A stretch of 64,000 nucleotides of DNA, from the IMG/VR virus record IMGVR_UViG_3300032235_001020, positions 1 through 64,000 of that record. One strand, given 5' to 3'. This DNA is from a virus. Below the pieces are notes generated by a model that saw only the letters and a list, made by a program, of their open reading frames with translations, was not told the DNA's origin and ran no database searches. This document shows positions 1 to 64,000 of this stretch, one piece after another. The stretch's first letter is position 1; each line of letters starts with the position of its first letter. Both the position numbers and the translations under genes were made by a program.

Positions 1-231
1 ATAACAACTGGGGGCATTACTGTGCCGGCCGGCGTCTTTAATGTGGGTGACGCAATCAGCATTTACAACAACAGCGCCAATAGTCAGACGATCACACAAG
101 GTGCAAGTACAACCCTGAGATTGGCGGGCTCGGCTGCTTCAGGAAACAGGGCAATTGCCCAGTACGGCCTGGGCACAATCCTATGTGTGGCGAGCAATGT
201 TTTTGCAGTGAGTGGAGCAGGAGTTAGCTAA
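1..231 (+). CDS. C-terminal part of a tail fibre-associated protein (truncated by window start)
   Basis: Frame is open from base 1. GDAISIYNNS...ITQG..TLRLAG...FAVSGAGVS resembles a short C-terminal domain common in phage fibres. Confidence 0.65.
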   Translation: MTTGGITVPAGVFNVGDAISIYNNSANSQTITQGASTTLRLAGSAASGNRAIAQYGLGTILCVASNVFAVSGAGVS

Positions 232-992
232 TGACAATCCAGCAGATGCTGTTAGGTGGTTCAGCATTTTCAGCGACTGGTGGAACAATCACGACCATCA
301 GTTCTGAAAGGATACACACCTTTACTGGAACGGATACCTTTACGGTTAACAACGCCCCTCCGGGGTTTCAGGTGAGATACCTCGTTGTCGCAGCGGGTGG
401 CGGCGGTGGCAATAGCACCGACAACGAAGGCGGCGGCGGCGGCGGGGCAGGGGGCCTGCTGCATGCAACAAACGTACCTGTCGCTAGCGGCTCCTACGTG
501 GTCGCCGTTGGTGGCGGCACGGGTAACAACTCGGAAATCATTGGTATTTCTGCAACAGCGATCGGCGGTGGCAATGGAGCGCAATTCACTGCAGGTGGCT
601 CTGGCGGTTCCGGCGGCGGCGGCGGTGGCTTCAACGCGACAAGGCCTGGCGGTGCCGGCACGCCCGGTCAGGGGAACAATGGCGGCACGGGGCTACAACT
701 TGGCGGCGGCGGCGGCGGCGGCGGGGCAGGGGGAGCTGGCGGCGACGGAATGAACCCCACGGGTGGCGGAGCTGGGGCGGGCTCTCCTTACAACATCACA
801 GGTGCGATTGCTATCTACGCTTGCGGCGGCCCCGGGAATGGTCGATTTTTCTCAAATGGAGGTGCCGCTGCACTTGGTGGTAGCAGCGCCGGGCAGTCAG
901 GCGCCGCCAATACCGGTAACGGCGGAGGCGGTAGTACCGCTGGGACCGCTGGCGGCTCCGGCATTGTTGTCATCCGCTACACCATTCCATAG
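231..992 (+). CDS. Glycine-rich tail-associated protein
   Basis: HTFTG, YLVVAAGGGGG, poly-Gly tracts and C-terminal GGSGIVVIRY typical of phage glycine-rich domain proteins. Confidence 0.8.
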   Translation: MTIQQMLLGGSAFSATGGTITTISSERIHTFTGTDTFTVNNAPPGFQVRYLVVAAGGGGGNSTDNEGGGGGGAGGLLHATNVPVASGSYVVAVGGGTGNNSEIIGISATAIGGGNGAQFTAGGSGGSGGGGGGFNATRPGGAGTPGQGNNGGTGLQLGGGGGGGGAGGAGGDGMNPTGGGAGAGSPYNITGAIAIYACGGPGNGRFFSNGGAAALGGSSAGQSGAANTGNGGGGSTAGTAGGSGIVVIRYTIP

Positions 993-994
993 TC

Positions 995-1321
995 ATGGCA
1001 CATTTTGCTGAACTCGATAGCCAGAACATAGTGACCCGCGTCCTGGTTGTAGAGAACTCCAAGATCACAGACGAGCAAGGTCAAGAGAGGGAGCAGCTCG
1101 GTCAGGATTTCCTGCGGGGACTTTTTGGCCTTGGTACGGTTTGGGTGCAAACCAGCTACAACGGCAACTTCAGGAAGAACTACGCGACTATCGGCTGCAC
1201 CTACGATTCTGTGCGCGATGGCTTTATCCCTCCCATGCCAGACGATGGGCGCGAATGGGTGCTCGACGAACAAACCCTTCAGTGGGTATTGGCAGCGGAT
1301 CAAGAGACGACTCAGGGCTAG
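995..1321 (+). CDS. Conserved phage protein usually found next to glycine-rich tail genes
   Basis: MAHFAELD..N.V.RVLVV, WVQTSYN.NFRKNYA.IG..YD...D.FIPP motifs. Confidence 0.75.
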   Translation: MAHFAELDSQNIVTRVLVVENSKITDEQGQEREQLGQDFLRGLFGLGTVWVQTSYNGNFRKNYATIGCTYDSVRDGFIPPMPDDGREWVLDEQTLQWVLAADQETTQG

Positions 1322-1453
1322 CGAGCCGTGAGCTGCTCAGATAGCCCTGGCTATCCGCTTCGGTAGTCACATGGACTGGAGCCGACCAGGGGCAAGGGCT
1401 GAGTTTTGAACAGGGGGCCTGCTTAGAATTGTGGAAAGATACAGTTATCCGCG

Positions 1454-1714
1454 ATGCCAACGGTCCGGATCAATGACCGTCCGTACGAGGAAATCGCGGT
1501 CACAACGCGAACCGGTATCCCCCTGCCGGTCACCAGTGGCCTGGAGATTCCTGCGCACGACTATATCGATGTGTCGTATGTCCCTAGCGGCAATGGCGCC
1601 GGGGAGATCTACCAAGTCCTCTACAAAGATGGCGGCTCAGGCGGGCGAACGGTGGCAACGTTGACCCTGTCATACGACGCCAGCAACCGACTTGCGGGCG
1701 TTGCACGGAGCTGA
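1454..1714 (+). CDS. Hypothetical structural protein
   Basis: ORF preceded by TAGAAT at 1424; GLEIPAHDYI and YK.GGSGG..VATLTLSYD motifs. Confidence 0.65.
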   Translation: MPTVRINDRPYEEIAVTTRTGIPLPVTSGLEIPAHDYIDVSYVPSGNGAGEIYQVLYKDGGSGGRTVATLTLSYDASNRLAGVARS

Positions 1715-1802
1715 CTTCAGGGAGAGCAAGGCGCCTGCCAGAGATTGCACGGTGGCTAAGATGATTGCAGCATCGTGAGCGCTTTCGGTCGGATAGCGAG
1801 GC

Positions 1803-4800
1803 ATGGGGTACAAGTTCAACCCATTTACTGGAACGTTCGACCTTGATCCGTCAAGCGAACTTTCCAAGCGACTGGAGGGGTTCCGTGATTCCCGGCGCCT
1901 CTATGTCTCGCTCGAGGGGAATGACAGCAATAACGGAACGTCACCAGGCGAGCCACTCCTGACGCTTGCCGCAGCAGCTGCAGCAGCCGTACCAGGGGAT
2001 GTCGTTGAAGTAGCGCCCGGCGTCTACGCAGAAAACCTGCCGATTCGCTGGAAGCGCGACGTCAGCGTCATTTCGCGCGGGGTCAGGAACTGCGTCGTTC
2101 GGCCAAAGCCTGGCCAGGAAATGAACGACATCTTCCATGTCGATTCTGGCTTCTGGTGTTGGGGTCTGCAGTTTGCTGGGCACCAGGCCGACGCGGCAAA
2201 CAATCAACAGTCTTGGGCCATTTCATTTGATGCGCTGGCCGACAACACGGCACTTGGCGCACTGGGGCTGGGCGCATATGTCCTGAAGTCGCCCTATATC
2301 CAGAACTGCACGTCAATTACTGCAGAGGACGACAGCGGTACTGCTGGTAGTCAGTCCACCGGCGACACCGGCGGCGGCATCCTGGTTGACGGCTCGCGCT
2401 GTGCCTTGAACAGCCCCATCCGTTCGATGGTGGTTGACTCGTACACGCAGGTCAACCTGGGCGGCCCCGGTTGCCTCGTCATCAACGACGGCTACGCACA
2501 GCTGGTCTCGTTCTTTGGGACGTTCTGCGAATACCACGTCAAGACCACGACCGGCGGACAGGTCAACCTCTCGGGCGGCGGCACGAGCGACTTCGGTACG
2601 TACGGCCTGGTGGCAGACGGGTATTCCCCGACTGCGATCTTTACCGGTAAAGCGAGAACCACCTACTTCGGTGCTCCGAGAATTGAGAAGACCGTCGCCA
2701 TCGACACGACGACGGATGTCTTCACATGCACGGCGCATGGACTCAGCAATGGCGACCAGGTCACGTTCAAGCTCTCTAGCGGCACGCTGCCGACAGGTCT
2801 GAGCACGACAACGACGTATTACGTGCGTGACGTTGCCGCCAATACGTTCAAGGTCTCGGCGACCGCAGGTGGCGCCGCCCTGGACATGAGCGGTGCAGCG
2901 ACGGGGACCTATCAGGTCGTTCGCCAGGGAGTCACGGAAGCCGACCTGATCAGCTTCAGTGCCAACCGTCTGGGCCGTCATATCAAGTACCCCACGGCCG
3001 GGAGCCTGGGCTCGTCGACGAGTCCAGTTCAGATTCAGACGGTCAGCGGCAGCTCGTTCACTGTCACTCTCGGCACGAGCACGATTCTGCACACCTATCG
3101 CGGTGGCGGCACGCTGACTGTAGGTGCGTCGACTTACGCCATCACGAGCGCAACCTATAACAACACGACCGGTGTTGCGACACTGACGGCCAGCGGCTAC
3201 ACGCCAACGGTTGGAGCGACAGTGTCCCTGACTGGGCTTGTCTTCATCTGCAACAGCGTCAGCCGTCCCACTGCGGGGCAGCTGATGTTCCCCCGCCTGG
3301 TGTTCCCGAGGAATTCCACGACGGGCGCGGCGCAGGCGAAGGTCTTCACGTACACGCGGACTGGCACATACACGCTGACCTACCTGGAGGCAGCCTCTCC
3401 GTCCGGTCCTGATCACGAGTACGCCGAGGGCGGCACCGTCAAAGTGAACGGTGTGACGGACCTGGGTGTCGCCAATGCCGTCTACAACAAGACGACGGGC
3501 CTGGTCACGGTCACCACCAAGTCTGCAGTTCCGGCCAGCAGCGGAAGCATCACCGTCGAGGGTCTGGAATTCATCTGCCCAACAAGCGCTTATATCGTCA
3601 CCAGCAGCGTACCGATCAACGCCAGTGGTGTGCCTGTCGCCAATGACGCACCCACCAAGGCTGGCTATAGGGTTCTGTTCTATTCGGGCACGAATGGTGG
3701 TCTGTCCAATAGCTTGGCCGCTGACCAGGTTCTTGATTTCCGCAGCCGTTCGCAGATCAGCGCCCCGAGCCATACCTTTGAGTACGTAGGTTCAGGCACG
3801 AACTACGACGCATTGCCGTTCAATGGAGGCGTCCCCATTCCCGCCAACCGGATTGTTGAGACCAAGAACGGAAAGGTCTACTCATCGAATACCGACGAGC
3901 TAGGCAACTTCGCTGTTGGCTCTCAGTTCACGGTCGATGGCACCACTGGCGCGGTCACGATCAATACCAACCAGTTCAACCTCAGCGGACTGAATGCGGT
4001 TGGACCATTCTCGAGGAATGGAGGGTTTTCGACCGTAGGTGTTCAGCTGCAAGAAGTCAGCAATAATGCCGATCTGATTGCAAGCACCGGGGTCGCAGAT
4101 GGCAATACGGCGCCGACGCAGTTTGCTGTTAAGGAATACGTCGGCTCTCGCTATGTCACCAACGTCACAGGGACCGCCGGCCAGCCACTGACGCTGTCGG
4201 GTGCCGTAGCGACGGATGGCACGGGGAACAAGACCTTCGTACGGAACATTGAGCTGAGCCTGAATACAGCCAATGGCCTGCTGAGGCTTGATGGCAGTGG
4301 CCTGGCTCCGCGCGCGCAGCTGCCGTCGGTGATCACGAGCCAGATCGACAACGATGCGGTCACCTACGCCAAGATCCAGAACGTCACCGCCACCGACAGG
4401 CTGCTGGGCCGCTCCAGTGCTGGTGCCGGCGACGTCGAAGAGATCGCCTGCAGCGCTGCCGGACGCGCCTTGCTGGATGACGCCGATGCGACGGCACAGC
4501 GAACGACCCTGGGTCTGGGGAATGTCGACAACACCAGTGACGCCGCCAAGCCAGTCAGCACGGCGACGCAAACAGCGCTGAATCTCAAGGCTCCCCTGGC
4601 ATCCCCAGCGCTGACTGGAACGCCGAGTGCGCCTACAGCAGGGGCTGGCACGAACACCACTCAGATCGCGACGACGGCGTTTGTGGCGACGGCTGTCGAT
4701 GCAGCCAAGCAAGGCCTCAGCATTAAGCAGTCCTGCCGCACTGCCACGACAGCCAACATCACGCTGTCGGGCTTGCAGACCATCGACGGGGTGACTGTCG

Positions 4801-7343
4801 CTGCGGGCGATCGCGTTCTGGTGAAAGACCAGTCGACTGGTAGCGCGAATGGTATCTACGTCGCAGCCAGCGGGGCATGGAGCCGCGCCAGTGACTTCGA
4901 TGCGGGCGCTGACGTCGTCGAAGGGGCGTTCACCTTTGTCGAAGAAGGCACCGCCAATGGCGACAGCGGTTGGGTGCTGGTCACAGACGGAACCATCACG
5001 ATCGGCACGACGGCGCTGGCGTTCACCCAGTTTTCCGGCGCCGGTCAGATCACGGCTGGAGACGGCCTCACCAAGACAGGTAACACCATCAATGCGGTGG
5101 GCACTGCCGGGCGCATTGTCGTTAATGCCGACAGCATCGACCTGGCCTCGAGCATCGTCACCGCCGGTACGTATCAGGCAGTCACTGTCGATACCTACGG
5201 TCGGGTCACGGGTGGCAGCAACCCGACAACCCTGGCTGGCTACGGGATTACTGATGCCCAGCCCCTCGACGGCGACCTCACGGCCATCGCCGGCCTGGCA
5301 GGCACCACTGGCTTCCTAAAGAAGACAGCAGCCAATACCTGGAGCCTGGATACCAGCACGTATCTGACGGGTAACCAGTCGATCACGGTCTCTGGGGATG
5401 CCAGTGGCAGTGGGGCCACATCGATCTCGTTGACACTTGCCAACACTGCTGTCACGCCCGGGAGCTACACCAACGCTTCTCTGACGGTAGACAGCAAAGG
5501 CCGTATTACCACTGCGAGCAGCGGGACGGCGCCAGTCACCACGGTCTCGGGTACGGCCCCCATTGTTTCGAGCGGTGGCACGACTCCTGCCATCAGCATC
5601 AGCGCGGCTACAACCTCCGCTGCTGGCTCCATGTCAGCGGCCGACAAAACCAAGCTGGACGGAATCGCCGCCGGAGCTCAAGTCAACGTCGCCACCGACC
5701 TCAGCTACACAGCGGCCACGCGCTTACTGGAGAGCAGCACGGGCGCGGATGTCACCCTGCCCCTGTTCAGCAGCACGGCCGCTGGCTTGGTTGGGAGTTC
5801 CGGCGGCGGAACCACCAACTTCCTGCGTGCCGATGGCACATGGTCTGCCGCTCAACCACTCGATGCTGACCTCACAGCTATCGCTGTCCTTGCCGGCACT
5901 AGCGGCTTCCTCAGGAAAACGGCAGCAGATACGTGGACGCTTGATACCAGTACCTACCTGACAGGTAACCAGTCGATCACGGTCTCAGGGGATGCCAGCG
6001 GTACTGGCTCTACCTCGATCGCGCTGACCCTTGCTAACACTGCCGTCACGCCCGGCACCTACAGCAACGCGTCGATCACGGTCGACGCCAAGGGGCGAGT
6101 CACATCCGCGAGCAGCGGGGTAGGTCCTGCGGTCGTCGATGGTGACAAGGGCGACATCACAGTCAGCGGCTCGGGTGCGACCTGGACCATCGACAACGAT
6201 GTTGTTACGTACGCCAAGCTGCAGAACGTCACCTCGGCGCGCCTGATCGGACGCAGTAGTGCAGGCGCTGGTGATGCAGAAGAGATTTCGATCGGCTCTG
6301 GGCTCGCCTTGTCTGGGGGCACGCTCTCTGCCACGGGTAGCGGCACGTCTCTCACGGACGGCGACAAGGGCGACATCACGGTCAGCGCATCTGGTGCGAC
6401 CTGGACCATTGATAACGGCGCTGTTAGCTACGCCAAGATCCAGAACGTCTCGGGCACTGACAAGCTGCTGGGACGCTCGAGTGCCGGCAGTGGCGCTGTA
6501 CAGGAAATCACCTGCACGGCTGCAGGGCGCGCTCTGCTGGACGACGCTGATGCGGCCGCGCAGAGAACAACGCTGGGCCTGGGCAACCTCGCCACTCAGA
6601 GCGGCACGTTCAGCGGTACGTCCAGCGGCACCAATACAGGCGACCAGACGATCACCCTGACCGGTGACGTGACAGGGGGCGGCACTGGCTCCTTCGCTGC
6701 AACGCTTGCCAATACAGCAGTCACTGCTGGCAGCTACACCAACGCCTCGCTGACCGTCGATAGCAAGGGCAGGCTGACTGCCGCCGCGAATGGCACCGCA
6801 CCGGTCACCAGTGTCACGGGTACGGCGCCCATTGTCTCGAGTGGCGGCGTCACACCGGCCATCAGTATCAGCACAGCCACGACGTCCGCTGCTGGCTCGA
6901 TGTCCGCCTCGGACAAGAGCAAGCTCGATGGGATTGCCGCAGGAGCGGATGTTAACGTCCCGACAGACCTGAGCTACACCGCAGGCACCCGCTTGCTGGC
7001 TAGTAGCACCGGCGCCGATGTCACGCTGCCCCTGTTCAATAGCACGGAAGCAGGTCTTGCCCCACTGAGTGGTGGTGGCACTGGCAACTATTTGCGGGCA
7101 GACGGAAGTTGGGCTGCCCCGGTCAGCATCGGGGTAACAGCTGCAGACGTCCTGAGCTACGTCAATGGAGAGGTTGAAGCAGATGATCCGGGTGTTGACC
7201 GACTGCTCTTCTGGGATGACAGCGCCGGGAAACTAACTCATCTAGAACCCGGAGCTGGTCTTACGATTAGTGGAACCAAGATCACCGCATCCGGGAGCGG
7301 TCCATCTGCCGGATCGCTTTACTTGTACGCATTCTGCGTTTGA
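1803..7343 (+). CDS. Long tail fibre protein with an N-terminal pectin-lyase-like/beta-helix region and repeated fibre modules
   Basis: 1846 aa; YVS..GND.N.G...P..TL, KAPLASPALTGTP.APTA..GTNTTQIATTAFV and ATTANITLSG.QTIDGV...GDRVLVKDQ motifs; repeats of YAK.QNV, DGDKGDITVS, QPLD.DLTAIA. Confidence 0.9.
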   Translation: MGYKFNPFTGTFDLDPSSELSKRLEGFRDSRRLYVSLEGNDSNNGTSPGEPLLTLAAAAAAAVPGDVVEVAPGVYAENLPIRWKRDVSVISRGVRNCVVRPKPGQEMNDIFHVDSGFWCWGLQFAGHQADAANNQQSWAISFDALADNTALGALGLGAYVLKSPYIQNCTSITAEDDSGTAGSQSTGDTGGGILVDGSRCALNSPIRSMVVDSYTQVNLGGPGCLVINDGYAQLVSFFGTFCEYHVKTTTGGQVNLSGGGTSDFGTYGLVADGYSPTAIFTGKARTTYFGAPRIEKTVAIDTTTDVFTCTAHGLSNGDQVTFKLSSGTLPTGLSTTTTYYVRDVAANTFKVSATAGGAALDMSGAATGTYQVVRQGVTEADLISFSANRLGRHIKYPTAGSLGSSTSPVQIQTVSGSSFTVTLGTSTILHTYRGGGTLTVGASTYAITSATYNNTTGVATLTASGYTPTVGATVSLTGLVFICNSVSRPTAGQLMFPRLVFPRNSTTGAAQAKVFTYTRTGTYTLTYLEAASPSGPDHEYAEGGTVKVNGVTDLGVANAVYNKTTGLVTVTTKSAVPASSGSITVEGLEFICPTSAYIVTSSVPINASGVPVANDAPTKAGYRVLFYSGTNGGLSNSLAADQVLDFRSRSQISAPSHTFEYVGSGTNYDALPFNGGVPIPANRIVETKNGKVYSSNTDELGNFAVGSQFTVDGTTGAVTINTNQFNLSGLNAVGPFSRNGGFSTVGVQLQEVSNNADLIASTGVADGNTAPTQFAVKEYVGSRYVTNVTGTAGQPLTLSGAVATDGTGNKTFVRNIELSLNTANGLLRLDGSGLAPRAQLPSVITSQIDNDAVTYAKIQNVTATDRLLGRSSAGAGDVEEIACSAAGRALLDDADATAQRTTLGLGNVDNTSDAAKPVSTATQTALNLKAPLASPALTGTPSAPTAGAGTNTTQIATTAFVATAVDAAKQGLSIKQSCRTATTANITLSGLQTIDGVTVAAGDRVLVKDQSTGSANGIYVAASGAWSRASDFDAGADVVEGAFTFVEEGTANGDSGWVLVTDGTITIGTTALAFTQFSGAGQITAGDGLTKTGNTINAVGTAGRIVVNADSIDLASSIVTAGTYQAVTVDTYGRVTGGSNPTTLAGYGITDAQPLDGDLTAIAGLAGTTGFLKKTAANTWSLDTSTYLTGNQSITVSGDASGSGATSISLTLANTAVTPGSYTNASLTVDSKGRITTASSGTAPVTTVSGTAPIVSSGGTTPAISISAATTSAAGSMSAADKTKLDGIAAGAQVNVATDLSYTAATRLLESSTGADVTLPLFSSTAAGLVGSSGGGTTNFLRADGTWSAAQPLDADLTAIAVLAGTSGFLRKTAADTWTLDTSTYLTGNQSITVSGDASGTGSTSIALTLANTAVTPGTYSNASITVDAKGRVTSASSGVGPAVVDGDKGDITVSGSGATWTIDNDVVTYAKLQNVTSARLIGRSSAGAGDAEEISIGSGLALSGGTLSATGSGTSLTDGDKGDITVSASGATWTIDNGAVSYAKIQNVSGTDKLLGRSSAGSGAVQEITCTAAGRALLDDADAAAQRTTLGLGNLATQSGTFSGTSSGTNTGDQTITLTGDVTGGGTGSFAATLANTAVTAGSYTNASLTVDSKGRLTAAANGTAPVTSVTGTAPIVSSGGVTPAISISTATTSAAGSMSASDKSKLDGIAAGADVNVPTDLSYTAGTRLLASSTGADVTLPLFNSTEAGLAPLSGGGTGNYLRADGSWAAPVSIGVTAADVLSYVNGEVEADDPGVDRLLFWDDSAGKLTHLEPGAGLTISGTKITASGSGPSAGSLYLYAFCV
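4350..7120 (+). repeat. Internal direct repeats in the tail fibre gene
   Basis: GGTAACCAGTCGATCACGGTCTC is exact at 5370-5392 and 5964-5986; GACAAGGGCGACATCAC occurs twice; peptide modules recur 2-3 times. Confidence 0.85.
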
Positions 7344-7346
7344 TCC

Positions 7347-7739
7347 ATGGCTTCCACACCTGAATTCGTCAAGACCCCTCGTATCGAGGTGGTGAACATT
7401 TCGACGGCCAACACCGCTATTGACGGCACTGGCACGGTGACCGCTCTGATCCAGGGCGCGACTGGCGGCACGCGAGTCCTGGAGATCGTTGCCAAAGGCG
7501 CGGCTACGACGGCAGCGGCCAATGTCAACATCTTCTTGAGCGTCGACAGCGGGACGACCTGGCGGCTGTTCGACACAATCAGCGTCACCCCGGTAACTAG
7601 CGCCAACACGACCGCTACGTTCCGCGCCAGGACGACCTATACCAACCTTTTACTGGCAAGCTCCACTCAGCGCCTTGGCGTCACAACGAGCATCGCGCAA
7701 AGCACAAACGTCATTGCGCTTGGAGGCGACTTGGCATGA
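7347..7739 (+). CDS. Small tail-associated structural protein
   Basis: Thr/Ala-rich beta-type sequence directly downstream of the fibre gene. Confidence 0.7.
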   Translation: MASTPEFVKTPRIEVVNISTANTAIDGTGTVTALIQGATGGTRVLEIVAKGAATTAAANVNIFLSVDSGTTWRLFDTISVTPVTSANTTATFRARTTYTNLLLASSTQRLGVTTSIAQSTNVIALGGDLA

Positions 7740-8608
7740 CCCAGCGGACATACGGCTGGCCCGGGTCGGGCCCTACCGACTTTCGTGGCGGCGTCAACGT
7801 CGCTGAAGGGGACTTCAGTGTTGAAGACGGTGCAATTAGCGTCAAGAAAGGGGACCTCTCGCTGGACGGCGGAGCTGCGTTCACGACAACGCTGCAATGC
7901 ATCCCGGCCACCGCTAATCGCACTCTGTCACTTCCGGATGCCAACGGGGTACTGACGGTACTGGCCGGCAACCCAGGCCAGGTTATTTACAACAACCTGG
8001 GATCGTACGCTGGCATTGCAAACAGCGTCGTCAATTCATCAGGGTTGATTGACCTGGGCTCCAACAGCGTGGCATCCGCTCCGTTGGCGACGCTGAGCGG
8101 AGTTTGGTTCACCGGTGGTACGGCCACGACAACCAAGCCGCATCTACTGGTTGAGCCGGCCGGCACGACCAGTACGGGCTGGTCCACTACCGGCACAGGC
8201 ATTGGAGTTAACGCGACAGCGGCCTTCACTGGGCGGCTGATTGATCTGCAGCTCAATGGCTCGACCCGCTTCAGCGTATCGTCCGCTGGCTTAGCGACCT
8301 GCCGGGGAGTCGATATTGCCGATGGCTTCAACATCAGTACCGGCACGACTACTGGAACGCGGATCGGAACAGCGACGACGCAAAGGCTTGGGTTCTTCAA
8401 CGCAACGCCAGTCGTCCAGCCAGCAGCCGTGACGGATCTAACGGTGACGGCCACAACGGGGACGCTGCCGACGGCCAACGGTTCAGTGACGGTCGCCAAT
8501 GCTGCGACTCCAACAACAGCCGAACTCCTGGAGTACTGCGTAGAGATTGAGGCTAAATTAGAGGCAGCCCTTGGCAGGCTGCGCAGCTTGGGCCTCATCG
8601 CCACCTAA
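7736..8608 (+). CDS. Fibre/decoration-like protein
   Basis: ATGA overlap; TANRTLSLPDANG, GTTTGT.IGTATTQ.LGFFNATPVVQP motifs; C-terminal L..LR.LGLIA. Confidence 0.7.
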   Translation: MTQRTYGWPGSGPTDFRGGVNVAEGDFSVEDGAISVKKGDLSLDGGAAFTTTLQCIPATANRTLSLPDANGVLTVLAGNPGQVIYNNLGSYAGIANSVVNSSGLIDLGSNSVASAPLATLSGVWFTGGTATTTKPHLLVEPAGTTSTGWSTTGTGIGVNATAAFTGRLIDLQLNGSTRFSVSSAGLATCRGVDIADGFNISTGTTTGTRIGTATTQRLGFFNATPVVQPAAVTDLTVTATTGTLPTANGSVTVANAATPTTAELLEYCVEIEAKLEAALGRLRSLGLIAT

Positions 8609-8622
8609 CGCTTCTGGATCCC

Positions 8623-8910
8623 ATGGATTTCGTTATCTCGATCCCTGATGATCTCGTCCCAGGGGTGGTTGCCAGCGCAGCCCTAGAAAACACAACGCCA
8701 GAGCAGGTGGTACAGGGCTCGGCTATTGCCCTGGCCACTAAGACTTGCCAAGACCTGAACGTCGGCCCGTATTACGTTGGTCCGACAAATCCTCTGTTTA
8801 ACGCCGACGGCAGCCCCTTCACCCCTCCCGTAGAACCCGCTCCCGATCAGCCCAGCGCCGATGCTCCTTCCGCCGCAGTGGTGGACATCGACGCTGATCA
8901 GGAGCTGTGA
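8623..8910 (+). CDS. Hypothetical protein (possible fibre assembly chaperone)
   Basis: Acidic ORF inside the operon. Confidence 0.55.
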   Translation: MDFVISIPDDLVPGVVASAALENTTPEQVVQGSAIALATKTCQDLNVGPYYVGPTNPLFNADGSPFTPPVEPAPDQPSADAPSAAVVDIDADQEL

Positions 8911-9627
8911 ATGACGTTGCTGCTGCCCTCGGGTTACCTGGCAACTGATCCGCTCTATAGCAGCGTGCCAATTTTGCTGCATGGAGATGGCAGCAATGGC
9001 AGCACGGTCTTCGTGGACTCGAGTCCCTCGGCGCGAACGCCGCTTTACGTCGGCGGGAATACATCCATCAGTACAGCACAAAGTCAGTTTGGGAAGTCTT
9101 CAATTAGGTTTGATGGAAGTGGCGACTACCTGGGATACGCCTCTTCTACGGCCTTCGACTTGCCTGGAGACTTCACTATCGAGTTCTGGCTCCATATGGT
9201 GGCTACGGGCGGCGGCATGCTCGTGCGCCGCAGGCTGGACACCAGTGGCGTGGGCTCATGGGGTTTCGTGCATGAAACAGGCAACATTGTCAGGTTTACT
9301 TCGCTCACGGGTTCAGGAGATGTTGCCGTTAATCTCGGTACTTACCAAGTAAATCGCTGGCACCACTGTGCAGTTACACGCCAGGGAAATAGAATTCGTG
9401 GCTTCATAGACGGAGCACTAGGAGCATCCGCATTCTCCTCCATAGACTTCACGAGTACGTGGGACTTATTCCTGGGCGCCTGGGATAGATCTGGCAGTGG
9501 TTCCGTTCCTACTCAGAACTACATGAACGGGTACATTGAGGACCTGAGGATCACGAAGGGATTCGCAAGATACACGGTCCCATTCTTCCCTCCACTGACA
9601 CGGCTGCCTGACACGGCTAGCCGGTAG
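8911..9627 (+). CDS. LamG/concanavalin-A-like domain protein
   Basis: LLHGDG, FDGSGDYL, DFTIEFW, WHHCAVTR, GYIEDLRITKG.ARY. Confidence 0.9.
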   Translation: MTLLLPSGYLATDPLYSSVPILLHGDGSNGSTVFVDSSPSARTPLYVGGNTSISTAQSQFGKSSIRFDGSGDYLGYASSTAFDLPGDFTIEFWLHMVATGGGMLVRRRLDTSGVGSWGFVHETGNIVRFTSLTGSGDVAVNLGTYQVNRWHHCAVTRQGNRIRGFIDGALGASAFSSIDFTSTWDLFLGAWDRSGSGSVPTQNYMNGYIEDLRITKGFARYTVPFFPPLTRLPDTASR

Positions 9628-9667
9628 CAGTCAAGTGCCGACCCCAGAACGACATCAGGACTAGGTC

Positions 9668-11752
9668 ATGAGCCCCGCATACGATCCAAGCAAGCTGACT
9701 CTCTCGCAGGGCTTCGTTGAACTCGACCCTTACTATGACGACGTTTCACTTCTGGTCAATGCCGATGGACCCGATGGAACTAGTTTTGTTGATAGCAGTA
9801 ATAATAATCTGGCGATCACCCGAAACGGCGGGGTAGTCCAGGGATCGTATAGCCCCTTCTCGAAGAGTGCGCCCTATGTCGCCAGTCCGAGTGGAGGCAG
9901 CGGCTATTTTGACGGGGATGGAGACTACCTGACGCTCCCCGCGGGGCTGGCGACTGCCTTTGGGACCGGCGACTTTACCGTCGAGGCCTGGGTCAACTTT
10001 TCTAATGCGGGCAGCACCTCGGTTTACATATTCGATAACAGAAACTCTGGTCAGACCGGGAACTGGGCATTCTTTAGAAACGCATTCAATGGACTGGAGT
10101 GGTACACGGGCTCAGCCTCAATATCAGGCGGGGCATTGGTCGCAGGCCAATGGCGCCATGTTGCCTATAGCAGAAGCGGCACGACAGGCCGGCTCTTCAT
10201 CGATGGCACGCAGGTAGCTACCGCCGCGGATAGCACAAACTATACGGTCTCATCAACAATCTCTTATGTTGGATCCAGATACTCAATAGCGGAGTATATC
10301 AATGGTTACATCTCAGACTTCAGGGTCGTAAAAGGGACCGCCGTGTATACGGCCAATTTCACGCTACCCACAGCGCCACTAGCCGCAATCGCGAATACCA
10401 GCATACTTCTCAGCTTTACTAACGGTGGCATTGTCAACGCCAGTGGCAACACAAACCTTCAGGCAGTGGGCAATGTACAGGTCAGCACCGCGCAGAAGCG
10501 ATATGGCGCCGGGGCTTTGTATTTTGATGGGTCAGACGACTACCTGATGGTGCCAGAAGACTCGGTCCTTAACCTCATTGGTGACTTCACGATAGAGGCA
10601 TGGATCTATCCTCTGAGTACCGGACTCAATACTTTTGTTTCCCTTAGGGGCGGCAACGCTGGCGCAATCTCACTCCGAATCAGGTTGCAATCAGGCGGAG
10701 TCCAACTGGTCGCCAATGCAACTGGAGCCAGTATCGATTCCGGGACTGTATCCTCGGTTCCTGGATCTACGTGGACTCATTTTGCCTGCGTAAGGCGAGG
10801 CGGAACGTTTGAGCTGTATCTGAACGGGGTCTCCGTTTACGTAAGTACCGCCATAGGACCTACTGCGTCTCTCGCAGCGGCGGGCAGCTTTAATGTAATT
10901 GGCGCATGGAGGGACTTTAGTTTTATCCACCCTTTTTCTGGCTGGATCGACGACCTGCGGATCACTAAGAATATCGCTCGCTATGCGGGCCCGTTCACGC
11001 CACCTGTCCGCGCGCTACCGGATCGGCGCTATACAAGCGCTGATACCGACCAGGGCGCCGTCATACAAGGCCGGGTCCTCAGCCTCGATGCAAGTCAACG
11101 CGAATCATATCGAGGGGGCGGATCAACCTGGAATGACTTGAGCGGTAATAACCGTCACGCGACGCTTTTCGGTTCACCAACCTATCCCAGCGACAAGCGT
11201 AAGCATGTTAAGTTCCTAGATAGCAGTAATCAATATGGAACTGCCCCGTACATAGGTACTCTCAGGCAATGGACGCTGGAGGCCCTAGTACGCTTCACGA
11301 CTAACTACACGTCATCCGGGAAGATTGCGGCGATTATCACCCGAGAGGCCAATGGTGCTGGCGAAATCAACTTCTGCATGGGGCAACTCAAGGCACCCGG
11401 CAATCGCAACATTTGCATTGGATTCCTTGATTCCTGGGGTACCGGTGGCTGGAAGGGCACCGATGGCGTCGAATACGCACTGAATCAATGGGTTCACATT
11501 ACTGGGACCTACGATGGCACCACGGTGAAACAATTCACGAATGGGCGATTCACGAGCTCCTTTGCATTCACTGCGGTCTTTAACGATTTTGGCTCCCTGC
11601 CAATTCGTATCAATCGGCGATGGGACCAGTCCCTTGGCGCCGCTCAGCTCTTTGGCGCAGAGATCGCATTGGCGCGCGTTTACGACCGCGCCCTGACAAA
11701 TGCAGAGGTGCAGCAGAATTTCAGGCTTGTACAAGAGCGGTATGAACTCTAG
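9668..11752 (+). CDS. Triple LamG-like domain protein (putative receptor binding)
   Basis: Two FDG..DYL/DFT.EAW/D.R..K units plus a third LDAS...W.DLSGN...YDRALT.AEV.QNF unit. Confidence 0.9.
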   Translation: MSPAYDPSKLTLSQGFVELDPYYDDVSLLVNADGPDGTSFVDSSNNNLAITRNGGVVQGSYSPFSKSAPYVASPSGGSGYFDGDGDYLTLPAGLATAFGTGDFTVEAWVNFSNAGSTSVYIFDNRNSGQTGNWAFFRNAFNGLEWYTGSASISGGALVAGQWRHVAYSRSGTTGRLFIDGTQVATAADSTNYTVSSTISYVGSRYSIAEYINGYISDFRVVKGTAVYTANFTLPTAPLAAIANTSILLSFTNGGIVNASGNTNLQAVGNVQVSTAQKRYGAGALYFDGSDDYLMVPEDSVLNLIGDFTIEAWIYPLSTGLNTFVSLRGGNAGAISLRIRLQSGGVQLVANATGASIDSGTVSSVPGSTWTHFACVRRGGTFELYLNGVSVYVSTAIGPTASLAAAGSFNVIGAWRDFSFIHPFSGWIDDLRITKNIARYAGPFTPPVRALPDRRYTSADTDQGAVIQGRVLSLDASQRESYRGGGSTWNDLSGNNRHATLFGSPTYPSDKRKHVKFLDSSNQYGTAPYIGTLRQWTLEALVRFTTNYTSSGKIAAIITREANGAGEINFCMGQLKAPGNRNICIGFLDSWGTGGWKGTDGVEYALNQWVHITGTYDGTTVKQFTNGRFTSSFAFTAVFNDFGSLPIRINRRWDQSLGAAQLFGAEIALARVYDRALTNAEVQQNFRLVQERYEL

Positions 11753-11785
11753 GCACTCCGCTGCGTCCCGTTCTCCTCGCGTACC

Positions 11786-13168
11786 ATGAGCTGGCTTATC
11801 ACACCGCAAAACAAGGTCCCCGTGGACCCCTACATCGCCAACGTAAGCCTACTACTGCATGGCGATGGGGCGGAAGGCGCTCAGAACAACACGTTCCTAG
11901 ATAGCAGCACCAATAACTTTACGATCACGCGTGAAGGCAACCCTACGCAAGGATCGTTTAGTCCCTATGGGAAGGCTGGAGGTAGCAGCTACTTTGACGG
12001 CAGCAATACCGCATCACGCCTGAACATTGGCACTCCCATTGGTGCAACCGATAACTTTACGATTAGCTTTTGGTATTACCTTGACAGCTTTTCCACTGCA
12101 AGCGGCACTGTAACCGCAGCAGTGATACCACTTCTGAGTAATTTTGGCTGGTACAACAATTTTGATGTTGGCATTTCAATTCATATCGCCTCTTCGACAA
12201 CAATCTTTGCCGCTGTTGCAACTGGCGGTGGAACAACAAGTAGCCCTCCAAATACTCAACTAACAGCCACCATTGACCCTCTACAGAAGTGGAACCACAT
12301 CGCATTAGTCAGGGACGGAGCCACTATACGCTTCTTTGTCAATGGCGTAGGCATTAGCGGCACGCTGTCTAGCAACACTGGTTTAAATCACGCAGCGAGG
12401 AGCTTATACGTTGGTGGCTGGTTCTCTTTTGGAGGCGGCGCTCCAAGTAACAGTCGCTTCCCAAAGGGATACATCTCCGATTTGCGTATCGTAACGTCCG
12501 CCTTGTACAGCGGCAACTTCACGCCTCCAACGACGCCAAGCACTGCTATCACTGGAACTAGTCGTTTGCTGTCGTTTACGAACGCCGGCATCGTCGATAG
12601 CGCAGCTAAGAACAACCTAGAGACCGTCGGTAACGCTCAGATCAGCACCGCGCAGAGCAAGTTTGGTGGGGGCAGTATCGCGTTTGATGGGAATGGTGAT
12701 TATCTGACCATGCCCGGCTCAAGTTCGCTTGCATTAAGAAGCGGTAACTTTACAATTGAAGCGTGGGTCTATCCAACGGCACTCAGTGTTTCACAAACGA
12801 TTGTCGATTGTAGAACCTCGCCGTCTGACGCATCAGGATTTTTCTTTGGAGCGGCTAACAATACACAATTGCAAGTCTACGCACAAGGCGCCGCGAATAT
12901 CATCGGAGGAACTCTTGTTAATAACCAATGGCAACATGTCTGTGCGGTGAGAAACGGGACGACATTAACCCTGTATATCAATGGATCGTCCGTGGCATCA
13001 GCGACAAATAGCACAGACTGGACACGCGATACAGTCACAGTTGGCGCCGCTATCAATACTTTACGCGACCAGTGGAACGGCTACATCGACGACCTCCGCA
13101 TCACCAAAGGCATAGCCCGCTATACCGATAACTTCACGCCACCTACTGCACCGTTTGGCGACATCTGA
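11786..13168 (+). CDS. Double LamG-like domain protein
   Basis: VSLLLHGDG, WNHIALVR, GYISDLRI, FDGNGDYL, GYIDDLRITKGIARY. Confidence 0.9.
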   Translation: MSWLITPQNKVPVDPYIANVSLLLHGDGAEGAQNNTFLDSSTNNFTITREGNPTQGSFSPYGKAGGSSYFDGSNTASRLNIGTPIGATDNFTISFWYYLDSFSTASGTVTAAVIPLLSNFGWYNNFDVGISIHIASSTTIFAAVATGGGTTSSPPNTQLTATIDPLQKWNHIALVRDGATIRFFVNGVGISGTLSSNTGLNHAARSLYVGGWFSFGGGAPSNSRFPKGYISDLRIVTSALYSGNFTPPTTPSTAITGTSRLLSFTNAGIVDSAAKNNLETVGNAQISTAQSKFGGGSIAFDGNGDYLTMPGSSSLALRSGNFTIEAWVYPTALSVSQTIVDCRTSPSDASGFFFGAANNTQLQVYAQGAANIIGGTLVNNQWQHVCAVRNGTTLTLYINGSSVASATNSTDWTRDTVTVGAAINTLRDQWNGYIDDLRITKGIARYTDNFTPPTAPFGDI

Positions 13169-13274
13169 TCAAGATTCTTTGCGTCATCGGCCCTGAGCCC
13201 CTCTGGGATAACCCTCGGCTTGCGCAAGGGCCCCGAGAACGACGCCTGCCCGGCAGGTCTCTCGCTGTTAGGCG

Positions 13275-13607
13275 ATGACACAGGCGGGCGGTAGTCGCTA
13301 CCTTGGCGATGCCATGTCTTGCAGTCTGTTGACTGAAGCTTACGTAGCCCGAGAGGCTGCCCCCGCTGGCCATATCCGCCAGGACCAGAACCGAGCCGAC
13401 TTCCTCGAGTTCCTGTACTACGCCGACGAACGGGACAACCCCGAGCACCCTCTGGCGAACACCTACACCGGCCTCTTCCAGGACTACTGCTACCTGGTGG
13501 GTGAGACGGTGCTGGCCTCTCTGGTCGTCGGGTGGCATGAGACCGAGATCAGGGGCATCGCCGATGCGCTGGTCGGATCGGTGGCCGGAGTGGCTGCAGC
13601 CGCGTGA
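13275..13607 (+). CDS. Hypothetical cyanophage protein (start may be 13314)
   Basis: DQ.R.DFLE.LY..D.R..P.HP....YTGL motif recalled from cyanophage hypothetical proteins. Confidence 0.6.
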   Translation: MTQAGGSRYLGDAMSCSLLTEAYVAREAAPAGHIRQDQNRADFLEFLYYADERDNPEHPLANTYTGLFQDYCYLVGETVLASLVVGWHETEIRGIADALVGSVAGVAAAA

Positions 13608-13837
13608 GCGAACGCTACCGCTTGAACGTCCCGATCAGCAGCCCCCTGCAGCAAGTCGCTGCGGTGGTGGCGACGCGGGACTTTCTCTTGCGGCTGAGCG
13701 ACCCTCATGCGACCAAGCGGGTCCCTGGGGAGGTCAGGAAGGAGGCGCGGGCCCTACTGCGCCACTACCCTTTGCCGGAGCGACTGCGCCCTGTACTCGA
13801 GGCAGGCTTACAGGAGAGGCGACCAGATCCCCTGTAG
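13604..13837 (+). CDS. BPSL0761-like small protein
   Basis: TRDFLLRL...T.RVP.EVR.EAR.LLRHYP. Confidence 0.6.
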   Translation: MSERYRLNVPISSPLQQVAAVVATRDFLLRLSDPHATKRVPGEVRKEARALLRHYPLPERLRPVLEAGLQERRPDPL

Positions 13838-13882
13838 TCAATAGAGCAACTACCCTTCGAAGAAGTTACTCTATTGACTACA
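13833..13882. mobile_element. Putative attP site of the serine integrase
   Basis: 50-bp palindrome TGTAGTCAATAGAGCAACT-acccttcgaaga-AGTTACTCTATTGACTACA; 19-bp arms with 1 mismatch, central dinucleotide TC at 13857-13858; ends 14 bp before the integrase start. Confidence 0.8.
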
Positions 13883-13896
13883 TCAGGGTCAGGGCT

Positions 13897-15144
13897 GTGA
13901 TCGTCGGCTACGCCAGGGTTTCGACCGTCTCCGATGAGCAAAAGGTGTCGGTCGAGGCTCAAGTGCAGCAGCTTCTGGATGCGGGCTGCCAGCGGGTGAT
14001 CCGGGAGCAGGGCTCAGCCTTCAAGGAGAGCAGCCGCCGCCCGGGCTGGGAAGAGCTGCAGGGACTTGTGGCCCAGGGCGCTGTCACGAAGGTCGTCGCC
14101 ATCAGCCAGTCGCGGCTGTCGCGGCGGGAGGACGTGCTGACCTTTCTGCGGATCTGTGCTCGCAAGGGGGTGGAGGTCCAGTTCCTCGATGGCAGTGCCG
14201 GCGACGTAGCGGATCCGGCGGGGCTGTTGATGTCAAGTGTCATGGCCGCCGTCAACGAAGTCGACAGCCTGATCAAGAGCATCAACATCAAGAACGGCAT
14301 CCAGCGCCGCCGCGCCGCCGGGCACTACGCCTCCGGGCGGGTTCCGTTTGGCTACCGCTACGACGGCCGGTACGTGGTGTGCGATCCGGTGGACTTTCCG
14401 CAGGCGCAGCTGTTGTGGACGCGGCTAGAGGAGTCCGAGTTCAACTTCGGCCGCACCATTCGGCAGTTCGGCTACGACTGGAGCATCCAAGGCCTGCGCC
14501 GCTGGGCCATCAATCCCATCCTGCGCGGCCAGGTGCCAGGGCAGTTGGAGCCGCCAGAGGCCTTGATCACGACGACGCAGTACAGCCGCGTGGCCGCACT
14601 GCTGGAAGGGCGCCGTCTCAAGGGATGCCGGGCCCCTCGGCAGCCAAGGCTGTTGTCCGGGGTCGTGCGTTGCCAGTCTTGCCAGCGCTCTCTCTATTAC
14701 GTGATGGCACACGGGAAGCCGCGGCTGAAGTGCTGCACGATGCAATGCGACTGGTGGGGCCGCGGCATCGCGGAAGCCAAGTTGCGCAAGCAGATACTTG
14801 ACGCCCTGCGCCAGCAGGTGGAACCGATGGCACGGCTAGCAGCTACCCCGGAGCCGGGGGTCACACCGCAGGAGCTAGAGCGGCAGGAGCGCCTGGCACA
14901 GTTACTCGCCCTGCGCGAGCAGGGGGTGCCAAACCTGGAGGCGGCCATTGAGGCCCTGGAGCGCCAGGCACCGATGGTTACGGCGGCCTTAGCGCCCCGC
15001 TGGGACAGCCTCGCGGCGATCCTGGCGCGCCCCGGCGTGCTGGAGGCCAGCACGGATGAAGAACTCCGGGCGCTCGTGCTGGAGTTCGTTGACGAGGTCG
15101 TCTACCTCGGGAACTCCGCCACGGTCGAAGTCCGGCTGCGCTAA
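13897..15144 (+). CDS. Large serine recombinase/integrase (resolvase + recombinase + zinc ribbon + coiled coil)
   Basis: GTG start gives MIVGYARVST (catalytic Ser); SRLSR, GRVPFGY, NPILRG, LLSGVVRCQSC...KCCTMQC. Confidence 0.92.
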   Translation: MIVGYARVSTVSDEQKVSVEAQVQQLLDAGCQRVIREQGSAFKESSRRPGWEELQGLVAQGAVTKVVAISQSRLSRREDVLTFLRICARKGVEVQFLDGSAGDVADPAGLLMSSVMAAVNEVDSLIKSINIKNGIQRRRAAGHYASGRVPFGYRYDGRYVVCDPVDFPQAQLLWTRLEESEFNFGRTIRQFGYDWSIQGLRRWAINPILRGQVPGQLEPPEALITTTQYSRVAALLEGRRLKGCRAPRQPRLLSGVVRCQSCQRSLYYVMAHGKPRLKCCTMQCDWWGRGIAEAKLRKQILDALRQQVEPMARLAATPEPGVTPQELERQERLAQLLALREQGVPNLEAAIEALERQAPMVTAALAPRWDSLAAILARPGVLEASTDEELRALVLEFVDEVVYLGNSATVEVRLR

Positions 15145-15320
15145 GGCGCGAGCAGCAATACGCCGCAGGGCTTCGCGTGCAGTCATGGCCCCTGGGCAAC
15201 GTGCCGCCACTGTACGCCGAGGCGGGCGGTTTGCAAGCCGCCATCCTAGAAAGGTTCGAGGCGGCACTCATTTTGCGCACTGTGGGTGCTGCCTAGGGTT
15301 GCCTCAACCGAAGACGGCGG

Positions 15321-15914
15321 ATGACGCCAGAACACTGGGATGACTATGTGTTCAGCCTCATCGATCTATCGCCCAGTGGGGCAAGGCGGCGCTTCCGCCA
15401 GGCCATCAAGGACGAATGGGGCGGCTGTGCCTACTGCGGGCATAGCTGCGGCCAGGACGGCCGGCCGCTGACGATGACCCTGGATCACGTCAAGCCCAGG
15501 GCCTTCGGTGGGAGCAGCTTGCGTTCCAACTTGGTCGCCGCCTGCCGGGGTTGTAACGCGGCCAAAGGTAGTGCCAGGGACTGGCGCGCCTGGTACGTTC
15601 AACAAGATTTCTATTGTGAGCGCCGAGCCGCGAAAATAGAGGCATGGCTGCAGCCCTCATTCGCCGCTTCCGCAGCTGAAACCTGGTTCCGTCACGGAGA
15701 AGGCCATGGAGGACATGGAGCTGACCTCGGAGCAGAAGTATCTGCTGCGCCGGGTCGAGATCGAGGCCAAGGCCATGAGCAAGGACGAACTCGTCGAAGC
15801 TTTGTGCACTTCCTGGGAGGCGCGATTCAAGCTCAAGCAGACCTTCATTGCGAACAGCCGGGAAGCTGGGTTCATGTTCTTCCTAGAGGAGAGACATCCA
15901 TGGCAGCAGCCTGA
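15321..15914 (+). CDS. HNH endonuclease (McrA/HNHc-like)
   Basis: CAYCG, TLDHVKPR..GG, NLVAAC..CN..KG; its C-terminal tail overlaps the next gene. Confidence 0.85.
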   Translation: MTPEHWDDYVFSLIDLSPSGARRRFRQAIKDEWGGCAYCGHSCGQDGRPLTMTLDHVKPRAFGGSSLRSNLVAACRGCNAAKGSARDWRAWYVQQDFYCERRAAKIEAWLQPSFAASAAETWFRHGEGHGGHGADLGAEVSAAPGRDRGQGHEQGRTRRSFVHFLGGAIQAQADLHCEQPGSWVHVLPRGETSMAAA

Positions 15915-16062
15915 GACGCGCGAAGAGTTTGAAGAACTGATGGGCTACGCGCCCACGGAAGAGGAAGCGAATGATTATCTACGTGAGATGTGGGAAACTG
16001 CCACAATGGAGTTGGACATGGACGAAATCGTCCTGACTCCTGACGATGATTCGGATCTGTAA
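15706..16062 (+). CDS. nblA: NblA-like phycobilisome degradation protein with acidic C-terminal extension
   Basis: ELTSEQKYLLRRVEIEAKAMSKDELVEAL matches the NblA pattern L[ST]xEQxFxL....MS.E...L. Confidence 0.65.
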   Translation: MEDMELTSEQKYLLRRVEIEAKAMSKDELVEALCTSWEARFKLKQTFIANSREAGFMFFLEERHPWQQPETREEFEELMGYAPTEEEANDYLREMWETATMELDMDEIVLTPDDDSDL

Positions 16063-17264
16063 TGGTACTGGCAAGGGGAGATGCTACGGCGATTGCATCG
16101 CTTGCCCAGCGACTTGGTGTAGACCCTAGAGGACTGGGTGCCCTGTTTGAGCTGGAGTCTGGGACCGATCCCAATATCTGGGGTGGTGCAGGCGGTCAAT
16201 ATCTAGGCTTGATTCAGTTTGGTCCTGGAGCCCGCAAGGAGGTGGGGCTGCCCCAGGGGCCGATGACGATTGCCGGCCAGTTGCCGTACGTCGAGAAATA
16301 CTTCAAGCAGCGAGGCTTCCAGCGCGGCAAGCATGGGCTGACCGAGCTTTACAGGACGGTCCTGGTCGGCAATCCAGGGCAGTCCGGTACCGATAGTTTC
16401 GGGACCAATTCGGACACCGCCGCCAAGCGCATGCTGCCCGGTGGTGATCTCTACAAGCAGTTCTCCAAGAAGTTTGATCCGGTGTTTGGCGGCAGCCCTG
16501 AGCCCTCGCCAGCGCCCGCCTTGTTGACACAAGAATCCGACTCGCTGGGCTTGAGCCCGAGTGGCAGCGCAGGCCCAAGGGAGCGCCGCTCCGGCGACCC
16601 CCTGGCAGCCGTGGCCGCCGCCCTCGTGCAAGGCAGTCTGGAGGCGGCACAAGCGCAGCCCCGTGAACCCGGGCGGATGGCAGCCCTTGGTGCTTCGCCT
16701 GGCCTGGAGGCTCAGGTTGCTGCCGTGACCGCCTTGCTGCCTGGGGCTGCACCGGTCGCCAGGGCTGTAGACACCGCTAGCCCCCAGCCTGTGCCACCCG
16801 CTGCCGACAGTGCGGGCGTGCAGAGTCCCGTCGCCCTTGACGGCCGGAATATCAGCTCGATCGTCAAAGAGACGGCAGGAGGTCAACCAGGCTTCGACCT
16901 CTTCTTTGAAGACAAGCGGTTCCCGGCTCTCCTGCCTGGAAGAGTAAAGGAGATCGGCCGAGAGAACGGCTACGGCAACTATGTAGTTGTCGAATCAAGG
17001 GACCCGAAAACTGGAGACCCGCTTGATGTGCTGTACGGGCATCTGGCCGACGGGAGTATTGAAGTAGGGAACGGACAATACGTGCGCCCGGGGCAGCAAT
17101 TGGCGACACAGGGCGGCACTGGCAATGTTCGTTCAGCCGACGGAACAATTGCCTCGGTGGACTTCCTAGCCCCTGCCCCCCGCGGCTCTGGCTCGATGGC
17201 GCCATACAAGCGATGGAGCGCGCTGGTCGATGAGATCACGAGCAGCATACGGGGCCGCGGCTAG
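16062..17264 (+). CDS. Cell-wall hydrolase: N-terminal lysozyme-like domain plus C-terminal M23-like domain
   Basis: LESG, GLIQF, QL.YVEKYF; GYGNYVVV, YGHL, GQ.V..GQ.L..QG.TG. Confidence 0.75.
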   Translation: MVLARGDATAIASLAQRLGVDPRGLGALFELESGTDPNIWGGAGGQYLGLIQFGPGARKEVGLPQGPMTIAGQLPYVEKYFKQRGFQRGKHGLTELYRTVLVGNPGQSGTDSFGTNSDTAAKRMLPGGDLYKQFSKKFDPVFGGSPEPSPAPALLTQESDSLGLSPSGSAGPRERRSGDPLAAVAAALVQGSLEAAQAQPREPGRMAALGASPGLEAQVAAVTALLPGAAPVARAVDTASPQPVPPAADSAGVQSPVALDGRNISSIVKETAGGQPGFDLFFEDKRFPALLPGRVKEIGRENGYGNYVVVESRDPKTGDPLDVLYGHLADGSIEVGNGQYVRPGQQLATQGGTGNVRSADGTIASVDFLAPAPRGSGSMAPYKRWSALVDEITSSIRGRG

Positions 17265-17305
17265 CCACACCGGATACATTACCGGTGTCGTGCATGATGT
17301 GTGCC

Positions 17306-17761
17306 ATGGCTAGCTTCTTAGCCATCGCAGAGCCAGCGTTGATCGGGGCGGGCGTGATTGCCCTGCCGATTGGCGTCAATGCCCTGCTGACTTACCTCAA
17401 GCTGCGTCGGTTCTTACCGGTGATCCGCAGGGCCTTCGCGGTGATCGATCCCCTGCTGAACGAGCACATGAAGGGCTACAGCAGCGGCGAGGTTCGCTTC
17501 GCCATGGAGCTTGTTACGGGCGTCCTGGCTGACGGGTCCTTGAGCCGGAAGGAAGTCACGCAAGCCGTCCGCGAACTGGAGCGCCGGTATCAACCCAGTT
17601 CCGCTGCTGGTAAGACCAGTGAGGGGCTCAAGATGCGCCTTGGCCCCAGCTCCACCGAGGCCCAGTTACTGGATGCCGTCGTTGGTGTCGTGCAGAAACG
17701 CGAGCTCCTGCCAGCCAGCCTGCTGGATGCCGCTAAAACCATTCGCCTGAGGATCTCGTGA
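17306..17761 (+). CDS. Membrane-anchored hypothetical protein
   Basis: N-terminal hydrophobic helix followed by basic residues. Confidence 0.6.
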   Translation: MASFLAIAEPALIGAGVIALPIGVNALLTYLKLRRFLPVIRRAFAVIDPLLNEHMKGYSSGEVRFAMELVTGVLADGSLSRKEVTQAVRELERRYQPSSAAGKTSEGLKMRLGPSSTEAQLLDAVVGVVQKRELLPASLLDAAKTIRLRIS

Positions 17762-18150
17762 TCAGCTACGTCATTACCGGTGCAGCCGCCATGTTGATTG
17801 GCATGGCCTCCGGGCAAGCCATTGTCCTGAGTGCGGGTCGGCGCCGGCTCTCGTACCAGGTCAAGGCCGTCGGCGGGCAGATCAGCGAGCTGGTCAGCCA
17901 GGTCAACGAGCTCAAGGAACAGGTGCCGACGATGATCTCGAGGGCTGAGGTGGAGCGGGCCTTTGCGCAGGTCGCTCAGATCGAGGCGCAGCGCCAGGCG
18001 GCCACGGTGCAGCAGGCTCGTGCGCAGGCCGTCTTTGGTGGCAGCAGGGGCGCGGGTGCCACCGCCGAGCTGAATACCGCGATCAACGCCCAGCTGAACT
18101 CCCTGACGGATCGGATCAACCGCATCAACCAGGAGTTCGGCGTCGGCTAG
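17758..18150 (+). CDS. TM-anchored coiled-coil protein
   Basis: GTGA overlap, hydrophobic N-terminus, heptad pattern. Confidence 0.6.
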   Translation: MISYVITGAAAMLIGMASGQAIVLSAGRRRLSYQVKAVGGQISELVSQVNELKEQVPTMISRAEVERAFAQVAQIEAQRQAATVQQARAQAVFGGSRGAGATAELNTAINAQLNSLTDRINRINQEFGVG

Positions 18151-18614
18151 TCCAGGCCGTCATCGTCGTCGTAAATCGATGGGCCTGTAGTTGCACATTG
18201 CTGCAGGCCATCGCTGCCCACCCAGCAGGCGCTCTGCCCTGGAGCATTGCCTTGCTGGGCGGGATGCTGCAGGCGGATTGGCGTCGAGCTGCCCCGGCCG
18301 TCGTACTTCGTGAAGGACTGACCATCGGGGCCGGAGAAGCGGTCGTCGGTGCCCCAGGCGTTGCGCTGGTATTCCATCAGGAACAGCAGGCAGCAACCCG
18401 CGTGGGCCAGGTGTGAGAACCCTGTCTCCGGGTCTCGGTCCTCGCCGCGCCACCAGGCGAAGATGTGGCGGCATAGGGCTGAGAAGTAGCGCCCCCACTC
18501 GGTGCCGCGACACCAGTTATTGGCGCTGTACTTCTCGGCGCCATAGGCCAAGACGTCCGCAATCTCGCCCACGGCGGCAAAGGGGATCAAGTCAAAGCGC
18601 GTCTTCGCTGACAT
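18147..18614 (-). CDS. dATP/dGTP diphosphohydrolase domain protein (DUF5664)
   Basis: K.RFDLIP, VL.YGA.KY...NW..G, RH..AW..GED.DPETG.SHLAHA. Confidence 0.88.
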   Translation of the reverse strand: MSAKTRFDLIPFAAVGEIADVLAYGAEKYSANNWCRGTEWGRYFSALCRHIFAWWRGEDRDPETGFSHLAHAGCCLLFLMEYQRNAWGTDDRFSGPDGQSFTKYDGRGSSTPIRLQHPAQQGNAPGQSACWVGSDGLQQCATTGPSIYDDDDGLD

Positions 18615-18690
18615 GGACCCCTTGTAATTTCGCCTAGGGTAAACAGAGGCGTGCGCTGTGGCAAGCGTTTCGCACGTCTGCTCATGCGCC

Positions 18691-19029
18691 ATGGATCGTC
18701 GCTACAAAGAAGCCCGCTTCTATAACGGCCTCCGTGCCAAGAGTGGTAGCCAGGAGCAGAGCGATCGGCTGGTGCGCTCCTATCTATCGCGGGCGCGGCA
18801 GGAGAACCGGGCCAGTCAGGACTACGGCGGCAGTACTGGTGGGGTGAGTAGCGCTGGCGGCGGGCTTGCTGTGGTGGCAGGACGCAACTTCGATACCAAG
18901 GAAGCCCGGGAGATCTTCCGCACGGAAGGCTCCGGCGACCTGGGCGGACGCGCCAACCTGGCTGAACTCAAAGGTTTTCGTCAGAGCAGGGCGTCAGCGG
19001 CGACGAGTGCGGCCCCTCCGGCAGGCTGA
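18691..19029 (+). CDS. Basic hypothetical protein
   Basis: ORF with upstream TAGGGT at 18635. Confidence 0.5.
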   Translation: MDRRYKEARFYNGLRAKSGSQEQSDRLVRSYLSRARQENRASQDYGGSTGGVSSAGGGLAVVAGRNFDTKEAREIFRTEGSGDLGGRANLAELKGFRQSRASAATSAAPPAG

Positions 19030-19450
19030 TCTCCAGCCAGTTGAGCGAGCGGGCCTGGATCTTGAGCTGCCCTTTGAGCCTGGGCGGGATTTCCTGCTCC
19101 ACGTCTCGGGCGGTGTAGCCGTTGATCCGCAGTAGGGCCCGCTCGCCTGTCAGCCATTCGCCGGTGTCGTCGGTGGGATCCCACCAGCGACTGACCGCAA
19201 AGGGTGTATCCGTGAGACGGCGGTAGTCCGGCAGAAGCTGGTGCAGGCTGTGGACGCGGCGGGCCAGGGCCTCGATCGTCACGAAGACGTCATGGTCCAT
19301 CGCTGGCCAGAGCAACGGGTCCTCTGGCAGCGCGTGCTTCCAGAGCAGCCAGCCGTCGAAGGCGATGGCACGGAGTGTGGTGAACCATTCGCCGCTGGGA
19401 GTCTGGAACTCGTCAGCCGGAGATTCGGAGCAGGGCAAATGGTATTTCAC
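18968..19450 (-). CDS. Hypothetical protein
   Basis: Contiguous with the upstream minus-strand operon. Confidence 0.6.
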   Translation of the reverse strand: MKYHLPCSESPADEFQTPSGEWFTTLRAIAFDGWLLWKHALPEDPLLWPAMDHDVFVTIEALARRVHSLHQLLPDYRRLTDTPFAVSRWWDPTDDTGEWLTGERALLRINGYTARDVEQEIPPRLKGQLKIQARSLNWLEISLPEGPHSSPLTPCSDENL

Positions 19451-19451
19451 G

Positions 19452-20072
19452 TCACCAGCGGAAGTCGTAGGGCTGCTTCATGGCCACTTGGTAGGCCTCG
19501 GTCCAGTCGTCCTCGCCGCTGTTTTCGTTGAAGACAACCCTGCCGATGGGCGAAAAGGCGACGTGAAACTTGCTGAGGCCGGAATGAAAGCCGTACGAGT
19601 CGTCCGCTGGCGGCAGGTACAGAACGGCTGACCAGTCAGACGGGGCGACGGTGCGGAACTTCTCGAGCTCGTCGTCCCAGTAGGAGGGCCGCAGGCGGCG
19701 GTAGGGGATACAGATCGGGAAGTCCCACAGCCAGGGCATGCGGATGATCGACTCGTTGTGGCCAATCCAGGCGATGGCATGGGAGATGCGGCCGGCCCGG
19801 TACTCGCGTAGCAGCTTGTTGAGCAGGCGGCGGGTGGCACCGGCGCCGACGGGAACGCCCACAAAGGCTCGCTTTTGACCAGGGGCATCCCAGTCGCAGG
19901 CCAGGACATCCTCGATGCTCTCGAGGTCACGATCGTGGATGCGCGAGGCCATGACCACCCGGTTGATGATCGGGGTGGAATAGGGATCGAAGTCGATCGC
20001 ACCGAGTACGGATCGTGCCGGCAGGATGATGTCCTGGGGTGGGGCAAGATCGAGGCGGCTGAATTCGCTCAT
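19452..20072 (-). CDS. Phage N6-adenine methyltransferase-like protein with a degenerate catalytic motif
   Basis: AR.VLG.ID.DP.S and DW motifs of the phage Dam-like family; FVGVPVG sits where NPPY is expected. Confidence 0.6.
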   Translation of the reverse strand: MSEFSRLDLAPPQDIILPARSVLGAIDFDPYSTPIINRVVMASRIHDRDLESIEDVLACDWDAPGQKRAFVGVPVGAGATRRLLNKLLREYRAGRISHAIAWIGHNESIIRMPWLWDFPICIPYRRLRPSYWDDELEKFRTVAPSDWSAVLYLPPADDSYGFHSGLSKFHVAFSPIGRVVFNENSGEDDWTEAYQVAMKQPYDFRW

Positions 20073-20115
20073 GACCTGGGCAGGGGCGCGGGCCGCTGCT
20101 GCATGGTGAGCGAGC

Positions 20116-20559
20116 TCAAGCGGCGAACTCCTCGAGTAGGGCCTGGACAGAGCGAGCCGGGTACTCGCGATCGATCGGGAACAGCTGGATGCTGCTGTTG
20201 TCCACCATTAGAACCAGACCCGCCTTCTCTGGATTGATGCGCTCGATCTCGTCGACCATGGCCTTCATGGAAGACTCGATGCCGCTGTCACCGGCAGCGC
20301 GGGCCTGCTCCTGGTCGGCGCGCAGGTCCGCTAGGGCGAGGTAACTGCTTTCGCCAGCACCCTTATGAAGGCGGACGCAGAGAGTGCCGGGTCCGTGGGA
20401 GGAGAAGCCTTTGTCGTAGAGGCGCAGCAGGTCAGCAAGGACAACCTCGCAGGCCAGCGTGTTGTAGGCAATGGACTGCTCCTTGTCGGACTTGCTGACC
20501 TTCTCCTTGATCTCGGGGAAGAAGCGCGACAGGAGCTCGATCTTGGAGGGGCGAGGCAT
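20116..20559 (-). CDS. Hypothetical protein
   Basis: In-operon ORF directly after thyX. Confidence 0.65.
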   Translation of the reverse strand: MPRPSKIELLSRFFPEIKEKVSKSDKEQSIAYNTLACEVVLADLLRLYDKGFSSHGPGTLCVRLHKGAGESSYLALADLRADQEQARAAGDSGIESSMKAMVDEIERINPEKAGLVLMVDNSSIQLFPIDREYPARSVQALLEEFAA

Positions 20560-20562
20560 GGG

Positions 20563-21276
20563 TCAGGGAGCGAGGAGTGCTTTGCCGCGGCGGTTTTCGG
20601 AATACCAGCCATAGATCTCCGGTACCCAGCGCTGCACTTGACCGGCGACAAGATCCATGAGGCACCGGATCTCGAATTGGGCGTCGCTCTTGAGGCGGAC
20701 ATCGAGCAGGTGTAGCCAGGCGCGCAGGTTGGCCGAGACGATGGCGTTCTGGAAGTAGTTGGTGATCAGCACACCACGGGCATGTTCCTCGGAGACGCCG
20801 CGCTCCCGGAGGCGGGCGTAGTCGATTGCTGAGGAAAGCGACATGGCCAGGGATTCTTCGACGTCGTCCTCAGTCCACTCGTAGGGATCGCCTTGCCGGT
20901 CGCGGTACTTACCAGGCGGGCGGACGTAGAAGACGTCTTCGATGGGGATTTCTCCGGCTGCAACCTTCTCGATGCGCTGCCCCGAGTACCGCATGGATTG
21001 CAGGTCGTAGGAGCAGCCGACGCGGTGCGTGCGCAGCTGCATCAAGGTGTTGTGATCGGCCTTGAGGGCCAGGGTCAGTTGCGGGTGCTCGAGTGGGCCC
21101 CAATGCCCCTTGCCGCCCTTGAGGAGACGCTCTACAGCGATCTTGCCGCAGGCGTCCTCAAGCAGGGCCGTCGAGGCGATGAAGTCCTCGGAGTAGTCGT
21201 TATGCAGCGCGATATAGACCAGTTGCTGCGGGCACTCCGTCGCAGCGACACGCTCGACCTTGAAAGCAGGCTGCAC
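20563..21276 (-). CDS. thyX: Flavin-dependent thymidylate synthase
   Basis: GHWGPLEH, QLRTHRVG.S...QS.RY (ThyX motif), EHAR..L, N.R...H.LD.R....AQ.EIR. Confidence 0.93.
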   Translation of the reverse strand: MQPAFKVERVAATECPQQLVYIALHNDYSEDFIASTALLEDACGKIAVERLLKGGKGHWGPLEHPQLTLALKADHNTLMQLRTHRVGCSYDLQSMRYSGQRIEKVAAGEIPIEDVFYVRPPGKYRDRQGDPYEWTEDDVEESLAMSLSSAIDYARLRERGVSEEHARGVLITNYFQNAIVSANLRAWLHLLDVRLKSDAQFEIRCLMDLVAGQVQRWVPEIYGWYSENRRGKALLAP

Positions 21277-21335
21277 GGGTGGAGGCCAGAGACTGCAGGC
21301 AGCCTAAGGACAGGTCTTGCAGAGCGCAACCCCTG

Positions 21336-22211
21336 TCAGGCCCGCTTTAGGTTGTCGCCCAGGAAGCCGAAGACGCCCCCCTCGCGAATCTTGCGTTCAT
21401 TCTTTTTCCCAAAGATCTCGTCGTATTCGGGAATTCTGAGATCAAGTGGCAGGTTGGCGATTGCGTTCTGGGCGGCGTAACCGATCTCGTGGGCTGTCAG
21501 GGACGCATTGGCCTGGAGCTGCGGGATAGCGAGGTCGTTGTACGCCTGAACGCCAGCATTGCCCGCTCGATTGATCTCTGTGTAAAGATCGGAGCCAGTC
21601 TTCGAGAGATCGGCGACCACGCGCCCCGCAAAGGATCCGCCATTGGCGCTCTCTTGCTGGTACTGATTAGCGCGGTCGTAGGCCTCCCGGGCCTTGGTGA
21701 GGCCAGGGCTGGGCTGTGTGCTGGCCGGGGCAACCTGCTGGGCTGGTGCAGCGGCACTGCCTGACTGGGGCTTCTGCTGGACCATCCAGCTGGGCACAAT
21801 AGTCCTGTCGACCTCGCGGTTGAGCACACCGTCTGTGTAGCGCGTGAAGTCACTGCCCTCGGTTGCCGGACCCACCTCGGTCGCGCCCATGTAGACATCG
21901 CCCCGGCCAAGCTTGGCGCCTTGTAGGCCAGCGATATCAGCCTTGGTGCCACGCCCGTATTTCTTGTCGAGGTCCTCGCCAGCATCCGCAAACGCGCCAA
22001 AGGCGCCCATGGAGCCGTACTTGCCGGTGGGGTACTTGCCCTCGTTGTAATTATTGACGACGTTGGCGCTCAGCCCGCGGTCCTTGGCGAGCTGCCTGGC
22101 AAGGATCTTCGTGACATCAGGATGCTTCTGGCCGCGCTCCTCTTGCCGGCGAATTGCTCGCTGAACAAACTTGTCCCCAACAACAGGTCGGTTGGGGCGT
22201 GCGAAAGACAT
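21336..22211 (-). CDS. Hypothetical protein, possibly virion-internal
   Basis: 291-aa Gly/Ala-rich ORF. Confidence 0.6.
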   Translation of the reverse strand: MSFARPNRPVVGDKFVQRAIRRQEERGQKHPDVTKILARQLAKDRGLSANVVNNYNEGKYPTGKYGSMGAFGAFADAGEDLDKKYGRGTKADIAGLQGAKLGRGDVYMGATEVGPATEGSDFTRYTDGVLNREVDRTIVPSWMVQQKPQSGSAAAPAQQVAPASTQPSPGLTKAREAYDRANQYQQESANGGSFAGRVVADLSKTGSDLYTEINRAGNAGVQAYNDLAIPQLQANASLTAHEIGYAAQNAIANLPLDLRIPEYDEIFGKKNERKIREGGVFGFLGDNLKRA

Positions 22212-22259
22212 ATCGAGCGGCGATCACGATACCTCTCATGATAAAGAGCTCGTGATGCT

Positions 22260-22970
22260 CTAGTCTTCCTCGTCGAAATCAGGGTCGTCGTCAGCGTCGT
22301 CAGTCATCAGGGCGGCGATCTCCTCGGCGGTGACTGGTCCGTCTTGCCGCATGCGGAACTCGATCCAGAGCTGATTTGCCGCCTCCAGTTTCAAGAAGCG
22401 CTTGGGGTCACGCTCCTGTGTGGTCTTGAGGAAGAGTGAGGTTTCGTGATTGAGCTTGTGGGTGCTGAACTCAAGATCGATCGATTGCAGCCGGCGGTTG
22501 TGGTAGTAGTGCGGCACCCCCTGAACTCGCAGGTGCAGGGGATTGCAGCAGCTGTTGTCTCCGCACAGGTGCTTGATCGGTAGTCGTCCCACGTCTCCCC
22601 AGCTGAACCAAGCGGCCACGCGCGGCGCGGCGAACTGATGACTGCGGTGCCAGTGGCGTGGAACGCGAAAGATGGTGGAGTTCGAGCGGCTGTGCATGGC
22701 ACCCCGCCAGGGCCAGCAGTCGTCGGGATCGTTGATCTCCACGAAGGACCAGAACTCCAGGAAGCGGCGTCTGTGCTTGCGGTGAATCTTGTGGACGTCG
22801 AGGGTGAGGCGCCCTTCGGTCAGCGACGAGATGCAGCGCACGCAAGCATGGCTGTCGATATAGCGGGGGACACGGCCGTCCTTACTGCCGATGCTGTGCT
22901 CATGGAAGAAGCACAGCGGACCACCAATGATTTCCGAGTGGAGATCAGGCGGGATCGGCCAGCGCGCCAT
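22260..22970 (-). CDS. HNH (HNH_3-like) endonuclease domain protein
   Basis: FWS.V.....DDCW.W.G, A.RVA, H.CG...CCNP.HL. Confidence 0.8.
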   Translation of the reverse strand: MARWPIPPDLHSEIIGGPLCFFHEHSIGSKDGRVPRYIDSHACVRCISSLTEGRLTLDVHKIHRKHRRRFLEFWSFVEINDPDDCWPWRGAMHSRSNSTIFRVPRHWHRSHQFAAPRVAAWFSWGDVGRLPIKHLCGDNSCCNPLHLRVQGVPHYYHNRRLQSIDLEFSTHKLNHETSLFLKTTQERDPKRFLKLEAANQLWIEFRMRQDGPVTAEEIAALMTDDADDDPDFDEED

Positions 22971-22997
22971 GGGAGAGCATCTATTGCATTGAATGTA

Positions 22998-23264
22998 TCA
23001 ATCAGCAACCTTCTCGATGCGCGAGCTCGCGTGCACGGACGGCGTATTGAGATGGTCCCATTGAACGTGGATGTACTTGCAGGCGCTGCCGCGAATGCTC
23101 TTCTTGATCTCCACGCCGACGACGATGCCGTAGCGGCGGTGGCCAAGGATGCCGCGCACCTGCTGGAAGCTGGGCGAGTTGGGCGTGACGACATGATCCG
23201 CGACGCGCTCCCGTTCGCGAACGCGGTCACCGACAGACAGCAGGGGTGCTTTGGGTTTGCTCAT
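22998..23264 (-). CDS. Small KOW/SH3-like protein
   Basis: VGDRV...G.VV...V.WD pattern. Confidence 0.55.
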   Translation of the reverse strand: MSKPKAPLLSVGDRVRERERVADHVVTPNSPSFQQVRGILGHRRYGIVVGVEIKKSIRGSACKYIHVQWDHLNTPSVHASSRIEKVAD

Positions 23265-23545
23265 TGGATGCGGAGTGGGTATCCAGCAGCGGCTTGAAAG
23301 CGGCCACCGAGTGCGGGGAACTGTTCCTTGGTGGGGCGAACGTCAATCCAGTGCTCTGGCCAGAGCTCGTTGCGGGTGCTGCCCTCGATGACGACCGGCA
23401 CCAGGGAGAAGCGGGTGCCGATGGCCTCGGACTTGCCGATGACGAGCCCGGCCCGACCATCGAGGCGGTTGAGGATCCGCAAGCCAACCAGAAAGGACTT
23501 CATCGTGAGTGAGCTGCGCGCCATGTCTTGCACTGTGCGCGCCAA
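23261..23545 (-). CDS. Hypothetical protein
   Basis: ATGA overlap with the neighbouring gene. Confidence 0.55.
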   Translation of the reverse strand: MARTVQDMARSSLTMKSFLVGLRILNRLDGRAGLVIGKSEAIGTRFSLVPVVIEGSTRNELWPEHWIDVRPTKEQFPALGGRFQAAAGYPLRIQ

Positions 23546-23557
23546 GGGTAGAGGGTT

Positions 23558-24097
23558 TTAGCCCACCGTCAACGGGTCGAACAGCTCGTCGGCGTATCCC
23601 TCAAGGGCTGGCTCGATCGGACCGCTCATCGGGATCGACGACACGGCGACGCCGGCCTCGATGAACATGAGCTTGGCGGTCTCGAACGACTCTTGCCAGC
23701 GCAGGGGCATGACGAAGTTCGGGATGACGACCTTGTTGAAGCCCGCCTGGATGAGTTGGGCGGCGCACTGACTGCAAGTCATCAGCGGCCAGACGTAACA
23801 GGTGGCACCGTTGAGGCAAACGCCGTGCCGGGCGGCGTAGCAGATGAGGTTGGCCTCGGCATGCACCGTCATCTGCAGGCGCAGTTCACGATTACTTAGG
23901 CGGCTGATGTCGTCATTGACGTGCATCGGGATGCCGTTGTAGCCGGAGGCGAGGATGCGCCGTTCCCGCACGGCCACTGCTCCGACCTTGGTGCTGGGGT
24001 CTTTGCTCCAGCCAGCGATATTGCGGGCAATCGAAAGGAAGCGTTGGTCCCAGTGCTCAGGCGCCTTGGGCGGACGCATCTCAGGCGGGTTGGACAT
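23558..24097 (-). CDS. dCMP deaminase (ComEB/T4 cd-like)
   Basis: SKDPSTKVGA, SGYNG.P, HAEAN and C..C zinc motifs. Confidence 0.93.
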   Translation of the reverse strand: MSNPPEMRPPKAPEHWDQRFLSIARNIAGWSKDPSTKVGAVAVRERRILASGYNGIPMHVNDDISRLSNRELRLQMTVHAEANLICYAARHGVCLNGATCYVWPLMTCSQCAAQLIQAGFNKVVIPNFVMPLRWQESFETAKLMFIEAGVAVSSIPMSGPIEPALEGYADELFDPLTVG

Positions 24098-24156
24098 GAT
24101 GACTCAGTTAGCGAAGTTTTTTAGGATGTTGCGAGTAAGCACAGGCGCTGCCGCCA

Positions 24157-24363
24157 ATGATTGAAGTTGGTGCCGTCATTGGCGTTGCGGCAGTTGGTGC
24201 CCTGTGGCGGATGGCCTTTGAGCAAGGCTCCATGAAGCGCGGCATGGATGGAATCCTGCATGAATTGCAGATGTTGCGCAGTGAACTGAGCAAAGACATC
24301 CACGAGCTGGAGATCCGTATTGGCGACCACGAACTCAGGCTGCGCGAACTAGAGAAGCGCTAA
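24157..24363 (+). CDS. Small TM + coiled-coil protein (holin/XhlA-like)
   Basis: One TM helix, C-terminal DHE.RLR.LE; TAGGAT upstream at 24122. Confidence 0.5.
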   Translation: MIEVGAVIGVAAVGALWRMAFEQGSMKRGMDGILHELQMLRSELSKDIHELEIRIGDHELRLRELEKR

Positions 24364-24514
24364 CCGAGTACGAACCAAATCACCAGGGTGATCAATAGAG
24401 CAAGACCGCATCCCTGGGCGAGTAGTTGCAGCACCAGGCCGGCGAGCTGGTGAGGCTTGGGCGGCTGGTGCATAGGGCCTGGGCCTGGGATGGCTGCTCC
24501 GGCGGGAGTCATGG

Positions 24515-24808
24515 CTAGCCGGCGGCGACGTCTGCGCCAGAGCCGACCTCGACGTCATCGACGATGGCGGGGCGCCAGCCGGCGGACCAGAGCTTCCGGG
24601 CTCGGCGGTAGAGCTGATCGGTATCCATGTGCCAATTGGATAGGGACCGGGCCAGGTCGTGCTGGATGTCCCTGGCGCCTGGGTAGCCGAGATAGCGCAT
24701 CAGGAGCCGAGCGCAGTCCGCGATGTCGGCGTCGGTGGGCTGTGCGGCAGCCAGAAGGCGGTCAACGATGGGCCGATCCTGGTCCTGCATGGGGTGCTTG
24801 CGGTCCAT
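24515..24808 (-). CDS. DUF3288 family protein (cyanobacterial)
   Basis: HP...QDR.IVD.LL, ARL.MRY.G.PGARDIQ.DL...L..W. Confidence 0.8.
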   Translation of the reverse strand: MDRKHPMQDQDRPIVDRLLAAAQPTDADIADCARLLMRYLGYPGARDIQHDLARSLSNWHMDTDQLYRRARKLWSAGWRPAIVDDVEVGSGADVAAG

Positions 24809-24849
24809 GCCTGCATGCTGTGGCGTGCAGATCGTAGTCCAGGACAGGG

Positions 24850-25300
24850 TTTTTGGGGCGTCTTGCGTGCTGTGTCGGTCGTACCGGCGGAATTTGGGGG
24901 ATCGGCAAAGAGACCGGAACGCTCAGATCGGTTGCAGCGGAATGGATTTGGAGGGCTGTTCCGATAGTACCAGTCTTTTTGCTTCTCTTTTATATAGATA
25001 GGGGGCGACCTCTGGGTTCTTTCTGGGGAACCAAACCCTTCAAATTGTCCAGTACGCAAAGTGTAGCGAACTCAGAAGTGGGATGCCAACACAGGAGGGA
25101 GGGGGACAGGCGTGACCTGGCAGCTCCTGGTCCCAGAGAATATAGGGAAGTGGCGTCACTACCGGCACAACTGGTAAATCGATTCTCCTGCAGGCGATCT
25201 CGGTGTGACGCACCCCCTGGCAAGGTGCCAAATATCCAAGACCTGCCTATCTCAGTATGGGACGCCAAGCAGTGACTAATAAGTGGAACCGGCAGGAAGA
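24850..25300. other. Putative replication origin
   Basis: Non-coding gap right after the primase gene and its terminator; AT-rich TCTCTTTTATATAGATAG at ~24984-25001 and a long imperfect hairpin at 24905-24982. Confidence 0.5.
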
Positions 25301-25303
25301 CAC

Positions 25304-25332
25304 AAAAAAGCCGCCCCGTAACAAGAGCGGCT
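25304..25332 (-). terminator. Intrinsic terminator after primase
   Basis: AGCCGCTC-ttgttac-GGGGCGGCT-TTTTT on the minus strand. Confidence 0.8.
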
Positions 25333-25357
25333 AATCAATGAGGACTCAGGAGGCTGG

Positions 25358-27850
25358 TTAGGCGGCGATGCCCTCGTCGGCCTTCATCCAAATGCGCCGT
25401 GCCTCGCGCCCAATCCTCACGCGCTTCTGCTGGTAGCCAAGGCTCTTGAGGGTGTCGGTCATGGCAGTCCGCACGCTGTTGTGGCGATCGATCGGGATCT
25501 CGAGCCACTCGTACAGGTCGCTGAGGACCACGAAGCTGCGGCCCTGGTGGACGCCCGAATGGCGCAGGCTCAGTGCTGTGCGGATCCTGGTGTCGAACGG
25601 GTTGTCGACGCGGAAGTTCTCCTGGTACTCCTGGATCTGCTTGAGCTCGTCGCTACTGAAGTTGTGAACGGGGTTGTCCTGGTAGGCCATGTAGGCCGCC
25701 GCCCAGATCCCATCACGGTCTTGCTTGAGACGATCCAGATCGATGATCAGGGTTTTGGGATCATCCGGACTGGGCACCTTGCCGGCAACGACGATCGGCA
25801 TGAAGCGCCTGTTGCCGGTGGGGTCGACGAAGAAGTCATCGCTGTTGGTGGCCCCGCAGAGCACGAAGGCCCGCATGAAGTTGCGCTCGTTCTCGTACTT
25901 GCGGGCAGAGCGATCCACCGGCACCGAGACCAGGTTCTTGAGCTCCTCGACGTAGCCCCGCTGGAAGTAGCGCTCGGTCTCGTCCAGGACGACAAACCAG
26001 CCGGCATGAAGCAGGTGAGGTTTTTCCTTGAGGCCGCGGATGCCCTGCTGGATCGTGGCGACCCAGGGGTAGACGCCTGGATCCGAGGGCGAAGGAGGCG
26101 TGATGTACTGGAAGAAGTTGGTCTTGCCGCAGTTCTGCGAGCCAATCAGGATCGGCATCCAGTCATGAGCGCAGCCGGGTGAGAGCACACGGGCGACAGC
26201 GCCCACCAGGAAGCGCTCGAGCACCACGTCCGCCAGCAGGCGTCCCTTCTCAGGGCCACGGGTGAAACATGGGTTCAGCAGGGGATCCGCCTTAAGACCC
26301 AGCAGCTCGCTGGCCAGGGTCTTGAAGTAGGGGCAGGGTTCTGCTGTGCCGGCGCAGTGGGTGAGGTAAGCCTGCACGGGATGGACGCGGTTCTCCCAGG
26401 CCGTGATGCCTGCGATGTCGATCACCGTGGTCTTGGGGTAGACCGTGCCGGTGCCGAGGCTGATGCGGCAGTAGGCGGTGGTGATGTCGTCGACGAGGCG
26501 GGGGGAATCGAGAGGGCCGTACTCGAGCTCCTGATTCATCATGTTGCGCCGCAAGCCCGGATAGAGGGCGTTGAGGCGGTCGCGGATGACGCGAACGGTG
26601 TCTTCTGGGACGTTGCCATCCCCCCTGCGGCGAGGAACGTCGGGGATAGGGCGATCGGGGCGACGGTCTTCGGGTGGGACGTGGCCGTCATCGATGAACT
26701 GGAAGCCGGGATCGTTGTCGTCGTCAAAGGGGTCCTCGTCATCATCTGGATCTGAGGATTCGAGCGGCTCGGGTGGCGCAAGGGTTGGAGCTGCGATGGC
26801 TGCCCAGGGGCGCTCGGCATCAAAGAGCCCAGGGGTGCTGTCGGCTGATTGCGGAGCGGGATTGCTGAGGCCCGTATCCCAGGAGTAGGGGGAGTCCTGG
26901 CCGCCATGGAGGAAGTCCTCGTGGTCGTAGCCGACTGCGCCGTGGTTCTTAGGTGGAGCAAACGCACTCTGACGGAGCTCGTCCGGCAAGGTCTTGGTCC
27001 AGCTGGGGTCTTCCTGCATGGCCAGGTAGAAGAGGGTCAGCAGGCTGGAGCGGGTGTTGCGGAAGGAATAGAAGAAGCGCTCGGTGCCCTGCTTACTGCG
27101 GTAGCCACTGGTGTGATGGCAGCGAGAAGCCCAGTTCTGCCAGGCCGGGAACACTGCCTCTCCGCCGGAGCAGGCCGCAGCGGTCACCTTGATGAAGCGA
27201 TCACGCTCGCCGTCTTCCGTGGGGGTGAGCACCTGCTCCAGGACATGGCAGGCCTGGCCGATGGTCTGATCGTCGTAGAGGGAGGCGTCTAGGCGGTGGC
27301 GAGCAGAGGCGACTTCTGCCTGGGTCCTGGCGTCCTGGATGATCGAGTCCGGCAGCAGGGCATCGGGCTGCCAGAGCGGGACCTGGGCGTTGTCAGCGCC
27401 ATAGAACAGGCGGCAGGGATCAGTGCAGGATTTGTCGCCGCCCAGGGCTGTAGTCAAGATGGTGACGACGGCCTTGTAGAGGTCTGGATCCTCCATGCGC
27501 TTGGGCAGGCGGAAGATGACCCGGTAGCGAGGGGCGTCGTCGCGGTGGCTGTGGGTGGTGTAAACGAAGCAGGCATGGGTTGCCAGGGGGTGGGCGCGGA
27601 AGGCGTCGAGGTCGAGGCCGTTGTCGACATCCACAACAGCTAGATCAGCGTGGCGGAATGCAGCAGAACTGCGGTGCTGTGAGCTCATCGCTGCCGAGAT
27701 GAACGCACCTCCGGTAGTGACGTGATCACGCAGCTCCTGGAGGGAGCCCTCGCGGGACTGCCAGTTGGCGGCGAAGTCGTTCTGCCAATGGACAGGTTTG
27801 TTGCGGATCGAGGGGTGAACAGAGAAGCAGATGGGTGAGGCGGATGACAT
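25358..27850 (-). CDS. Primase-helicase: AEP-like N-terminus, PriCT-2-like region, VirE/VapE P-loop ATPase
   Basis: VVDVD, YTT.SH, RYRVIF.L, D.SC.D..RLFYG; Walker A G.QNCGKT, Walker B VVLDE, ATN...F..D.TGNRRF. Confidence 0.9.
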   Translation of the reverse strand: MSSASPICFSVHPSIRNKPVHWQNDFAANWQSREGSLQELRDHVTTGGAFISAAMSSQHRSSAAFRHADLAVVDVDNGLDLDAFRAHPLATHACFVYTTHSHRDDAPRYRVIFRLPKRMEDPDLYKAVVTILTTALGGDKSCTDPCRLFYGADNAQVPLWQPDALLPDSIIQDARTQAEVASARHRLDASLYDDQTIGQACHVLEQVLTPTEDGERDRFIKVTAAACSGGEAVFPAWQNWASRCHHTSGYRSKQGTERFFYSFRNTRSSLLTLFYLAMQEDPSWTKTLPDELRQSAFAPPKNHGAVGYDHEDFLHGGQDSPYSWDTGLSNPAPQSADSTPGLFDAERPWAAIAAPTLAPPEPLESSDPDDDEDPFDDDNDPGFQFIDDGHVPPEDRRPDRPIPDVPRRRGDGNVPEDTVRVIRDRLNALYPGLRRNMMNQELEYGPLDSPRLVDDITTAYCRISLGTGTVYPKTTVIDIAGITAWENRVHPVQAYLTHCAGTAEPCPYFKTLASELLGLKADPLLNPCFTRGPEKGRLLADVVLERFLVGAVARVLSPGCAHDWMPILIGSQNCGKTNFFQYITPPSPSDPGVYPWVATIQQGIRGLKEKPHLLHAGWFVVLDETERYFQRGYVEELKNLVSVPVDRSARKYENERNFMRAFVLCGATNSDDFFVDPTGNRRFMPIVVAGKVPSPDDPKTLIIDLDRLKQDRDGIWAAAYMAYQDNPVHNFSSDELKQIQEYQENFRVDNPFDTRIRTALSLRHSGVHQGRSFVVLSDLYEWLEIPIDRHNSVRTAMTDTLKSLGYQQKRVRIGREARRIWMKADEGIAA

Positions 27851-28067
27851 GCGGATGCTCTGCAGGCGTGCGGTGTGACTGCAGTGGCGCGCACCCTAGC
27901 GCTGCACGCAAGCCTTGTCACGCAGGTACCAAGCGCCGGTATGCAGGGTGTGTGCCGGACTAAATCCCTTGGTATGACTGGCGTTGTACCGTAAGCGTGA
28001 CGAACTTGACCAGGGTGCGGCACAGCTTGCGTCGCATGTGTATGGTGCAGAAACAACGGGAGAAGTT

Positions 28068-28697
28068 ATGGCCAAAGTCGTCCCGCACACGCCGATCGAG
28101 AAACAGCAAATCGAGCGCTTCATTAGCTGCCTGAACCAGGCGATGGTGGCCGGCCACCTCAGCCAGCGGGGGCTGTGCTCGAAAATCGAGGTGACAATCG
28201 GCTCACTGACCAAGTACCTGCGGGGCGATATAGCCCCGTTACGCGTGGGCCTCGGTATCCAGGCGCTCCTGGCCCAGGAGCTGGGTGTGACGCTGGATGC
28301 CCTCTACGCCTACTACCAGACGGGTAAGTACGTCACGGAGATCAGCGTGGGGCAGGTGGAGAGCTGGATCCGCAGTGAGGCCGGTCAGCTGGACCTGCCT
28401 CGTTTGCTGGCATCGTTGAAGGATGCCGGCGAGCGCTGGGTGGACGAGCCGGTGCCGGCACAGGAGGCGCCAGAGCCAGTAAGTCCACCGCTCTATACCT
28501 GGCCGATCGAGGAGCTCAAGGATGCGGGCGTGAGCGATCTGTTCCGCGAGCGGCTGGGCCTAACGGATGAGGCACTGAGGCTGCTGGCGACCACGGGCGA
28601 ATTCGAGGAGGAGCTGGCCGAGGCCTTTGGGATCGCATGCAACTACCAGAAGGCGGCAGTGATCGAGGCCTTTACAAACCGGGCTGCGATCGGGTGA
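28068..28697 (+). CDS. XRE-like HTH transcriptional regulator (candidate repressor)
   Basis: LSQRGLC..I.VT.GSL.KYLRG...P and LA.ELGVTLD.L; divergent from the primase; extended -10 TGTGTATGGT upstream. Confidence 0.7.
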   Translation: MAKVVPHTPIEKQQIERFISCLNQAMVAGHLSQRGLCSKIEVTIGSLTKYLRGDIAPLRVGLGIQALLAQELGVTLDALYAYYQTGKYVTEISVGQVESWIRSEAGQLDLPRLLASLKDAGERWVDEPVPAQEAPEPVSPPLYTWPIEELKDAGVSDLFRERLGLTDEALRLLATTGEFEEELAEAFGIACNYQKAAVIEAFTNRAAIG

Positions 28698-28736
28698 GCT
28701 GAATGCGTGGTATGGTTTGCTTGCGAAAGATCAAGT

Positions 28737-28767
28737 GCGGGTCCTGTGGTGGGGCCCGCCTTTTTTA
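28737..28767 (+). terminator. Intrinsic terminator
   Basis: GCGGGTCC-tgtggtg-GGGCCCGC followed by CTTTTTT. Confidence 0.8.
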
Positions 28768-28958
28768 TGGGGTTTATGGGAGAGCGATAATTATTCTCAG
28801 CACTGGCATGGCAATGAGACCCCGGGCTTGGTGACCTCGGGATCTCACGAGCACACACGGTGCCCAGGTGGCAGCCAATGCACAAGCTGTTGTGCGCTGC
28901 TGCTAGAGAAATGCTAACGAGAAGATCTTTAGACTACGAGTAATGCATCGGTAGCGCA

Positions 28959-29372
28959 GTGCGTACAGCTGGGACTGCTTTGGGGTATGGCGACCCGGTG
29001 ACGATGACTGAGTTGGTCGCTCGTGCGCCAAGCTTCGATTTGGGTTACCCGAAGATTCCAGGCCGGGATCTCGAGGGGATTCCTAATGCGAATGATCCAG
29101 TCATGAAAGAGAGGCTGCGTCAGCGACTGCTCCGCAATCCAGATGGTGGCCAGGAACTGCCTGGCTTCCTGCAGAAAGCAGAGGCTCCCGGTGGCCTGGG
29201 CCCTGTCGCCATGGACCTGCTCTACGACGGAGCCCAAGATGGCGACTACTCGAATATGCCGGTCATCCGTGACGTGGTGGGCGACGAGAGGGAGCGTGAT
29301 GCGCAACTGGAGGAGTATCGCCTGCGTGCATTTCCTTCTCCCGGTCTGAACGCTCCCTTGCTGTATAGCTGA
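28959..29372 (+). CDS. Hypothetical late protein
   Basis: TAGACT at 28930; first gene of a tightly coupled plus-strand operon. Confidence 0.55.
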   Translation: MRTAGTALGYGDPVTMTELVARAPSFDLGYPKIPGRDLEGIPNANDPVMKERLRQRLLRNPDGGQELPGFLQKAEAPGGLGPVAMDLLYDGAQDGDYSNMPVIRDVVGDERERDAQLEEYRLRAFPSPGLNAPLLYS

Positions 29373-29374
29373 CC

Positions 29375-30295
29375 ATGACAGAACGTAAGGCCGGATCTCA
29401 GCTGATTGGATTCTTCCTGCACGACCCGCTGGGAGAGGAGCTACTGGAGGGAACTGTTGGTGGCTTGATGGCCGGTGCATCGCAGTTGGGTAGCGATCAG
29501 ACACTGGGGCAAACGGCACTGGAGACGGCGACAGCGATTGCAGGCGGCATTGGGCTTGGGATGGCGGGCCGCCGACTGGGTGCCATGGCTGGCAAGCGCC
29601 TGCATAAGGGTCCACTCAAGGAGCAGGATTCGATGGTGGCGAACCTGGCTCGGACCCTGGGGTCGGAGACGACAGCCGGTGGGCTGCGGGACCAGGGCGT
29701 CGTCATGAAGACAGCCGTGCAGGAGGCGCTGGTCAATGAGACCTCAGCCCAGCTGGCGAGGGAGGCGATGAGCAACCCTGCGGAGTTCGCCAAGCGCTAT
29801 GGCATGTCCGCTGAGCAGTTCACGCAACTACTGCCAGTCGTGAAAACGGGGCGAACTGCGGCGGCTGCAGCAGAGGCAATGAAGTCGATGCCACCCGAGC
29901 TGAAGGAGCAGGCTCTCAAGAAGCTGTCCGAGTACGAGGCGGTGGAGAAACTGTTGACCGGCCAGGCCGCAGGAAGTATGGATGAGCTGATCCAGAGCGT
30001 GGCATCGTCTGTGGATCGCCTGCAGAAAGACGTTGATCCCTCTGATCTGGAGGGTCTGCAGGCTGTGCTGAAGGGACGCAACCCGAGTGACGCGATCCGC
30101 TCTCTGCTGAATCCGGCGCCACCAATTACGGGTGAGCATGTGGGCCGGGCTCTGGGCCGCATGATTGGTGACGAGGTGGGCATCCTCGGTGGCCTGGCAG
30201 CGGGATCACTGCTTGCTCAGCAGCTAGGTATCGAGAGCCCGAAGGACCGCAAGATCCGGGAACTCGAGCAGCAAATGCAGGGAGCTGGCCGATGA
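29375..30295 (+). CDS. Ala/Gly-rich helical protein, putative internal virion/ejection protein
   Basis: Glycine-zipper segments (GGIGLGMAG, GILGGLAAG). Confidence 0.6.
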   Translation: MTERKAGSQLIGFFLHDPLGEELLEGTVGGLMAGASQLGSDQTLGQTALETATAIAGGIGLGMAGRRLGAMAGKRLHKGPLKEQDSMVANLARTLGSETTAGGLRDQGVVMKTAVQEALVNETSAQLAREAMSNPAEFAKRYGMSAEQFTQLLPVVKTGRTAAAAAEAMKSMPPELKEQALKKLSEYEAVEKLLTGQAAGSMDELIQSVASSVDRLQKDVDPSDLEGLQAVLKGRNPSDAIRSLLNPAPPITGEHVGRALGRMIGDEVGILGGLAAGSLLAQQLGIESPKDRKIRELEQQMQGAGR

Positions 30296-30627
30296 TGAAG
30301 CGACGAATGGCAGGCGACGATGATGTGCTGCGGCTGCTCAGAAGCGATCTCAGTGGCGGCTTGGATGATTCGGTTGCTAATGAAGATCTAGGCCTGAGCG
30401 ATGAAGACCTTTATCGCGGTCAGTGGGGTGTAGTGAGCGCGGACGAGAAAGAGGAGCTACAGGAGCACCTGGAAGGAAGCGTGTATCCATACCAGCCTTT
30501 GTATCCGGCCGAGCAGGATGCTGTGCAGATGGCCTATGAGGCTGATGTGATTAAACGACTGACGACATTGATGATGCAGTATCCAGGTGAATCGCCAAAT
30601 AGACTGCTAGCACTGGCGCTTCAGTAA
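30292..30627 (+). CDS. Acidic hypothetical protein
   Basis: ATGA coupling. Confidence 0.6.
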   Translation: MMKRRMAGDDDVLRLLRSDLSGGLDDSVANEDLGLSDEDLYRGQWGVVSADEKEELQEHLEGSVYPYQPLYPAEQDAVQMAYEADVIKRLTTLMMQYPGESPNRLLALALQ

Positions 30628-30767
30628 TGGCCAAGCAACGCATGGCTGGCGAGAAAGGCAAGGAGCTAGCCCAGGCCTGCTGGAAGGGCTACGAGGCGAT
30701 CGGCTTCAAGCAGAAGGACGGCAAGAAGGTGCCTAGCTGCGTACCGAAGAAGGAGGGCAACGGCTGA
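30627..30767 (+). CDS. 46-aa CWKGY-motif protein (absent from ORF track)
   Basis: MAKQRMAGEKGKELAQACWKGYEAIGFKQKDGKKVPSCVPKKEGNG; TAATG and TGATG coupling on both sides; CW.GY...G.K.K.GK.VP.CVP motif recalled from cyanophage proteins. Confidence 0.75.
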   Translation: MAKQRMAGEKGKELAQACWKGYEAIGFKQKDGKKVPSCVPKKEGNG

Positions 30768-31207
30768 TGGCTCCCCTGGGCGACTGGGGCTGGACGGGGG
30801 AGGCAGCGGAGCTGGACTGGTACTACCCGCTGGACCCAGGCCGGTACAACTATTCGCTTGCCTACGCCAAGGCCAGGCAGCTGGGGATCGAGCATGAGGC
30901 TGCCGTGCAGTCTGCGCAGCGTCAGGTCTACGGCGCGGTCAGGTCTAAGAACCCTCAGCCGGAGAATGCTGACAATCGGTCCTGGAGCGCTAAGCGGCTG
31001 TATTCCACGCTGCCTGCGTTGGGCGCCGCGCAAGCGGCAGTAGAGGAGCTGGAGGCAGCACCGGTCCCGCAGGCGCAAAGCGGTAGACGTATGGCCATGC
31101 GGTATGAGCTAGCTACCCTGGCCGCACTGGGTGGGGTGTATGCACTTTCTGCATTAAGTCAGCCAAGGGCCGAAGTGGAGCAGGAAAACTATGCGGGGGC
31201 GGTCTGA
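30767..31207 (+). CDS. Hypothetical protein with a C-terminal hydrophobic segment
   Basis: Translationally coupled ORF. Confidence 0.6.
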   Translation: MAPLGDWGWTGEAAELDWYYPLDPGRYNYSLAYAKARQLGIEHEAAVQSAQRQVYGAVRSKNPQPENADNRSWSAKRLYSTLPALGAAQAAVEELEAAPVPQAQSGRRMAMRYELATLAALGGVYALSALSQPRAEVEQENYAGAV

Positions 31208-31494
31208 TGGCTGAGTCAATCCGGTATGCCGGCGAAGTCTTCCAGGGCTACAACAAGCCCAAGCGCACCCCGGGCGACAGCAAGAAGTTTGCGGTCCTGG
31301 TCAAGGATGATGAGGGAGAGAACAAGATCGTCAGGTTTGGTGATCCAAGAATGGAGAACTACCGCAATGGCCCTCGCGGTGAAGGCGGGCACGGCGATGA
31401 AGAGCGCAGGGAGGACTTCAAGCGCCGGCATAACTGCGATGAGAAAACAGACAGGACCACGCCAGGCTGGTGGAGCTGCCAGTGGAGCTGGTGA
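31207..31494 (+). CDS. Conserved phage/large-DNA-virus small basic protein (DUF5754/DUF6321-like)
   Basis: GYNKPKRTP, KKFAV, VRFGD, RR..FK.RHNC, WWSC..W. Confidence 0.7.
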   Translation: MAESIRYAGEVFQGYNKPKRTPGDSKKFAVLVKDDEGENKIVRFGDPRMENYRNGPRGEGGHGDEERREDFKRRHNCDEKTDRTTPGWWSCQWSW

Positions 31495-31554
31495 GCCTAG
31501 AGATCCTGGCTCTAGTGGGCTTCTTAAGATAGGCAGAGTGCAATAAGTCCTGCA

Positions 31555-32982
31555 GTGCCTGGTCGGGAAGAAGCGCTAGATCGTGCTCGTCGCGTGCGCT
31601 CAGTGGACATCATGGGGTTGGCTGGTGAGTTCGTCGAGCCATACGGCCTCGATGTGCAGCCTCCCCTGGAGAACGCACCATTTCCGTTGCACGATGCAGG
31701 GCATCGCCGTGGCAATATTCCGGCCACTATTTACGGAGAGCTGCTTCAGAATGTTCACGACCATGCAGCTTTTGACAAGCTCTATGGTTCCGGAGCAATT
31801 CATGGGAGCCCGCCAAGCTACAGGGAAGGCGTGTCAGGTGAAGCTGGTGACGCTAGGCCGAGTTCATTTGTGAACTACGGGGGGATGGAGGACAAGAATC
31901 ACTTCGATCAGCGCAGAGATCGCGCCGTCAGGATGGGAGCGACACCGGATGACTTCGAGGCTGGAGGTGAATATGGATGGGATGCAGCCGTTGCTCAGAA
32001 GATAACGGCTCAGCAAGCGGATCTCAGCAGGCTGATGAAGGTTGCGGAGGATCGATTCAGTAAGGGTGACTATACCTTCTTTCAAGGAGCTGGTGGGTAC
32101 GACCCTGCGCAAGGGTTCATGCCATCTGTCGACCTGCGGAATACAAGAGAAGTGTCGCCAGAGGATGTCAATACTGCCAGGACTAGAGGCGAAGACTTTG
32201 CGACTGCCTTGCGCAAGGGCTACGACGATGCGGTAGCCAATGGTGAGTATCGCCCGCAGCGTGGCGTGACCGATGGGATGATTCATGCTGCCGACCTATC
32301 GGATGCGGCCATGCAGGGCCAAGTCAACGTGGGTCGCGGATGGGCCGACGAGGGCTTCTTCCCATACAAGGACAGGGTGGGTGCGCTGTCGAATCCTCCA
32401 GCTCGGATTGCCCCGCGAGTCCTGGAATCGCCCGCTGCCCTGCGACAAGTGCTGGATCAAGCGGCTGAGGCCAGAAGTGCACGCGACTTGAGCCGGTTGA
32501 CTGGCGCGGTCCGAACCGGGGCTACTGCCACGACAGATATCGCCGGATCCGTCCCATTGTTTGACCCGGAATTTCGCAATGCCGTTGAGACTGGAAACGT
32601 CCGCAAGGCGGGAGAGCAGGTAGCTAAGGAATACCTGGCTGGGACCCTTGCAGCCCCTCTAGTGGGTCTGGGAGCAGGGACCCTGCAGCGCATGGCACCT
32701 CAGGTCGCGTCGAAAGCTCTGCCCATTGCCGCTGGAGCTGTGCGTACCGCCAACCCCGTAGCGGTCGTCTCTCAGCTGGGTGGCAGTAGCAAGCCGTCGC
32801 GCCGTCAGGTTGCTGTTGAGCGCAATCAAGATCCCGCCGCCTTCGGCGCCCAGGGTCCAAGCGCGGACCCCCAGCTGCTCAGGGCAGAGGCGGCACGTCG
32901 GCGTGGCGGTCGTTGGAAGATTGGCGGCTTTACTGTGCCTGATCTTGGGATCAGCGAAGCCGGGGGACTGCTCTTCCGTTAA
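31555..32982 (+). CDS. Hypothetical large protein, possibly virion-internal
   Basis: 475-aa ORF with TAAGAT 30 nt upstream. Confidence 0.6.
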   Translation: MPGREEALDRARRVRSVDIMGLAGEFVEPYGLDVQPPLENAPFPLHDAGHRRGNIPATIYGELLQNVHDHAAFDKLYGSGAIHGSPPSYREGVSGEAGDARPSSFVNYGGMEDKNHFDQRRDRAVRMGATPDDFEAGGEYGWDAAVAQKITAQQADLSRLMKVAEDRFSKGDYTFFQGAGGYDPAQGFMPSVDLRNTREVSPEDVNTARTRGEDFATALRKGYDDAVANGEYRPQRGVTDGMIHAADLSDAAMQGQVNVGRGWADEGFFPYKDRVGALSNPPARIAPRVLESPAALRQVLDQAAEARSARDLSRLTGAVRTGATATTDIAGSVPLFDPEFRNAVETGNVRKAGEQVAKEYLAGTLAAPLVGLGAGTLQRMAPQVASKALPIAAGAVRTANPVAVVSQLGGSSKPSRRQVAVERNQDPAAFGAQGPSADPQLLRAEAARRRGGRWKIGGFTVPDLGISEAGGLLFR

Positions 32983-33296
32983 CCCGCCTGGCCGCGGAAC
33001 CACTTCTGCTTACTACTGAACCACTTCGCGAGAGTGGTGGGATCCTGGGGTCCAACCAGGTGATCGCTGGGGTCCGGTTCGCCCAGGTCGAGGGCCTGGC
33101 AAAAGGCATCGAGGCTGCCCTCCTGGACGTCGCCTTGGATGGCAGAGCGGCGTGCCTTGCGCAGCCAGCTGTCGACAGTGGGATTCAGGGAAGCCAGCTT
33201 CTGCAGCCAGGTCATGTCGCTGAGTTCGACTGCGGCTCCCTTGGCAATTCGATCGCAGATGAATTCAACGCGCAGCCTGGTTTGTGTCGACAGCAT
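32979..33296 (-). CDS. Conserved cyanophage hypothetical protein
   Basis: MLSTQ.RLR.E.IC..I..G..V.L.DM.W..KLA, LD.F...LDLG.PDP. Confidence 0.7.
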   Translation of the reverse strand: MLSTQTRLRVEFICDRIAKGAAVELSDMTWLQKLASLNPTVDSWLRKARRSAIQGDVQEGSLDAFCQALDLGEPDPSDHLVGPQDPTTLAKWFSSKQKWFRGQAG

Positions 33297-33346
33297 CCAA
33301 ATGCTGCATGTCTACGAAGTCTAGGAATTCCCTACCTGGAAACCCG

Positions 33347-34135
33347 TCAGGCGGGCTGAAGGATCTTGCAGTCGCCAGCCATGGACTCCTGCTGTTCACG
33401 CTCAAGCTTTTCCTGTTCGATCAGCTCGTAGTACTTGCGGACCTTCTGCAGCCACTTGATGCGGTAGTGCACCAGGTCGTCGCCGTGCAGGTAGAAGGAC
33501 TGATCAATCTCAGGCGTGGAGACCAGGATCTGAGCGCAGTCGATCTTGAGATCCAGGGTTTCCTTGCAGGCCAGGGCGTAGGCCGCTAGCTGCACGGAGC
33601 ACTTGTTGAACTTGTTCCAGCCGGTGAAATTACTGCGGTCCTTGTCCTTGGGGTAGAAGCGACAGTACGGCTGGTTGCTGGTTTTGAAGTCAGCCAGGAT
33701 CGTGACTCCATTGCGTACGCCGACCAGGTCCGGGCAGCCGGCATAGCCATGCTCATGCGACCAGATGCGGTGGATGCCATCGTCGCCAGAGCAGAACTTC
33801 CACTCTGGGCGCAGAGGCTTTTCACTCCAGAGGAAGTAGTCGTATTTGTCGAGATGCTTGGCCAGACCGTCCCAGAACGGGCGGTATTCATCGGGGATCT
33901 CGGTGGGTAGGCCGCGGATGTAACGCTCACAGGCGTAGTGGACGGCAGTGCCCCGAGCAGCGGCTGCTTCCTTGCCGCCAGGGTTCTTGAGGCCCCAGTT
34001 GTAGAGGGCCTTCTTGCTGTGCTCAGATGCTGTCTTGCCGAGGATGGCGGTGACCGAGGCGTAGGCCTTGTTGGGATCGTCACCGGACCTGTAGAAGCGA
34101 GTGCCGTCTACCTCAAAACGTGTAGCGACACCCAC
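33347..34135 (-). CDS. PD-(D/E)XK exonuclease (Cas4/lambda-exo-like)
   Basis: Y.SVT.IL, RGT.VH, YAG..D, ADFKTS, QLAAY. Confidence 0.88.
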   Translation of the reverse strand: MGVATRFEVDGTRFYRSGDDPNKAYASVTAILGKTASEHSKKALYNWGLKNPGGKEAAAARGTAVHYACERYIRGLPTEIPDEYRPFWDGLAKHLDKYDYFLWSEKPLRPEWKFCSGDDGIHRIWSHEHGYAGCPDLVGVRNGVTILADFKTSNQPYCRFYPKDKDRSNFTGWNKFNKCSVQLAAYALACKETLDLKIDCAQILVSTPEIDQSFYLHGDDLVHYRIKWLQKVRKYYELIEQEKLEREQQESMAGDCKILQPA

Positions 34136-34182
34136 TCACCAGCATGCTGCTGTATGTAATGTAACGAGTTGCTACGTGATGT

Positions 34183-34449
34183 CTATTTGGCGCTCTCGTC
34201 TGGGCAGTCAGACGCGGCCCCAGGGACGCCCTTGGTATCGCTCAAGTGGGCAATGGCCTGCACCGTGACGATGGGCGAGGGTCCGTAGCCGACGTTGACC
34301 TTCCATCGGCAGCCATCGGCATCCACCAGGCTGGTCATGCCGGCGTTGTCCCTGGCAATGATGAATAGGGCCGTCTTGGTGTCTTGATAAACAATATGCG
34401 CATCTTGCATAGCCCGCCAGTAGCGGTAGATCTCGAGCGGGCTACTCAT
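34183..34449 (-). CDS. Hypothetical protein
   Basis: Overlapping operon ORF. Confidence 0.5.
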   Translation of the reverse strand: MSSPLEIYRYWRAMQDAHIVYQDTKTALFIIARDNAGMTSLVDADGCRWKVNVGYGPSPIVTVQAIAHLSDTKGVPGAASDCPDESAK

Positions 34450-34744
34450 GGCCAAAGACCTCGAGGCAGAGGGCACGCGCCTCGGGTGTGAGCGCGCCGC
34501 AAGGAGAGGGCTGGCCGAGGGAGTTTTGCTGAAGCAGCATCTGTGCAGCTTCCTGGAGCTTGGGCAGCTCTTCTGGATCGAGCAGGACGTGGCCCTCGGT
34601 GCCATGGGAGTCCTGCTTGACGGAGACGAAGAAGCCGCCGCCCATGTCGTCGAGCGAGACAACCGTGGCTTCCGGTGTGACCAGAGGGTTGTCGCCCAGG
34701 CGGTGGATCGTGACCTGGGTGATGGTGCAGACGTAGTCGCTCAT
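34442..34744 (-). CDS. Hypothetical phage protein
   Basis: T.VSLDD.GGG.F..V.Q...LDPEE motif; ATGA coupling. Confidence 0.6.
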   Translation of the reverse strand: MSDYVCTITQVTIHRLGDNPLVTPEATVVSLDDMGGGFFVSVKQDSHGTEGHVLLDPEELPKLQEAAQMLLQQNSLGQPSPCGALTPEARALCLEVFGHE

Positions 34745-35178
34745 GACTCTTCGCTGGGGGTGTCGCCCTGGTTCCAGGGGTCGTTGATCAGTTCGGTTTG
34801 CTCTTCGAGGTAGTCGTAACTGCCTTGCTGGGAGCGATAGGCCGAGAGTTCGTCGAGTAGCTGGCGGGCAAGCAGGGTGCCGCCCTTGATCAGTTCGTTG
34901 ATGTCTGAGGCGCCCATGTCCATGCGCTGCGCCAGGAGCGGGCCCATCAGCGCCAGGTAGGCCAGGGTCATCTGGTCGCACTGGTAAGCGGAGAAGGACG
35001 CACCGCCAGAGGTGAAGCCATTGACCAGATAGGTCAGATTCTCCAGCTGATCTGTGTGCATCCGCTGACCTTCCAGCACCTTGATCAGCAGCCGATTGGT
35101 CGTCTGCAGCTCGGCCAGCAGGAGCTTGCTGGTGTCAAAGAGGGTCAGATTCTCCGAAGTCGGAGGCAGTGAGGTCAT
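34741..35178 (-). CDS. Hypothetical helical protein
   Basis: In-operon ORF. Confidence 0.55.
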   Translation of the reverse strand: MTSLPPTSENLTLFDTSKLLLAELQTTNRLLIKVLEGQRMHTDQLENLTYLVNGFTSGGASFSAYQCDQMTLAYLALMGPLLAQRMDMGASDINELIKGGTLLARQLLDELSAYRSQQGSYDYLEEQTELINDPWNQGDTPSEES

Positions 35179-35619
35179 GAAAGATGTCTCCTTGGAGGGC
35201 GCGAGCCAGCAGCAGGGAGCAGCGCTGGATGTAGGGCACATGAGGCCAGGCCTCGTGAATGTCCTGGGCCTCATGGCGCTGCTGGACCGCGGCGACATCC
35301 CTGCTGTTGCGAGCCGCGCAGAGCTCCTCGAGGATCTGAGGGTCAGGCGCGGACGACAAGGATCGCTGGCTGGGGCTTGGAATCAATGTATCGGTAGTCG
35401 CTCAGCACGCCAAGGCTTGCAAGGTGAGCCAATGCAGATCGTTGCACGGACTCAGGTATGTCGGGCAGGGGCGCGAGCAAAAAGAGATCGCCGGACTCCG
35501 ATTGCGCGAACGGCATCGTTCTGTTCATAGCCCGCTGGTAGTGGTCAGCAGCTGAGAGAAGGGCGCAGTCAGCAGTAGCGGGCATCGTTAGCGTAAGAGG
35601 ACAGCGTGTGAGCCCCGGC

Positions 35620-35904
35620 ATGAGCAATGCACACCCGGAGCGTGGGATAGACGACGGCCTTGAGCCCACCGTTGGGGAACAGCTACGGCTCGCGCAATTT
35701 GTAAATGCGCTGGACCGAGCAAATGAGCAGGAGCTGAGGGAAATTGCCAAGCAAATGGCTCAGCAGGTGATGGTCACCTACCCTTCAGCGTTGCGCTTCC
35801 TGGCGCGGGAAGCGGCTAGGAACCTATCGGGGCAGCAGTGGTCGCCAGAGTCTTCAGAGAAGCTGCTGGCGGCGCTGAGCGGCCCGGTTAAGGGGCCTCA
35901 ATAG
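35620..35904 (+). CDS. Divergent NblA-like two-helix protein
   Basis: PTVGEQLRLAQFVNALDRANEQELREIAKQM resembles phage NblA; TAGCGT 31 nt upstream. Confidence 0.4.
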   Translation: MSNAHPERGIDDGLEPTVGEQLRLAQFVNALDRANEQELREIAKQMAQQVMVTYPSALRFLAREAARNLSGQQWSPESSEKLLAALSGPVKGPQ

Positions 35905-36056
35905 TACCGGTGCATTGGCACTTTTGTGGCATTCCGGCAGGAGCTGGAAAGTCTATGCAGAAAGTGCAAGAGCCCTGCTGCGTGCTAGAGGCAGCAGGGC
36001 TAGATGCGTAGCTGATCTGCAGCATGGTGCTGCAAATGAGCACTGTGTATCGGTAG

Positions 36057-36758
36057 TTACCAGCCCGCGGGCATGGCTTCTGCAGACACGGTGGCTACCT
36101 CGTGGTCGGCGCCCAGTTGATCGCGGTGCGTGGGAGGTAGGCCTTCAGGTCGGCCAGCATTGGGCTTGCCGGCGAAGGGGTCGCCGTTGACGTAGAGGGC
36201 AGGCAGCCAGATGGAATCAGCGACTTCGCTCCAGCGCTTCTCGTCGGCCTTGGTGGGCACCTTGAGGGTGGGGGTCAAGGTGTAGGCCGTGTTCATCTCA
36301 GTGCCCTTGCGCTTGAGGGTGAGATAGAAGTTGGCCACGCCGGAGGGCAGGATCTGGTAGTCCTCGAGGTTCAGGACCTCTTCAAGCTGCTCGCGCAGGT
36401 CCTTGCGCTGGAACGTGTAGATCAGGTAGTCGTCGTCTTCTTTGGACAGTCCGACGAAGGACAGGAAGTAGCGGGGCTTGTCCTTTTCGCCAGTGCCATT
36501 GGTCTTGCCGGCCCAGGTCAGACCGATCTCTTCGGCGAAGTTCTCGGGGTATTTGGGGAACTTGCGGGGCTGGCCGTCCATCGTGAAGTAGGACCAGCCG
36601 GCAATCACGTGGCCGGTGTCGTGCAGGCCGCAGAGTCGGAAGGTGGTGGACTCGCCATCCTTGAGGCGCTGGCCTGGATCGAAGTAGCGGGTGCGCTTGG
36701 TGCCGGCGGTGTCAGTTGCGCCGGAAGTCGGGCGGTAGTCAGACGGTAGGAATCCCAT
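36057..36758 (-). CDS. Phage ssDNA-binding protein (gp32-like, tentative)
   Basis: MGFLP..Y, L.DGE...FR, GW.YF, KRKG....T.Y.L.P, LPALY.NGDPF. Confidence 0.55.
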   Translation of the reverse strand: MGFLPSDYRPTSGATDTAGTKRTRYFDPGQRLKDGESTTFRLCGLHDTGHVIAGWSYFTMDGQPRKFPKYPENFAEEIGLTWAGKTNGTGEKDKPRYFLSFVGLSKEDDDYLIYTFQRKDLREQLEEVLNLEDYQILPSGVANFYLTLKRKGTEMNTAYTLTPTLKVPTKADEKRWSEVADSIWLPALYVNGDPFAGKPNAGRPEGLPPTHRDQLGADHEVATVSAEAMPAGW

Positions 36759-36776
36759 GGTTATGTCAGTAGGTGG

Positions 36777-37439
36777 TTAGTTGTTCCAGTCGCAGGGCAT
36801 GTTGTCGGCGGTGTTAACAAAGTCCTCGTGGTCGTATCCCACGGCCTTGGTGCCAGCGGCGGGGTTGCTCGTGCCCTTGTTCCCGCGCCCGCGTTCAAAG
36901 GCGCGGATCGAGCGGCCTTTGACTTCGCTGTAGGGCTTCCCCTCGCGATTAGTACGTAGATCGAGGGTGCCCTCGACCATGGCCAAGGTGCCGACGGGCA
37001 AGGAGATCAGCCGGTCCATGACGTAGCCGTAGCCACGCAGGGTGAACCAGTCGGTTACCTCTTCGCCATTGACCATGCGGTTGATGGCCAGCGAGCGAGA
37101 TGCGGATTTGTTGGACTCAGCGACCCGTGCTTCTTTGGCCAGGCGGCCGGTGACCGTCACCTGGTTGATGTAGGCGTCGGGGGAGACATCGCAGAGGGTG
37201 TGAATGAACACAACCGTCTGACTGTCTTCGAGAAGAAGGTCGCCAGCGATGATCAGGGTCTGGCCTGCGGTCTTGGTCTTCAGGGCCTCGGCTGTCTTAC
37301 TGCCTGATGCGCAACGCAATAGAACAGGAACCTGGTCCTTGCCGTTGGTTGCGGCAAAGACTTCCAGGACCTGCTTGCCGTGCGCGACGGTTTCGGCAGG
37401 TTGCGCCGCCAAGGCCACAACAAGAGTTGCGGTGCTCAC
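36777..37439 (-). CDS. ssb: Single-stranded DNA-binding protein with tandem OB folds
   Basis: INQV.V.GRL.KE, SLAINR, TDWF.L..YG, G....VEG.L. Confidence 0.8.
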   Translation of the reverse strand: MSTATLVVALAAQPAETVAHGKQVLEVFAATNGKDQVPVLLRCASGSKTAEALKTKTAGQTLIIAGDLLLEDSQTVVFIHTLCDVSPDAYINQVTVTGRLAKEARVAESNKSASRSLAINRMVNGEEVTDWFTLRGYGYVMDRLISLPVGTLAMVEGTLDLRTNREGKPYSEVKGRSIRAFERGRGNKGTSNPAAGTKAVGYDHEDFVNTADNMPCDWNN

Positions 37440-37497
37440 GGAATTCGAGAAGGCGCAAGCCAGGCTAACCGGATTGCAAGATCTGGCAAGCAGCTTG

Positions 37498-38103
37498 TCA
37501 GCCGAAGTGCTGGATCCAGTCGGGCAGGGCTGGGATCGGCTCGGCGGTCTGGGGCATGACCAGGATGATCAGCTCGATGGTCTCGCCCTGCAGCCGCAAC
37601 GGACCGCCGTCGAAGGCCGAGAGCACCAGCGAGTCAGCGAGCAGTCCGGCCGCCTTGATGGCGCGCTCGAGGTAGGCGACCCGGTACCGGCCAGCGGTTT
37701 CGCTGAGCGTGGGGGTGGCACTCCATCGCTGCACGCAGGCCGCCAGAGCGCTGTCGATGTCCGGGAAGGGGGTGATGCTGTGCTGGAGCGGCAGCTGTTT
37801 GCCGTTGTTGCTGCTGGTCTTGTAGTAGGTGGTGACCGTGGCCGTCTCGCCGTCGATCACGAGACCGCGCTCGGCAGTCTTGATGCCACTGCTGGCCTTG
37901 AGTAGCTCTGGGCTGGGGATGATGGTGATGGACTCATCGGCTGTGCCCTTGCGGTCAAAGCCAATGGCCGTCACCTTGCCCTGATCACTGGCAGCTAGGA
38001 GCACCCCGCCGCAGTGAGGGCGGATGTGCACCGACTGGTAGGGCGCGTAAGGCCCCGTGAAGGAACCCACGGCAGCCAGGAGGGCGGAGTTGAACTGCAG
38101 CAC
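37498..38103 (-). CDS. DNA polymerase III beta-clamp-like protein
   Basis: V.I.P..GGV.L.ASD.G, FPD, C-terminal LVMP. Confidence 0.55.
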   Translation of the reverse strand: MLQFNSALLAAVGSFTGPYAPYQSVHIRPHCGGVLLAASDQGKVTAIGFDRKGTADESITIIPSPELLKASSGIKTAERGLVIDGETATVTTYYKTSSNNGKQLPLQHSITPFPDIDSALAACVQRWSATPTLSETAGRYRVAYLERAIKAAGLLADSLVLSAFDGGPLRLQGETIELIILVMPQTAEPIPALPDWIQHFG

Positions 38104-38107
38104 GAGC

Positions 38108-38305
38108 TCAGGCCTGAGTTGCCAGCTGGACGACGCCCTGGAGCTGGGCGGTCCGAGGCGCCCACTGCCAGCGGTAGGAGAGCTGGTTCTTCTGCATCAG
38201 GGCATTGGCCGGCTCCAGCTCGCCCAGGCCGAGCATGGGTTGCCAGGCCGGATCGAGGGGCTGGTTGGTGCGGATGTCGACCATCAGGGCGCGGCGTCGC
38301 TCCAT
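38108..38305 (-). CDS. Hypothetical protein
   Basis: TAGCCT 30 nt upstream. Confidence 0.5.
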   Translation of the reverse strand: MERRRALMVDIRTNQPLDPAWQPMLGLGELEPANALMQKNQLSYRWQWAPRTAQLQGVVQLATQA

Positions 38306-38385
38306 CGGGGAGTCTTGTGTCGGCCCTTCAGGCTAAGGAGGGTTGCAAGCCCCTTCATCATTTCGCACGATTTGTCTTACGTAGC

Positions 38386-38631
38386 ATGGAGCTGGCCGCT
38401 TGGCTGAGGCAGATGGACCGGGGCGACGAAGAGCTGCTGAACCGTGCCTACGCGCGGCGGCATGAGCTGCTGGCTCAGCCGGAGACCAAGTGGGTGCGCA
38501 TGACGCTGGAAGCGCGCGGCGTCACGTTTGTGCTGGAAGAGCGCACTGGTGTTGAGCGCATCGAGTGGATGCCCAGGCAGCAGGAGCCGGCAGATGGGGG
38601 CAGCGGCAATGGTGCCTACGACCGGGAGTAA
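38386..38631 (+). CDS. Hypothetical protein
   Basis: First gene of a three-gene plus-strand island. Confidence 0.5.
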   Translation: MELAAWLRQMDRGDEELLNRAYARRHELLAQPETKWVRMTLEARGVTFVLEERTGVERIEWMPRQQEPADGGSGNGAYDRE

Positions 38632-38633
38632 CG

Positions 38634-38894
38634 ATGCCGGTCTGGTTGTGGCGATCGATTATCGGCGTGGCGTCGACAACTGCCCTGCTGGTGATCATGC
38701 AGTGGGCGGCATGCACGTTCTATGTGATGCCGAAGATCTGGCCCTGGTATGCCAAGTACAAGGGCACAGCCATCGCTGAGAAGATCGAGATGCCACCGGT
38801 GGGATGTGATGACGCCAGCGGCCGCTCCGTAGCAGCGCTGATGGCACTTCTGACTACATTGATCTCATTGAGTCGCCAGGCCGACGACCGCTAA
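38634..38894 (+). CDS. Two-TM small membrane protein (holin-like)
   Basis: Two hydrophobic segments flanking a Cys-containing loop. Confidence 0.5.
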   Translation: MPVWLWRSIIGVASTTALLVIMQWAACTFYVMPKIWPWYAKYKGTAIAEKIEMPPVGCDDASGRSVAALMALLTTLISLSRQADDR

Positions 38895-38900
38895 AGACCG

Positions 38901-39278
38901 ATGGAAACAACAGACTCTGACCTGATGAGCCTTGATGAGCACGAGCCGGTCTTTCATATCGAAGACGATGGGCTTGGCATCAAGGGCTATGAGATTGATG
39001 GTCGGTTCATCGTGGACTTTGACTGGGAGCCCGGCAGCCAGTGGGAATTCCTGGACGACGAAGAAGCATTCCAGGACTACGTGGCTCGCTGGCTCGAGGT
39101 GATGACCGGTGAACCCATGAGCGCCGTTGAGGTCAAGGCGCTCCAGGTCGCACGTGAATCGGGTGCTGCTGAGCAAGCGATCTGTCCGATGCCATCAGGG
39201 CAGGATCTTGCTGGCAATGAAGATGGCAAGGATGCCGATGCCGGAGAGTGCGCCTGCGACTTCAAGCAGGTTCAGTAA
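38901..39278 (+). CDS. Acidic hypothetical protein
   Basis: DG.F.VDFDWEP.SQWEFL motif. Confidence 0.55.
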   Translation: METTDSDLMSLDEHEPVFHIEDDGLGIKGYEIDGRFIVDFDWEPGSQWEFLDDEEAFQDYVARWLEVMTGEPMSAVEVKALQVARESGAAEQAICPMPSGQDLAGNEDGKDADAGECACDFKQVQ

Positions 39279-39585
39279 CTGCGGATCCATCGGTAAGAGC
39301 GGGGAGATCCTCCTGGAGGCATAGGTCGTAGAAGCCTGCGACCTTGCGCATGGCCTCGACGTTCCTGCACTCGTTGAAGGCGAGTTGGGTGCCACCGCGC
39401 ATGATCTGCTCCTCCTGGAACCCAGCTGATGCGAGCACCCGCTCGAACAAGTGGAACCAGGCATGCACGGAGCAGTCACTCATTTCGGTGCTGATCGTTG
39501 TGGTGATCGCATTGGGATCATCCAGGCCATCACCGCCTGAAGTTTCGACGGTGATGGAGAGCTTGGTGAAGTGCTCGTTCGACAT
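39262..39585 (-). CDS. Hypothetical protein
   Basis: WF..F.RVL...GF motif. Confidence 0.6.
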   Translation of the reverse strand: MSNEHFTKLSITVETSGGDGLDDPNAITTTISTEMSDCSVHAWFHLFERVLASAGFQEEQIMRGGTQLAFNECRNVEAMRKVAGFYDLCLQEDLPALTDGSAVTEPA

Positions 39586-39589
39586 GAAG

Positions 39590-39775
39590 TCAGGGACTGA
39601 TCAAGTAAGCGCATGTGCTGCCCGACCTGCGAAAGGTCTCGGCATGTGGGGTTGGGCCAGCAACATGACGATCAGTCCAACGTACACAGCAAGTGCGCTG
39701 ACTGCAGGTGCTGTCGTGACAGCGGCACATGTCCAGCGGTAAACGGGTGCGAGGTTCAGTCGGGAGGGGGAGCAT
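39590..39775 (-). CDS. Small Cys-rich protein
   Basis: D.CRC...C..R..C.RW motif. Confidence 0.5.
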   Translation of the reverse strand: MLPLPTEPRTRLPLDMCRCHDSTCSQRTCCVRWTDRHVAGPTPHAETFRRSGSTCAYLISP

Positions 39776-39920
39776 AGTTAAAGACGTAGGGATTGTCTCC
39801 TGGATCCGGCAAGCCGCGGACGATGGCGCAGGCGCGGGTATAGAAGGGTGAGCTGGTCTTACCTGCCGCTTCCAATGCAGCCTTGACCTTCGCCCAGTTC
39901 TCGTGATTGGTGCTGTCGAT
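39756..39920 (-). CDS. Small cyanophage protein (probable ATC start)
   Basis: ENW.KVK.ALEAAGKT.S.FY.RA.AI..G.PDP; TAGCGT 28 nt upstream of the ATC. Confidence 0.55.
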   Translation of the reverse strand: MDSTNHENWAKVKAALEAAGKTSSPFYTRACAIVRGLPDPGDNPYVFNYAPPPD

Positions 39921-39989
39921 GAGCCTGAGAACGGCTCGCCATACGCTAGTGAAAAACAGATGTGACATTTGATGCACTGTTGGTGCAAT

Positions 39990-40015
39990 AAAAAAGCCGG
40001 CCTGGTGGGGCCGGC
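39990..40015 (-). terminator. Intrinsic terminator
   Basis: GCCGGCC-ccacca-GGCCGGC-TTTTTT. Confidence 0.85.
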
Positions 40016-40033
40016 GTGATGGGCGGATGTGAT

Positions 40034-40303
40034 CTAGCGCTGTTCCAGTGCAATCTGGATGGCGGCCTGGAAGTAGCCCGCGACCTTCATGCGGCGGAAC
40101 TCGGCGTGGCCCTCGTCGGATTGCTTGCGATCGAGCTGCTCGTGGTTGCGGCGGGACTCATTGAGGGCAGCGAGGGTCTCGACGTTGAGCATCTCGAGCT
40201 CCTTGGCTGAGAGCTGAGAGAGCTTGTCCAGCTCGATGTTCTTGCCAAGGATGAACGAGCGGAAGAAGGGCATGAAGGATGTATCGGTCATGGCAGTAGA
40301 CAT
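40034..40303 (-). CDS. Hypothetical helical protein
   Basis: ORF before the terminator. Confidence 0.6.
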   Translation of the reverse strand: MSTAMTDTSFMPFFRSFILGKNIELDKLSQLSAKELEMLNVETLAALNESRRNHEQLDRKQSDEGHAEFRRMKVAGYFQAAIQIALEQR

Positions 40304-40571
40304 GGTTTGGGAGCGGTGCGGAGGGAAAGAGAGTGGGTGGCGTCCGGGCTATTGGAGGAGTGCCCTGATCACGCCAGATGAGGTAAGCTGTTGGTCCAAT
40401 GATTTTCAGGAATCACTGGGCATTCCGTAGCTGGCCGGCTGCGGTGAGGTGGGCACCTCGTGAGGACCCGCCACCGGCCACCCCATTACGGCAGGATCTT
40501 GGACGCCAGCCATAACGTCAGGCAGCAGACCACGACGTAGGCGACGAGCAGCTCGAACATTAGGTGGACGG

Positions 40572-40787
40572 TCATTGGTCCTCCAGCTCGGCGGCGATGG
40601 CGAGGAGACGAAGGCGCGTCAGTTGTCGGGCTTCTACTGCGGCATCCACTCCGGTCAAATACTCGTGCGGCACCACCTGATCCGCAGCGGCGCGGAGGGC
40701 GGCGGCGACTCGCTTGGATCCAACCAACGGTTTTTCGCAGTAGTACGCATCCAGCACAGTTTGTGCGGCGGGGGAGAGGTCAGTCAT
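40572..40787 (-). CDS. Cyanophage hypothetical protein
   Basis: MTDLSPAAQ.VLDA, AAALRAAADQVVP, LAIAAELE. Confidence 0.65.
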   Translation of the reverse strand: MTDLSPAAQTVLDAYYCEKPLVGSKRVAAALRAAADQVVPHEYLTGVDAAVEARQLTRLRLLAIAAELEDQ

Positions 40788-41151
40788 CGGGCAGGGCCTC
40801 CAGGGCGCGGCGGATGGTGTGTTGGTCATCGGCAGTAGGAAGTTGATCTATGCGGTCCAATGCCTCAAGCGCTTGCTCCTTCAAGCTCGGCGCCTTGGGG
40901 CGGCGGGCGGCGCGGAGGTTCCCAATCCCTCCTGGGTACTCATCCCGACACCAACCAGCCAGCCACTCACAGCACGCCTCGAGCTCCTGGTCGGCGCCCC
41001 ATTGGGCGGCGCGGGTGGCCAAGTCATCTACGTCGAAGTGGATCTCGCCTGTTTTGGATGCATCGCACCACTGCTGCACCAGCTCCGGCGGCGGGGTGAT
41101 GCCGGAACTCCTAATTTGGCTTGGATTAGGAGTTGGTTGGGAGTTGGTCAT
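40780..41151 (-). CDS. Cyanophage hypothetical protein
   Basis: ITPPPELVQQW, WGADQELEACCEWL, RAARRPK.PSLKEQAL. Confidence 0.65.
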   Translation of the reverse strand: MTNSQPTPNPSQIRSSGITPPPELVQQWCDASKTGEIHFDVDDLATRAAQWGADQELEACCEWLAGWCRDEYPGGIGNLRAARRPKAPSLKEQALEALDRIDQLPTADDQHTIRRALEALPDD

Positions 41152-41411
41152 TCGGGTATGTCATTGATAATGGCGTGCTCACCGATGATGGCAAGTGCTG
41201 CCTTGTTGTAGGCGCGAGCTGCATCGATCTCACTGACATGGTTGCCGAGGTAGTAGCGCCGTCCCTTGTACGTCAGGTTGGCTCGATACAAGCCTTTGTT
41301 GCCCTTGCTGACGCCTCGGTACTTGCTGTAGGCAGTAGCAGGCCTGGGCCTCGATGCCTGAGACAGGTAGAAGTCCTTGTCAGACATCTTCCGAGTGAGA
41401 TAGCTAACCAT
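41148..41411 (-). CDS. AP2 DNA-binding domain protein
   Basis: SKYRGV, YLG...SE..AARAYN.AA..I.GE.A..N. Confidence 0.85.
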   Translation of the reverse strand: MVSYLTRKMSDKDFYLSQASRPRPATAYSKYRGVSKGNKGLYRANLTYKGRRYYLGNHVSEIDAARAYNKAALAIIGEHAIINDIPE

Positions 41412-41796
41412 TGGTGCTTACGGTTCTGCTGGTGCGTTATTGCGGTGACTGCTGGCAGCAGTGGATGCTTTGTCAGCGGGGCTGAGTGGCCTGGCCGTGG
41501 GTGGTGGCCCAGCGCGCCAGGGCGCCAAGGGCAATGCCAACTGCGAGTGCAAAGAAGGCGGAGCGTTTCATGACAGTTGGGTGAGGTAGATCGTGACGGC
41601 AAGGATGCCGAGTAGCCAGGTCAGTCCGAAGGTGACGATGGGAGGCATTGCGGGTACATGCGGAGGAGCTGTGCCTTGCGCTCGTCAATCAGGTGAGCGG
41701 ATGAGACGATCGAGCACGGTCCGCCTGGGATGCAGATGCGGTAGCAGTCGTGCCCGTGGGAGTCGATGTAGTACTCGACATCGAGGTCGTCAGGGG

Positions 41797-42162
41797 TCAT
41801 TGAGCTGGGGTGGCTTCAGGATCCGAGGCAGCGGATGGTCCGGTCATCTGCTCGTAGTGCGAACGCAGGACTTCTTGCCACTGCCAGGCTGACCACTGGC
41901 GACCCGTGCGGAGATTGAGGATGCGGCTGGGTGAGTAGGAACCCAGTAGCAAGCCACCGGCCTCATGGGGTAGGAGTGCCCCGAAGGCCAGGAGTTCACT
42001 GCGCTGAATCTTGAGGTCAGCGGGCAGTGCGCCGGCGGTCCGGGGTGTAGTGGAACTGGCGGCCGTGGTCGTAGATGAGTCTGTACTCAATGTCATTGTC
42101 TGCGCAGGTCTTAATGAGCTCACGGAGTTGGGCTCCGTTGTGGAGGGGGAAGTAGACGTCAT
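41797..42162 (-). CDS. Hypothetical protein
   Basis: Start/stop overlap with the upstream gene. Confidence 0.45.
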   Translation of the reverse strand: MTSTSPSTTEPNSVSSLRPAQTMTLSTDSSTTTAASSTTPRTAGALPADLKIQRSELLAFGALLPHEAGGLLLGSYSPSRILNLRTGRQWSAWQWQEVLRSHYEQMTGPSAASDPEATPAQ

Positions 42163-42944
42163 TGACCGGCAGGGACGGGTAGTGGACGAGCATGGGAGTG
42201 ACCGCTGCGGGAGTAACCGGAGAATTGACCCTGGGCTCGGCGCTGCTGGATGGCTTGCCCGGCTGCGGAGTGCTTGGGTTGGGTGCCATGAACAAGGTGT
42301 GCGAAATGAGTTGGTGTTGTTTGGTAGGCCAGGGCGTCAGTGAAGTCAATGGCCAGGCCCAGAGCGTATGCCTCTTCTTGCGTATTGACAACCCTCGCTG
42401 TCCGAGGAAACAGACCGTCTGCCAGGAGGAAGTCGTAGCGCCCGCCCCAGGAGGCGGTCATGGTCATGTTGCTGGGCAGGGGCAGTAGCGCACCGCGATC
42501 CAGCCAGAGCGGCAGGTTCTTGCTGTACAGGTAGAACTGGAGGTCGCTATGGCGTTGAGCGGTCTCGATCAGGGCATCACGCAGCTGGTCGTTGTAGCAA
42601 TCGCCGGAGGTGAACCAGCGGACGCGTTCGGTGTAGCTGCGGACCTGGGCGCGCAGGGACAGATCCAGTAGATCGGCCATGGCGCCAGCGTTGAGCCCGC
42701 GCAGCAGTGACCAGTTGTGGTGGCGCGACTTGCGGACGGAGGGCCGGGTCTCCTCGCTGGCGGCAGAGCAGCGAAACAGGGTGTGTTCGCCGTCGGTGAT
42801 CCTGCCTGTCGTGGGGTCGGCCTTGGACAGACAGAGCAGAGCGCCCGGGCAGGTGAAGCCAGCGGGCAGAGCGAACGTCATGGTGGTGTTGGGCAGCTTG
42901 GCGTTGCCGTGCCCGAACCGCAGCAGCTGATCTGACAGGGTCAT
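42159..42944 (-). CDS. GP88-family protein
   Basis: GNAKL, F.LPAG.TCPGA..C, VRW..SGD, FY.YSK. Confidence 0.75.
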   Translation of the reverse strand: MTLSDQLLRFGHGNAKLPNTTMTFALPAGFTCPGALLCLSKADPTTGRITDGEHTLFRCSAASEETRPSVRKSRHHNWSLLRGLNAGAMADLLDLSLRAQVRSYTERVRWFTSGDCYNDQLRDALIETAQRHSDLQFYLYSKNLPLWLDRGALLPLPSNMTMTASWGGRYDFLLADGLFPRTARVVNTQEEAYALGLAIDFTDALAYQTTPTHFAHLVHGTQPKHSAAGQAIQQRRAQGQFSGYSRSGHSHARPLPVPAGQ

Positions 42945-43268
42945 GCGCCCTCCTGGCGAAGGGCGGCAGCGCGCATATGCTGAAGTTGGGTCTCGGCTAC
43001 AGCCTGTGCTCGCTGAATACCGAGCTCCAGTTGGGTGATTGAGCTGAGCAGCGCGCGCTCATCGTTGGGTTCGATGGAGGTATTGGACTCGCGGTAATGA
43101 GCCAGGAGACCAAGGAGCTCGAAGTACAGGGTTTCGGCTTGCGGCGGGGAGAGCCGGAGATGAACGGCTGAGGGTCTGGGGAACATGCACAGGTGTTGAG
43201 GTGCATGCAAAAAGGCCGCCCCGCGAGATGCGAGACGGCCGGTGAGGTGTTGGATGTTTGGTGATGGC

Positions 43269-43445
43269 TTAGCCGCCTTGACCGTTCATGGCGCACTCGA
43301 GCAGGTAGGCGCAGAGGTTGGACAGCGATCGCCCTTCCTGGTCACTGCGGACCTGCAGGAGGGTGAACAGCGTCGGGTTGAGGGAGACCGTGACCCGTTT
43401 GCTGATGCTCGTGTTGCGGCGGCTGCGGGGTTGAGTGATGAACAT
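43269..43445 (-). CDS. Ribbon-helix-helix (RHH_5/CopG-like) DNA-binding protein (absent from ORF track)
   Basis: Manual translation MFITQPRSRRNTSISKRVTVSLNPTLFTLLQVRSDQEGRSLSNLCAYLLECAMNGQGG. Confidence 0.8.
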   Translation of the reverse strand: MFITQPRSRRNTSISKRVTVSLNPTLFTLLQVRSDQEGRSLSNLCAYLLECAMNGQGG

Positions 43446-43571
43446 GGTGGGTTGGGAGTGTGAGTTGAGAGGCGAGGGTGTCGTCGTGCCAGTGCTCCAG
43501 GCGGGTGGCTTCTATGTGGTGTGTCAGGACTAGCCGGCTGCCATCGGGAAGCAGGACCGTGATGACCTGCT

Positions 43572-43964
43572 CTACGGGGAGGTCGATGGTTGCCATTGCT
43601 GTCGCTCAGGTAGATGGGACCAGGACGTGCGCTTGCCGATGCGGTAGTACGTGCTCGAGGCAATGCCAAAGCGGCTCTTGATCTGCATGTAGGTCAGACC
43701 CTGGTCGTAGGCCTGACGGATGGCGTAGACATCCTTGTCCTGCAGAATCGCCAGCGGGTTGCTCTCGCCTTTAAGGGCGTAGTTGATGTTGCGCCGGGTA
43801 GCGCCTCGCTTGGGCCCTGGCTTGGGCTTGATGTAGCACTCCTTGGTGATGAACCGGGTGTCACAGTCGAAGCAGCGGATGTACCTGCGTTGATGGTCGG
43901 GGTAGATCTCCGTGCAGGTGACACGGGTCTGCTTGGAGTTGCAGGTGCGGCAGTGCATGGCCAT
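43572..43964 (-). CDS. NrdR-like zinc ribbon + HTH protein
   Basis: C..C...TRV, RR...C..C..RF.T.E; GE.NP.A.L...V..IR, FGI..ST. Confidence 0.7.
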   Translation of the reverse strand: MAMHCRTCNSKQTRVTCTEIYPDHQRRYIRCFDCDTRFITKECYIKPKPGPKRGATRRNINYALKGESNPLAILQDKDVYAIRQAYDQGLTYMQIKSRFGIASSTYYRIGKRTSWSHLPERQQWQPSTSP

Positions 43965-44398
43965 CGCTTGCTCAGGCCCTGGGACGATGGCGGGTCAGCG
44001 GATAGCCCAGGTCATTGAGCTTGGCGTACTCGCGCTGGGACAGCCACCGCACTACGAGGTGGGGCGGCAGGAGTGGCATAGACAGCCAGGGATGCCGCTT
44101 GCTGGTATCCACGATGCGACGAGAGATCGAAGCAAGGTGCTCGATGCGGTGCTTGGCCTGGAGCAGCGGAGTGAGATGAAGCACGAGAGGTATCTGGAGT
44201 GGGGTCAGATCGTCAGACCCTTAGGGGTAGCGGAGCTTGATGCCAGACGACGGCGTGTCAGTTTCTGACACTTTGTATGGGGAGTCGTTGAGTCAGGGGC
44301 CGGTAGCCAGCCCGTTGGCGTAGCTGCCTTGCGGTGATTGCACCGTGGGCCAGGGGGTGCCCGCGAGGATCAGCGTGCAGCCGATGAGGACTGCCATT

Positions 44399-44608
44399 TC
44401 AAGCAGCCTGCGCTTGCGCCCTGGAGAACGCCTCGGCGTTTTGATCGTGGATGAGCTGATCAGGCGGCAGCGTGCCATGCGCCCAGAGGAAACGGGTACG
44501 GAAACGCGGCGGCGGCGGATCACCCGGGGCGGCAATGGCGGCAAGCTTGGCGACATAGATGGAGTAGTCATGGATGTCTGCGTCAGTGATGAATTGGCGG
44601 TCGGTCAT
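44399..44608 (-). CDS. Hypothetical protein
   Basis: In-operon ORF. Confidence 0.45.
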   Translation of the reverse strand: MTDRQFITDADIHDYSIYVAKLAAIAAPGDPPPPRFRTRFLWAHGTLPPDQLIHDQNAEAFSRAQAQAA

Positions 44609-44612
44609 GGCG

Positions 44613-44807
44613 TCAGGTGTGGGAGCGACCGTTGGCTTCGATGAGTCCGTAAAGCCCGCACCAGGGCAGGGTTCCGGTGATGGCCCCGTCCATGAAGGGA
44701 TCAGGGCGGAAGTCTTCAAGGAGGACGTCGACGGGTGTGTTCTTCTCGGCGGCGCAATCGAGGAAGCGTCGCTGCTGGGCGGGAGAAAGCTGTTGGAGGG
44801 TGAGCAT
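44613..44807 (-). CDS. Hypothetical protein
   Basis: C-terminal GLIE.NG.SHT motif. Confidence 0.55.
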   Translation of the reverse strand: MLTLQQLSPAQQRRFLDCAAEKNTPVDVLLEDFRPDPFMDGAITGTLPWCGLYGLIEANGRSHT

Positions 44808-44859
44808 GAGATGCGAAAGAAGAGGAGATCGCCCCACGGGTGTGAGGCGTGGGTGGGGT

Positions 44860-45888
44860 TCAGGCGGCGACGAGTTCGCGTTGCTCGAGGAACTGGCCTT
44901 CGAGGAAAGCGAGGAAGCCGGTAGCGGTACGGGCTCGTGCGCCTTCGAGCTGGGAGCGGAAGGCGGTGGCGTCGTTGCGCACCTTCTCGTGGGAGGTGTA
45001 CTGGGTGACGGCCGAGGCCAGGCGCCAGGCATTGCCCGTGCGGGTATCGAGCTCACCACCGATTAGATCGCTGGTGTAGATCTGCTCGAGGCGCTGGGCG
45101 AGGCGACCTTGGCCTTCGGGGTCAGCGAAGTACGTGCGCAGGGCAGTGCGAGCGGTATCCATGGAGATCTCGGTCGCGATCATGCGCTCCTTCATGCGGT
45201 CGTAGGCCTTGCACTGCCGGACGGCATGGCCAAGGACGGCGTGGACGATGTCCTGGTTCATGGCCTGGGTGTGGCTGAGCCTGACCTCGCACTCGGTGAC
45301 CTTGCGGGCCAGGCCGTTGGTGCAGACCAGCTCATTGGCGATGACGGAGACGCGGGGGCGCAGTGCCTCGCCGAAAGACTCGCTCAGAACCAGCCAGTGG
45401 TCAGTGCGGTCTTCCTTGTTGATGTAGGCGGAGTGGCCGGGGCGGCTGATGAACAGCCCGCCATCGGCTTGGAGTAGTTCGCCGTTGTTGCCGCTGAGCT
45501 TGGCAGCCATGTAGAGGCTGCGGCCTTTGTTGTAGGCACCGACGACGTCGAGGGAGATGGCTTTGCCTGAGGCGTCGCAGAAGGCGCGGAAGTAGTCGAT
45601 GAAGGTGGAAGGCTGGATGGCCTGCCGCTTGGCACCAAAGAAGCCGAGGAGATCTTGGTTGTCGTCCCGGAGCCAGAGCTGGCAGTCGGGGTAGGGGCGT
45701 CCGGCGTGTACAGCGGGTGTACGTACAACATTGAAGTTGCAGCCGATCGAGGCGAGGATCTCGCTGTCGCTCATCCAGGGCTGGACTTCCGCGGCTGTGC
45801 CCCGGAACAGGGAGCGATCAGCAGGAGTGAGCTTGCTGGTTGAGGTGGTGGTGTCGGACTGGAGTGCTGTGGTGATGGTGGCGGTCAT
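44860..45888 (-). CDS. DUF932 domain protein
   Basis: VCTNG, ..SH, G.AW....AVTQY.SH. Confidence 0.8.
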   Translation of the reverse strand: MTATITTALQSDTTTSTSKLTPADRSLFRGTAAEVQPWMSDSEILASIGCNFNVVRTPAVHAGRPYPDCQLWLRDDNQDLLGFFGAKRQAIQPSTFIDYFRAFCDASGKAISLDVVGAYNKGRSLYMAAKLSGNNGELLQADGGLFISRPGHSAYINKEDRTDHWLVLSESFGEALRPRVSVIANELVCTNGLARKVTECEVRLSHTQAMNQDIVHAVLGHAVRQCKAYDRMKERMIATEISMDTARTALRTYFADPEGQGRLAQRLEQIYTSDLIGGELDTRTGNAWRLASAVTQYTSHEKVRNDATAFRSQLEGARARTATGFLAFLEGQFLEQRELVAA

Positions 45889-46478
45889 AGTTCAGAGGAA
45901 TCGTCTGGGTGATCGGTGATCTGGTCGAGGTAGGTGGTGACCGCAGTGCGCTCGACTTCCAGGGAGTCGAGGAGCTCGTCAGAGATGAGGAGGTGACTGC
46001 GGAAATCACGCATCAGGACACGCTTGGCTTTGAAGCGGTCCTCGATGAGCGCCTGCGCGCGTTGGCTGTAGTAGGGGTAGCCCACCTGGGTGAGCACGTC
46101 CTCGAGGTGCTTGACAGCGACCTTGAGGCCCAGGGTGTGGTCACGCATCACGCGTCCGAGCACCTGCTGATCAGCTGCGGGGAGCTGGTCATAGGGCTCG
46201 TCCTCGAGGGCCAGTGAGGTGAGGTGCTTCTCGAAGTGGCTTTCGACGTCGGTCAGCAGGTGCATGGCGGCAACCAGCATCTGGATGATGTTGGTGCCGT
46301 TGCTGGAGCGCTCGATCAGCTGGCAGATTGCAAACTGCAGATCGCAGGGCGCGCCGAGTTCGCCCCCGAAGTCCAGGGCTGGTACGACCTGACTGATGGG
46401 CAGCGGGTTGCGCCCACGCAGCAGGGTGTCGAGCATCTCAGGCGAGATGCTGTCCGGGATCTCGGGGGTTGCGGTCAC
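45885..46478 (-). CDS. Hypothetical protein
   Basis: Overlap-coupled ORF. Confidence 0.6.
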   Translation of the reverse strand: MTATPEIPDSISPEMLDTLLRGRNPLPISQVVPALDFGGELGAPCDLQFAICQLIERSSNGTNIIQMLVAAMHLLTDVESHFEKHLTSLALEDEPYDQLPAADQQVLGRVMRDHTLGLKVAVKHLEDVLTQVGYPYYSQRAQALIEDRFKAKRVLMRDFRSHLLISDELLDSLEVERTAVTTYLDQITDHPDDSSEL

Positions 46479-47092
46479 TGGAACTGGGGCTCGAGGTCAA
46501 GGGAGCGACGCAGGCGATCGACGGTGACCTCCAGGGTGTGGCGGTCAGGGTCAATGGCTTGTGACGAGACCCGCGCCGGTGCTTCGCCGCCCAGTTCGCC
46601 GTAGACGAAGAGGTCGATGAAGTTGGCAACGTGGCCGTAAGCGTTGGGCTTGGTGCCCCGCCGCGCACAGATTGTGCCTGCCATGGCTCGCATGTCAAGC
46701 ATTCTGTCAGCCGTGGCGAGCGATCCGAGCAGGGTGCGGACCGGCCAGGAGCTGCGGTCGGGTTTGCAGTTGAAGACCGGCAGCGACAGGACGAAGATGT
46801 GGTATGGGTGAGGGGAGCCGAGGGTGACGTCCAGGTAGAGCTTGCGGCGATCGCCTTGGCGCTCGAAGGCCTTGATGTCGTGGACGCCGAGGAAGTTCAG
46901 GCCGTCGTCGGGGCTGGAGAGAACGCGCTTGGGCGTGGCATGGGATTCGCCGTACTCATACAGCTGGCCGACTTGGTTGATACCAAGGCGGATGAACTTG
47001 GTATTGGGGGGTCGCTTGGTGATGGCAGCCGCGAGGGGATCGTCGATGTCTTCAAGGCAGAAGGGATCGTCGATGGGGGCGAGAGCGTTCAT
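46475..47092 (-). CDS. Hypothetical protein
   Basis: Preceded by the CAGCAGTGCAT motif 19 nt upstream. Confidence 0.65.
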   Translation of the reverse strand: MNALAPIDDPFCLEDIDDPLAAAITKRPPNTKFIRLGINQVGQLYEYGESHATPKRVLSSPDDGLNFLGVHDIKAFERQGDRRKLYLDVTLGSPHPYHIFVLSLPVFNCKPDRSSWPVRTLLGSLATADRMLDMRAMAGTICARRGTKPNAYGHVANFIDLFVYGELGGEAPARVSSQAIDPDRHTLEVTVDRLRRSLDLEPQFQ

Positions 47093-47111
47093 ACGAAGTC
47101 AGGTAACGACA

Positions 47112-47122
47112 ATGCACTGCTG
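47112..47122 (-). promoter_or_regulatory. Conserved CAGCAGTGCAT upstream motif
   Basis: Exact copy of the 11-mer also at 51000, 55769, 56173, 56425, 56709 and 56985. Confidence 0.7.
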
Positions 47123-47205
47123 AAAGAGTGCACGCAAAAAGCCCCCACCTGAGGCTCAGGCAGGGGCGGCTGAATAGACTGGGGCGAGGGTTAGATGACT
47201 GGATC

Positions 47206-47715
47206 GTGCAGCAGGAACAAGGGCTCCTGATGGAGATGCCACAGGTGCAGATGCAGTCCTGCGAGGGCGATGGCGTTGCCCAGCTGGTCCAGCAGTTGAT
47301 CGTGCTGGCTGCGTTGCTCAAGGAGCTGCAGACCCAGAGTCACTTGATCCATGTGAACTATGAAGGTGCGAACTTCCTGGAGGTGCATGCGTTCCTGAAG
47401 GAGCGCTATGAGGAGCACCTCGAGCAGTTCGACCAAGTGGCTGAGCAGGTACGGACGCTGGATCACTTCATGCCGATGTGTGCCTGCGGCCTGAAGGAGG
47501 CGATGCCGCCCTTCCAGAACGTCGAGAGCTACGAAGGGCGCTCGATGCTGATGGCCTATTACGTCAACATTGAAGGCATGGGCTACCTGGCCAAGGAGCT
47601 TGAGCAGGTAGCCGCAGAAGCAGGTGCGCCGGACGTGCAGAATTACATGGCCGAGCTGGTGGGCTCAGCCTTTAAGACGTCGTGGATGCTGAAGAGCATC
47701 CTGCGCGGCTGCTAG
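47206..47715 (+). CDS. dps: Dps/ferritin-like protein (start may be 47230)
   Basis: H.NY.G.NF...H.FL...YE, D.VAE..R.L, W.LKS; TAGACT 31 nt upstream. Confidence 0.88.
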   Translation: MQQEQGLLMEMPQVQMQSCEGDGVAQLVQQLIVLAALLKELQTQSHLIHVNYEGANFLEVHAFLKERYEEHLEQFDQVAEQVRTLDHFMPMCACGLKEAMPPFQNVESYEGRSMLMAYYVNIEGMGYLAKELEQVAAEAGAPDVQNYMAELVGSAFKTSWMLKSILRGC

Positions 47716-47957
47716 TCGAGTGCGAAGAAGTCGCAGGCCTTGCCATTGAGCGTGATGCCATCGCGCCAGGTCAGGCCGATGGATTGCCCGCTGGTGTGGT
47801 CAATGGTGTAGCGCAGGGCAGGATTGCAGGCATTGCCTGGATTGTCAGGGTGGCTTGGGCCCTTGCGCACGGTGTAGCTGCTGTTCTGCCAGTGGACAGT
47901 GCGGCCGGCGTCGACGGCAGTGGCGATCTCGTTGAGGGTCATGGGCGTGTGAATCAT
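47712..47957 (-). CDS. Hypothetical phage protein
   Basis: MTL.EI..AVDAG..VHW.N..Y.V, IGLTW.DG.TLNG...DFF. Confidence 0.65.
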   Translation of the reverse strand: MIHTPMTLNEIATAVDAGRTVHWQNSSYTVRKGPSHPDNPGNACNPALRYTIDHTSGQSIGLTWRDGITLNGKACDFFALD

Positions 47958-47958
47958 G

Positions 47959-48192
47959 TCAAGGAAGGATGATGGTTTCTTTGGCGCGCCAGCCTTTGCG
48001 ATCGACCCAGGCATTGAATGCTGCCTTGGCTTCCGGGGTCATGTAGCCGAAGACTCGATTGAGCACGTGCTTGAAGGCGTGCTCTTTGTCGGCGAGCTTC
48101 TCATGTTCTACTGCGGCCTGAGCGGCGCAGGCGATGTCCAGTAGGTCGTACATCGGAACGCTGGCTCGGGTGTTGGCCTGCTCGTTATTCAT
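47959..48192 (-). CDS. Hypothetical protein
   Basis: Coupled ORF. Confidence 0.55.
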   Translation of the reverse strand: MNNEQANTRASVPMYDLLDIACAAQAAVEHEKLADKEHAFKHVLNRVFGYMTPEAKAAFNAWVDRKGWRAKETIILP

Positions 48193-48482
48193 GAGATGGA
48201 GGGAGTGTGGGCGTTGTCGAGGGCTTCGTAGAAGTAGAAGGCGGATGCCCAGGCTGGGAACTCGGGGTCTTCCGGGAGCGGATAGCCCTCTACGTGTTCC
48301 CAGTCGGACTCATGTATTCCTTCGGGGGAATACCAGCCGCCCTCATCGGCTGTCCAGCCGGCCTGCCAGCGCAGGCGGTGGACGCGGTCGTCATGAGCCA
48401 TGGCCGCTTCCACTTGGGAGAGATGCTCGTACCAGTTGGGGCGGTGTTCGAGTTGGAGCAGGTTGCAGGCAGGGTCGTTCAT
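48189..48482 (-). CDS. Hypothetical protein
   Basis: GW......WYSPEG..E.DW motif. Confidence 0.5.
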   Translation of the reverse strand: MNDPACNLLQLEHRPNWYEHLSQVEAAMAHDDRVHRLRWQAGWTADEGGWYSPEGIHESDWEHVEGYPLPEDPEFPAWASAFYFYEALDNAHTPSIS

Positions 48483-48672
48483 GGGCGGCGCGGCGGAGAG
48501 AGGCGTGGATATTGCGCTCGGATCTGGCCGATCGCTTGCGGCCAAAGGGCACGATGGTGCGCCCGCCATCGGGGTGACGGGCATGCCAGTGCTTGCGGCC
48601 AGGCGTGAGCTGGAAGCCCAGCTCGATCGCATATCTGAGGCAGGGATCTTTGCGGAAGAGTGGATTGGTCAT
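48391..48672 (-). CDS. HicA-like dsRBD-fold protein
   Basis: A..LGF.L..G.KH...RHP.G....VP. Confidence 0.5.
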   Translation of the reverse strand: MTNPLFRKDPCLRYAIELGFQLTPGRKHWHARHPDGGRTIVPFGRKRSARSERNIHASLRRAAHERPCLQPAPTRTPPQLVRASLPSGSGHGS

Positions 48673-49286
48673 GAGTAGTTCATGGCCTTCTCGTCGGTGT
48701 CGTTGAGGGTGACGCCGCGTTCCTTGAGCCAGGGGATCATGCAGGTGACGACGATCTTCTGAGCTTCCATAGGGCGTGGCTTCTCGGCAGTGCCGATCAG
48801 CTTGCAGGTGAGATTGAAGGCACGGGAGGCCTGTTCAATCAGCATCAGCAGGTCGATGTCGATGTTGTGCTCAGCGGCGCGGGCTTCGGCGTTGCGCTTG
48901 CGGACCGTGGCCGGCCTGACGCCGCGATTGGGAATCACGGCTGTGCGATGGGCGACTGCCGTCATGGCCTGCGGGTCGGCGGACTCGAGGGCAGCGAGAT
49001 GGTCAGGATCGGACCAGCCTTCCTCTCGAGCAGGGATCGCAGGATCCGCCAGTTCCGGTTCGTCAAAGTCAAGTTTGAGAACAGAAGCCTTGAGGTCTGT
49101 GTCGAAGGTGAGGCAGCTGTCATCGAAGACGAAGCCCTTCTTGACGATGTCACGGATGGAATCGGGGACGAGTGCTGCGCATTCGCCGCCGTTGGCAAGC
49201 TTCTTGTTGAAGTAGAAGTAGTAGTAGCCGCGGTGCTCAGTCTTAGTGCTGGGCTTGGGGTCTGAGGTGGTGATACGGACGGCCAT
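48669..49286 (-). CDS. Hypothetical protein
   Basis: ATGA-coupled ORF. Confidence 0.6.
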   Translation of the reverse strand: MAVRITTSDPKPSTKTEHRGYYYFYFNKKLANGGECAALVPDSIRDIVKKGFVFDDSCLTFDTDLKASVLKLDFDEPELADPAIPAREEGWSDPDHLAALESADPQAMTAVAHRTAVIPNRGVRPATVRKRNAEARAAEHNIDIDLLMLIEQASRAFNLTCKLIGTAEKPRPMEAQKIVVTCMIPWLKERGVTLNDTDEKAMNYS

Positions 49287-49323
49287 GAGTGGTTGTCTGG
49301 TGTGCGAAAGGAATGGATGGCGG

Positions 49324-49548
49324 TCACCGGGGTGTGACGTCGAAGAAGCGGGAGCCGGGACCGAAGTCACGAACGACCTCTGGCCAGGTGTCGTAGATCT
49401 TGCGGGCGTTGTTGCCGTCCGCTCTTGAGAGAGCAGCGGCCAGGCCGGAGATGAAGCCGCCGCCGTGTAGCCGCATGGCGTCCACGGTGCGGCCCCGATA
49501 GGCGTAGAAGGTCTCGAAGTCGGCGATGGCGATGGAGGTGGTGATCAT
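49324..49548 (-). CDS. Hypothetical phage protein
   Basis: M..HGGGF...LA.A...AD..N..KI..TWPE. Confidence 0.65.
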   Translation of the reverse strand: MITTSIAIADFETFYAYRGRTVDAMRLHGGGFISGLAAALSRADGNNARKIYDTWPEVVRDFGPGSRFFDVTPR

Positions 49549-50114
49549 TTGATGGTCCAGTTAGTGCGTTGAACGATGCGAGCGCCTGCGATCTCTTGGC
49601 CTCCCTTGAGGGCGGCCTTGATCGCGGTCTTGTCGGGGGAGCGGGTGGTCTTGCTTTTGAAGAGGTCGTCAGGGATGAGGTCTTCGTCCTCGATCTCGAC
49701 GGCCTCACTGCGGCGGGAGCGCAGTTCGTGGGTGGGCAGGGAGAAGCGGTTCGCCTCGGGCTGCAAGGTGGTGAGGACCTTGAGCATGTAGTCGGTGAGC
49801 GACTGGGCGCGCTTCTCGTCGGCTGCGGCCAGATCAGCTAGGCGCTGGGACTGGTCCTTGCGGAACTTGGCGACCGCTTGCAGGTGGTCGATGTAGCGGC
49901 AGATGTTGTCGGCCTTGGACTCGAGTAGAGCCGCGGTGTGGGCCTGGGCCTCGAGGTACTGCTCGACCAGGCGGATCGCGGTGTCCTCCTGTTCGGGGTC
50001 ATCTGAGCCGAGGAGCTCAGCGGCAAGAGCCAGTTCGCCGTCGACGTACTGGGCCTGGATGCCAAGGGCGTAGAGAGACTCCGCGCCCTGTGCTCTTGGG
50101 TCAGTAGAGCTCAT
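49545..50114 (-). CDS. Siphovirus Gp157 family protein
   Basis: KADNI...I, V.I.DE..IP..., PDK.AIK.ALK.G.EI.GA.I.....W.IK. Confidence 0.88.
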   Translation of the reverse strand: MSSTDPRAQGAESLYALGIQAQYVDGELALAAELLGSDDPEQEDTAIRLVEQYLEAQAHTAALLESKADNICRYIDHLQAVAKFRKDQSQRLADLAAADEKRAQSLTDYMLKVLTTLQPEANRFSLPTHELRSRRSEAVEIEDEDLIPDDLFKSKTTRSPDKTAIKAALKGGQEIAGARIVQRTNWTIK

Positions 50115-50284
50115 GCTCGTGGCGAGGGCCGACGTAGTGCTGGATGACGAGCGCTTGCGGCCAGGCGGATGGTTGGCCGGTGCGGAGGTGATTGACGTAG
50201 GTGTTGCGCTCGAGCTGGCTGCTGAAGTCACAGCGCCAGCAGAGTGTGGTTTCGGTGTCATAGACGTAGACGGAGTAGCGGTGG

Positions 50285-50497
50285 TCAGTGGTGACGCGGC
50301 ACAGCAGATAGCGCGTTCCGCGCTCGCTTGAGGTGGCGGTCAAAGGACGCCAGTTGCCGCTTGATCGCTTGGACTGAGCGGTGGTCTTGGGACGGGTGGC
50401 CTGCCTTGAGGGCGCGTTGCGCTTCGAGCAGGAGTTCCGCGGTCGCATCACGGAGGCGAACCAGCGGAAGCAGGCGTGAATCGATGGCATCTCGCAT
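50285..50497 (-). CDS. Hypothetical protein
   Basis: Helical ORF downstream of a terminator. Confidence 0.45.
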   Translation of the reverse strand: MRDAIDSRLLPLVRLRDATAELLLEAQRALKAGHPSQDHRSVQAIKRQLASFDRHLKRARNALSAVPRHH

Positions 50498-50537
50498 GCT
50501 GCAAGCCGTAGCTTGCGCATTGTGGCTGGAAAATCCA

Positions 50538-50575
50538 GAAAGGGAAGCCCCGGCAGGCGGATTGCTCGCCGGGGC
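50538..50575 (-). terminator. Intrinsic terminator
   Basis: GCCCCGG...CCGGGGC stem followed by TTCCCTTTC. Confidence 0.65.
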
Positions 50576-50582
50576 GTGGAGA

Positions 50583-50957
50583 TCAGGCCGCGGTGGTGGC
50601 CTTGGCGTCAGCGGTTACGGACTCGGTTGCGGTCTCGGCAGCGGCCAGGCCGTGCTTGACCGCCTTGGTGTAGAGGGTCTTGGTGTAGACCTCCTTGGCC
50701 GAGATCGCGTAGACGCCGGTGGGCGAGGAGACGATCTTGCCGAAGTACAGAGCGCCGGTTTCGGGGCACTCGAACGTGTCGGCAGGGTTGTCCTTGCCGG
50801 CCATCTCGGTGAGGTGGTCGGACTTGAAGCCGGCGTTGATGGCGGTCTCACGGCGAGCCATGCCGCCGTTGCGGTTGGAGACCCAGGCCAGTTCGGCGTG
50901 GGTCCAGTTGCTGCCGGAGTAGAGGCGAGCGGAGATAGGGCCGAGGTTGAGTTCCAT
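50583..50957 (-). CDS. Early hypothetical protein
   Basis: Preceded by CAGCAGTGCAT at 51000-51010 and followed by a terminator. Confidence 0.65.
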   Translation of the reverse strand: MELNLGPISARLYSGSNWTHAELAWVSNRNGGMARRETAINAGFKSDHLTEMAGKDNPADTFECPETGALYFGKIVSSPTGVYAISAKEVYTKTLYTKAVKHGLAAAETATESVTADAKATTAA

Positions 50958-51069
50958 GGTGGGTTGCGAAAGTGATGTGAAACGAAGCAGGCCCCTTACA
51001 TGCACTGCTGTAAGAGGCCACAAAAACAAGCAATTAGAATGCAAGCAACGCAGTACGAGTCGTTCCGCG

Positions 51070-51555
51070 ATGCTTCGCGACATTGGCGCAAAGATCCAGG
51101 GCCTTGATGAGCGCGTGCGCCAGTCATGGGCCGAGCGAGCAATGGATGCCCGCTCCCGGCAATTGCAAGCTTCTTACAATGAGCTGTCGGGGCGGATGGG
51201 TGGCAAGAGCCCTGACGTTGCCAGCGTGAGCGCTGCAATTGCACATCGACTGCAAGGCTCTCCGGAGGATTACAGCAAGGTGCTGCAGAGCCGGGCAAAG
51301 GGCGCCCAGTCGGGCCGGGAGGCTCTGTACCAGCAAGCGGCTGCGGCAGAGAAGCCTGGCCTGGGAGTTCGGCTCAATGACATGCTGTCGGGAACAGATG
51401 CCATGAGCCGTGCTGGTCAGGTGGCGACTTACGGCGCCATTGGCGGCGGCACGGTTGCCGGTCTGACGGCTGCCGGTCAGGGCCTGGTGGCTCTGATGGG
51501 TTACCTGCAGCAAGGGCAGCAGGTCGAGGACGAGCGTCAGGCACCGCTGGCCTGA
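51070..51555 (+). CDS. Ala/Gly-rich putative virion-internal protein
   Basis: TAGAAT at 51035; GLTAAGQGL..LM.Y segment. Confidence 0.6.
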   Translation: MLRDIGAKIQGLDERVRQSWAERAMDARSRQLQASYNELSGRMGGKSPDVASVSAAIAHRLQGSPEDYSKVLQSRAKGAQSGREALYQQAAAAEKPGLGVRLNDMLSGTDAMSRAGQVATYGAIGGGTVAGLTAAGQGLVALMGYLQQGQQVEDERQAPLA

Positions 51556-51556
51556 T

Positions 51557-51697
51557 GTGGAATCACCGCAGCGCTGGGAATGTGAGCTGTGGGTCCGGAT
51601 CAAGGCCGCCTTGGAAGCAGGTGGCCGTACCCGGACGTCCCATTACGTCATGGCGGAAGAAGCAGTCCGCCTTTGCAAGCTGAAAAGCCATGGATAG
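51557..51697 (+). CDS. 46-aa paralog of the 39756-39920 protein (absent from ORF track)
   Basis: MESPQRWECELWVRIKAALEAGGRTRTSHYVMAEEAVRLCKLKSHG. Confidence 0.6.
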   Translation: MESPQRWECELWVRIKAALEAGGRTRTSHYVMAEEAVRLCKLKSHG

Positions 51698-51902
51698 CGA
51701 CTCTCGAGTACCTGCGGGATCTAGGTTTGGACTGGAACCGATGGACATACGCAAGGGCCTAAGTAACGGGTCTTTGAATGGACTGAGGCTGTCCGCTGCG
51801 GTTGGTCCCTTATGGCAAGGGAACCCGATGGCGCCAGAGAACAGTGAGCCGTACTACACGGCAAGTGGTGGATACCAGCCGGAGCAGGCGTACGGGGCCT
51901 AG
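51690..51902 (+). CDS. Hypothetical protein
   Basis: Overlaps the preceding small ORF. Confidence 0.45.
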   Translation: MDSDSRVPAGSRFGLEPMDIRKGLSNGSLNGLRLSAAVGPLWQGNPMAPENSEPYYTASGGYQPEQAYGA

Positions 51903-52090
51903 TCAGTAACAGGCCCCATCAGGCGCCGGAAGTCAGCGGTGAACTGGGCGCAATCGCTGACGGATTCCTCGATGTCGAGGAGGACGCGGGCCTCTGCTGC
52001 GAGGGTGAGGTTGGAGTCGAGCGCCAGGGTGCCGACGATGAAGCGGCGCTCGAGTGATTTGTCGTCGATAAAAAGGTTGGTAGTGGTCAT
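51899..52090 (-). CDS. Hypothetical protein
   Basis: Coupled ORF. Confidence 0.45.
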   Translation of the reverse strand: MTTTNLFIDDKSLERRFIVGTLALDSNLTLAAEARVLLDIEESVSDCAQFTADFRRLMGPVTD

Positions 52091-52284
52091 GAGTGTTCGT
52101 CTTGGTAGCGGATTAGAACGGTGCCGAAATAGCCGCCGAAGTCTTCGTCGATGTCGGGCTTGATGTAGGACAGGAAGCCGTCTTCGGTTGGCTCCTGCTG
52201 CTGTTCTTCGCAGTACTCGAGATAGAGGGCGGGTGTGTAGGTGAGGGTCTGGGTGGCCTGGACCTCGGAGATGTTGAAGGTCAT
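52087..52284 (-). CDS. Acidic hypothetical protein
   Basis: YTP..Y.EYCEE...EPT.DGFL motif. Confidence 0.55.
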   Translation of the reverse strand: MTFNISEVQATQTLTYTPALYLEYCEEQQQEPTEDGFLSYIKPDIDEDFGGYFGTVLIRYQDEHS

Positions 52285-52336
52285 GGGAGATCAGGTGCGG
52301 AGGTGTAGGTGGCGGGGGATTCGTAGTTGTTGGCTA

Positions 52337-52531
52337 TTAGTCTGGGAGTTCAGGGTGATCAGGAGTGTCAGTATCAGTAGAGGATTGTGCGTAGAGGTTG
52401 CCCTTGCCGTCGATGAAGAAGCCAAACCCGAAGCCGCCAGCGGCACGGGACTTGGCGTTGAGCTCGGATAGCAGGCGAAGCATTTGATCCCGGGCGGGAT
52501 CAGCGCCGTCTGCGGGAACGGGCTTGGTCAT
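52337..52531 (-). CDS. Hypothetical protein
   Basis: ATGA coupling to the PcfJ gene. Confidence 0.5.
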   Translation of the reverse strand: MTKPVPADGADPARDQMLRLLSELNAKSRAAGGFGFGFFIDGKGNLYAQSSTDTDTPDHPELPD

Positions 52532-54219
52532 TGGGCGAGTGCCTCGGATTGTTGTTGCAGCGCCTGTTGCATGCCTTGCTGATAGAGCAGGCGTTGGTCG
52601 GCGCTGAGTGATTGGTTGGAGGTGGAGACGACCTGGTCGGTAAGGAGCTGACCGTCGCGGTGGCTGAGCTGGATGGTGAAGGTGGGCTTGCCGTTGACCA
52701 TGCCGAGGACGATGAAGTTCTGGAACTTCTTGATGCGATCGGCATAGGCACCATTACCGACGCAATTGCGTACGGCGGTGCCCCACTCAGCCAGCTGGTG
52801 GACGGAGTTGGGCTGAAAGAAAGAGACGCGGTCATCGCTGAGGGTGACGCGAACGGGCTCGGGGAAAAGATCCTGAGGCAGTGGTGCATCAGGAGTCTTG
52901 AGTTTCCAGAGCCGCTCTTCTAGCTGGCGATTGAGATCAGCAAGGCGCAGGCGCTTGGGCCTGGGTAGCTCACGCACGCCGACCCAGCGCTGCTTTTCGT
53001 CTGACCAGGTCATGCCGTAGGTGATGTATTCAGCAAGTTGATGGTTGAACCTGTGGATGTCTGAGAGCCAGCAGTTGTCATGCTCTTCAGCGGAGCGGCG
53101 CATCCAGTGCACGAAGGTGGCCAGGGGCAGGTGCTCCCTGATCCAGGCGATCACGGGGTTCTCGCCAAAATGCCGGAAGCCGCTCTGGCCGTAGCGCCAG
53201 TTAGCGCGGGTGATGTTGTCGAACGACAGGCGGCGGTTGATCTGTTCGCTGAATGCCCAGAGCGCTTGAAGGTGATCAAGGCTGGCGTCGGGCCAGATCT
53301 CAGTGATGGGCTGGAGGCCTCCACACTGTTGCCTGAGAGCGATCCATTGATTGCGGACTTGGTGAGGCGATGCCACCGGAGCGTCGTACTCGGCGAGTAT
53401 GTCGTTGAGCTTGCCTTGGATCTGGTTGCGGAACCAGGGCGTATCAACGAGGGTGCCTTTGAGGAAGTCGGAGTGGGATGGCACCCAGCCCGCCGGGGCG
53501 TCCGTAATGCGCAGGATGGAGGCCCAGGTGTCCTGGACGCGAGCGAAGGGGCAGGAGCCCTGCTCTGCCCAGGACTTGCTGAGCATGGACTTGGCGTAGC
53601 GGTGGACGCGGTCGCCGGTCTGCTGGATGAACTCGCTGTTGGAGCAAGCGGCGCGACCGTTGTCTTGGCCAACGGTCCAGATGTTGGCGACGTGGAGATA
53701 GCGGGTGTCCGAGGCGACGCTGGCTTCCGTGAAATACCAGCGGCGCACTTTGAAGGTGGAGCGACTGCACTCGAGGATCTCGGCGGCCTCGTCGTCGAAA
53801 GGGTTAGAGCCGGGCGCTCCCTCGTAGAGGAAAAGCCGGTGCGGCAGTGAGGCTGCGCCTGGCCTGGCGGCCCATGCCAGATGTAGTCCCTCGGTGGGAT
53901 CGGCGTAGGCGGCGACCCAGAGTTTACGGCCGTCCCCGGCATTGACATGCCAGACGGCGGCTTTGAAGTTGGCGTCATCATCGAGCCAGTGCTCGTGCTG
54001 ACGAATGGCAGGTGAGTTGTTGATGGTTTGTAGCGCCCGCAGGAAGGCGTCTGCCGGGACGATCTCGGGAGGGATCAGTCCGACCGGCAGGCCAAGCGGG
54101 TAAGCAGGACCCCGTGTGGCCGAGCGCTGGGCAGCGGCCTCGGCCTTAAGTCTGCTACGCAGGGCGGGGTCGTACTTGGCGATGCGCTGCTGGAGATTGG
54201 CGGATACGGTGAATTGCAT
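52528..54219 (-). CDS. PcfJ-domain protein
   Basis: C-terminal QP.S..QL..WG..VRNCVG..Y...I, FTI.L, Q.....N. Confidence 0.75.
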   Translation of the reverse strand: MQFTVSANLQQRIAKYDPALRSRLKAEAAAQRSATRGPAYPLGLPVGLIPPEIVPADAFLRALQTINNSPAIRQHEHWLDDDANFKAAVWHVNAGDGRKLWVAAYADPTEGLHLAWAARPGAASLPHRLFLYEGAPGSNPFDDEAAEILECSRSTFKVRRWYFTEASVASDTRYLHVANIWTVGQDNGRAACSNSEFIQQTGDRVHRYAKSMLSKSWAEQGSCPFARVQDTWASILRITDAPAGWVPSHSDFLKGTLVDTPWFRNQIQGKLNDILAEYDAPVASPHQVRNQWIALRQQCGGLQPITEIWPDASLDHLQALWAFSEQINRRLSFDNITRANWRYGQSGFRHFGENPVIAWIREHLPLATFVHWMRRSAEEHDNCWLSDIHRFNHQLAEYITYGMTWSDEKQRWVGVRELPRPKRLRLADLNRQLEERLWKLKTPDAPLPQDLFPEPVRVTLSDDRVSFFQPNSVHQLAEWGTAVRNCVGNGAYADRIKKFQNFIVLGMVNGKPTFTIQLSHRDGQLLTDQVVSTSNQSLSADQRLLYQQGMQQALQQQSEALAQ

Positions 54220-54267
54220 GGTTCGACGTGGGTTGCGTTACGTGTGTCGTGGCAGGCAGATTGGCAT

Positions 54268-54302
54268 AAAAAGAAGCCCTGCTAGCGGGGTGCTGGCAGG
54301 GC
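54268..54302 (-). terminator. Intrinsic terminator
   Basis: GCCCTGCCAGC-acccc-GCTAGCAGGGC-TTCTTTTT. Confidence 0.8.
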
Positions 54303-54307
54303 GGGAA

Positions 54308-54541
54308 TCAGAAGGCAGGAGCGGGCCATGCGTAGCGCTCTTCGAGGGTGCGCTCGTAGATGGCCTCCAGGACTTCGATGCGTTCGTCGTCGAGTTCATC
54401 GCCGTGGTCTTCGTCGGAGGTGACGATGACCTCGCCGGGGAAGAGCTGCTCGAGGATCAGGCCGATGGGCTCGAGCTGGTCGGGGGTGCCGCGCACGGAG
54501 AGGCGGACGCGGCGATCGGGGCAGTACTGAGTGAGGACCAT
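54308..54541 (-). CDS. Acidic early protein
   Basis: ORF before the terminator. Confidence 0.55.
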   Translation of the reverse strand: MVLTQYCPDRRVRLSVRGTPDQLEPIGLILEQLFPGEVIVTSDEDHGDELDDERIEVLEAIYERTLEERYAWPAPAF

Positions 54542-54576
54542 GTGTTTGTTGAGAATAGTTTGCAGTAAGAGTTGAA

Positions 54577-54861
54577 TCAGGCGGTGAAGCCAGCGACGGC
54601 ACGGGACTTCGCCTTAGGAGCGGCGGTCCGTGCCTTGGGCTTGGCAGTGCTGATGTGCTGCGGGCGTGCGGGCTGGCATTCGATGACCAGGGTCTCGAGC
54701 TGCGGGGGTACGGTGCTTTCCCGTACTGGAGTCCTGGGCTCGGAGAAAAGGTCTTCGATGCCGGGGAAGAAGTTCTTCAGGCCCGGCCAGAGCAGGCGCT
54801 GCCAGAAGACGGTTGCTATTGCTGCGGTCCAGGCCGCGATGGTGATGATGGTGTTGCGCAT
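54577..54861 (-). CDS. TM-anchored early protein with a basic tail
   Basis: Preceded by the variant motif CAGCCGTGCAT (54896-54906). Confidence 0.55.
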   Translation of the reverse strand: MRNTIITIAAWTAAIATVFWQRLLWPGLKNFFPGIEDLFSEPRTPVRESTVPPQLETLVIECQPARPQHISTAKPKARTAAPKAKSRAVAGFTA

Positions 54862-54918
54862 GGTGGTTGCGAAAGAGCGAAGGAAGGGGCGCCCCATGCA
54901 CGGCTGCAGGGGCGCAGT

Positions 54919-54948
54919 AAAAAACCCCACCCGGCAGGCCGAGTGGGG
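54919..54948 (-). terminator. Intrinsic terminator
   Basis: CCCCACTCGG-cctg-CCGGGTGGGG-TTTTTT. Confidence 0.85.
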
Positions 54949-54973
54949 TGTGAGGTGAGATGGGGACTGGCGA

Positions 54974-55138
54974 CTAGCAGCAGAGCCAGATGGGAATCCC
55001 GAGTTGGGTCTGTCCCACCCGTTGACAGCGCATGAGGTCCGGGGACACCCAGGCAGCGACGTGGAAGCAGCTGCTCTGGGCGATGGCAGTCGAGGGGGCT
55101 AGTGCCAGTAGGGCGAGGAGTGGGAAGAGGTAGCGCAT
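54974..55138 (-). CDS. Small signal-peptide-bearing Cys-rich protein
   Basis: MRYLFPLLALLALAPSTAIA signal peptide, four Cys. Confidence 0.55.
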   Translation of the reverse strand: MRYLFPLLALLALAPSTAIAQSSCFHVAAWVSPDLMRCQRVGQTQLGIPIWLCC

Positions 55139-55214
55139 GGGGGCGTAGTCAGTGGAGGAAGAATAGAGCAAAGGAATTTCTTGCGATCAGAAGGTATAAG
55201 AAGTACTGGGGAGC

Positions 55215-55712
55215 TCAGAAGGCGACTTCTTCGCTGGTGGGCTCGGCGTAGGGCTTGAGGGTTTCGGGCTCAGCTACGGGAGCTGAGTTGAGGACCTCGA
55301 TGCGCTGAGCGCGGAGTTGTCTGCGGAAGGCGACGGGGTAGCCGCGTTCGTTGCGGGTGATCTCGCCGTAGACGGTCCAGTAGCCGCTGATGGCGACCCT
55401 GGCCCATTCGGTGGTGTTCGCGATCTGCTGGATTTCAGTCGCGATGGGCACACCGTTGTCGGTGGCGATGATCGAGTCGATGGGCAGGTCGACGCGGATT
55501 TCCTTGCCAGCGCGGTTGTCGCTGGTGGAGTTGGTGAGGATGGCCGAGACGGTGAACTTGCCGCCATCGGGACGGGAGATGTCCTTCACGGCTTTGAGCA
55601 TGCCGACGAGTCGGACCATGCCAGCCGTCTTGGGATCTCCGTTCGAGGTGGCGAGTTGTGCTTCGAGCTCGTTGATGCGAGCTTCGAGGTCGGCCTTGGT
55701 GGCGATTGCCAT
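55215..55712 (-). CDS. OB-fold/SSB-like early protein
   Basis: V.L.G.L, V.ISGY, L.A.RIEVL beta pattern; acidic tail EEVAF. Confidence 0.5.
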   Translation of the reverse strand: MAIATKADLEARINELEAQLATSNGDPKTAGMVRLVGMLKAVKDISRPDGGKFTVSAILTNSTSDNRAGKEIRVDLPIDSIIATDNGVPIATEIQQIANTTEWARVAISGYWTVYGEITRNERGYPVAFRRQLRAQRIEVLNSAPVAEPETLKPYAEPTSEEVAF

Positions 55713-55841
55713 GGGTGGTGCCGGCGGCGCCGGTGCGAAAGAACCACGCCTCATGTCAGGCAGCGTCAATGCACTGCTGAAAGGAGGCAATAAAAAAGCC
55801 CCCACCCGCAAAAGCGAGTGAGGGCATGTGTGTGCTCGAGC

Positions 55842-56114
55842 TCAGAAGGGGCAAACGTCCAGCTCGAGCTGGTGTATTGCCGGCCGATTGAGGTTGGCGA
55901 GCTCCTGGCACCAGGCGATATGCCGGCGCTGGAGATCACCGAGCGGGTGGCCGTCCATGATCTGGTCGATCATGGCGTTGAGGTGCTCGCGTGCGACTTC
56001 GATCTCCTGGGAGATCTCGCCGTGGAGCTTGCGGCCATCGTCGGTGATGGTGACGCCAGCGCGCGCCAGGAGGCGAAGTTGCTGGCTGAGACGGTAGAGC
56101 TTGCCTTCCGTCAT
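55842..56114 (-). CDS. Cassette early protein
   Basis: Lies between repeat units; ends LELDVCPF. Confidence 0.65.
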   Translation of the reverse strand: MTEGKLYRLSQQLRLLARAGVTITDDGRKLHGEISQEIEVAREHLNAMIDQIMDGHPLGDLQRRHIAWCQELANLNRPAIHQLELDVCPF

Positions 56115-56238
56115 GGTGGTAACCGGGGATCCCGGGGCGAAAGAACCACATGCCGTCAGTCAGGTAGCGCGTATGCACTGCTGAAAGAGGGCAATAAAAA
56201 AAGCCCCCACCCCGGGTAAGCGGAGTGAGGGCTGTGGA

Positions 56239-56406
56239 TCAGAGGTGGAGAGGAGGCGCGTCGACTGCGGCCATGTACTCATCGAAGGTGAGTACGTAGG
56301 GGCTGTGGTAGTCGGCCTCCTCTTTGGAGGAGTGGAGTCTTGCGGCCCAGCCGGAGTCGGGATCGGTGGGATCGACGGGCTCGTAGGCGACGAAGAGGTT
56401 GGACAC
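56239..56406 (-). CDS. Cassette acidic 55-aa protein
   Basis: GTG 18 nt after the motif; stop just before the next terminator. Confidence 0.6.
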   Translation of the reverse strand: MSNLFVAYEPVDPTDPDSGWAARLHSSKEEADYHSPYVLTFDEYMAAVDAPPLHL

Positions 56407-56492
56407 CGTAGTTAGGCAGCGCGAATGCACTGCTGAAAGAGGGCAATAAAAAAGCCCCCACCCCGGTAAGCGGAGTGAGGGCGAGGGCGTGG

Positions 56493-56690
56493 TCAGCGGA
56501 AGAGATGTGGTGTCTTGACGGGGTTGATGAGGCCGAGGCCGTAGAGGGCGAAGCCGACTGCGACACCAGCGCCGCCGATGAGGCCATGGGCGCCGAAGAG
56601 TAGATAGCCAATGCCGCCATAGATGAGGCAGCCGAGGGCGAGTCCACCGAGAGAGCCGAGGACGTAGCCGAACCAGATGGGGAGGGTCAC
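56493..56690 (-). CDS. Cassette Gly-rich membrane protein
   Basis: GTG 18 nt after the motif; glycine-zipper TM segments. Confidence 0.6.
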   Translation of the reverse strand: MTLPIWFGYVLGSLGGLALGCLIYGGIGYLLFGAHGLIGGAGVAVGFALYGLGLINPVKTPHLFR

Positions 56691-56786
56691 CGGAGTTAGG
56701 CAGCGCAAATGCACTGCTGTTGGAGGTCAATAGAAAAGCCCCCACCCCGGACAAGCGGAGTGAGGGCTAGGACCCACAAGGAGAAG

Positions 56787-56966
56787 TTAACGAGTTGCCA
56801 GATAGGTCCGGCAGAACTCGAGGTGGGCGGCGTGCTGGTGGACGGGCCAGTTCTGCTGGGCGCATTGAGCGCGGGTGGCGGTGTCGAGTTGAGCGACTGC
56901 GGAGTGGATGCCGGCGATGACGAGGACGGGGGTGGCGATGAAGAAAGCGAGGAGAGCGCGTGTCAT
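56787..56966 (-). CDS. Cassette TM/signal-anchored protein
   Basis: ATG 18 nt after the motif; C...NWP.HQH.AH.EFC..Y. Confidence 0.65.
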   Translation of the reverse strand: MTRALLAFFIATPVLVIAGIHSAVAQLDTATRAQCAQQNWPVHQHAAHLEFCRTYLATR

Positions 56967-57255
56967 CGGAGTCAGGCAGCGCGTATGCACTGCTGTTAAG
57001 GGTCACACCCCTGAACCCGCTCCTGTTAACGCGCGTGGCGTGTACCCTTGGCGTGATTTAACAGCGGAGAGGGGTCCAAGCACGGCGCGACGCGAGCGGG
57101 GAGAAGGGTGTGCGGCAGAGCAGATGCGGGGTGGAGCGTGTCGTGGTGAGTAACCTCCAGCGGAGAGAGAGTGGAGGCGTGTGGAATGTGCGGAGAGTAA
57201 AACAGAGAGCACAATAGAAGCATTGGGTAATACCGCGGCGCGCTAGAATAGGGGC

Positions 57256-57600
57256 ACGAAGAGAGCAGCGCATCCCTCAAACCCACGGTGGGCATTGAGT
57301 TTGGCGCCGAGAGCGGAAGAGTGAGCGGGGGTATGAGAGAGCGCGAGGGTCGTAGTTACGCGTGTGTGCGTAGCGTGTCAGATGCGCGTGCTGTTGTATA
57401 GCAAGCGATTGCATGTGCAGTTGCGTGTGAAAGCTTAAGAAGCGTGCGCGTGTGGAAGCGTTAGAGCGCGTTGCATTTGAGTGTGCAACTGTAAGCAGCG
57501 GTTGTTCATATGTACCGTTGCTGTACCGTTGCCCTGCGTTCGCTTGCTGCTGCTCGCTTCTGCTGGCAGAAGGGCGCGCGCGTCTACTTCTTTTTTTTGT
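57256..57600 (+). ncRNA. Candidate large structured ncRNA (or ssDNA structure)
   Basis: TAGAAT at 57244, several nested G-U-containing stems and a closing T-tract at ~57588-57602. Confidence 0.35.
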
Positions 57601-57813
57601 TTGGGCGCAGACGCAACCTGACGGGGGTGTTTGATGCGTACCGCGCGGCGCAGCAAAAAATTAGGTCTCTCCAGGGGAGCGGCCTTGCTTTAGGGCGACG
57701 CTTCCTCGTGTGAAATTTGGGCGTTTTACACGGCACGGGAATGCGCGCGCCGCGCAGGTGTGACGCATGAGTCTCGATAGACTTGTCTTACGTACTGAAT
57801 ACCGGCTTGCGGT

Positions 57814-60147
57814 ATGGCACCTCGGGACCCCGCTGATTTATATCGTCAGCTGGTTGGGTTGGAGACACCTCAACCTGCAAATATCGTGGGGTTGCCTGCA
57901 CCTAACGAGCCAAATAATTACTACGTCACTCCACGCGGCTACGAGACGCTGATCAGTGGGACGGCCTACACCGACGAGGACGGACGCCGCGCTGGTTACC
58001 GGCCCGCATCCCGCCTGGATAGCAAGGATCGCCTGAGTCGCTCGAGCAATTGGGCTAGCACCGAGCGCCCTGGCCCGGGTCGGGAGGCCGACCGGGCTGC
58101 CGAAAAAGCAGAGGCTCTGCTGCAGCGTGTCATGGGTAACCGCGGGGGCGTGGTGAGCGACCCGGATATTCCCGATCTCGAGGCCGCCGCTAATGCACTC
58201 CTGGGCGAGGAGCCGATTAGTGCCCGCACCATCGACGAATCCGTAAGCCCCAATGAGCTGACCGGCGCGTTCGCTTCAGAGGACCCCACTGAATACGCGG
58301 CGCGCAAGCAGATCTCCGCTGACATCAACCCGTACTACACCGTCGAAGTTCCAGCTCGCGTCGCTCGCGAAGGTGGCCGCAGTGGCACCTGGACCGTAGA
58401 GACCGCCCAGGGATTCCGTCCGGCCATTGCGCGCATTGATCCCTCGCAGGTCATCGATTCCGAGGTTCTGAACCGGCGCAAGGGGCGCGACGGTTCCTTC
58501 ACTGGCGAGTCGGACAACACCGCGTCATTCCAGCGCGAACGCCCGATCACCATTGGCGACCTCGTTAAAGAGGCCATGAACGAAGAGCGCACGCCCGTGA
58601 TCACGGCTAGCGCTCTGGAGGCTGCCCGTTCCGCTGGTCGCGCGCGTTCGCTCCCGGCTGGCGAGCGAGACCGGAACTTGGTTGGCTACATGCGCCCACC
58701 GGGCTCGGATAGCGAGGTGCCTGTTTACGCCGTCACTGATGCAGAAGGCGATCGCAAGGTCACGGAGGTGACTCGGCCCGACCCGAAAGACCCATTGCGC
58801 AAGGTGGTTACCGAGCTGGAGGAGTATTTCCGTGTCGGCGGCCCCTATAACCGCGACAGCACCGCGATTCGCGAGCAGATCGCCCCGGCGCTGGGGGTCA
58901 CGGCAGACGGCCAATACGGCCCTGCGCCGGTCCTGGGCAACCAGTGGGACCGGACTTACGCCGAAAAGACGTTCCAAAGTCCCAAATTCGAGGGATTTCT
59001 GCGTGAACTGGCCGGCGGGTCCTTCATGCAGGAGCCCGACGAGGCGGCGTCCTCCTACAAGTTGCTCGCACAGGCCCTGATCACGGGCCAAATGGAGGTC
59101 CCAGGCCAGAAACCGGGTACCACTCAGGCGATTCCAGTGGATCGTCAGGCGCTTTTGGCGCTGAAATCGGACGATGGCCGCCCCCTCTTCGCTCCTGGCT
59201 CCAGCGCACGCACCCTGCTGGGGCAAGCGGTGTCGGAATTGCGCGGCGGGCGGGAAGTAGACCTCTTCTCCGAGGCCTCGATTGGTGAATTGGGCAACGA
59301 TTTGGCCTCCGTACAGCGCGGAGAGGCCTCAATCCTTGATCTGATCCGCCAACTCCAGGGCAACAGCAGTGGCCAGGCCGCTGAGGCTGCGGCCGGTGAG
59401 CTATTCGGCTTTGAGGGTGGTGACTCGGACGCAGCGGGTGACACTCTGCAGGGTCGATATGGCGATTTCGGTGATGTCCCTGGTGGGGTATCAGTGAAAT
59501 CGGCTCCTGCTGGGCCCGTAGACGCCCTAGATCGGGCGGCCATTGCGCTCACTGGCGATCTTGGCCAGGGTTTGTACCTCGCTGATGTCGCTCGCCGGAG
59601 TTCGGCACCAGGCCGCAGCAGTGGCACCAATGCGTACGGCACCACCGTGGGTCCCATAAAGGAGACTCCCGCCCGCGATCCCATGGCCACGCTCCTGGAG
59701 CTGACCGGAAAACGCGCCCCCGTCGAAGCAACACCCGGTCCCCAGCAAATTCGCCGCAAGTATCAGAACGACTTTGCGTCGATCAGCGGTACGGGAAGGC
59801 ACGTTCGCGGTCAGCGCGGTTACAACATGATGGCCGAGGGCCTTGGTGCCAGCGTCGGCTCGCCCGCGCAGGAAAAAGCCATGGCTCTCCTGGCTGGACG
59901 CCTTTCTGCTCAGCGGGAATCCCAGCGCGACAGCTTTCCGGGTGTTGCAGGGGGGATGCCCGCTGCACCGGCGACAACTCCAGCAGGGTTACTGGAGGGC
60001 ACGATGTTGAATGCCCCCGTCATTCCCGCCAAAGACCCTGAGGCAATGGAGCGCCAGGCCGGGGTTCAGCGACTCCAGCGCCGCCGCCAGGGATATACCG
60101 GTGGGATCGCTGATCGCTTCGTCGAGAACTTCGGCCAACTGGGATGA
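57814..60147 (+). CDS. Large putative internal virion protein
   Basis: 777-aa Ala/Gly/Pro/charged ORF; TAGACT at 57778. Confidence 0.6.
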   Translation: MAPRDPADLYRQLVGLETPQPANIVGLPAPNEPNNYYVTPRGYETLISGTAYTDEDGRRAGYRPASRLDSKDRLSRSSNWASTERPGPGREADRAAEKAEALLQRVMGNRGGVVSDPDIPDLEAAANALLGEEPISARTIDESVSPNELTGAFASEDPTEYAARKQISADINPYYTVEVPARVAREGGRSGTWTVETAQGFRPAIARIDPSQVIDSEVLNRRKGRDGSFTGESDNTASFQRERPITIGDLVKEAMNEERTPVITASALEAARSAGRARSLPAGERDRNLVGYMRPPGSDSEVPVYAVTDAEGDRKVTEVTRPDPKDPLRKVVTELEEYFRVGGPYNRDSTAIREQIAPALGVTADGQYGPAPVLGNQWDRTYAEKTFQSPKFEGFLRELAGGSFMQEPDEAASSYKLLAQALITGQMEVPGQKPGTTQAIPVDRQALLALKSDDGRPLFAPGSSARTLLGQAVSELRGGREVDLFSEASIGELGNDLASVQRGEASILDLIRQLQGNSSGQAAEAAAGELFGFEGGDSDAAGDTLQGRYGDFGDVPGGVSVKSAPAGPVDALDRAAIALTGDLGQGLYLADVARRSSAPGRSSGTNAYGTTVGPIKETPARDPMATLLELTGKRAPVEATPGPQQIRRKYQNDFASISGTGRHVRGQRGYNMMAEGLGASVGSPAQEKAMALLAGRLSAQRESQRDSFPGVAGGMPAAPATTPAGLLEGTMLNAPVIPAKDPEAMERQAGVQRLQRRRQGYTGGIADRFVENFGQLG

Positions 60148-60383
60148 GTCAGGGGAAACGTGAAAAGGCCCGAAGCCTCGCGACGGCCTTTCAGAAAATG
60201 AGTAAGCCTGCTAGCAAGGGCGGCACTGGTGGGACGTTCAGCGCTGCCGCAACCAAGGCCGGACATGCGGACAGCCCCGATGGCCGCAAGGAATTCGCCG
60301 ATAAGGTCTTGAGTAGTCCTGATGGCTACTCGGACAAGATGGTGAAGAAGGCGAACTTCTACCGGAATGTGATCACTAAGTAG
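60144..60383 (+). CDS. Small basic protein
   Basis: GTF.AAA.KAG...FA.KVL....Y....KKANF.RN motif. Confidence 0.65.
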   Translation: MSQGKREKARSLATAFQKMSKPASKGGTGGTFSAAATKAGHADSPDGRKEFADKVLSSPDGYSDKMVKKANFYRNVITK

Positions 60384-60419
60384 GGTCGTTAGACTGAGAT
60401 TGCCCAGTATGGCTGCCTC

Positions 60420-60818
60420 GTGGCGAACCAGTTCGGTGATCCCGTTAAGTTCCGCCAGGCAGTAGACATGGGTCTTGCAGCTCGGGCGCGACTGCAGGAG
60501 CAGTTTTCCCCCACGCCAGCGGGTTACCCGATCGGGAAGTCTTTCTCCGAGGTAGCCGACAGGACGGTCAGAAGCCGAGAAGAGGGCTCCCCTGCGGAGA
60601 TCGCTGAGTCTGGCTTGAACTATGCAGGGGGAGCCGTGAACCGCACGGCGGTTCGCATGGCGGGGGAAAATGAAGCAGCTGTCGCACAGCTTGGATTAAA
60701 TGCAGGGCGGTCGTTCTATGACGCTGCAAACGATCCCAAGAATCCGAACAAGAAAGGATTGGGCGATTTCGCGAACCAGCTGATGCAGTTCAATAGCGCA
60801 TTCGGAGGCATGGCCTGA
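60420..60818 (+). CDS. Hypothetical late protein
   Basis: TAGACT 30 nt upstream. Confidence 0.6.
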   Translation: MANQFGDPVKFRQAVDMGLAARARLQEQFSPTPAGYPIGKSFSEVADRTVRSREEGSPAEIAESGLNYAGGAVNRTAVRMAGENEAAVAQLGLNAGRSFYDAANDPKNPNKKGLGDFANQLMQFNSAFGGMA

Positions 60819-60819
60819 G

Positions 60820-61395
60820 ATGAGGTTTGCTGGGCTCGCTAAAGACGTCGCCAGAGCGCTTAGACCCGTAGGCCCGCTAGATGCGGCGATTCGGTACGGG
60901 CCGGAGGCGATCTCCCTGCTTGCAGCGGGGACCGCCTGGGCGCCTCCCAATGCAACGGCCCTGGAAAGGGGAGGGATGATGGCAGAGGAGGCTATAGCGG
61001 GGCTAGGCCTGTCGGCATTGCTGAGTGGCGGAGCTAGGCACATAGCCAGGCGCCATCTACTGGGTAAACGCCAGGGCATGAGCTCGGCTGACTATCAGAA
61101 CAAGCTTGTCCAGGCCCAGCAGTTCGGCGACCTGGCCAACATTCCAGTCCAGATGCTTGCGCCCTCTTTATTGCGTCCATATTCCCAGAAAGTGCTGGAA
61201 GATGCATATGCTCGTCAGCCTGAGGGAACCCCTGAACCGCAGTCGTCTCCCTCGGCGGGGGGGATGACGGATGAAGAGATGGCAATGGCGCTCCTTGCCA
61301 CCGGAGCGCTCGGCGGCAGCGTTCTGGGCCCCCGTGACTCGTTCTCGACGCTGCGCGATCCATATGATCTGCGTGGATTGGGCGGGGCGGTGTGA
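60820..61395 (+). CDS. Ala/Gly-rich protein with hydrophobic helices
   Basis: In-operon ORF. Confidence 0.6.
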   Translation: MRFAGLAKDVARALRPVGPLDAAIRYGPEAISLLAAGTAWAPPNATALERGGMMAEEAIAGLGLSALLSGGARHIARRHLLGKRQGMSSADYQNKLVQAQQFGDLANIPVQMLAPSLLRPYSQKVLEDAYARQPEGTPEPQSSPSAGGMTDEEMAMALLATGALGGSVLGPRDSFSTLRDPYDLRGLGGAV

Positions 61396-62726
61396 TGGCC
61401 GAGTTCTCGCGCGACGATCTGCTGTACGGACTGGAGCGATCCGCAGTAGCCCTGCCTGGAACGGCTCAAGCTCGGATCCGCAGACAACTGGGCGATGAGT
61501 ACGAGGGCACGCCTGTTGAGCAGATGCTCCAGGGCTCGCAGCTCCTGAATTACGCACGCCAGCGACTGCCGGAAAATCTCGCCGCAACGCAAGTCGGCCA
61601 GAAGCTCGTTGGCATGCTGCCGGAGGATGCCAAGAAAGCGCGAGCGGCCATCGGCTCTGTACCTCTCGGCGGCTTCAACGAGAAAGAAATTCAGCGGCTG
61701 GATGCGTACCGGGACGGGGACCCCTCGCTCGAGATGGAGGGCGATCCGGAGGTCCAGCGCAACACGGTTCGCGTCGGCAAGTTCCCAGTGCCCGGTGGCG
61801 AGGTGCCGACCGGTGACAGCTTCAGGGCAGCCGCCACTCAAGCCGCAGGGGTTGGGCTGGCGGATCTGGCATCTGATGGCCTGCGCAATATCTGGTGGTT
61901 CCTGAATGCTCCGCAGGCATTGACGCAGCTAGCCATGCTGCAGGGCACGCAGAACGCAGGGCAGGAGCACCAGGCCATTGGGCGCCAGGCACCGCTGATC
62001 AAGAACCGTACGGTGCGGATGGCGACGACCCTGCCTGCCCTGATCGGTGTATCGATGGCCGTTGGCAATGCGTACCGCCAGCCCGGCTTCAAGGCGGTGG
62101 TGCCAAGCGAAATGGATCCAACGCAGACTGCGGATCCCCTGGCTGAGCTGGGCTCGCGCTACTTCCTGGGCCGGAGTGGCGCACTCTTGCCGTACGAGGA
62201 ATTCGTCAAGGAGCGGCCCGACGTCTCCAAGGGTGAGTACGAAGCGTACAAGTCGTATCTGTTCGGTAATGCATTACCACTCAAGGCCACAGCTGAAGGA
62301 ATCCATGGCCCTGAGGTGACCTTCCTGGGCAAGAGTATCCCGCTCGCCACCGGCATCCTGCCTGCAGTGGCGGCGGTGATTGGTGGGCGACGTGGCGCCC
62401 GCAAGGCTGGAGAGCGACTGGCCCGGAAGGGGGACCTGCAGGAAGCCGCAGATCTCCGGGAGACATGGGTAGAAATGAAGCGAGAAGCAGGTAATCCGGA
62501 TTCGGATATTAGTCCGGCAGACATTGCAGATGCGTACAACCGCTACGAAGACGTGCAGATGAAGAACGAGCGAGAGGTAGCGCTGCAGACAATCCTCTAC
62601 AGCAGTCTTGGCATGGGCGGGACCGCGATTGCGGGGCAAACCCTAGAATCAATCCGTCGGGCTCTCAAGGGCAAAGCACCCGTTGAAGAGCCGTTGGTTG
62701 AAGAGTCTTCACAGCCTGTTGCGTAA
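61392..62726 (+). CDS. Putative ejection/internal virion protein
   Basis: 444-aa ORF with several Gly/Ala-rich hydrophobic segments. Confidence 0.6.
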   Translation: MMAEFSRDDLLYGLERSAVALPGTAQARIRRQLGDEYEGTPVEQMLQGSQLLNYARQRLPENLAATQVGQKLVGMLPEDAKKARAAIGSVPLGGFNEKEIQRLDAYRDGDPSLEMEGDPEVQRNTVRVGKFPVPGGEVPTGDSFRAAATQAAGVGLADLASDGLRNIWWFLNAPQALTQLAMLQGTQNAGQEHQAIGRQAPLIKNRTVRMATTLPALIGVSMAVGNAYRQPGFKAVVPSEMDPTQTADPLAELGSRYFLGRSGALLPYEEFVKERPDVSKGEYEAYKSYLFGNALPLKATAEGIHGPEVTFLGKSIPLATGILPAVAAVIGGRRGARKAGERLARKGDLQEAADLRETWVEMKREAGNPDSDISPADIADAYNRYEDVQMKNEREVALQTILYSSLGMGGTAIAGQTLESIRRALKGKAPVEEPLVEESSQPVA

Positions 62727-63112
62727 TGTCGGCAGCCATCCCAAATGCCTCCGGAATTCTTGGGAAGGGAGGCGACTCTCTTACAAGCGCCGGTGATTTC
62801 AACCAGGCCATCCAATACGGCTTACTAGGAAGTGGCCTTGGATCTCTAGCCAGGCAGCGTGCAGGGGAGTATCAGCGCCGTGCCATCGGCGAGTCTGCGG
62901 CGATTCGGAGCAATAGCATTATGAACCAATCGTTCATGGATGCCGGCTTTGACCTACTCGGAGCCGGACTGGGCGCTGGGATTAAGTCCTTCAAATCAAA
63001 TGCCCCCACGATGGGAAGCGGGGAAGTATCAGCCCCGTCGATCGACGTGGGCAGCGCGACTGCGGGGGAACAGGCGCTCATGAATGCCAAGTACAAGCTG
63101 CACGGGTGGTAA
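62726..63112 (+). CDS. Gly/Ala-rich putative pilot-like protein
   Basis: TAATG coupling, glycine zippers. Confidence 0.55.
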   Translation: MSAAIPNASGILGKGGDSLTSAGDFNQAIQYGLLGSGLGSLARQRAGEYQRRAIGESAAIRSNSIMNQSFMDAGFDLLGAGLGAGIKSFKSNAPTMGSGEVSAPSIDVGSATAGEQALMNAKYKLHGW

Positions 63113-63636
63113 CTGCGATGACAAGTCAGGCAGCTATAACGGACCCATTCCAGGAAGCAAGGGAGCGTGCGGCACTCTGGAAATCCCGTGTTGACAAGGA
63201 CTTAAGCCTGGCGTCACCACCCACCGCAGGTCTATCAAGCTCGCGCAAAGAGTACGACAGAGCGGAGGGCAGTCTGAGCGCATCAGATTTGAGTGTTCCA
63301 GGTTTTGCGTCCCTTGGGCCTAGCCCCCTGAGCGAAAGCAGTCGCTTCCAGCAGGAGCTGCAAGGGCAGGTCGCCGCATCCGGAATTAGCGCCATGACGG
63401 ATATCACCGAAGCCGAGAAGACTGCCCAGGCGCAGATAGATGCGGCTAAGAGGCAGGCTAATGCGGCGAATTCTGGCGGCTTGATTAAAGGCATCACGTC
63501 GGTAGCCAGTGCTGGCCTCGTGGCACTGTGCGATTGCCGCCTGAAAGAAGACATGGCGCCATTGCAGGAATACGAGGTGGACGATGCACTCGCTGCACTG
63601 GCCGTCGCTGTGCAAGAACTGCATGACAATCCTTGA
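63106..63636 (+). CDS. Pilot-like protein ending in a partial peptidase-S74 motif
   Basis: GGLIKG...AGLVALCDCRLKEDM.PL...AVQEL. Confidence 0.6.
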   Translation: MVTAMTSQAAITDPFQEARERAALWKSRVDKDLSLASPPTAGLSSSRKEYDRAEGSLSASDLSVPGFASLGPSPLSESSRFQQELQGQVAASGISAMTDITEAEKTAQAQIDAAKRQANAANSGGLIKGITSVASAGLVALCDCRLKEDMAPLQEYEVDDALAALAVAVQELHDNP

Positions 63637-63847
63637 GAAGGTTCTTCAGTTAAGACCGATCCAGTTCCGCTATGTAAGAGACGTAGATCCTGAGCAGAGG
63701 CTGCGCGCAGGGTTTTCGGCACAGCAAGTCCAGGAGGTATTCCCGCAAGCTGTTGTTGAGGTCAACGGTCACCTGGTGCTGGACCTGCGAGTCCTGGGCG
63801 ATCTCATAGACGAAGCAAGAAAAGAGCGGTCGAAGGGGAAGTCCTAG
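63623..63847 (+). CDS. Stand-alone core of a peptidase-S74 (intramolecular chaperone) domain
   Basis: LEKVLQLRP..FRY, GFSAQQVQEVFP.AV. Confidence 0.75.
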   Translation: MTILEKVLQLRPIQFRYVRDVDPEQRLRAGFSAQQVQEVFPQAVVEVNGHLVLDLRVLGDLIDEARKERSKGKS

Positions 63848-64000
63848 AATGACGCCATATCCAGGTATTACAGCTAGGTCGTGATGCGTCCGTATCCGTC
63901 GTATCCAGGTAGCGGCGATGTATCTCTGGAGCTGAGTGATGATAGACGTCACTTGACCGCATTGGATCCAGGACCCAACTTGAGCGTCGACCCTGGCGCG

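Follow-up and report, generated by a model that had tools for sequence, protein, structure and literature searches.

Replication genes and three short peptides

The window analysed here is a 64,000-nt stretch of a phage whose complete genome spans 84,980 bp (~85 kb). It encodes a primase-helicase, a PD-(D/E)XK exonuclease, two ssDNA-binding proteins and a protein with a sliding-clamp fold, all on the minus strand (Table 1). The primase-helicase matches the Pfam VapE-like_dom (E 3.5e-38) as well as PHROG helicase and primase families, with its N-terminal primase matches at residues 17-179. The exonuclease is assigned to phrog_298 (PHROG, E 3.5e-32) and to Pfam PDDEXK_1, and is present in 28 related loci. 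No member of the Pol A, Pol B or Pol III alpha families was found in the complete genome.

Table 1. Genes and peptide features of the module (positions in the window; residue numbers refer to the encoded proteins)
Feature	Position	Strand	Remarks
Primase-helicase gene, 830 aa	25358..27850	-	N-terminal primase-like region; acidic linker ~300-470; VapE/D5-type helicase domain 540-747
PGLFDAERPW, second conserved motif of primase linker, residues 340-349	26804..26833	-	Family consensus Q[GS]LFDxxxPW
SPYSW in primase linker, residues 320-324	26879..26893	-	P..W half of the noted motif; lineage-specific insertion
Box A in primase linker, GYDHEDF, residues 307-313	26912..26932	-	AVGYDHEDF at 26912-26938
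PD-(D/E)XK exonuclease, 262 aa	33347..34135	-	Same conserved module; candidate tag partner
gp32-fold ssDNA-binding protein, 233 aa	36057..36758	-	Disordered tail, residues 201-233
Box B of gp32-like protein, Trp tip MPAGW, residues 229-233	36060..36074	-	C-terminus; W233 invariant
GADHE in gp32-like tail, residues 216-220	36099..36113	-	Part of family element GLPPTHRDxLGADxE
SSB gene, 220 aa	36777..37439	-	N-terminal extension ~90 aa; OB fold 91-164; tail 192-220
Box B of SSB, Trp tip MPCDW, residues 214-218	36786..36800	-	Followed by NN; alignment and locus counts
Box A in SSB tail, GYDHEDF, residues 201-207	36819..36839	-	Alignment and locus counts
Two-domain sliding-clamp-fold protein, 201 aa	37498..38103	-	Directly upstream of SSB; candidate tag partner

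The two ssDNA-binding proteins were recognized in different ways. The 220-aa protein matches the Pfam SSB family PF00436 over residues 91-164 with 31.9 bits, the cut-off being 26, and with 27.4 bits in a six-frame search. A canonical ..DD[IL]PF acidic tip is absent from this SSB, and PF tips occur only among its more distant matches. The 233-aa protein has neither a Pfam nor a PHROG family, and a profile of 41 homologues retrieved no gp32 among PDB sequences. Its AF2 model (mean pLDDT 76.8, below 50 in the tail) has the gp32 core fold: Foldseek ranks the gp32 cores of RB69 and T4 first (E 8.5e-4, TM 0.39-0.46), and VIA gives Z 9.8 to RB69 gp32 (rmsd 5.4, 158 residues aligned) and 9.4 to T4 gp32 (rmsd 5.2, 165 residues aligned), the next unrelated row lying at Z 5.6. 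The gp32-like label of the initial annotation is therefore well founded. A distant relative (L030) also gives a weak match to PHROG ‘single strand DNA binding protein’ families.

Structure likewise bears out the label ‘clamp-like’ for the 201-aa protein. Its AF2 model (pLDDT 87, pTM 0.83) has 366 Foldseek matches in the PDB at E<=0.001, the top rows of which are all beta clamps or PCNA (TMq 0.5-0.6), and its top BFVD matches are phage ‘Pol III beta’ proteins of ~200 aa (TM 0.6-0.72). Sequence searches did not place it in the DnaN families (no Pfam match, and nothing found by its profile among PDB sequences), and a search of the genome for PF02768 gave no match at E<=0.1. The gene adjoins that of the SSB in the loci of relatives too.

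Three peptides of this module had been annotated as carrying one exact motif, G.DHE.{9}P..W. They are GYDHEDFLHGGQDSPYSW in the primase-VapE protein (residues 307-324 of 830), GYDHEDFVNTADNMPCDW in the SSB (residues 201-218 of 220, the protein ending ..ADNMPCDWNN) and GADHEVATVSAEAMPAGW at the C-terminal end of the gp32-like protein (residues 216-233). Peptides and positions were given correctly; the ORF list and a six-frame scan of the window place all three on the minus strand, and plus-strand translation at the same positions yields unrelated text with none of the peptides. Translated in six frames, the window contains the strict pattern 3 times, against 0.0013 expected from amino-acid composition. 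A looser scan of the whole genome (DH[ED] followed by W within 4-16 residues, which catches any strict match) returned no fourth strict match.

The three peptides are not equally alike. AVGYDHEDF is identical between primase and SSB in 9/9 residues, and over its 27 nt the two genes differ in exactly 4 places, each a synonymous third codon position, just as originally described. When the best ungapped 18-mer score between each pair of proteins was set against 300 shuffles, SSB and primase scored 60 (shuffle maximum 40; 0/300 reach 60), SSB and the gp32-like protein 42 (2/300, or 0/2000 when only the 40-residue tails are used), and the gp32-like protein and primase 31 (97/300, chance level). By these scores, the SSB resembles each of the other two, which are not alike above chance. 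All three regions are acidic: net charge is -4 over the last 25 residues of the SSB, -3 over the last 25 of the gp32-like protein and -20 over primase residues 300-420.

Two elements in place of one motif

The fate of the motif was followed in 64 gp32-like homologues, 28 SSB loci, 43 SSB database representatives and 20 full-length primases. The strict pattern is present in 11/64, 4/28, 0/43 and 1/20 of these, respectively, and spacing ranges from 4 to 15 residues, so that the exact motif with identical spacing fails as a conserved unit. Judged by these alignments, the 18-residue stretch instead splits into two elements, which we call box A and box B. Rather than one motif in three proteins, there are two elements, each shared pairwise by way of the SSB.

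Box A, GYxxxDF, is common to the SSB tail (28/28 loci) and the primase linker (20/20), and persists in both down to ~35-40% SSB identity. G201, Y202 and F207 of the SSB are invariant in 23 aligned sequences, the D-H-E positions vary, and GY....[FY] is found in all 28 loci and in 35/43 database representatives. Among the full-length primases, 15/20 have the fuller form GY.HEDF. The P..W half of the noted motif fares differently in this protein: SPYSW is peculiar to the lineage, occurring only in the present genome and its closest relative, in an insertion absent from other primases. Further along the linker, and outside the annotated motif, lies PGLFDAERPW, with [LIM]F[DN].{2,4}PW in 19/20 primases.

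That a single genome has the same nine residues in two genes could in principle be due to recent copying of DNA (by gene conversion, for instance, or by a short duplication) rather than to selection on the peptide. We regard this as extremely improbable. The 27 nt differ at 4/9 third positions and nowhere else, the flanks are unrelated, and both families independently keep box A in distant relatives, where the two copies differ from each other (in L004, for example, GYSHSDF in the SSB and GYAHEDF in the primase). Recent copying is refuted by the synonymous differences together with this independent conservation. The peptides are kept as protein in relatives, as docking peptides should be, in agreement with the view that conservation acts at the protein level.

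Box B is a Trp tip, often MPxxW, common to the SSB (28/28) and the gp32-like protein (63/64). In the SSB, W218 does not vary among 23 relatives and conservation of P215 is 90% or more; the Trp lies within the last 4 residues in every locus. In the gp32-like homologues, Trp is the last residue in 59/64 and lies within the last four in all but one, and the tip has MP in 45/64. In all 28 genomes, two different ssDNA-binding proteins have a Trp at or very near their C-terminal end. Across all relatives this Trp near the end is the sole feature common to SSB and gp32-like protein; MP before it is missing from many gp32-like tails, whereas the SSB retains it. For this reason, a single pocket common to the two tips is only a candidate.

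The remaining part of the gp32-like peptide, GADHE, is that family's own element, its likeness to the primase being at chance level. R212, D213, G216, A217 and D218 do not vary across 41 aligned sequences, GAD is present in 64/64 homologues and G.DHE in 38/64, and the Tyr and Phe anchors of box A are found in 0/64.

Both tails have relatives that end in a more familiar way. Within one SSB family, the tails form a series, with ..GYDHEDF..MPCDWNN at one end, ..DSDFQGDDDMPFS and ..EPDDMPY in between, and the canonical forms ..DDDLPF and ..FDDQEEMPF at the other; ..DDDMPFS, ..DDMPY and ..DD[IL]PF are also found. The SSB tail passes by degrees into the acidic tip that is canonical for SSBs (DF-acidic-[IM]PF). 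A motif first listed as not recognized from the literature therefore has a precedent in the canonical tip as presented in passages of PMC7145534, which describe the E. coli tip MDFDDDIPF as a docking site for many partners, binding RecO, PriA, PriC and chi. A sister clade of the gp32-like protein (L030-L042) behaves similarly: 13/13 of these distant proteins end in ..(V/A)D(E/D)DG(A/E)PF, e.g. ..DEDGAPF. Their genes adjoin those for a RecE-like exonuclease, RusA and a DnaB-like helicase, and no separate SSB was found beside them. Given these PF tips, the tail of the gp32-like family behaves as an exchangeable SSB-type tip.

The tails and linkers may also have no shared function at all, each being a family-specific element, with the 18-residue match a lineage-specific coincidence among acidic, low-complexity regions. 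The scarcity of the strict pattern in relatives, its variable spacing, the chance-level likeness of gp32-like protein and primase, the longer family element that contains GADHE and the lineage-specific SPYSW insertion are all consistent with such a coincidence. It does not account for the 9/9 identical peptide of SSB and primase, reached by 0/300 shuffles, or for Tyr and Phe anchors that are invariant in both families over long divergence. Moreover, a terminal Trp in two ssDNA-binding proteins in 28/28 genomes, with Pro-Phe instead in the sister clade, is hard to obtain without selection on the tip. On balance, we find an absence of shared function quite improbable.

Probable docking tags of the SSB-tip type

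The peptides exist, are conserved, lie in a disordered or acidic context and grade into canonical tips. We consider it probable, if well short of assured, that they are docking tags of the SSB-Ct type, placed in disordered acidic regions and copied onto partner proteins; both the binding and the choice of partner are inferred. The conserved aromatic anchors (Y202, F207 and W218 of the SSB, W233 of the gp32-like protein) sit in disordered or acidic regions, as such tags do. The docking peptide proposed at the outset survives in part: an acidic linker or tail setting (pLDDT <50 for the gp32-like tail, charge -20 for the primase linker) and protein-level conservation speak for it, and its exact motif and spacing are not kept.

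In this reading, the SSB tail carries two anchors, box A and a Trp tip at or within 3 residues of the C-terminus, with a variable acidic spacer between them, and is the canonical tip (..DF-DDD-IPF) in stretched form. The primase-helicase has its own copy of box A, placed in the linker that joins the primase domain to the helicase domain, and the gp32-fold protein has a Trp tip at its very C-terminus. Proteins with a common anchor could alternate in occupying a single pocket, on one partner or on several. In this way, ssDNA coated by either binding protein, along with the primase-helicase, would be coupled to other replication and recombination machinery. Candidate partners are the host replisome or an SSB-interacting protein, the clamp-fold protein, the exonuclease and the primase-helicase itself. 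Because the phage has no polymerase, outside machinery needs to be recruited, which shifts the odds towards a tag partner from the host (a replisome protein or one that interacts with SSB) or from the phage's own module.

A more specific and doubtful version makes the clamp-fold protein a phage-made hub, which would read the tags on the SSB, the gp32-fold annealing protein and the primase-helicase, perhaps Q[GS]LFD too, and bridge them to host Pol III. Such a phage-made tool-belt would take over the host replicase by means of a private variant of the SSB-tip code (Trp for Phe), one that host proteins would not read.

Alternatively, the tails might be mainly autoregulatory mimics of ssDNA. The SSB and the gp32-like protein would then each have their OB fold covered by their own tail, and the primase-helicase its DNA-binding surface by the linker, so as to tune ssDNA affinity and cooperativity rather than to recruit a common partner. 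Both tail-bearing proteins are OB-fold ssDNA binders, and their tails are acidic with aromatic residues. There are precedents as well: the E. coli acidic tip transiently binds unoccupied SSB DNA-binding domains in competition with partner proteins, according to passages of PMC7145534, and the T7 gp2.5 tail controls release of gp2.5 from ssDNA, according to passages of PMC12339929. Autoregulation is not exclusive, however, since the same tails in known systems recruit partners too, and GY.HEDFLG in 15/20 primases is more specific than a generic polyanion mimic requires. We think it unlikely, but worth keeping in view, that autoregulation is their main role.

Comparison with known docking tails

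Clamp-binding peptides, such as the beta-clamp motif QL[SD]LF, the PCNA PIP box and the C-terminal tails read by T4 gp45, are likewise short and likewise lie in disordered stretches or at the C-terminal ends of several proteins of replication, and a clamp-fold gene adjoins the SSB here. In those systems several proteins dock on one hub, a role for which the clamp-fold protein is only a candidate. Box A and the Trp tip both depart from the usual clamp-binding consensus sequences; the nearest look-alike is Q[GS]LFD of the primase linker.

The gp32 of T4 and RB69, whose C-terminal domain binds other replisome proteins, shares with the 233-aa protein the core fold and a disordered acidic C-terminal tail. 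Unlike gp32, the protein lacks a sequence-family match. The gp32 zinc site is Cys3His; here C43 is the only cysteine at least 90% conserved among 41 sequences (H50 is invariant), and with one conserved Cys a zinc site is not evident from the alignment. The tail differs too, ending in an invariant Trp or, in the sister clade, in canonical ..DGAPF, and the gene shares its module with that of an exonuclease, an arrangement also seen in two-component recombinases.

The SSB tail resembles the bacterial SSB-Ct in being disordered, in its acidic stretch that leads into [IM]P plus an aromatic residue, in the DF upstream, and in the intermediates within the same SSB family. In contrast to the SSB-Ct, the terminal aromatic residue is Trp and not Phe. 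Canonical SSB-tip readers grip the free carboxylate, which in most of these SSBs is not on the aromatic residue because 1-3 residues follow the Trp. The spacer between DF box and tip also varies here (4-10 residues after the F, or 6-12 when counted from the E position of GYDHE up to the Pro of the tip), GYxxxDF is an enlarged DF box, and the elements are copied onto proteins other than SSB, namely the primase-helicase linker and the gp32-fold protein.

The closest analogue is the pair of tails of T7 gp2.5 and gp4, acidic C-termini that end in Phe and are read by the gp5 polymerase. Passages of PMC12339929 describe how the gp2.5 tail anchors to the front basic patch of gp5, and how a DTDF peptide mimicking the gp4 tail occupies the same polymerase site in 6P7E. 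The sequences here are unrelated to the T7 tails, and the peptide of the primase-helicase is internal rather than C-terminal as in gp4. Unlike T7, this phage is without a polymerase of its own, and a tag reader of the T7 type is absent with it. What this phage and T7 have in common is that one short acidic-aromatic peptide is present in both the SSB and the primase-helicase.

Three minus-strand peptides and their carriers

The initial annotation described three replication proteins that share a peptide of the strict pattern G.DHE.{9}P..W. All three peptides are present where it placed them, and their coding strand is the minus strand; read on the plus strand, the same positions give unrelated text. 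Six-frame translation of the window yields three strict matches, where amino-acid composition predicts 0.0013 occurrences. The window comes from a complete virus record, 84,980 bp long and bounded by direct terminal repeats. A looser scan of that whole record (DH[ED] with a W 4-16 residues on, a pattern broad enough to include every strict match) returned no additional strict matches. The stretch AVGYDHEDF is indeed identical in the primase and the SSB, and the underlying 27 nt differ at four sites, all third codon positions. Gene conversion was rejected as the source of this identity, given that the differences are confined to those positions.

Coordinates and assignments of the features discussed
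Feature	Position	Strand	Assignment or remark
Primase-helicase, 830 aa	25358-27850	-	N-terminal primase-family matches; VapE/D5-type helicase domain 540-747; GYDHEDFLHGGQDSPYSW at residues 307-324
Second primase-linker motif	26804-26833	-	Primase residues 340-349, PGLFDAERPW
SSB, 220 aa	36777-37439	-	Pfam 31.9 bits vs cut-off 26, residues 91-164; GYDHEDFVNTADNMPCDW at residues 201-218, then NN
SSB N-terminal extension	37170-37439	-	SSB residues 1-90
gp32-like protein, 233 aa	36057-36758	-	gp32-core fold match; GADHEVATVSAEAMPAGW as C-terminal 18 residues
Clamp-fold protein, 201 aa	37498-38103	-	Upstream of SSB; two domains; model pLDDT 87
PD-(D/E)XK exonuclease	33347-34135	-	Sequence-family matches
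185-aa ORF	34741-35298	-	
Large serine recombinase	13501-15144	+	Resolvase domain, E 1.2e-23
NblA match	15706-16062	+	
PF18909 protein	18147-18692	-	E 8.8e-31
ThyX	20563-21276	-	
dCMP deaminase	23558-24097	-	

In the primase-helicase, the peptide lies between the primase and helicase regions, and residues 300-420 carry a net charge of -20. The SSB belongs to PF00436, yet lacks the canonical tip. About 90 residues precede its OB fold, as a conserved N-terminal extension. For the 233-aa protein, Pfam and PHROG searches found no sequence family, and a family profile run against PDB sequences gave one insignificant match only. The 'gp32-like' label holds at the level of the fold, without membership in the gp32 sequence family. 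A model based on 41 homologues (pLDDT 76.8, with tail residues 201-233 below 50) matches the gp32 core of RB69 and T4 in Foldseek (E 8.5e-4) and gives VIA Z scores of 9.8 (RB69 gp32) and 9.4 (T4 gp32), against 5.6 for the best unrelated row.

The 'clamp-like' label fares the same way: the fold is borne out, and the protein is not a member of the DnaN sequence families. Its model is similar in structure to beta clamps and PCNA, with 366 PDB matches at E<=0.001, and to a group of phage proteins, each about 200 aa long, that carry a Pol III beta annotation (TM 0.6-0.72); its family profile had zero matches among PDB sequences. Beta clamps end in ..MPMRL, and the invariant M183-P184 near the C-terminus of the clamp-fold protein is reminiscent of this ending. 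No clamp loader was found among the proteins scanned. Pol A, Pol B and Pol III alpha families were not detectable anywhere in the complete genome, and a polymerase is not among the other large early genes.

Elsewhere in the window, the large serine recombinase suggests, from its sequence, a temperate phage. The nearby NblA match is sub-threshold (18.3 bits vs a cut-off of 25), so the cyanophage label is a hint and not a result. A nucleotide-pool cluster comprises PF18909 (the dATP/dGTP diphosphohydrolase N-terminal domain), ThyX and dCMP deaminase. PF18909 proteins have been associated with phages that carry modified bases; no PurZ-like gene occurs among the proteins scanned. The 185-aa ORF probably starts at residue 41, since its ESM Atlas entry begins there and its relatives are 127-150 aa long; the Atlas held no usable match. 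A subset of its homologues carries ..L(I/L)(N/D)DPW near the end, followed by an acidic tail.

Box A and the Trp tip among relatives

With the gp32-like protein as query, scans of viral contigs and of genomes produced 45 loci. About 28 of these contain one and the same module, in which the clamp-fold protein, SSB and gp32-like protein are accompanied by the 185-aa protein, the exonuclease and the primase-helicase. A further 64 gp32-like homologues and 59 SSB representatives (43 at E<=1e-10) came from database searches. DNA and protein searches of the GenBank phage collection gave no match, and hence no named isolate for comparison. Contigs of 35-52 kb that are binned with cellular genomes also carry the full replication module: loci L045 and L046 (Methanobacteriota archaeon MAG) and L047 (Pirellulales MAG). 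These are probably mis-binned viral contigs or prophages, from which no reliable host can be read.

The exact 18-residue motif with fixed spacing is not kept in orthologs. The strict pattern is present in 11/64 gp32-like homologues, 0/43 SSB representatives, 4/28 SSB loci and 1/20 full-length primases, and spacer length varies, at 4-15 residues among gp32-like proteins and 6-12 among SSBs. What is conserved instead are two elements, which we call box A (GYxxxDF) and box B (a Trp tip).

Box A is found in all 28 SSB loci and in 20/20 primases, 15 of which have the GY.HEDF form. In the SSB family alignment (A3), G201, Y202 and F207 are invariant, and the intervening D, H and E vary. Box A's Tyr and Phe anchors are absent from all 64 gp32-like homologues (0/64). 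There, GADHE is part of a longer family element, GLPPTHRDxLGADxE, with R, D, G, A and D invariant. A GY[LI]PDAF string in seven homologues of the 185-aa protein sits in the folded middle of that protein and was dismissed as unrelated to box A. About 27 residues past box A, the primase linker has a second motif (family consensus Q[GS]LFDxxxPW, in 19/20 primases). Beta-clamp-binding peptides have the consensus QL[SD]LF; the loose resemblance of Q[GS]LFD to them is suggestive, and notable with a clamp-fold gene nearby.

Box B is a C-terminal or near-C-terminal Trp, in many cases with MP ahead of it. W218 of the SSB and W233 of the gp32-like protein are invariant in their family alignments, and a Trp falls within the final four residues in 28/28 SSB loci and 63/64 gp32-like homologues. 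The Pro ahead of the Trp does not co-vary between the two proteins in the loci compared. The primase counterpart, SPYSW, lies inside an insertion restricted to this genome and its nearest relative.

Shuffle tests divide the three proteins in the same way. SSB against primase scores 60, a value reached in 0/300 shuffles (maximum 40), and SSB against gp32-like scores 42, reached in 2/300 shuffles (0/2000 with tails only). The score of 31 for gp32-like against primase is reached in 97/300 shuffles and is chance. Together with the conservation pattern, this makes the SSB tail a hub, which has one element in common with the primase and another with the gp32-like protein. Resemblance without shared function is true of the gp32-like/primase pair; as an account of the whole it is quite improbable, being hard to maintain for box A and the Trp tips. 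Of the phage-specific docking motif first proposed, conserved elements shared in pairs through the SSB have survived, and the single 18-residue motif of fixed spacing has not.

A probable stretched version of the canonical SSB tip

Tails within the SSB family form a series: ..GYDHEDFVNTADNMPCDWNN stands at one end, ..GMDDSDFQGDDDMPFS and ..EPDDMPY are intermediate, and the ordinary ..DDDLPF and ..FDDQEEMPF make up the other end. The bacterial SSB tip shares its plan with these tails: a DF box, an acidic spacer, [IM]P and an aromatic residue. Unlike the bacterial tip, the phage SSB tail is stretched, a Trp replaces the Phe, and the two halves occur on two further proteins. On sequence grounds, then, the SSB tail reads as a stretched canonical tip. 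According to PMC7145534, the E. coli tip MDFDDDIPF binds RecO, PriA, PriC and chi.

The gp32-like family likewise bears an SSB-type tip, as its distant clade ends in canonical SSB-type PF tips: C-termini of all 13 proteins (13/13, L030-L042) read ..(V/A)D(E/D)DG(A/E)PF. These distant gp32-like proteins (L030:9962-10582 on the plus strand, and those of L031-L042) show 26-27% identity and end in ..DEDGAPF or ..DDDGEPF. The gp32-like tip is of the Trp type exactly in the lineage where the SSB is of the Trp type too. Searches for gp32-like partners of the Phe/Tyr-tip SSBs (representatives P0090, P0098 and P0067) produced a marginal locus in one case and nothing in the other two, and an SSB-alignment scan for further tip pairs returned mostly contigs already in the locus set. 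In the one distant-clade locus scanned (L030), the neighbours of the gp32-like gene are a RecE-like exonuclease, RusA and a DnaB-like helicase; loci L030-L042 yielded neither an SSB nor a clamp-fold homologue. This context is compatible with a gp32-fold annealing/binding protein of a two-component recombinase.

Proposed docking, candidate readers and known systems

The peptides are present, conserved, disordered and acidic, and they grade into canonical tips; we infer that they are docking tags bound by a reader. By the account in PMC7145534, the E. coli tip also binds SSB's own DNA-binding domain. The tails could likewise act mainly as ssDNA mimics on OB folds, an explanation that we consider unlikely and that partly overlaps with docking. 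As docking tags, proteins with a common anchor would take turns at one pocket, and this pocket would couple the primase-helicase, and ssDNA coated by either binding protein, to the remaining machinery. The T7 tails are read by the phage polymerase, according to PMC12339929. This solution cannot apply as such here, because there is no phage polymerase. The reader would be either a host protein, from the replisome or among those that interact with SSB, or a phage product, namely the clamp-fold protein, the exonuclease or the primase-helicase; the data do not discriminate among these candidates. A complex model of the clamp-fold protein (family alignment A2) with SSB residues 181-220 (A3), run without controls, scored 0.00, where the mark is 0.32, and is neutral on binding.

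The system is clean, conserved and open to direct testing. The invariant anchors (SSB Y202, F207 and W218; gp32-like W233; primase Y308 and F313) are mutational targets. Readers, if found, would show how a polymerase-less phage connects its own helicase and ssDNA binders to the host replicase, and whether an altered tip code can shield phage proteins from host partners.

A full-text literature search with the motif strings, its scope excluding subscription journals and supplements, returned no relevant paper. In function, the nearest parallels are the T7 gp2.5/gp4 tails and, in bacteria, the SSB tip together with the proteins that interact with it. SSB tips are the chief recruiting handles in bacterial genome maintenance, and the T7 tails are the textbook example of phage replisome coordination through shared peptides. 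The underlying principle is already textbook. This lineage is a different case: the module is conserved in at least 28 uncultured relatives, and the one genome checked for polymerases, a complete one, has none.

Follow-up and report, generated by a model that had tools for sequence, protein, structure and literature searches.

Promoters for T7-type single-subunit RNA polymerases are contiguous blocks of about 20 bp, nearly identical within a genome and placed before the start. T4 late promoters carry a short element in the -10 region, lack a -35 box, and are read by a divergent phage sigma factor, gp55, while the early promoters of phage N4 form a constant short hairpin with conserved bases that is read by an injected virion RNA polymerase. 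In the promoter-early stem-loop (PeSL) cassettes of T4-like phages, the promoter part is an ordinary host-type early promoter. Stoperators, which are bound by repressor, are spread genome-wide and are not known to require a set spacing from terminators or start codons. The literature describes PeSLs as terminator/promoter units between early-region ORFs (PMC4122927), stoperators as sites in Cluster A mycobacteriophages (PMC9283540), and the SAS of the SAS/ESAS elements in Cluster K mycobacteriophages as having a Shine-Dalgarno core, AGGAG, 3-7 bp from the start codon (PMC3203893).

The phage considered here is uncultured, comes from fresh water, has an 85-kb genome, and is distantly related to Synechococcus phage S-EIVl; the group to which it belongs probably infects picocyanobacteria, its putative hosts. 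The window, the whole stretch of DNA that was analysed, is 64,000 nt long.

As in the PeSLs (PMC4122927), a small composite unit is repeated between the small variable ORFs of a plastic region, with units alike within a genome and ORFs that differ among relatives; unlike in the PeSLs, the motif is an invariant 11-mer without -35 or -10 boxes, its promoter activity is putative, and the phages are unrelated. Like T7-type promoters, the element is an unbroken stretch of about 20 bp that directly precedes the presumed start, is nearly identical within a genome, and changes in all copies together between related phages, but no T7-like polymerase gene was found in this phage, whose sequence immediately ahead of the presumed start is rich in G+C. 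T4 late promoters are similar in having a single short element, here at the presumed -10 region, and in having a type of reader that general sigma models detect poorly; the sequence, however, is unrelated, a TG about 15 bp before the 3' half of the core is conserved here, and no gp55-like gene was detected in this phage. What resembles N4 early promoters is a conserved sequence that sits in a short hairpin ahead of the earliest genes and recurs several times where the early region begins, whereas here the hairpin varies in type (A or B), is missing from the relatives G006 and G007, and is accompanied by no giant virion polymerase gene. Like stoperators, the motif is an asymmetric site in the 11-13 bp range, with many copies in one orientation to transcription within short intergenic gaps, yet its sites all fall in one 17-kb arm and are locked to terminators. 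SAS elements (PMC3203893) are likewise asymmetric, in one orientation, near the starts of a subset of non-structural genes, conserved across subclusters before unrelated genes, and sometimes accompanied by imperfect inverted repeats; the motif differs in that it has no AGGAG-like core, ends 18 nt before the start codon at a distance that depends on lineage, and follows terminators.

The 11-mer, CAGCAGTGCAT, occurs in seven exact copies in the window, all on the minus strand, versus 0.08 expected by chance, and none of 100 shuffled controls reached that number. The complete genome of 84,980 bp contains the same seven copies and no others, while a reversed-pattern control found none. An initial annotation had reported these seven copies, together with three variants, as intergenic and in a single orientation. 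All seven coordinates were reproduced, and the variants (CAACAGTGCAT and CAGCCGTGCAT, one mismatch each, and CACCTGTGCAT, two mismatches) were found in the same context as the exact copies (Table 1). Every exact copy lies outside called genes, an outcome with a probability of about 9e-7 (0.136^7) where 13.6% of the genome is intergenic according to gene calls which, like all start codons given here, are predictions of our own codon-bias gene caller. That caller set a start codon within the motif at the 39972 and 43185 variants, and both starts are doubtful. Further matches with one mismatch, at 17379, 26040, 27353, 41456, 43948, 54182 and 58193, are all inside called genes and lack the cassette context described below. 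A search of the whole genome confined the motif copies to one arm of 17 kb, with five of them inside the first 1.3 kb of this leftward arm and the first preceding the arm's first gene. Between 39 and 58 kb, a regular expression for the core gave 15 minus-strand matches and a single one on the opposite strand.

Table 1. Positions of the 11-mer, its variants and the associated intrinsic terminators in the window.
Feature	Sequence	Position	Strand	Context
Copy 1	CAGCAGTGCAT	56985..56995	-	Head of leftward small-ORF arm; no upstream terminator; ATG 56966, 29 nt from motif start; full element about 56970-57006
Copy 2	CAGCAGTGCAT	56709..56719	-	After terminator 56768-56737; GTG 56690, 29 nt
Copy 3	CAGCAGTGCAT	56425..56435	-	After terminator 56482-56454; GTG 56406, 29 nt
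Copy 4	CAGCAGTGCAT	56173..56183	-	After terminator 56233-56202; ~69-nt leader with small hairpin; ATG 56114
Copy 5	CAGCAGTGCAT	55769..55779	-	After terminator 55825-55798; long leader; conserved ATG 55712
Variant	CAGCCGTGCAT	54896..54906	-	After terminator 54949-54924; conserved ATG ~54861, offset 45
Copy 6	CAGCAGTGCAT	51000..51010	-	In hairpin loop (51019-50990); ATG 50957; no separate terminator
Copy 7	CAGCAGTGCAT	47112..47122	-	After terminator 47167-47141; ATG 47092, 30 nt
Variant	CACCTGTGCAT	43185..43195	-	After terminator 43240-43214; downstream start codon uncertain
Variant	CAACAGTGCAT	39972..39982	-	After terminator 40015-39996, gap 7 nt; last site of the arm
Intrinsic terminator		56737..56768	-	Upstream of copy 2; 13-bp stem then TTTTCT
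Intrinsic terminator		54924..54949	-	Upstream of 54896 variant
Intrinsic terminator		47141..47167	-	Upstream of copy 7
Intrinsic terminator		43214..43240	-	Upstream of 43185 variant
Intrinsic terminator		39996..40015	-	Upstream of 39972 variant

A strong minus-strand intrinsic terminator precedes eight of the ten sites, exact and variant, the exceptions being copy 1, at the head of the arm, and copy 6, which sits in the loop of its own hairpin. The end of the T-tract and the start of the motif are 11-14 nt apart, except at the 39972 variant. Conversely, eight of the nine minus-strand terminators found by script between 39 and 58 kb have the core within 40 nt downstream. The earlier description of the motif as mostly just downstream of a terminator is thus borne out, as is its spacing of 29-30 nt from motif start to start codon in four cases (copies 1, 2, 3 and 7). 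The genes served by the motif have no Shine-Dalgarno sequence before them. Units of terminator plus motif, about 70 nt long, are near-identical within the genome; the terminators at 56202-56233, 56454-56482 and 55798-55825, for example, are near-identical to that at 56737-56768. Since eight strong terminators stand in series along the arm, the first copy of the motif precedes the arm's first gene, and no sigma70-type box is present, a promoter is needed at the cassettes.

In an alignment of 34 non-redundant sites, which shows no indels, the 11-mer forms the core of a longer element that extends from T-10/G-9 as far as about +25 (the first C of the motif being numbered 0) and amounts to a rigid block of 21 to 36 bp. 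Conservation extends upstream to T-10 (31/34), G-9 (33/34) and C-6 (32/34), and on the 3' side to G15 (30/34), T21 (31/34) and T25 (28/34). Several copies had been said to continue into an imperfect dyad, GCAGTGC-n4-GCGCTGC, and CTRAC; this is so for copies 1 to 5, while copy 7 has a degenerate form. The dyad of the high-GC clade to which these sites belong is imperfect, spans 18 bp, and has half-site centres 11 bp apart. Neither it nor CTRAC occurs in G006 or G007, and being limited to the high-GC clade, they are therefore not part of the core.

Some relatives keep the motif unchanged, and more distant ones retain the arrangement with a changed sequence. The genomes G001-G004 have six or seven exact copies of CAGCAGTGCAT each, on a single strand per genome, and L044/L051 has five plus one variant even though its neighbouring 777-aa protein is only 52% identical. 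The core becomes CA[ACT]CAGTGCAT (CAnCAGTGCAT) in G006, where it follows 10 of 13 terminators, and CATCAGTAC[TGA]T (CATCAGTACnT) in G007, where it follows 9 of 11; the shift from GTGC to GTAC appears in all G007 copies together. Such concerted change between lineages fits a lineage-specific reader. In G006 and G007, about 12 nt separate T-tract from motif and 0-5 nt separate motif from ATG, the latter versus 18 nt between 11-mer end and start codon in this phage. In G006, 9 of the 12 sites have a start codon that opens an ORF of at least 30 codons at an offset of 10-16 nt from the motif start; G007 shows this at 9 of its 13 sites, and in neither phage is an offset smaller than 10. Any initiation there would consequently fall within or just after the motif, so that the motif would cover the -10 or initiation region if this is where transcription begins.

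Elsewhere in the genome the phage uses another kind of box. TAGA[AC]T is intergenic in 15 of 20 copies (0.65 per kb of intergenic versus 0.03 per kb of coding sequence), which bears out the earlier remark about TAGnnT boxes in other regions; such boxes are found 21-33 nt upstream of where late genes, replication genes and embedded genes on the opposite strand start, and the host primary-sigma holoenzyme appears to serve them. No TAGnnT box precedes the minus-strand genes from 39.9 to 57 kb. As had been noted, the motif copies also lack a TAnnnT box, none being found in the 90 nt upstream of the four starts scanned.

Other promoter classes were compared with the element directly. Sigma70-type promoters pair a TTGACA-like -35 hexamer with a TATAAT-like (TAnnnT) -10 hexamer at a spacing of 16-18 bp. 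A scan for them over 39-58 kb gave two matches versus 3.3 expected, with none at motif sites, and every sigma70 register tried by hand on the 34-site table has a base other than A at -11 or a base other than T at -7, so that recognition of the element by any sigma70-family factor is hypothetical. Sigma54 promoters are marked by a GG and a GC element with a spacing of about 10 bp (-24/-12). When the GC of TGCAT is aligned with -12/-13, the place of the GG falls at -4/-3 in the site table, where almost every one of the 34 sites has C or T, which is not the sigma54 pattern. Positions T-10 to T10 are conserved without indels across the 34 sites, an uninterrupted stretch of about 20 bp such as T7-like promoters have, and the G006 and G007 consensus sequences form the same block.

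We judge the chances slightly better than even that a promoter class not of the sigma70 type has the 11-mer as its core and is carried in terminator-promoter cassettes that give leaderless or short-leader mRNAs. Dedicated promoters of this kind would drive the leftward small-ORF arm on the minus strand from 57.0 to 39.9 kb. In each cassette an intrinsic terminator would end the upstream gene, its T-tract leading into TG at -10/-9, then C-6, a pyrimidine tract and CAGCAGTGCAT. We infer from the sequence that initiation occurs at the motif, probably inside the 11-mer or a few bases 3' of it, at roughly positions 9 to 15; a search for RNA runs that contain the locus found none. Leaders would then be 14-20 nt long in this phage, without a Shine-Dalgarno sequence, and CU-rich with a length of 45-70 nt at some sites; low-GC relatives would make leaderless or nearly leaderless mRNAs. 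The reader would be a form of RNA polymerase other than the host primary-sigma holoenzyme, and might involve an unrecognised specificity factor or polymerase encoded by the phage, or else an alternative sigma factor of the host. The earlier proposal of a separate, non-sigma70 class of promoters, with the motif placed where a -10 box or the point of initiation would be, is thus supported and strengthened by placement, relatives and concerted change, while its other part, a reader encoded outside the window, is not supported.

That reader had been envisaged as a phage sigma factor, RNA polymerase or activator, and neither the remaining 21 kb nor six-frame searches support it with any recognisable RNA polymerase or sigma gene. 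Across the complete genome, Pfam, PHROGs, NCBIfam and six-frame searches revealed no gene for an RNA polymerase, a sigma factor or a known appropriator. The RNA_pol family matched neither called proteins nor six-frame translations, although the six-frame control matched in no genome and its sensitivity is unproven. No DxDGD motif was found, and the largest ORF, of 1846 aa, matches tail-fibre families. A more specific version of the promoter reading can be offered tentatively, at clearly less than even probability: S-EIVl-related aquatic phages may encode or inject an unrecognised specificity factor or RNA polymerase that reads a block of about 20 bp, TG-N2-C-N5-CAnCAGTRC, co-evolves with it by lineage, and so yields leaderless mRNAs from terminator-promoter cassettes. 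There is also the matter of timing: if the arm genes are the first to be expressed, a phage-encoded reader would need either to arrive by injection or to have been produced beforehand from TAGnnT promoters.

It is unlikely, though not negligibly so, that the 11-mer is instead the asymmetric site of a phage repressor (an operator or stoperator) or activator that gates promoters or an elongating polymerase without specifying initiation. The motif is non-palindromic, nearly invariant, present in many copies and in one orientation to transcription, all as expected of such a site; the phage encodes a serine recombinase/integrase and weak DNA-binding candidates of the HTH (27984-28697), RHH (43269-43445) and AP2-like (41148-41411) types; the 18-bp dyad, with the distance between its half-site centres, would suit a bound protein; and concerted change of the copies also fits one that co-evolves. 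Promoters would still be required between terminator and start codon, however, where no other promoter-like box is present, and G006 and G007 leave little room for them on either side of the motif. The repressor-operator alternative raised in the initial annotation is weakened by this cassette layout and by the absence of the dyad in those two phages. The sites are limited to one arm and not genome-wide, no copy occurs in the region adjoining the putative repressor gene (27851-27983), and tblastn of the RHH and AP2 candidates gave no match in G005, G006 or G007, all three of which carry the cassette.

Somewhat less probable again is an action in RNA, with the motif in the 5' untranslated region of read-through transcripts as a processing site, a stabilising 5' hairpin, a Shine-Dalgarno substitute, or an antitermination signal that is renewed ahead of every following terminator. 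Hairpins involving the motif are indeed found in the high-GC clade. In type A the motif pairs with downstream bases: 90% of cells are paired, there are two compensatory pairs, 3 of 500 shuffles do equally well, and a conserved T.G wobble is tolerated in RNA only from the minus-strand transcript. In type B the motif lies in the loop and the arms co-vary, as judged by eye. The hairpin of copy 6 is GGCCTCTTAC...GTAAGGGGCC, then TGCTTCGTTTC, with arms that co-vary among relatives. At the 54896 variant the arms GCGCCCC / GGGGCGC enclose the motif. Folding energies between -9 and -23 kcal/mol and z-scores as low as -4.3, the lack of Shine-Dalgarno sequences, and a start distance fixed within lineages (in the high-GC clade, 29 nt before many genes that are unrelated to one another; in G006 and G007, 10-16 nt) could all be read as signs of such a role. 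A polymerase would nevertheless have to read through 8-11 strong serial terminators, and the lineage-dependent distance from 11-mer to AUG speaks against ribosome positioning. The hairpin is absent from G006 and G007 and the pairing partner is missing from them and from type B sites, no Rfam family matches the window, and an RNA role does not easily account for the conserved TG and C upstream, tight on the T-tract. Motif hairpins with some covariation would also fit a role in single-stranded DNA.

That the unit is mainly a recombination substrate for gene-cassette exchange among related phages, as proposed for PeSLs, with expression secondary, is very improbable: near-identical units and variable intervening ORFs (of 39 arm genes called from 39.2 to 57 kb, 21 have tblastn matches in G005, as against only 4 with a match in G006 or G007, with the cassette kept) are as it would predict, but homologous recombination needs no deeply invariant 11-mer, fixed orientation or fixed start-codon distance, the stems diverge while the core stays, and exchange can go together with a regulatory cassette, of which it is probably a side effect.

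If these sites are promoters, the phage group runs two transcription programmes, one from ordinary TAGnnT boxes and one from an element that is strict, specific to each lineage and at odds with every known sigma rule, which points to an undiscovered specificity factor. If they are an operator or an RNA signal, they still represent a clean, conserved regulatory code in a poorly known phage group. Either way the motif provides a handle for annotating the cassette arm in uncultured relatives, for tests of leaderless translation, and for DNA-affinity capture of the reader. The lineage is common in lakes and sea, with 1871 portal homologues of the S-EIVl-related lineage in public data, and the extended pattern is found in IMG/VR in 24 stretches on 11 contigs, at least eight of which are also among the portal or 777-aa relatives.

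All seven copies of the 11-mer CAGCAGTGCAT reported in the initial annotation were recovered where it had placed them, every one on the minus strand, against 0.08 expected, and none of 100 shuffles reached seven; the full 84,980-bp genome holds no further copy. The three variants are likewise present, with one, one and two mismatches, and all exact copies fall, as described, within the 13.6% of the genome called intergenic. At eight of the ten sites a strong intrinsic terminator lies upstream and the motif starts 7-14 nt past its T-tract; three sites place the start codon 29 nt from the motif start, and a fourth places it at 30 nt. The original observation is confirmed. A stricter terminator script of our own (T-run of at least 5, whole genome) found nine minus-strand terminators genome-wide, seven of them in the leftward arm of small ORFs at 39.9-57.0 kb, and a motif or variant follows all seven; the other two minus-strand terminators, and all three on the plus strand, have none after them. 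An eighth arm terminator, with a TTTTCT tail, was added by a separate scan tool.

With a G+C content of 61%, the genome carries a direct terminal repeat of 123 bp. Among 121 genes called with our own codon-bias script, all of them predictions, leftward (minus-strand) genes occupy 18.1-57.0 kb, while rightward genes run from 57.8 kb past the genome end to 18.1 kb and include terminase, a portal-like protein, the major head protein, endolysin and tail-fibre proteins. The leftward block from 18 to 39 kb holds nucleotide and replication genes (MazZ-like pyrophosphohydrolase, ThyX, dCMP deaminase, VapE-type primase-helicase, exonuclease, SSB), and the arm beyond it consists chiefly of small ORFs without known families. 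TAGnnT boxes, chiefly TAGACT or TAGAAT, lie 21-33 nt upstream of many start codons in both blocks and before rightward genes embedded within the arm (see table); 15 of 20 copies of TAGA[AC]T are intergenic, a density about 20-fold that in coding DNA. Upstream of minus-strand genes between 39.9 and 57 kb there is no TAGnnT box, and a sigma70 scan of the arm region gave two hits, versus 3.3 expected, with none at a motif site. The proposed division into two signal classes, TAGnnT elsewhere and the motif without such a box in the arm, is supported: with its strong terminators in series, the arm is left without an ordinary promoter, yet has the motif. The TAGnnT box at 67048 stands just 6 nt before the terminase ATG, a spacing suggestive of a leaderless terminase mRNA.

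Four IMG/VR contigs carry six to seven exact copies each, on a single strand, with none in a reversed control. On a contig whose version of the 777-aa protein, a conserved neighbor of the arm, is 52% identical, five exact copies and one CAGCCGTGCAT occur in the 10 kb before that gene, again downstream of terminators, and the core is unchanged although flanks, terminator stems and downstream genes diverge. An extended pattern of 17 specified bases matched 24 stretches on 11 IMG/VR contigs; in most of these it recurs, always on the one strand, and at least eight of them belong to the portal or 777-aa relatives. Across 185,579 species genomes of bacteria and archaea this pattern produced three single hits, in unrelated Proteobacteria, against a rough chance expectation of about two, so no prophage or host copy was found there.

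The portal family comprised 1871 proteins at E <= 1e-20 and 218 IMG/VR loci. For the distant comparison three long contigs were used in full, G005, G006 and G007; G008 and G009 were left out, their equivalent arm lying outside the captured sequence. Both CAGCAGTGCAT and one-base variants of it occur in G005 (61% G+C, portal 78% identical), where the core comes after four of six terminators on the arm strand. For G006 (41% G+C, portal 71%) the motif reads CA[ACT]CAGTGCAT, the exact G-containing form never being present, and the core follows 10 of 13 terminators. For G007 (42% G+C, portal 71%) it reads CATCAGTAC[TGA]T and follows 9 of 11 terminators; of its 13 listed sites associated with a T-tract, 12 have GTAC where other lineages have GTGC, and the thirteenth, CAACAGTGCAT, follows no terminator. 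Such a change in all copies between lineages is the pattern that would be expected of sites co-evolving with one trans-acting reader. Counting from the first C of the motif as 0, both low-GC lineages, G006 and G007, keep T-10, G-9 and T at -1, with a T run after the core, and lack the downstream dyad. The dyad GCAGTGC-n4-GCGCTGC and CTGAC (CTRAC in the initial annotation, which had seen both continuing from several copies) are indeed present in the high-GC clade; since only that clade has them, they do not form the signal's core. Start codons of ORFs of at least 30 codons fall at offsets 10-16 for 9 of 12 sites in G006 and 9 of 13 in G007, and none is closer than offset 10. No motif copy was found in Synechococcus phage S-EIVl, the sole named relative (portal-like protein 47.7% identical), whose equivalent arm uses TAnnnT boxes, e.g. 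TAAACT.

A table of 48 distinct CA.C.GTGCAT instances was assembled from this genome and its relatives; three that lie within or next to the 777-aa gene region, in antisense and with none of the usual context, were dropped, and the other 45 reduced to 34 non-redundant sites. Positions 0, 1, 3 and 5-10 are set by the search expression and hence uninformative; the free core positions are G at 2 (32/34) and A at 4 (31/34). Conservation extends upstream to T-10 (31/34), G-9 (33/34), C-6 (32/34) and a pyrimidine tract to -1, and downstream to G15 (30/34), G18 (28/34), T21 (31/34), A23 (23/34) and T25 (28/34), all aligned from T-10 to T25 without indels. Registers drawn from the sigma70, extended -10, sigma54 and ECF consensus sequences were tried, and the 34 sites satisfy none of them. 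A box, GCCTGCTTCG, stands 17-18 nt past the motif start at one site here and in related loci L160 (~4805) and L159 (~8021), and is retained at the homologous site even in a 41% G+C relative; most high-GC sites have the shorter form CTTCG at offset 23-24.

On balance, the best explanation of the motif, held with moderate confidence, is a distinct non-sigma70 promoter class, with the comparative geometry in its support. If transcription starts at the cassettes of terminator plus motif, the core would cover the -10/initiation region, as originally placed, which agrees with the geometry in distant relatives. Transcription would begin inside the motif or immediately past it, around positions 9 to 15, because the gap from T-tract to motif is about 12 nt and that from 11-mer to start codon has a minimum of 0-5 nt. 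Low-GC lineages would then make mRNAs with no leader or almost none. For this phage the predicted leader is about 14-20 nt, the conserved purines at 13 and 15 being candidate start bases, and at some sites it would be 45-70 nt and C+U-rich. The PeSLs of T4-like phages are closest in layout, as terminator/promoter cassettes, and promoters of phage-specific polymerases or sigma factors are closest in strictness and co-variation; by their defining tests, the motif falls fully within none of the known families considered. In the literature the 11-mer or its complement appears in 26 papers; among the 15 matches listed, its uses look unrelated, judging by title and start of abstract.

The promoter proposal stands as the best fit; the part assigning it to a phage-encoded reader outside the window is not supported, no sigma factor or RNA polymerase gene having been recognised in the genome. 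Family searches of the called genes (Pfam on all 121, PHROGs on nearly all, NCBIfam on 33 unknowns) returned no RNA polymerase, sigma factor or known appropriator, six-frame searches of the whole genome no Sigma70 region 2 or region 4_2, and no plausible protein has a DxDGD motif. A six-frame whole-genome search for a T7-type polymerase had no match, a weak blank, as its control registered nowhere. The 777-aa protein belongs to no Pfam, PHROGs or NCBIfam family, matches no PDB sequence below E = 0.07 and has only Atlas hits below 0.9; its AlphaFold model is poor (pLDDT 56.5, pTM 0.27), and with this poor model Foldseek found nothing in the PDB at E <= 0.001. Conserved unknown proteins of 444, 206, 201 and 233 aa have no PDB sequence match below E = 0.6. 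Several unknowns are common to the phage genomes G000, G005, G006 and G007 and unmatched in S-EIVl; these are leads only, whose neighbors suggest nucleotide or recombination functions. The motif might instead bind a protein without initiating transcription itself, a reading we regard as unlikely; the RHH and AP2-like candidates have no tblastn match in G005, G006 or G007, which speaks against either as a universal reader.

Hairpins in the high-GC clade keep alive a reading at the RNA level, which we nevertheless find quite improbable. At most sites of that clade (type A) positions 0-8 can pair with 13-22, with 90% of cells paired and two compensatory pairs (A:T to C:G, G:C to A:T), values reached by 3 of 500 shuffles; the T.G pair at 6/15 is nearly invariant. 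At 51000, 54896 and their homologues (type B) the motif lies within a loop closed by a 7-10-bp stem, and the two arms of that stem, judged by eye, co-vary between relatives; the hairpin at 51000, followed by TGCTTCGTTTC, may double as the upstream gene's terminator. These structures are not the same at all sites and are absent from G006 and G007, so we treat them as secondary; their role could be to modulate the element or to end transcription arriving from upstream. An alternative hairpin, pairing upstream TGnCC with GTGCA, was rejected (74.5% of cells paired, no covariation, values reached by 500 of 500 shuffles). Separately, two long leaders carry GGTTCTTTCGCC and then a 5-bp hairpin directly before the start codon, as do homologous leaders in related loci L016, L050, L051 and L014; the stems, CCGGG/CCCGG here and CCTGG/CCAGG or CCGGC/GCCGG in other copies, differ in what looks, by eye, like compensatory change in RNA structure. 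A chiefly recombinational role for the motif is highly improbable.

Coordinates of signals, genes and intervals (window, bases 1-64000, or genome)
Feature	Positions	Strand or direction
Exact motif copies	47112, 51000, 55769, 56173, 56425, 56709, 56985	-
Motif variants	39972, 43185, 54896	
Terminators without motif	84588, 25309	-
Eighth arm terminator	56768-56737	
Late genes preceded by TAGnnT	57814, 60420, 63881, 67060, 73171, 81396	rightward
Replication genes preceded by TAGnnT	38108, 36777, 32979, 25358, 20563	leftward
Genes within arm preceded by TAGnnT	47206, 51070, 51741	rightward
TAGnnT boxes, window	57778-57783, 60390-60395, 63845-63850, 47175-47180, 51035-51040	+
TAGnnT boxes, window	38330-38335, 37462-37467, 33318-33323, 27893-27898, 21301-21306	-
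TAGnnT boxes, genome	67048, 73133, 81346	+
TAGnnT boxes, genome	74211, 75227	-
GCCTGCTTCG box	50985-50994	-
Long leaders	56114-56160, 55712-55750	-
Shared unknowns (examples)	19452-20072, 34741-35178, 36057-36758, 37498-38103, 24157-24363	
Large proteins without any family	57814-60147, 61392-62726, 31594-32982, 29375-30295	
MazZ-like cluster	18147-24097	-
Serine recombinase/integrase	13897-15144	+
Weak HTH_3 protein	27984-28697	+
Interval between divergent arms	56967-57813	
TAGAAT; TAGCGT in that interval	57244; 57371	rightward
Homing-endonuclease-like genes, window	41148-41411, 43572-43964, 22260-22970	-
Homing-endonuclease-like gene, genome	75819-76589	-

A cyanobacterial host is our inference from two genes that would suit one, a DUF3288 gene and a short CP12-like gene; when genome contigs were scanned with the DUF3288 protein, no relative turned up. 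One cluster combines a MazZ-like dATP/dGTP pyrophosphohydrolase N-domain protein with three conserved unknowns, ThyX and dCMP deaminase; kept in G005-G007 at up to 84% identity, it hints at a non-standard DNA base. No PurZ-like gene was recognised. No DNA polymerase family was detected in this phage, in contrast to S-EIVl, which is annotated with a family A enzyme, and four large proteins have no family at all. A temperate habit is suggested by a large serine recombinase/integrase and by a weak HTH_3 protein that is transcribed divergently to the primase operon; tblastn gave no match to the integrase in G005-G007 or S-EIVl. The divergent arms are separated by 847 nt without called genes, rich in CACGC/CACACGC-like repeats and with two rightward TAGnnT boxes far from any ORF; this interval could be a replication origin or a non-coding RNA. 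Over the whole genome the palindromic 10-mer ATGGCGCCAT, counted eight times over both strands (four sites), is among the most frequent 10-mers, behind GGC repeats, and homing-endonuclease-like genes (AP2/HNH-like, HNH and LAGLIDADG) are scattered.
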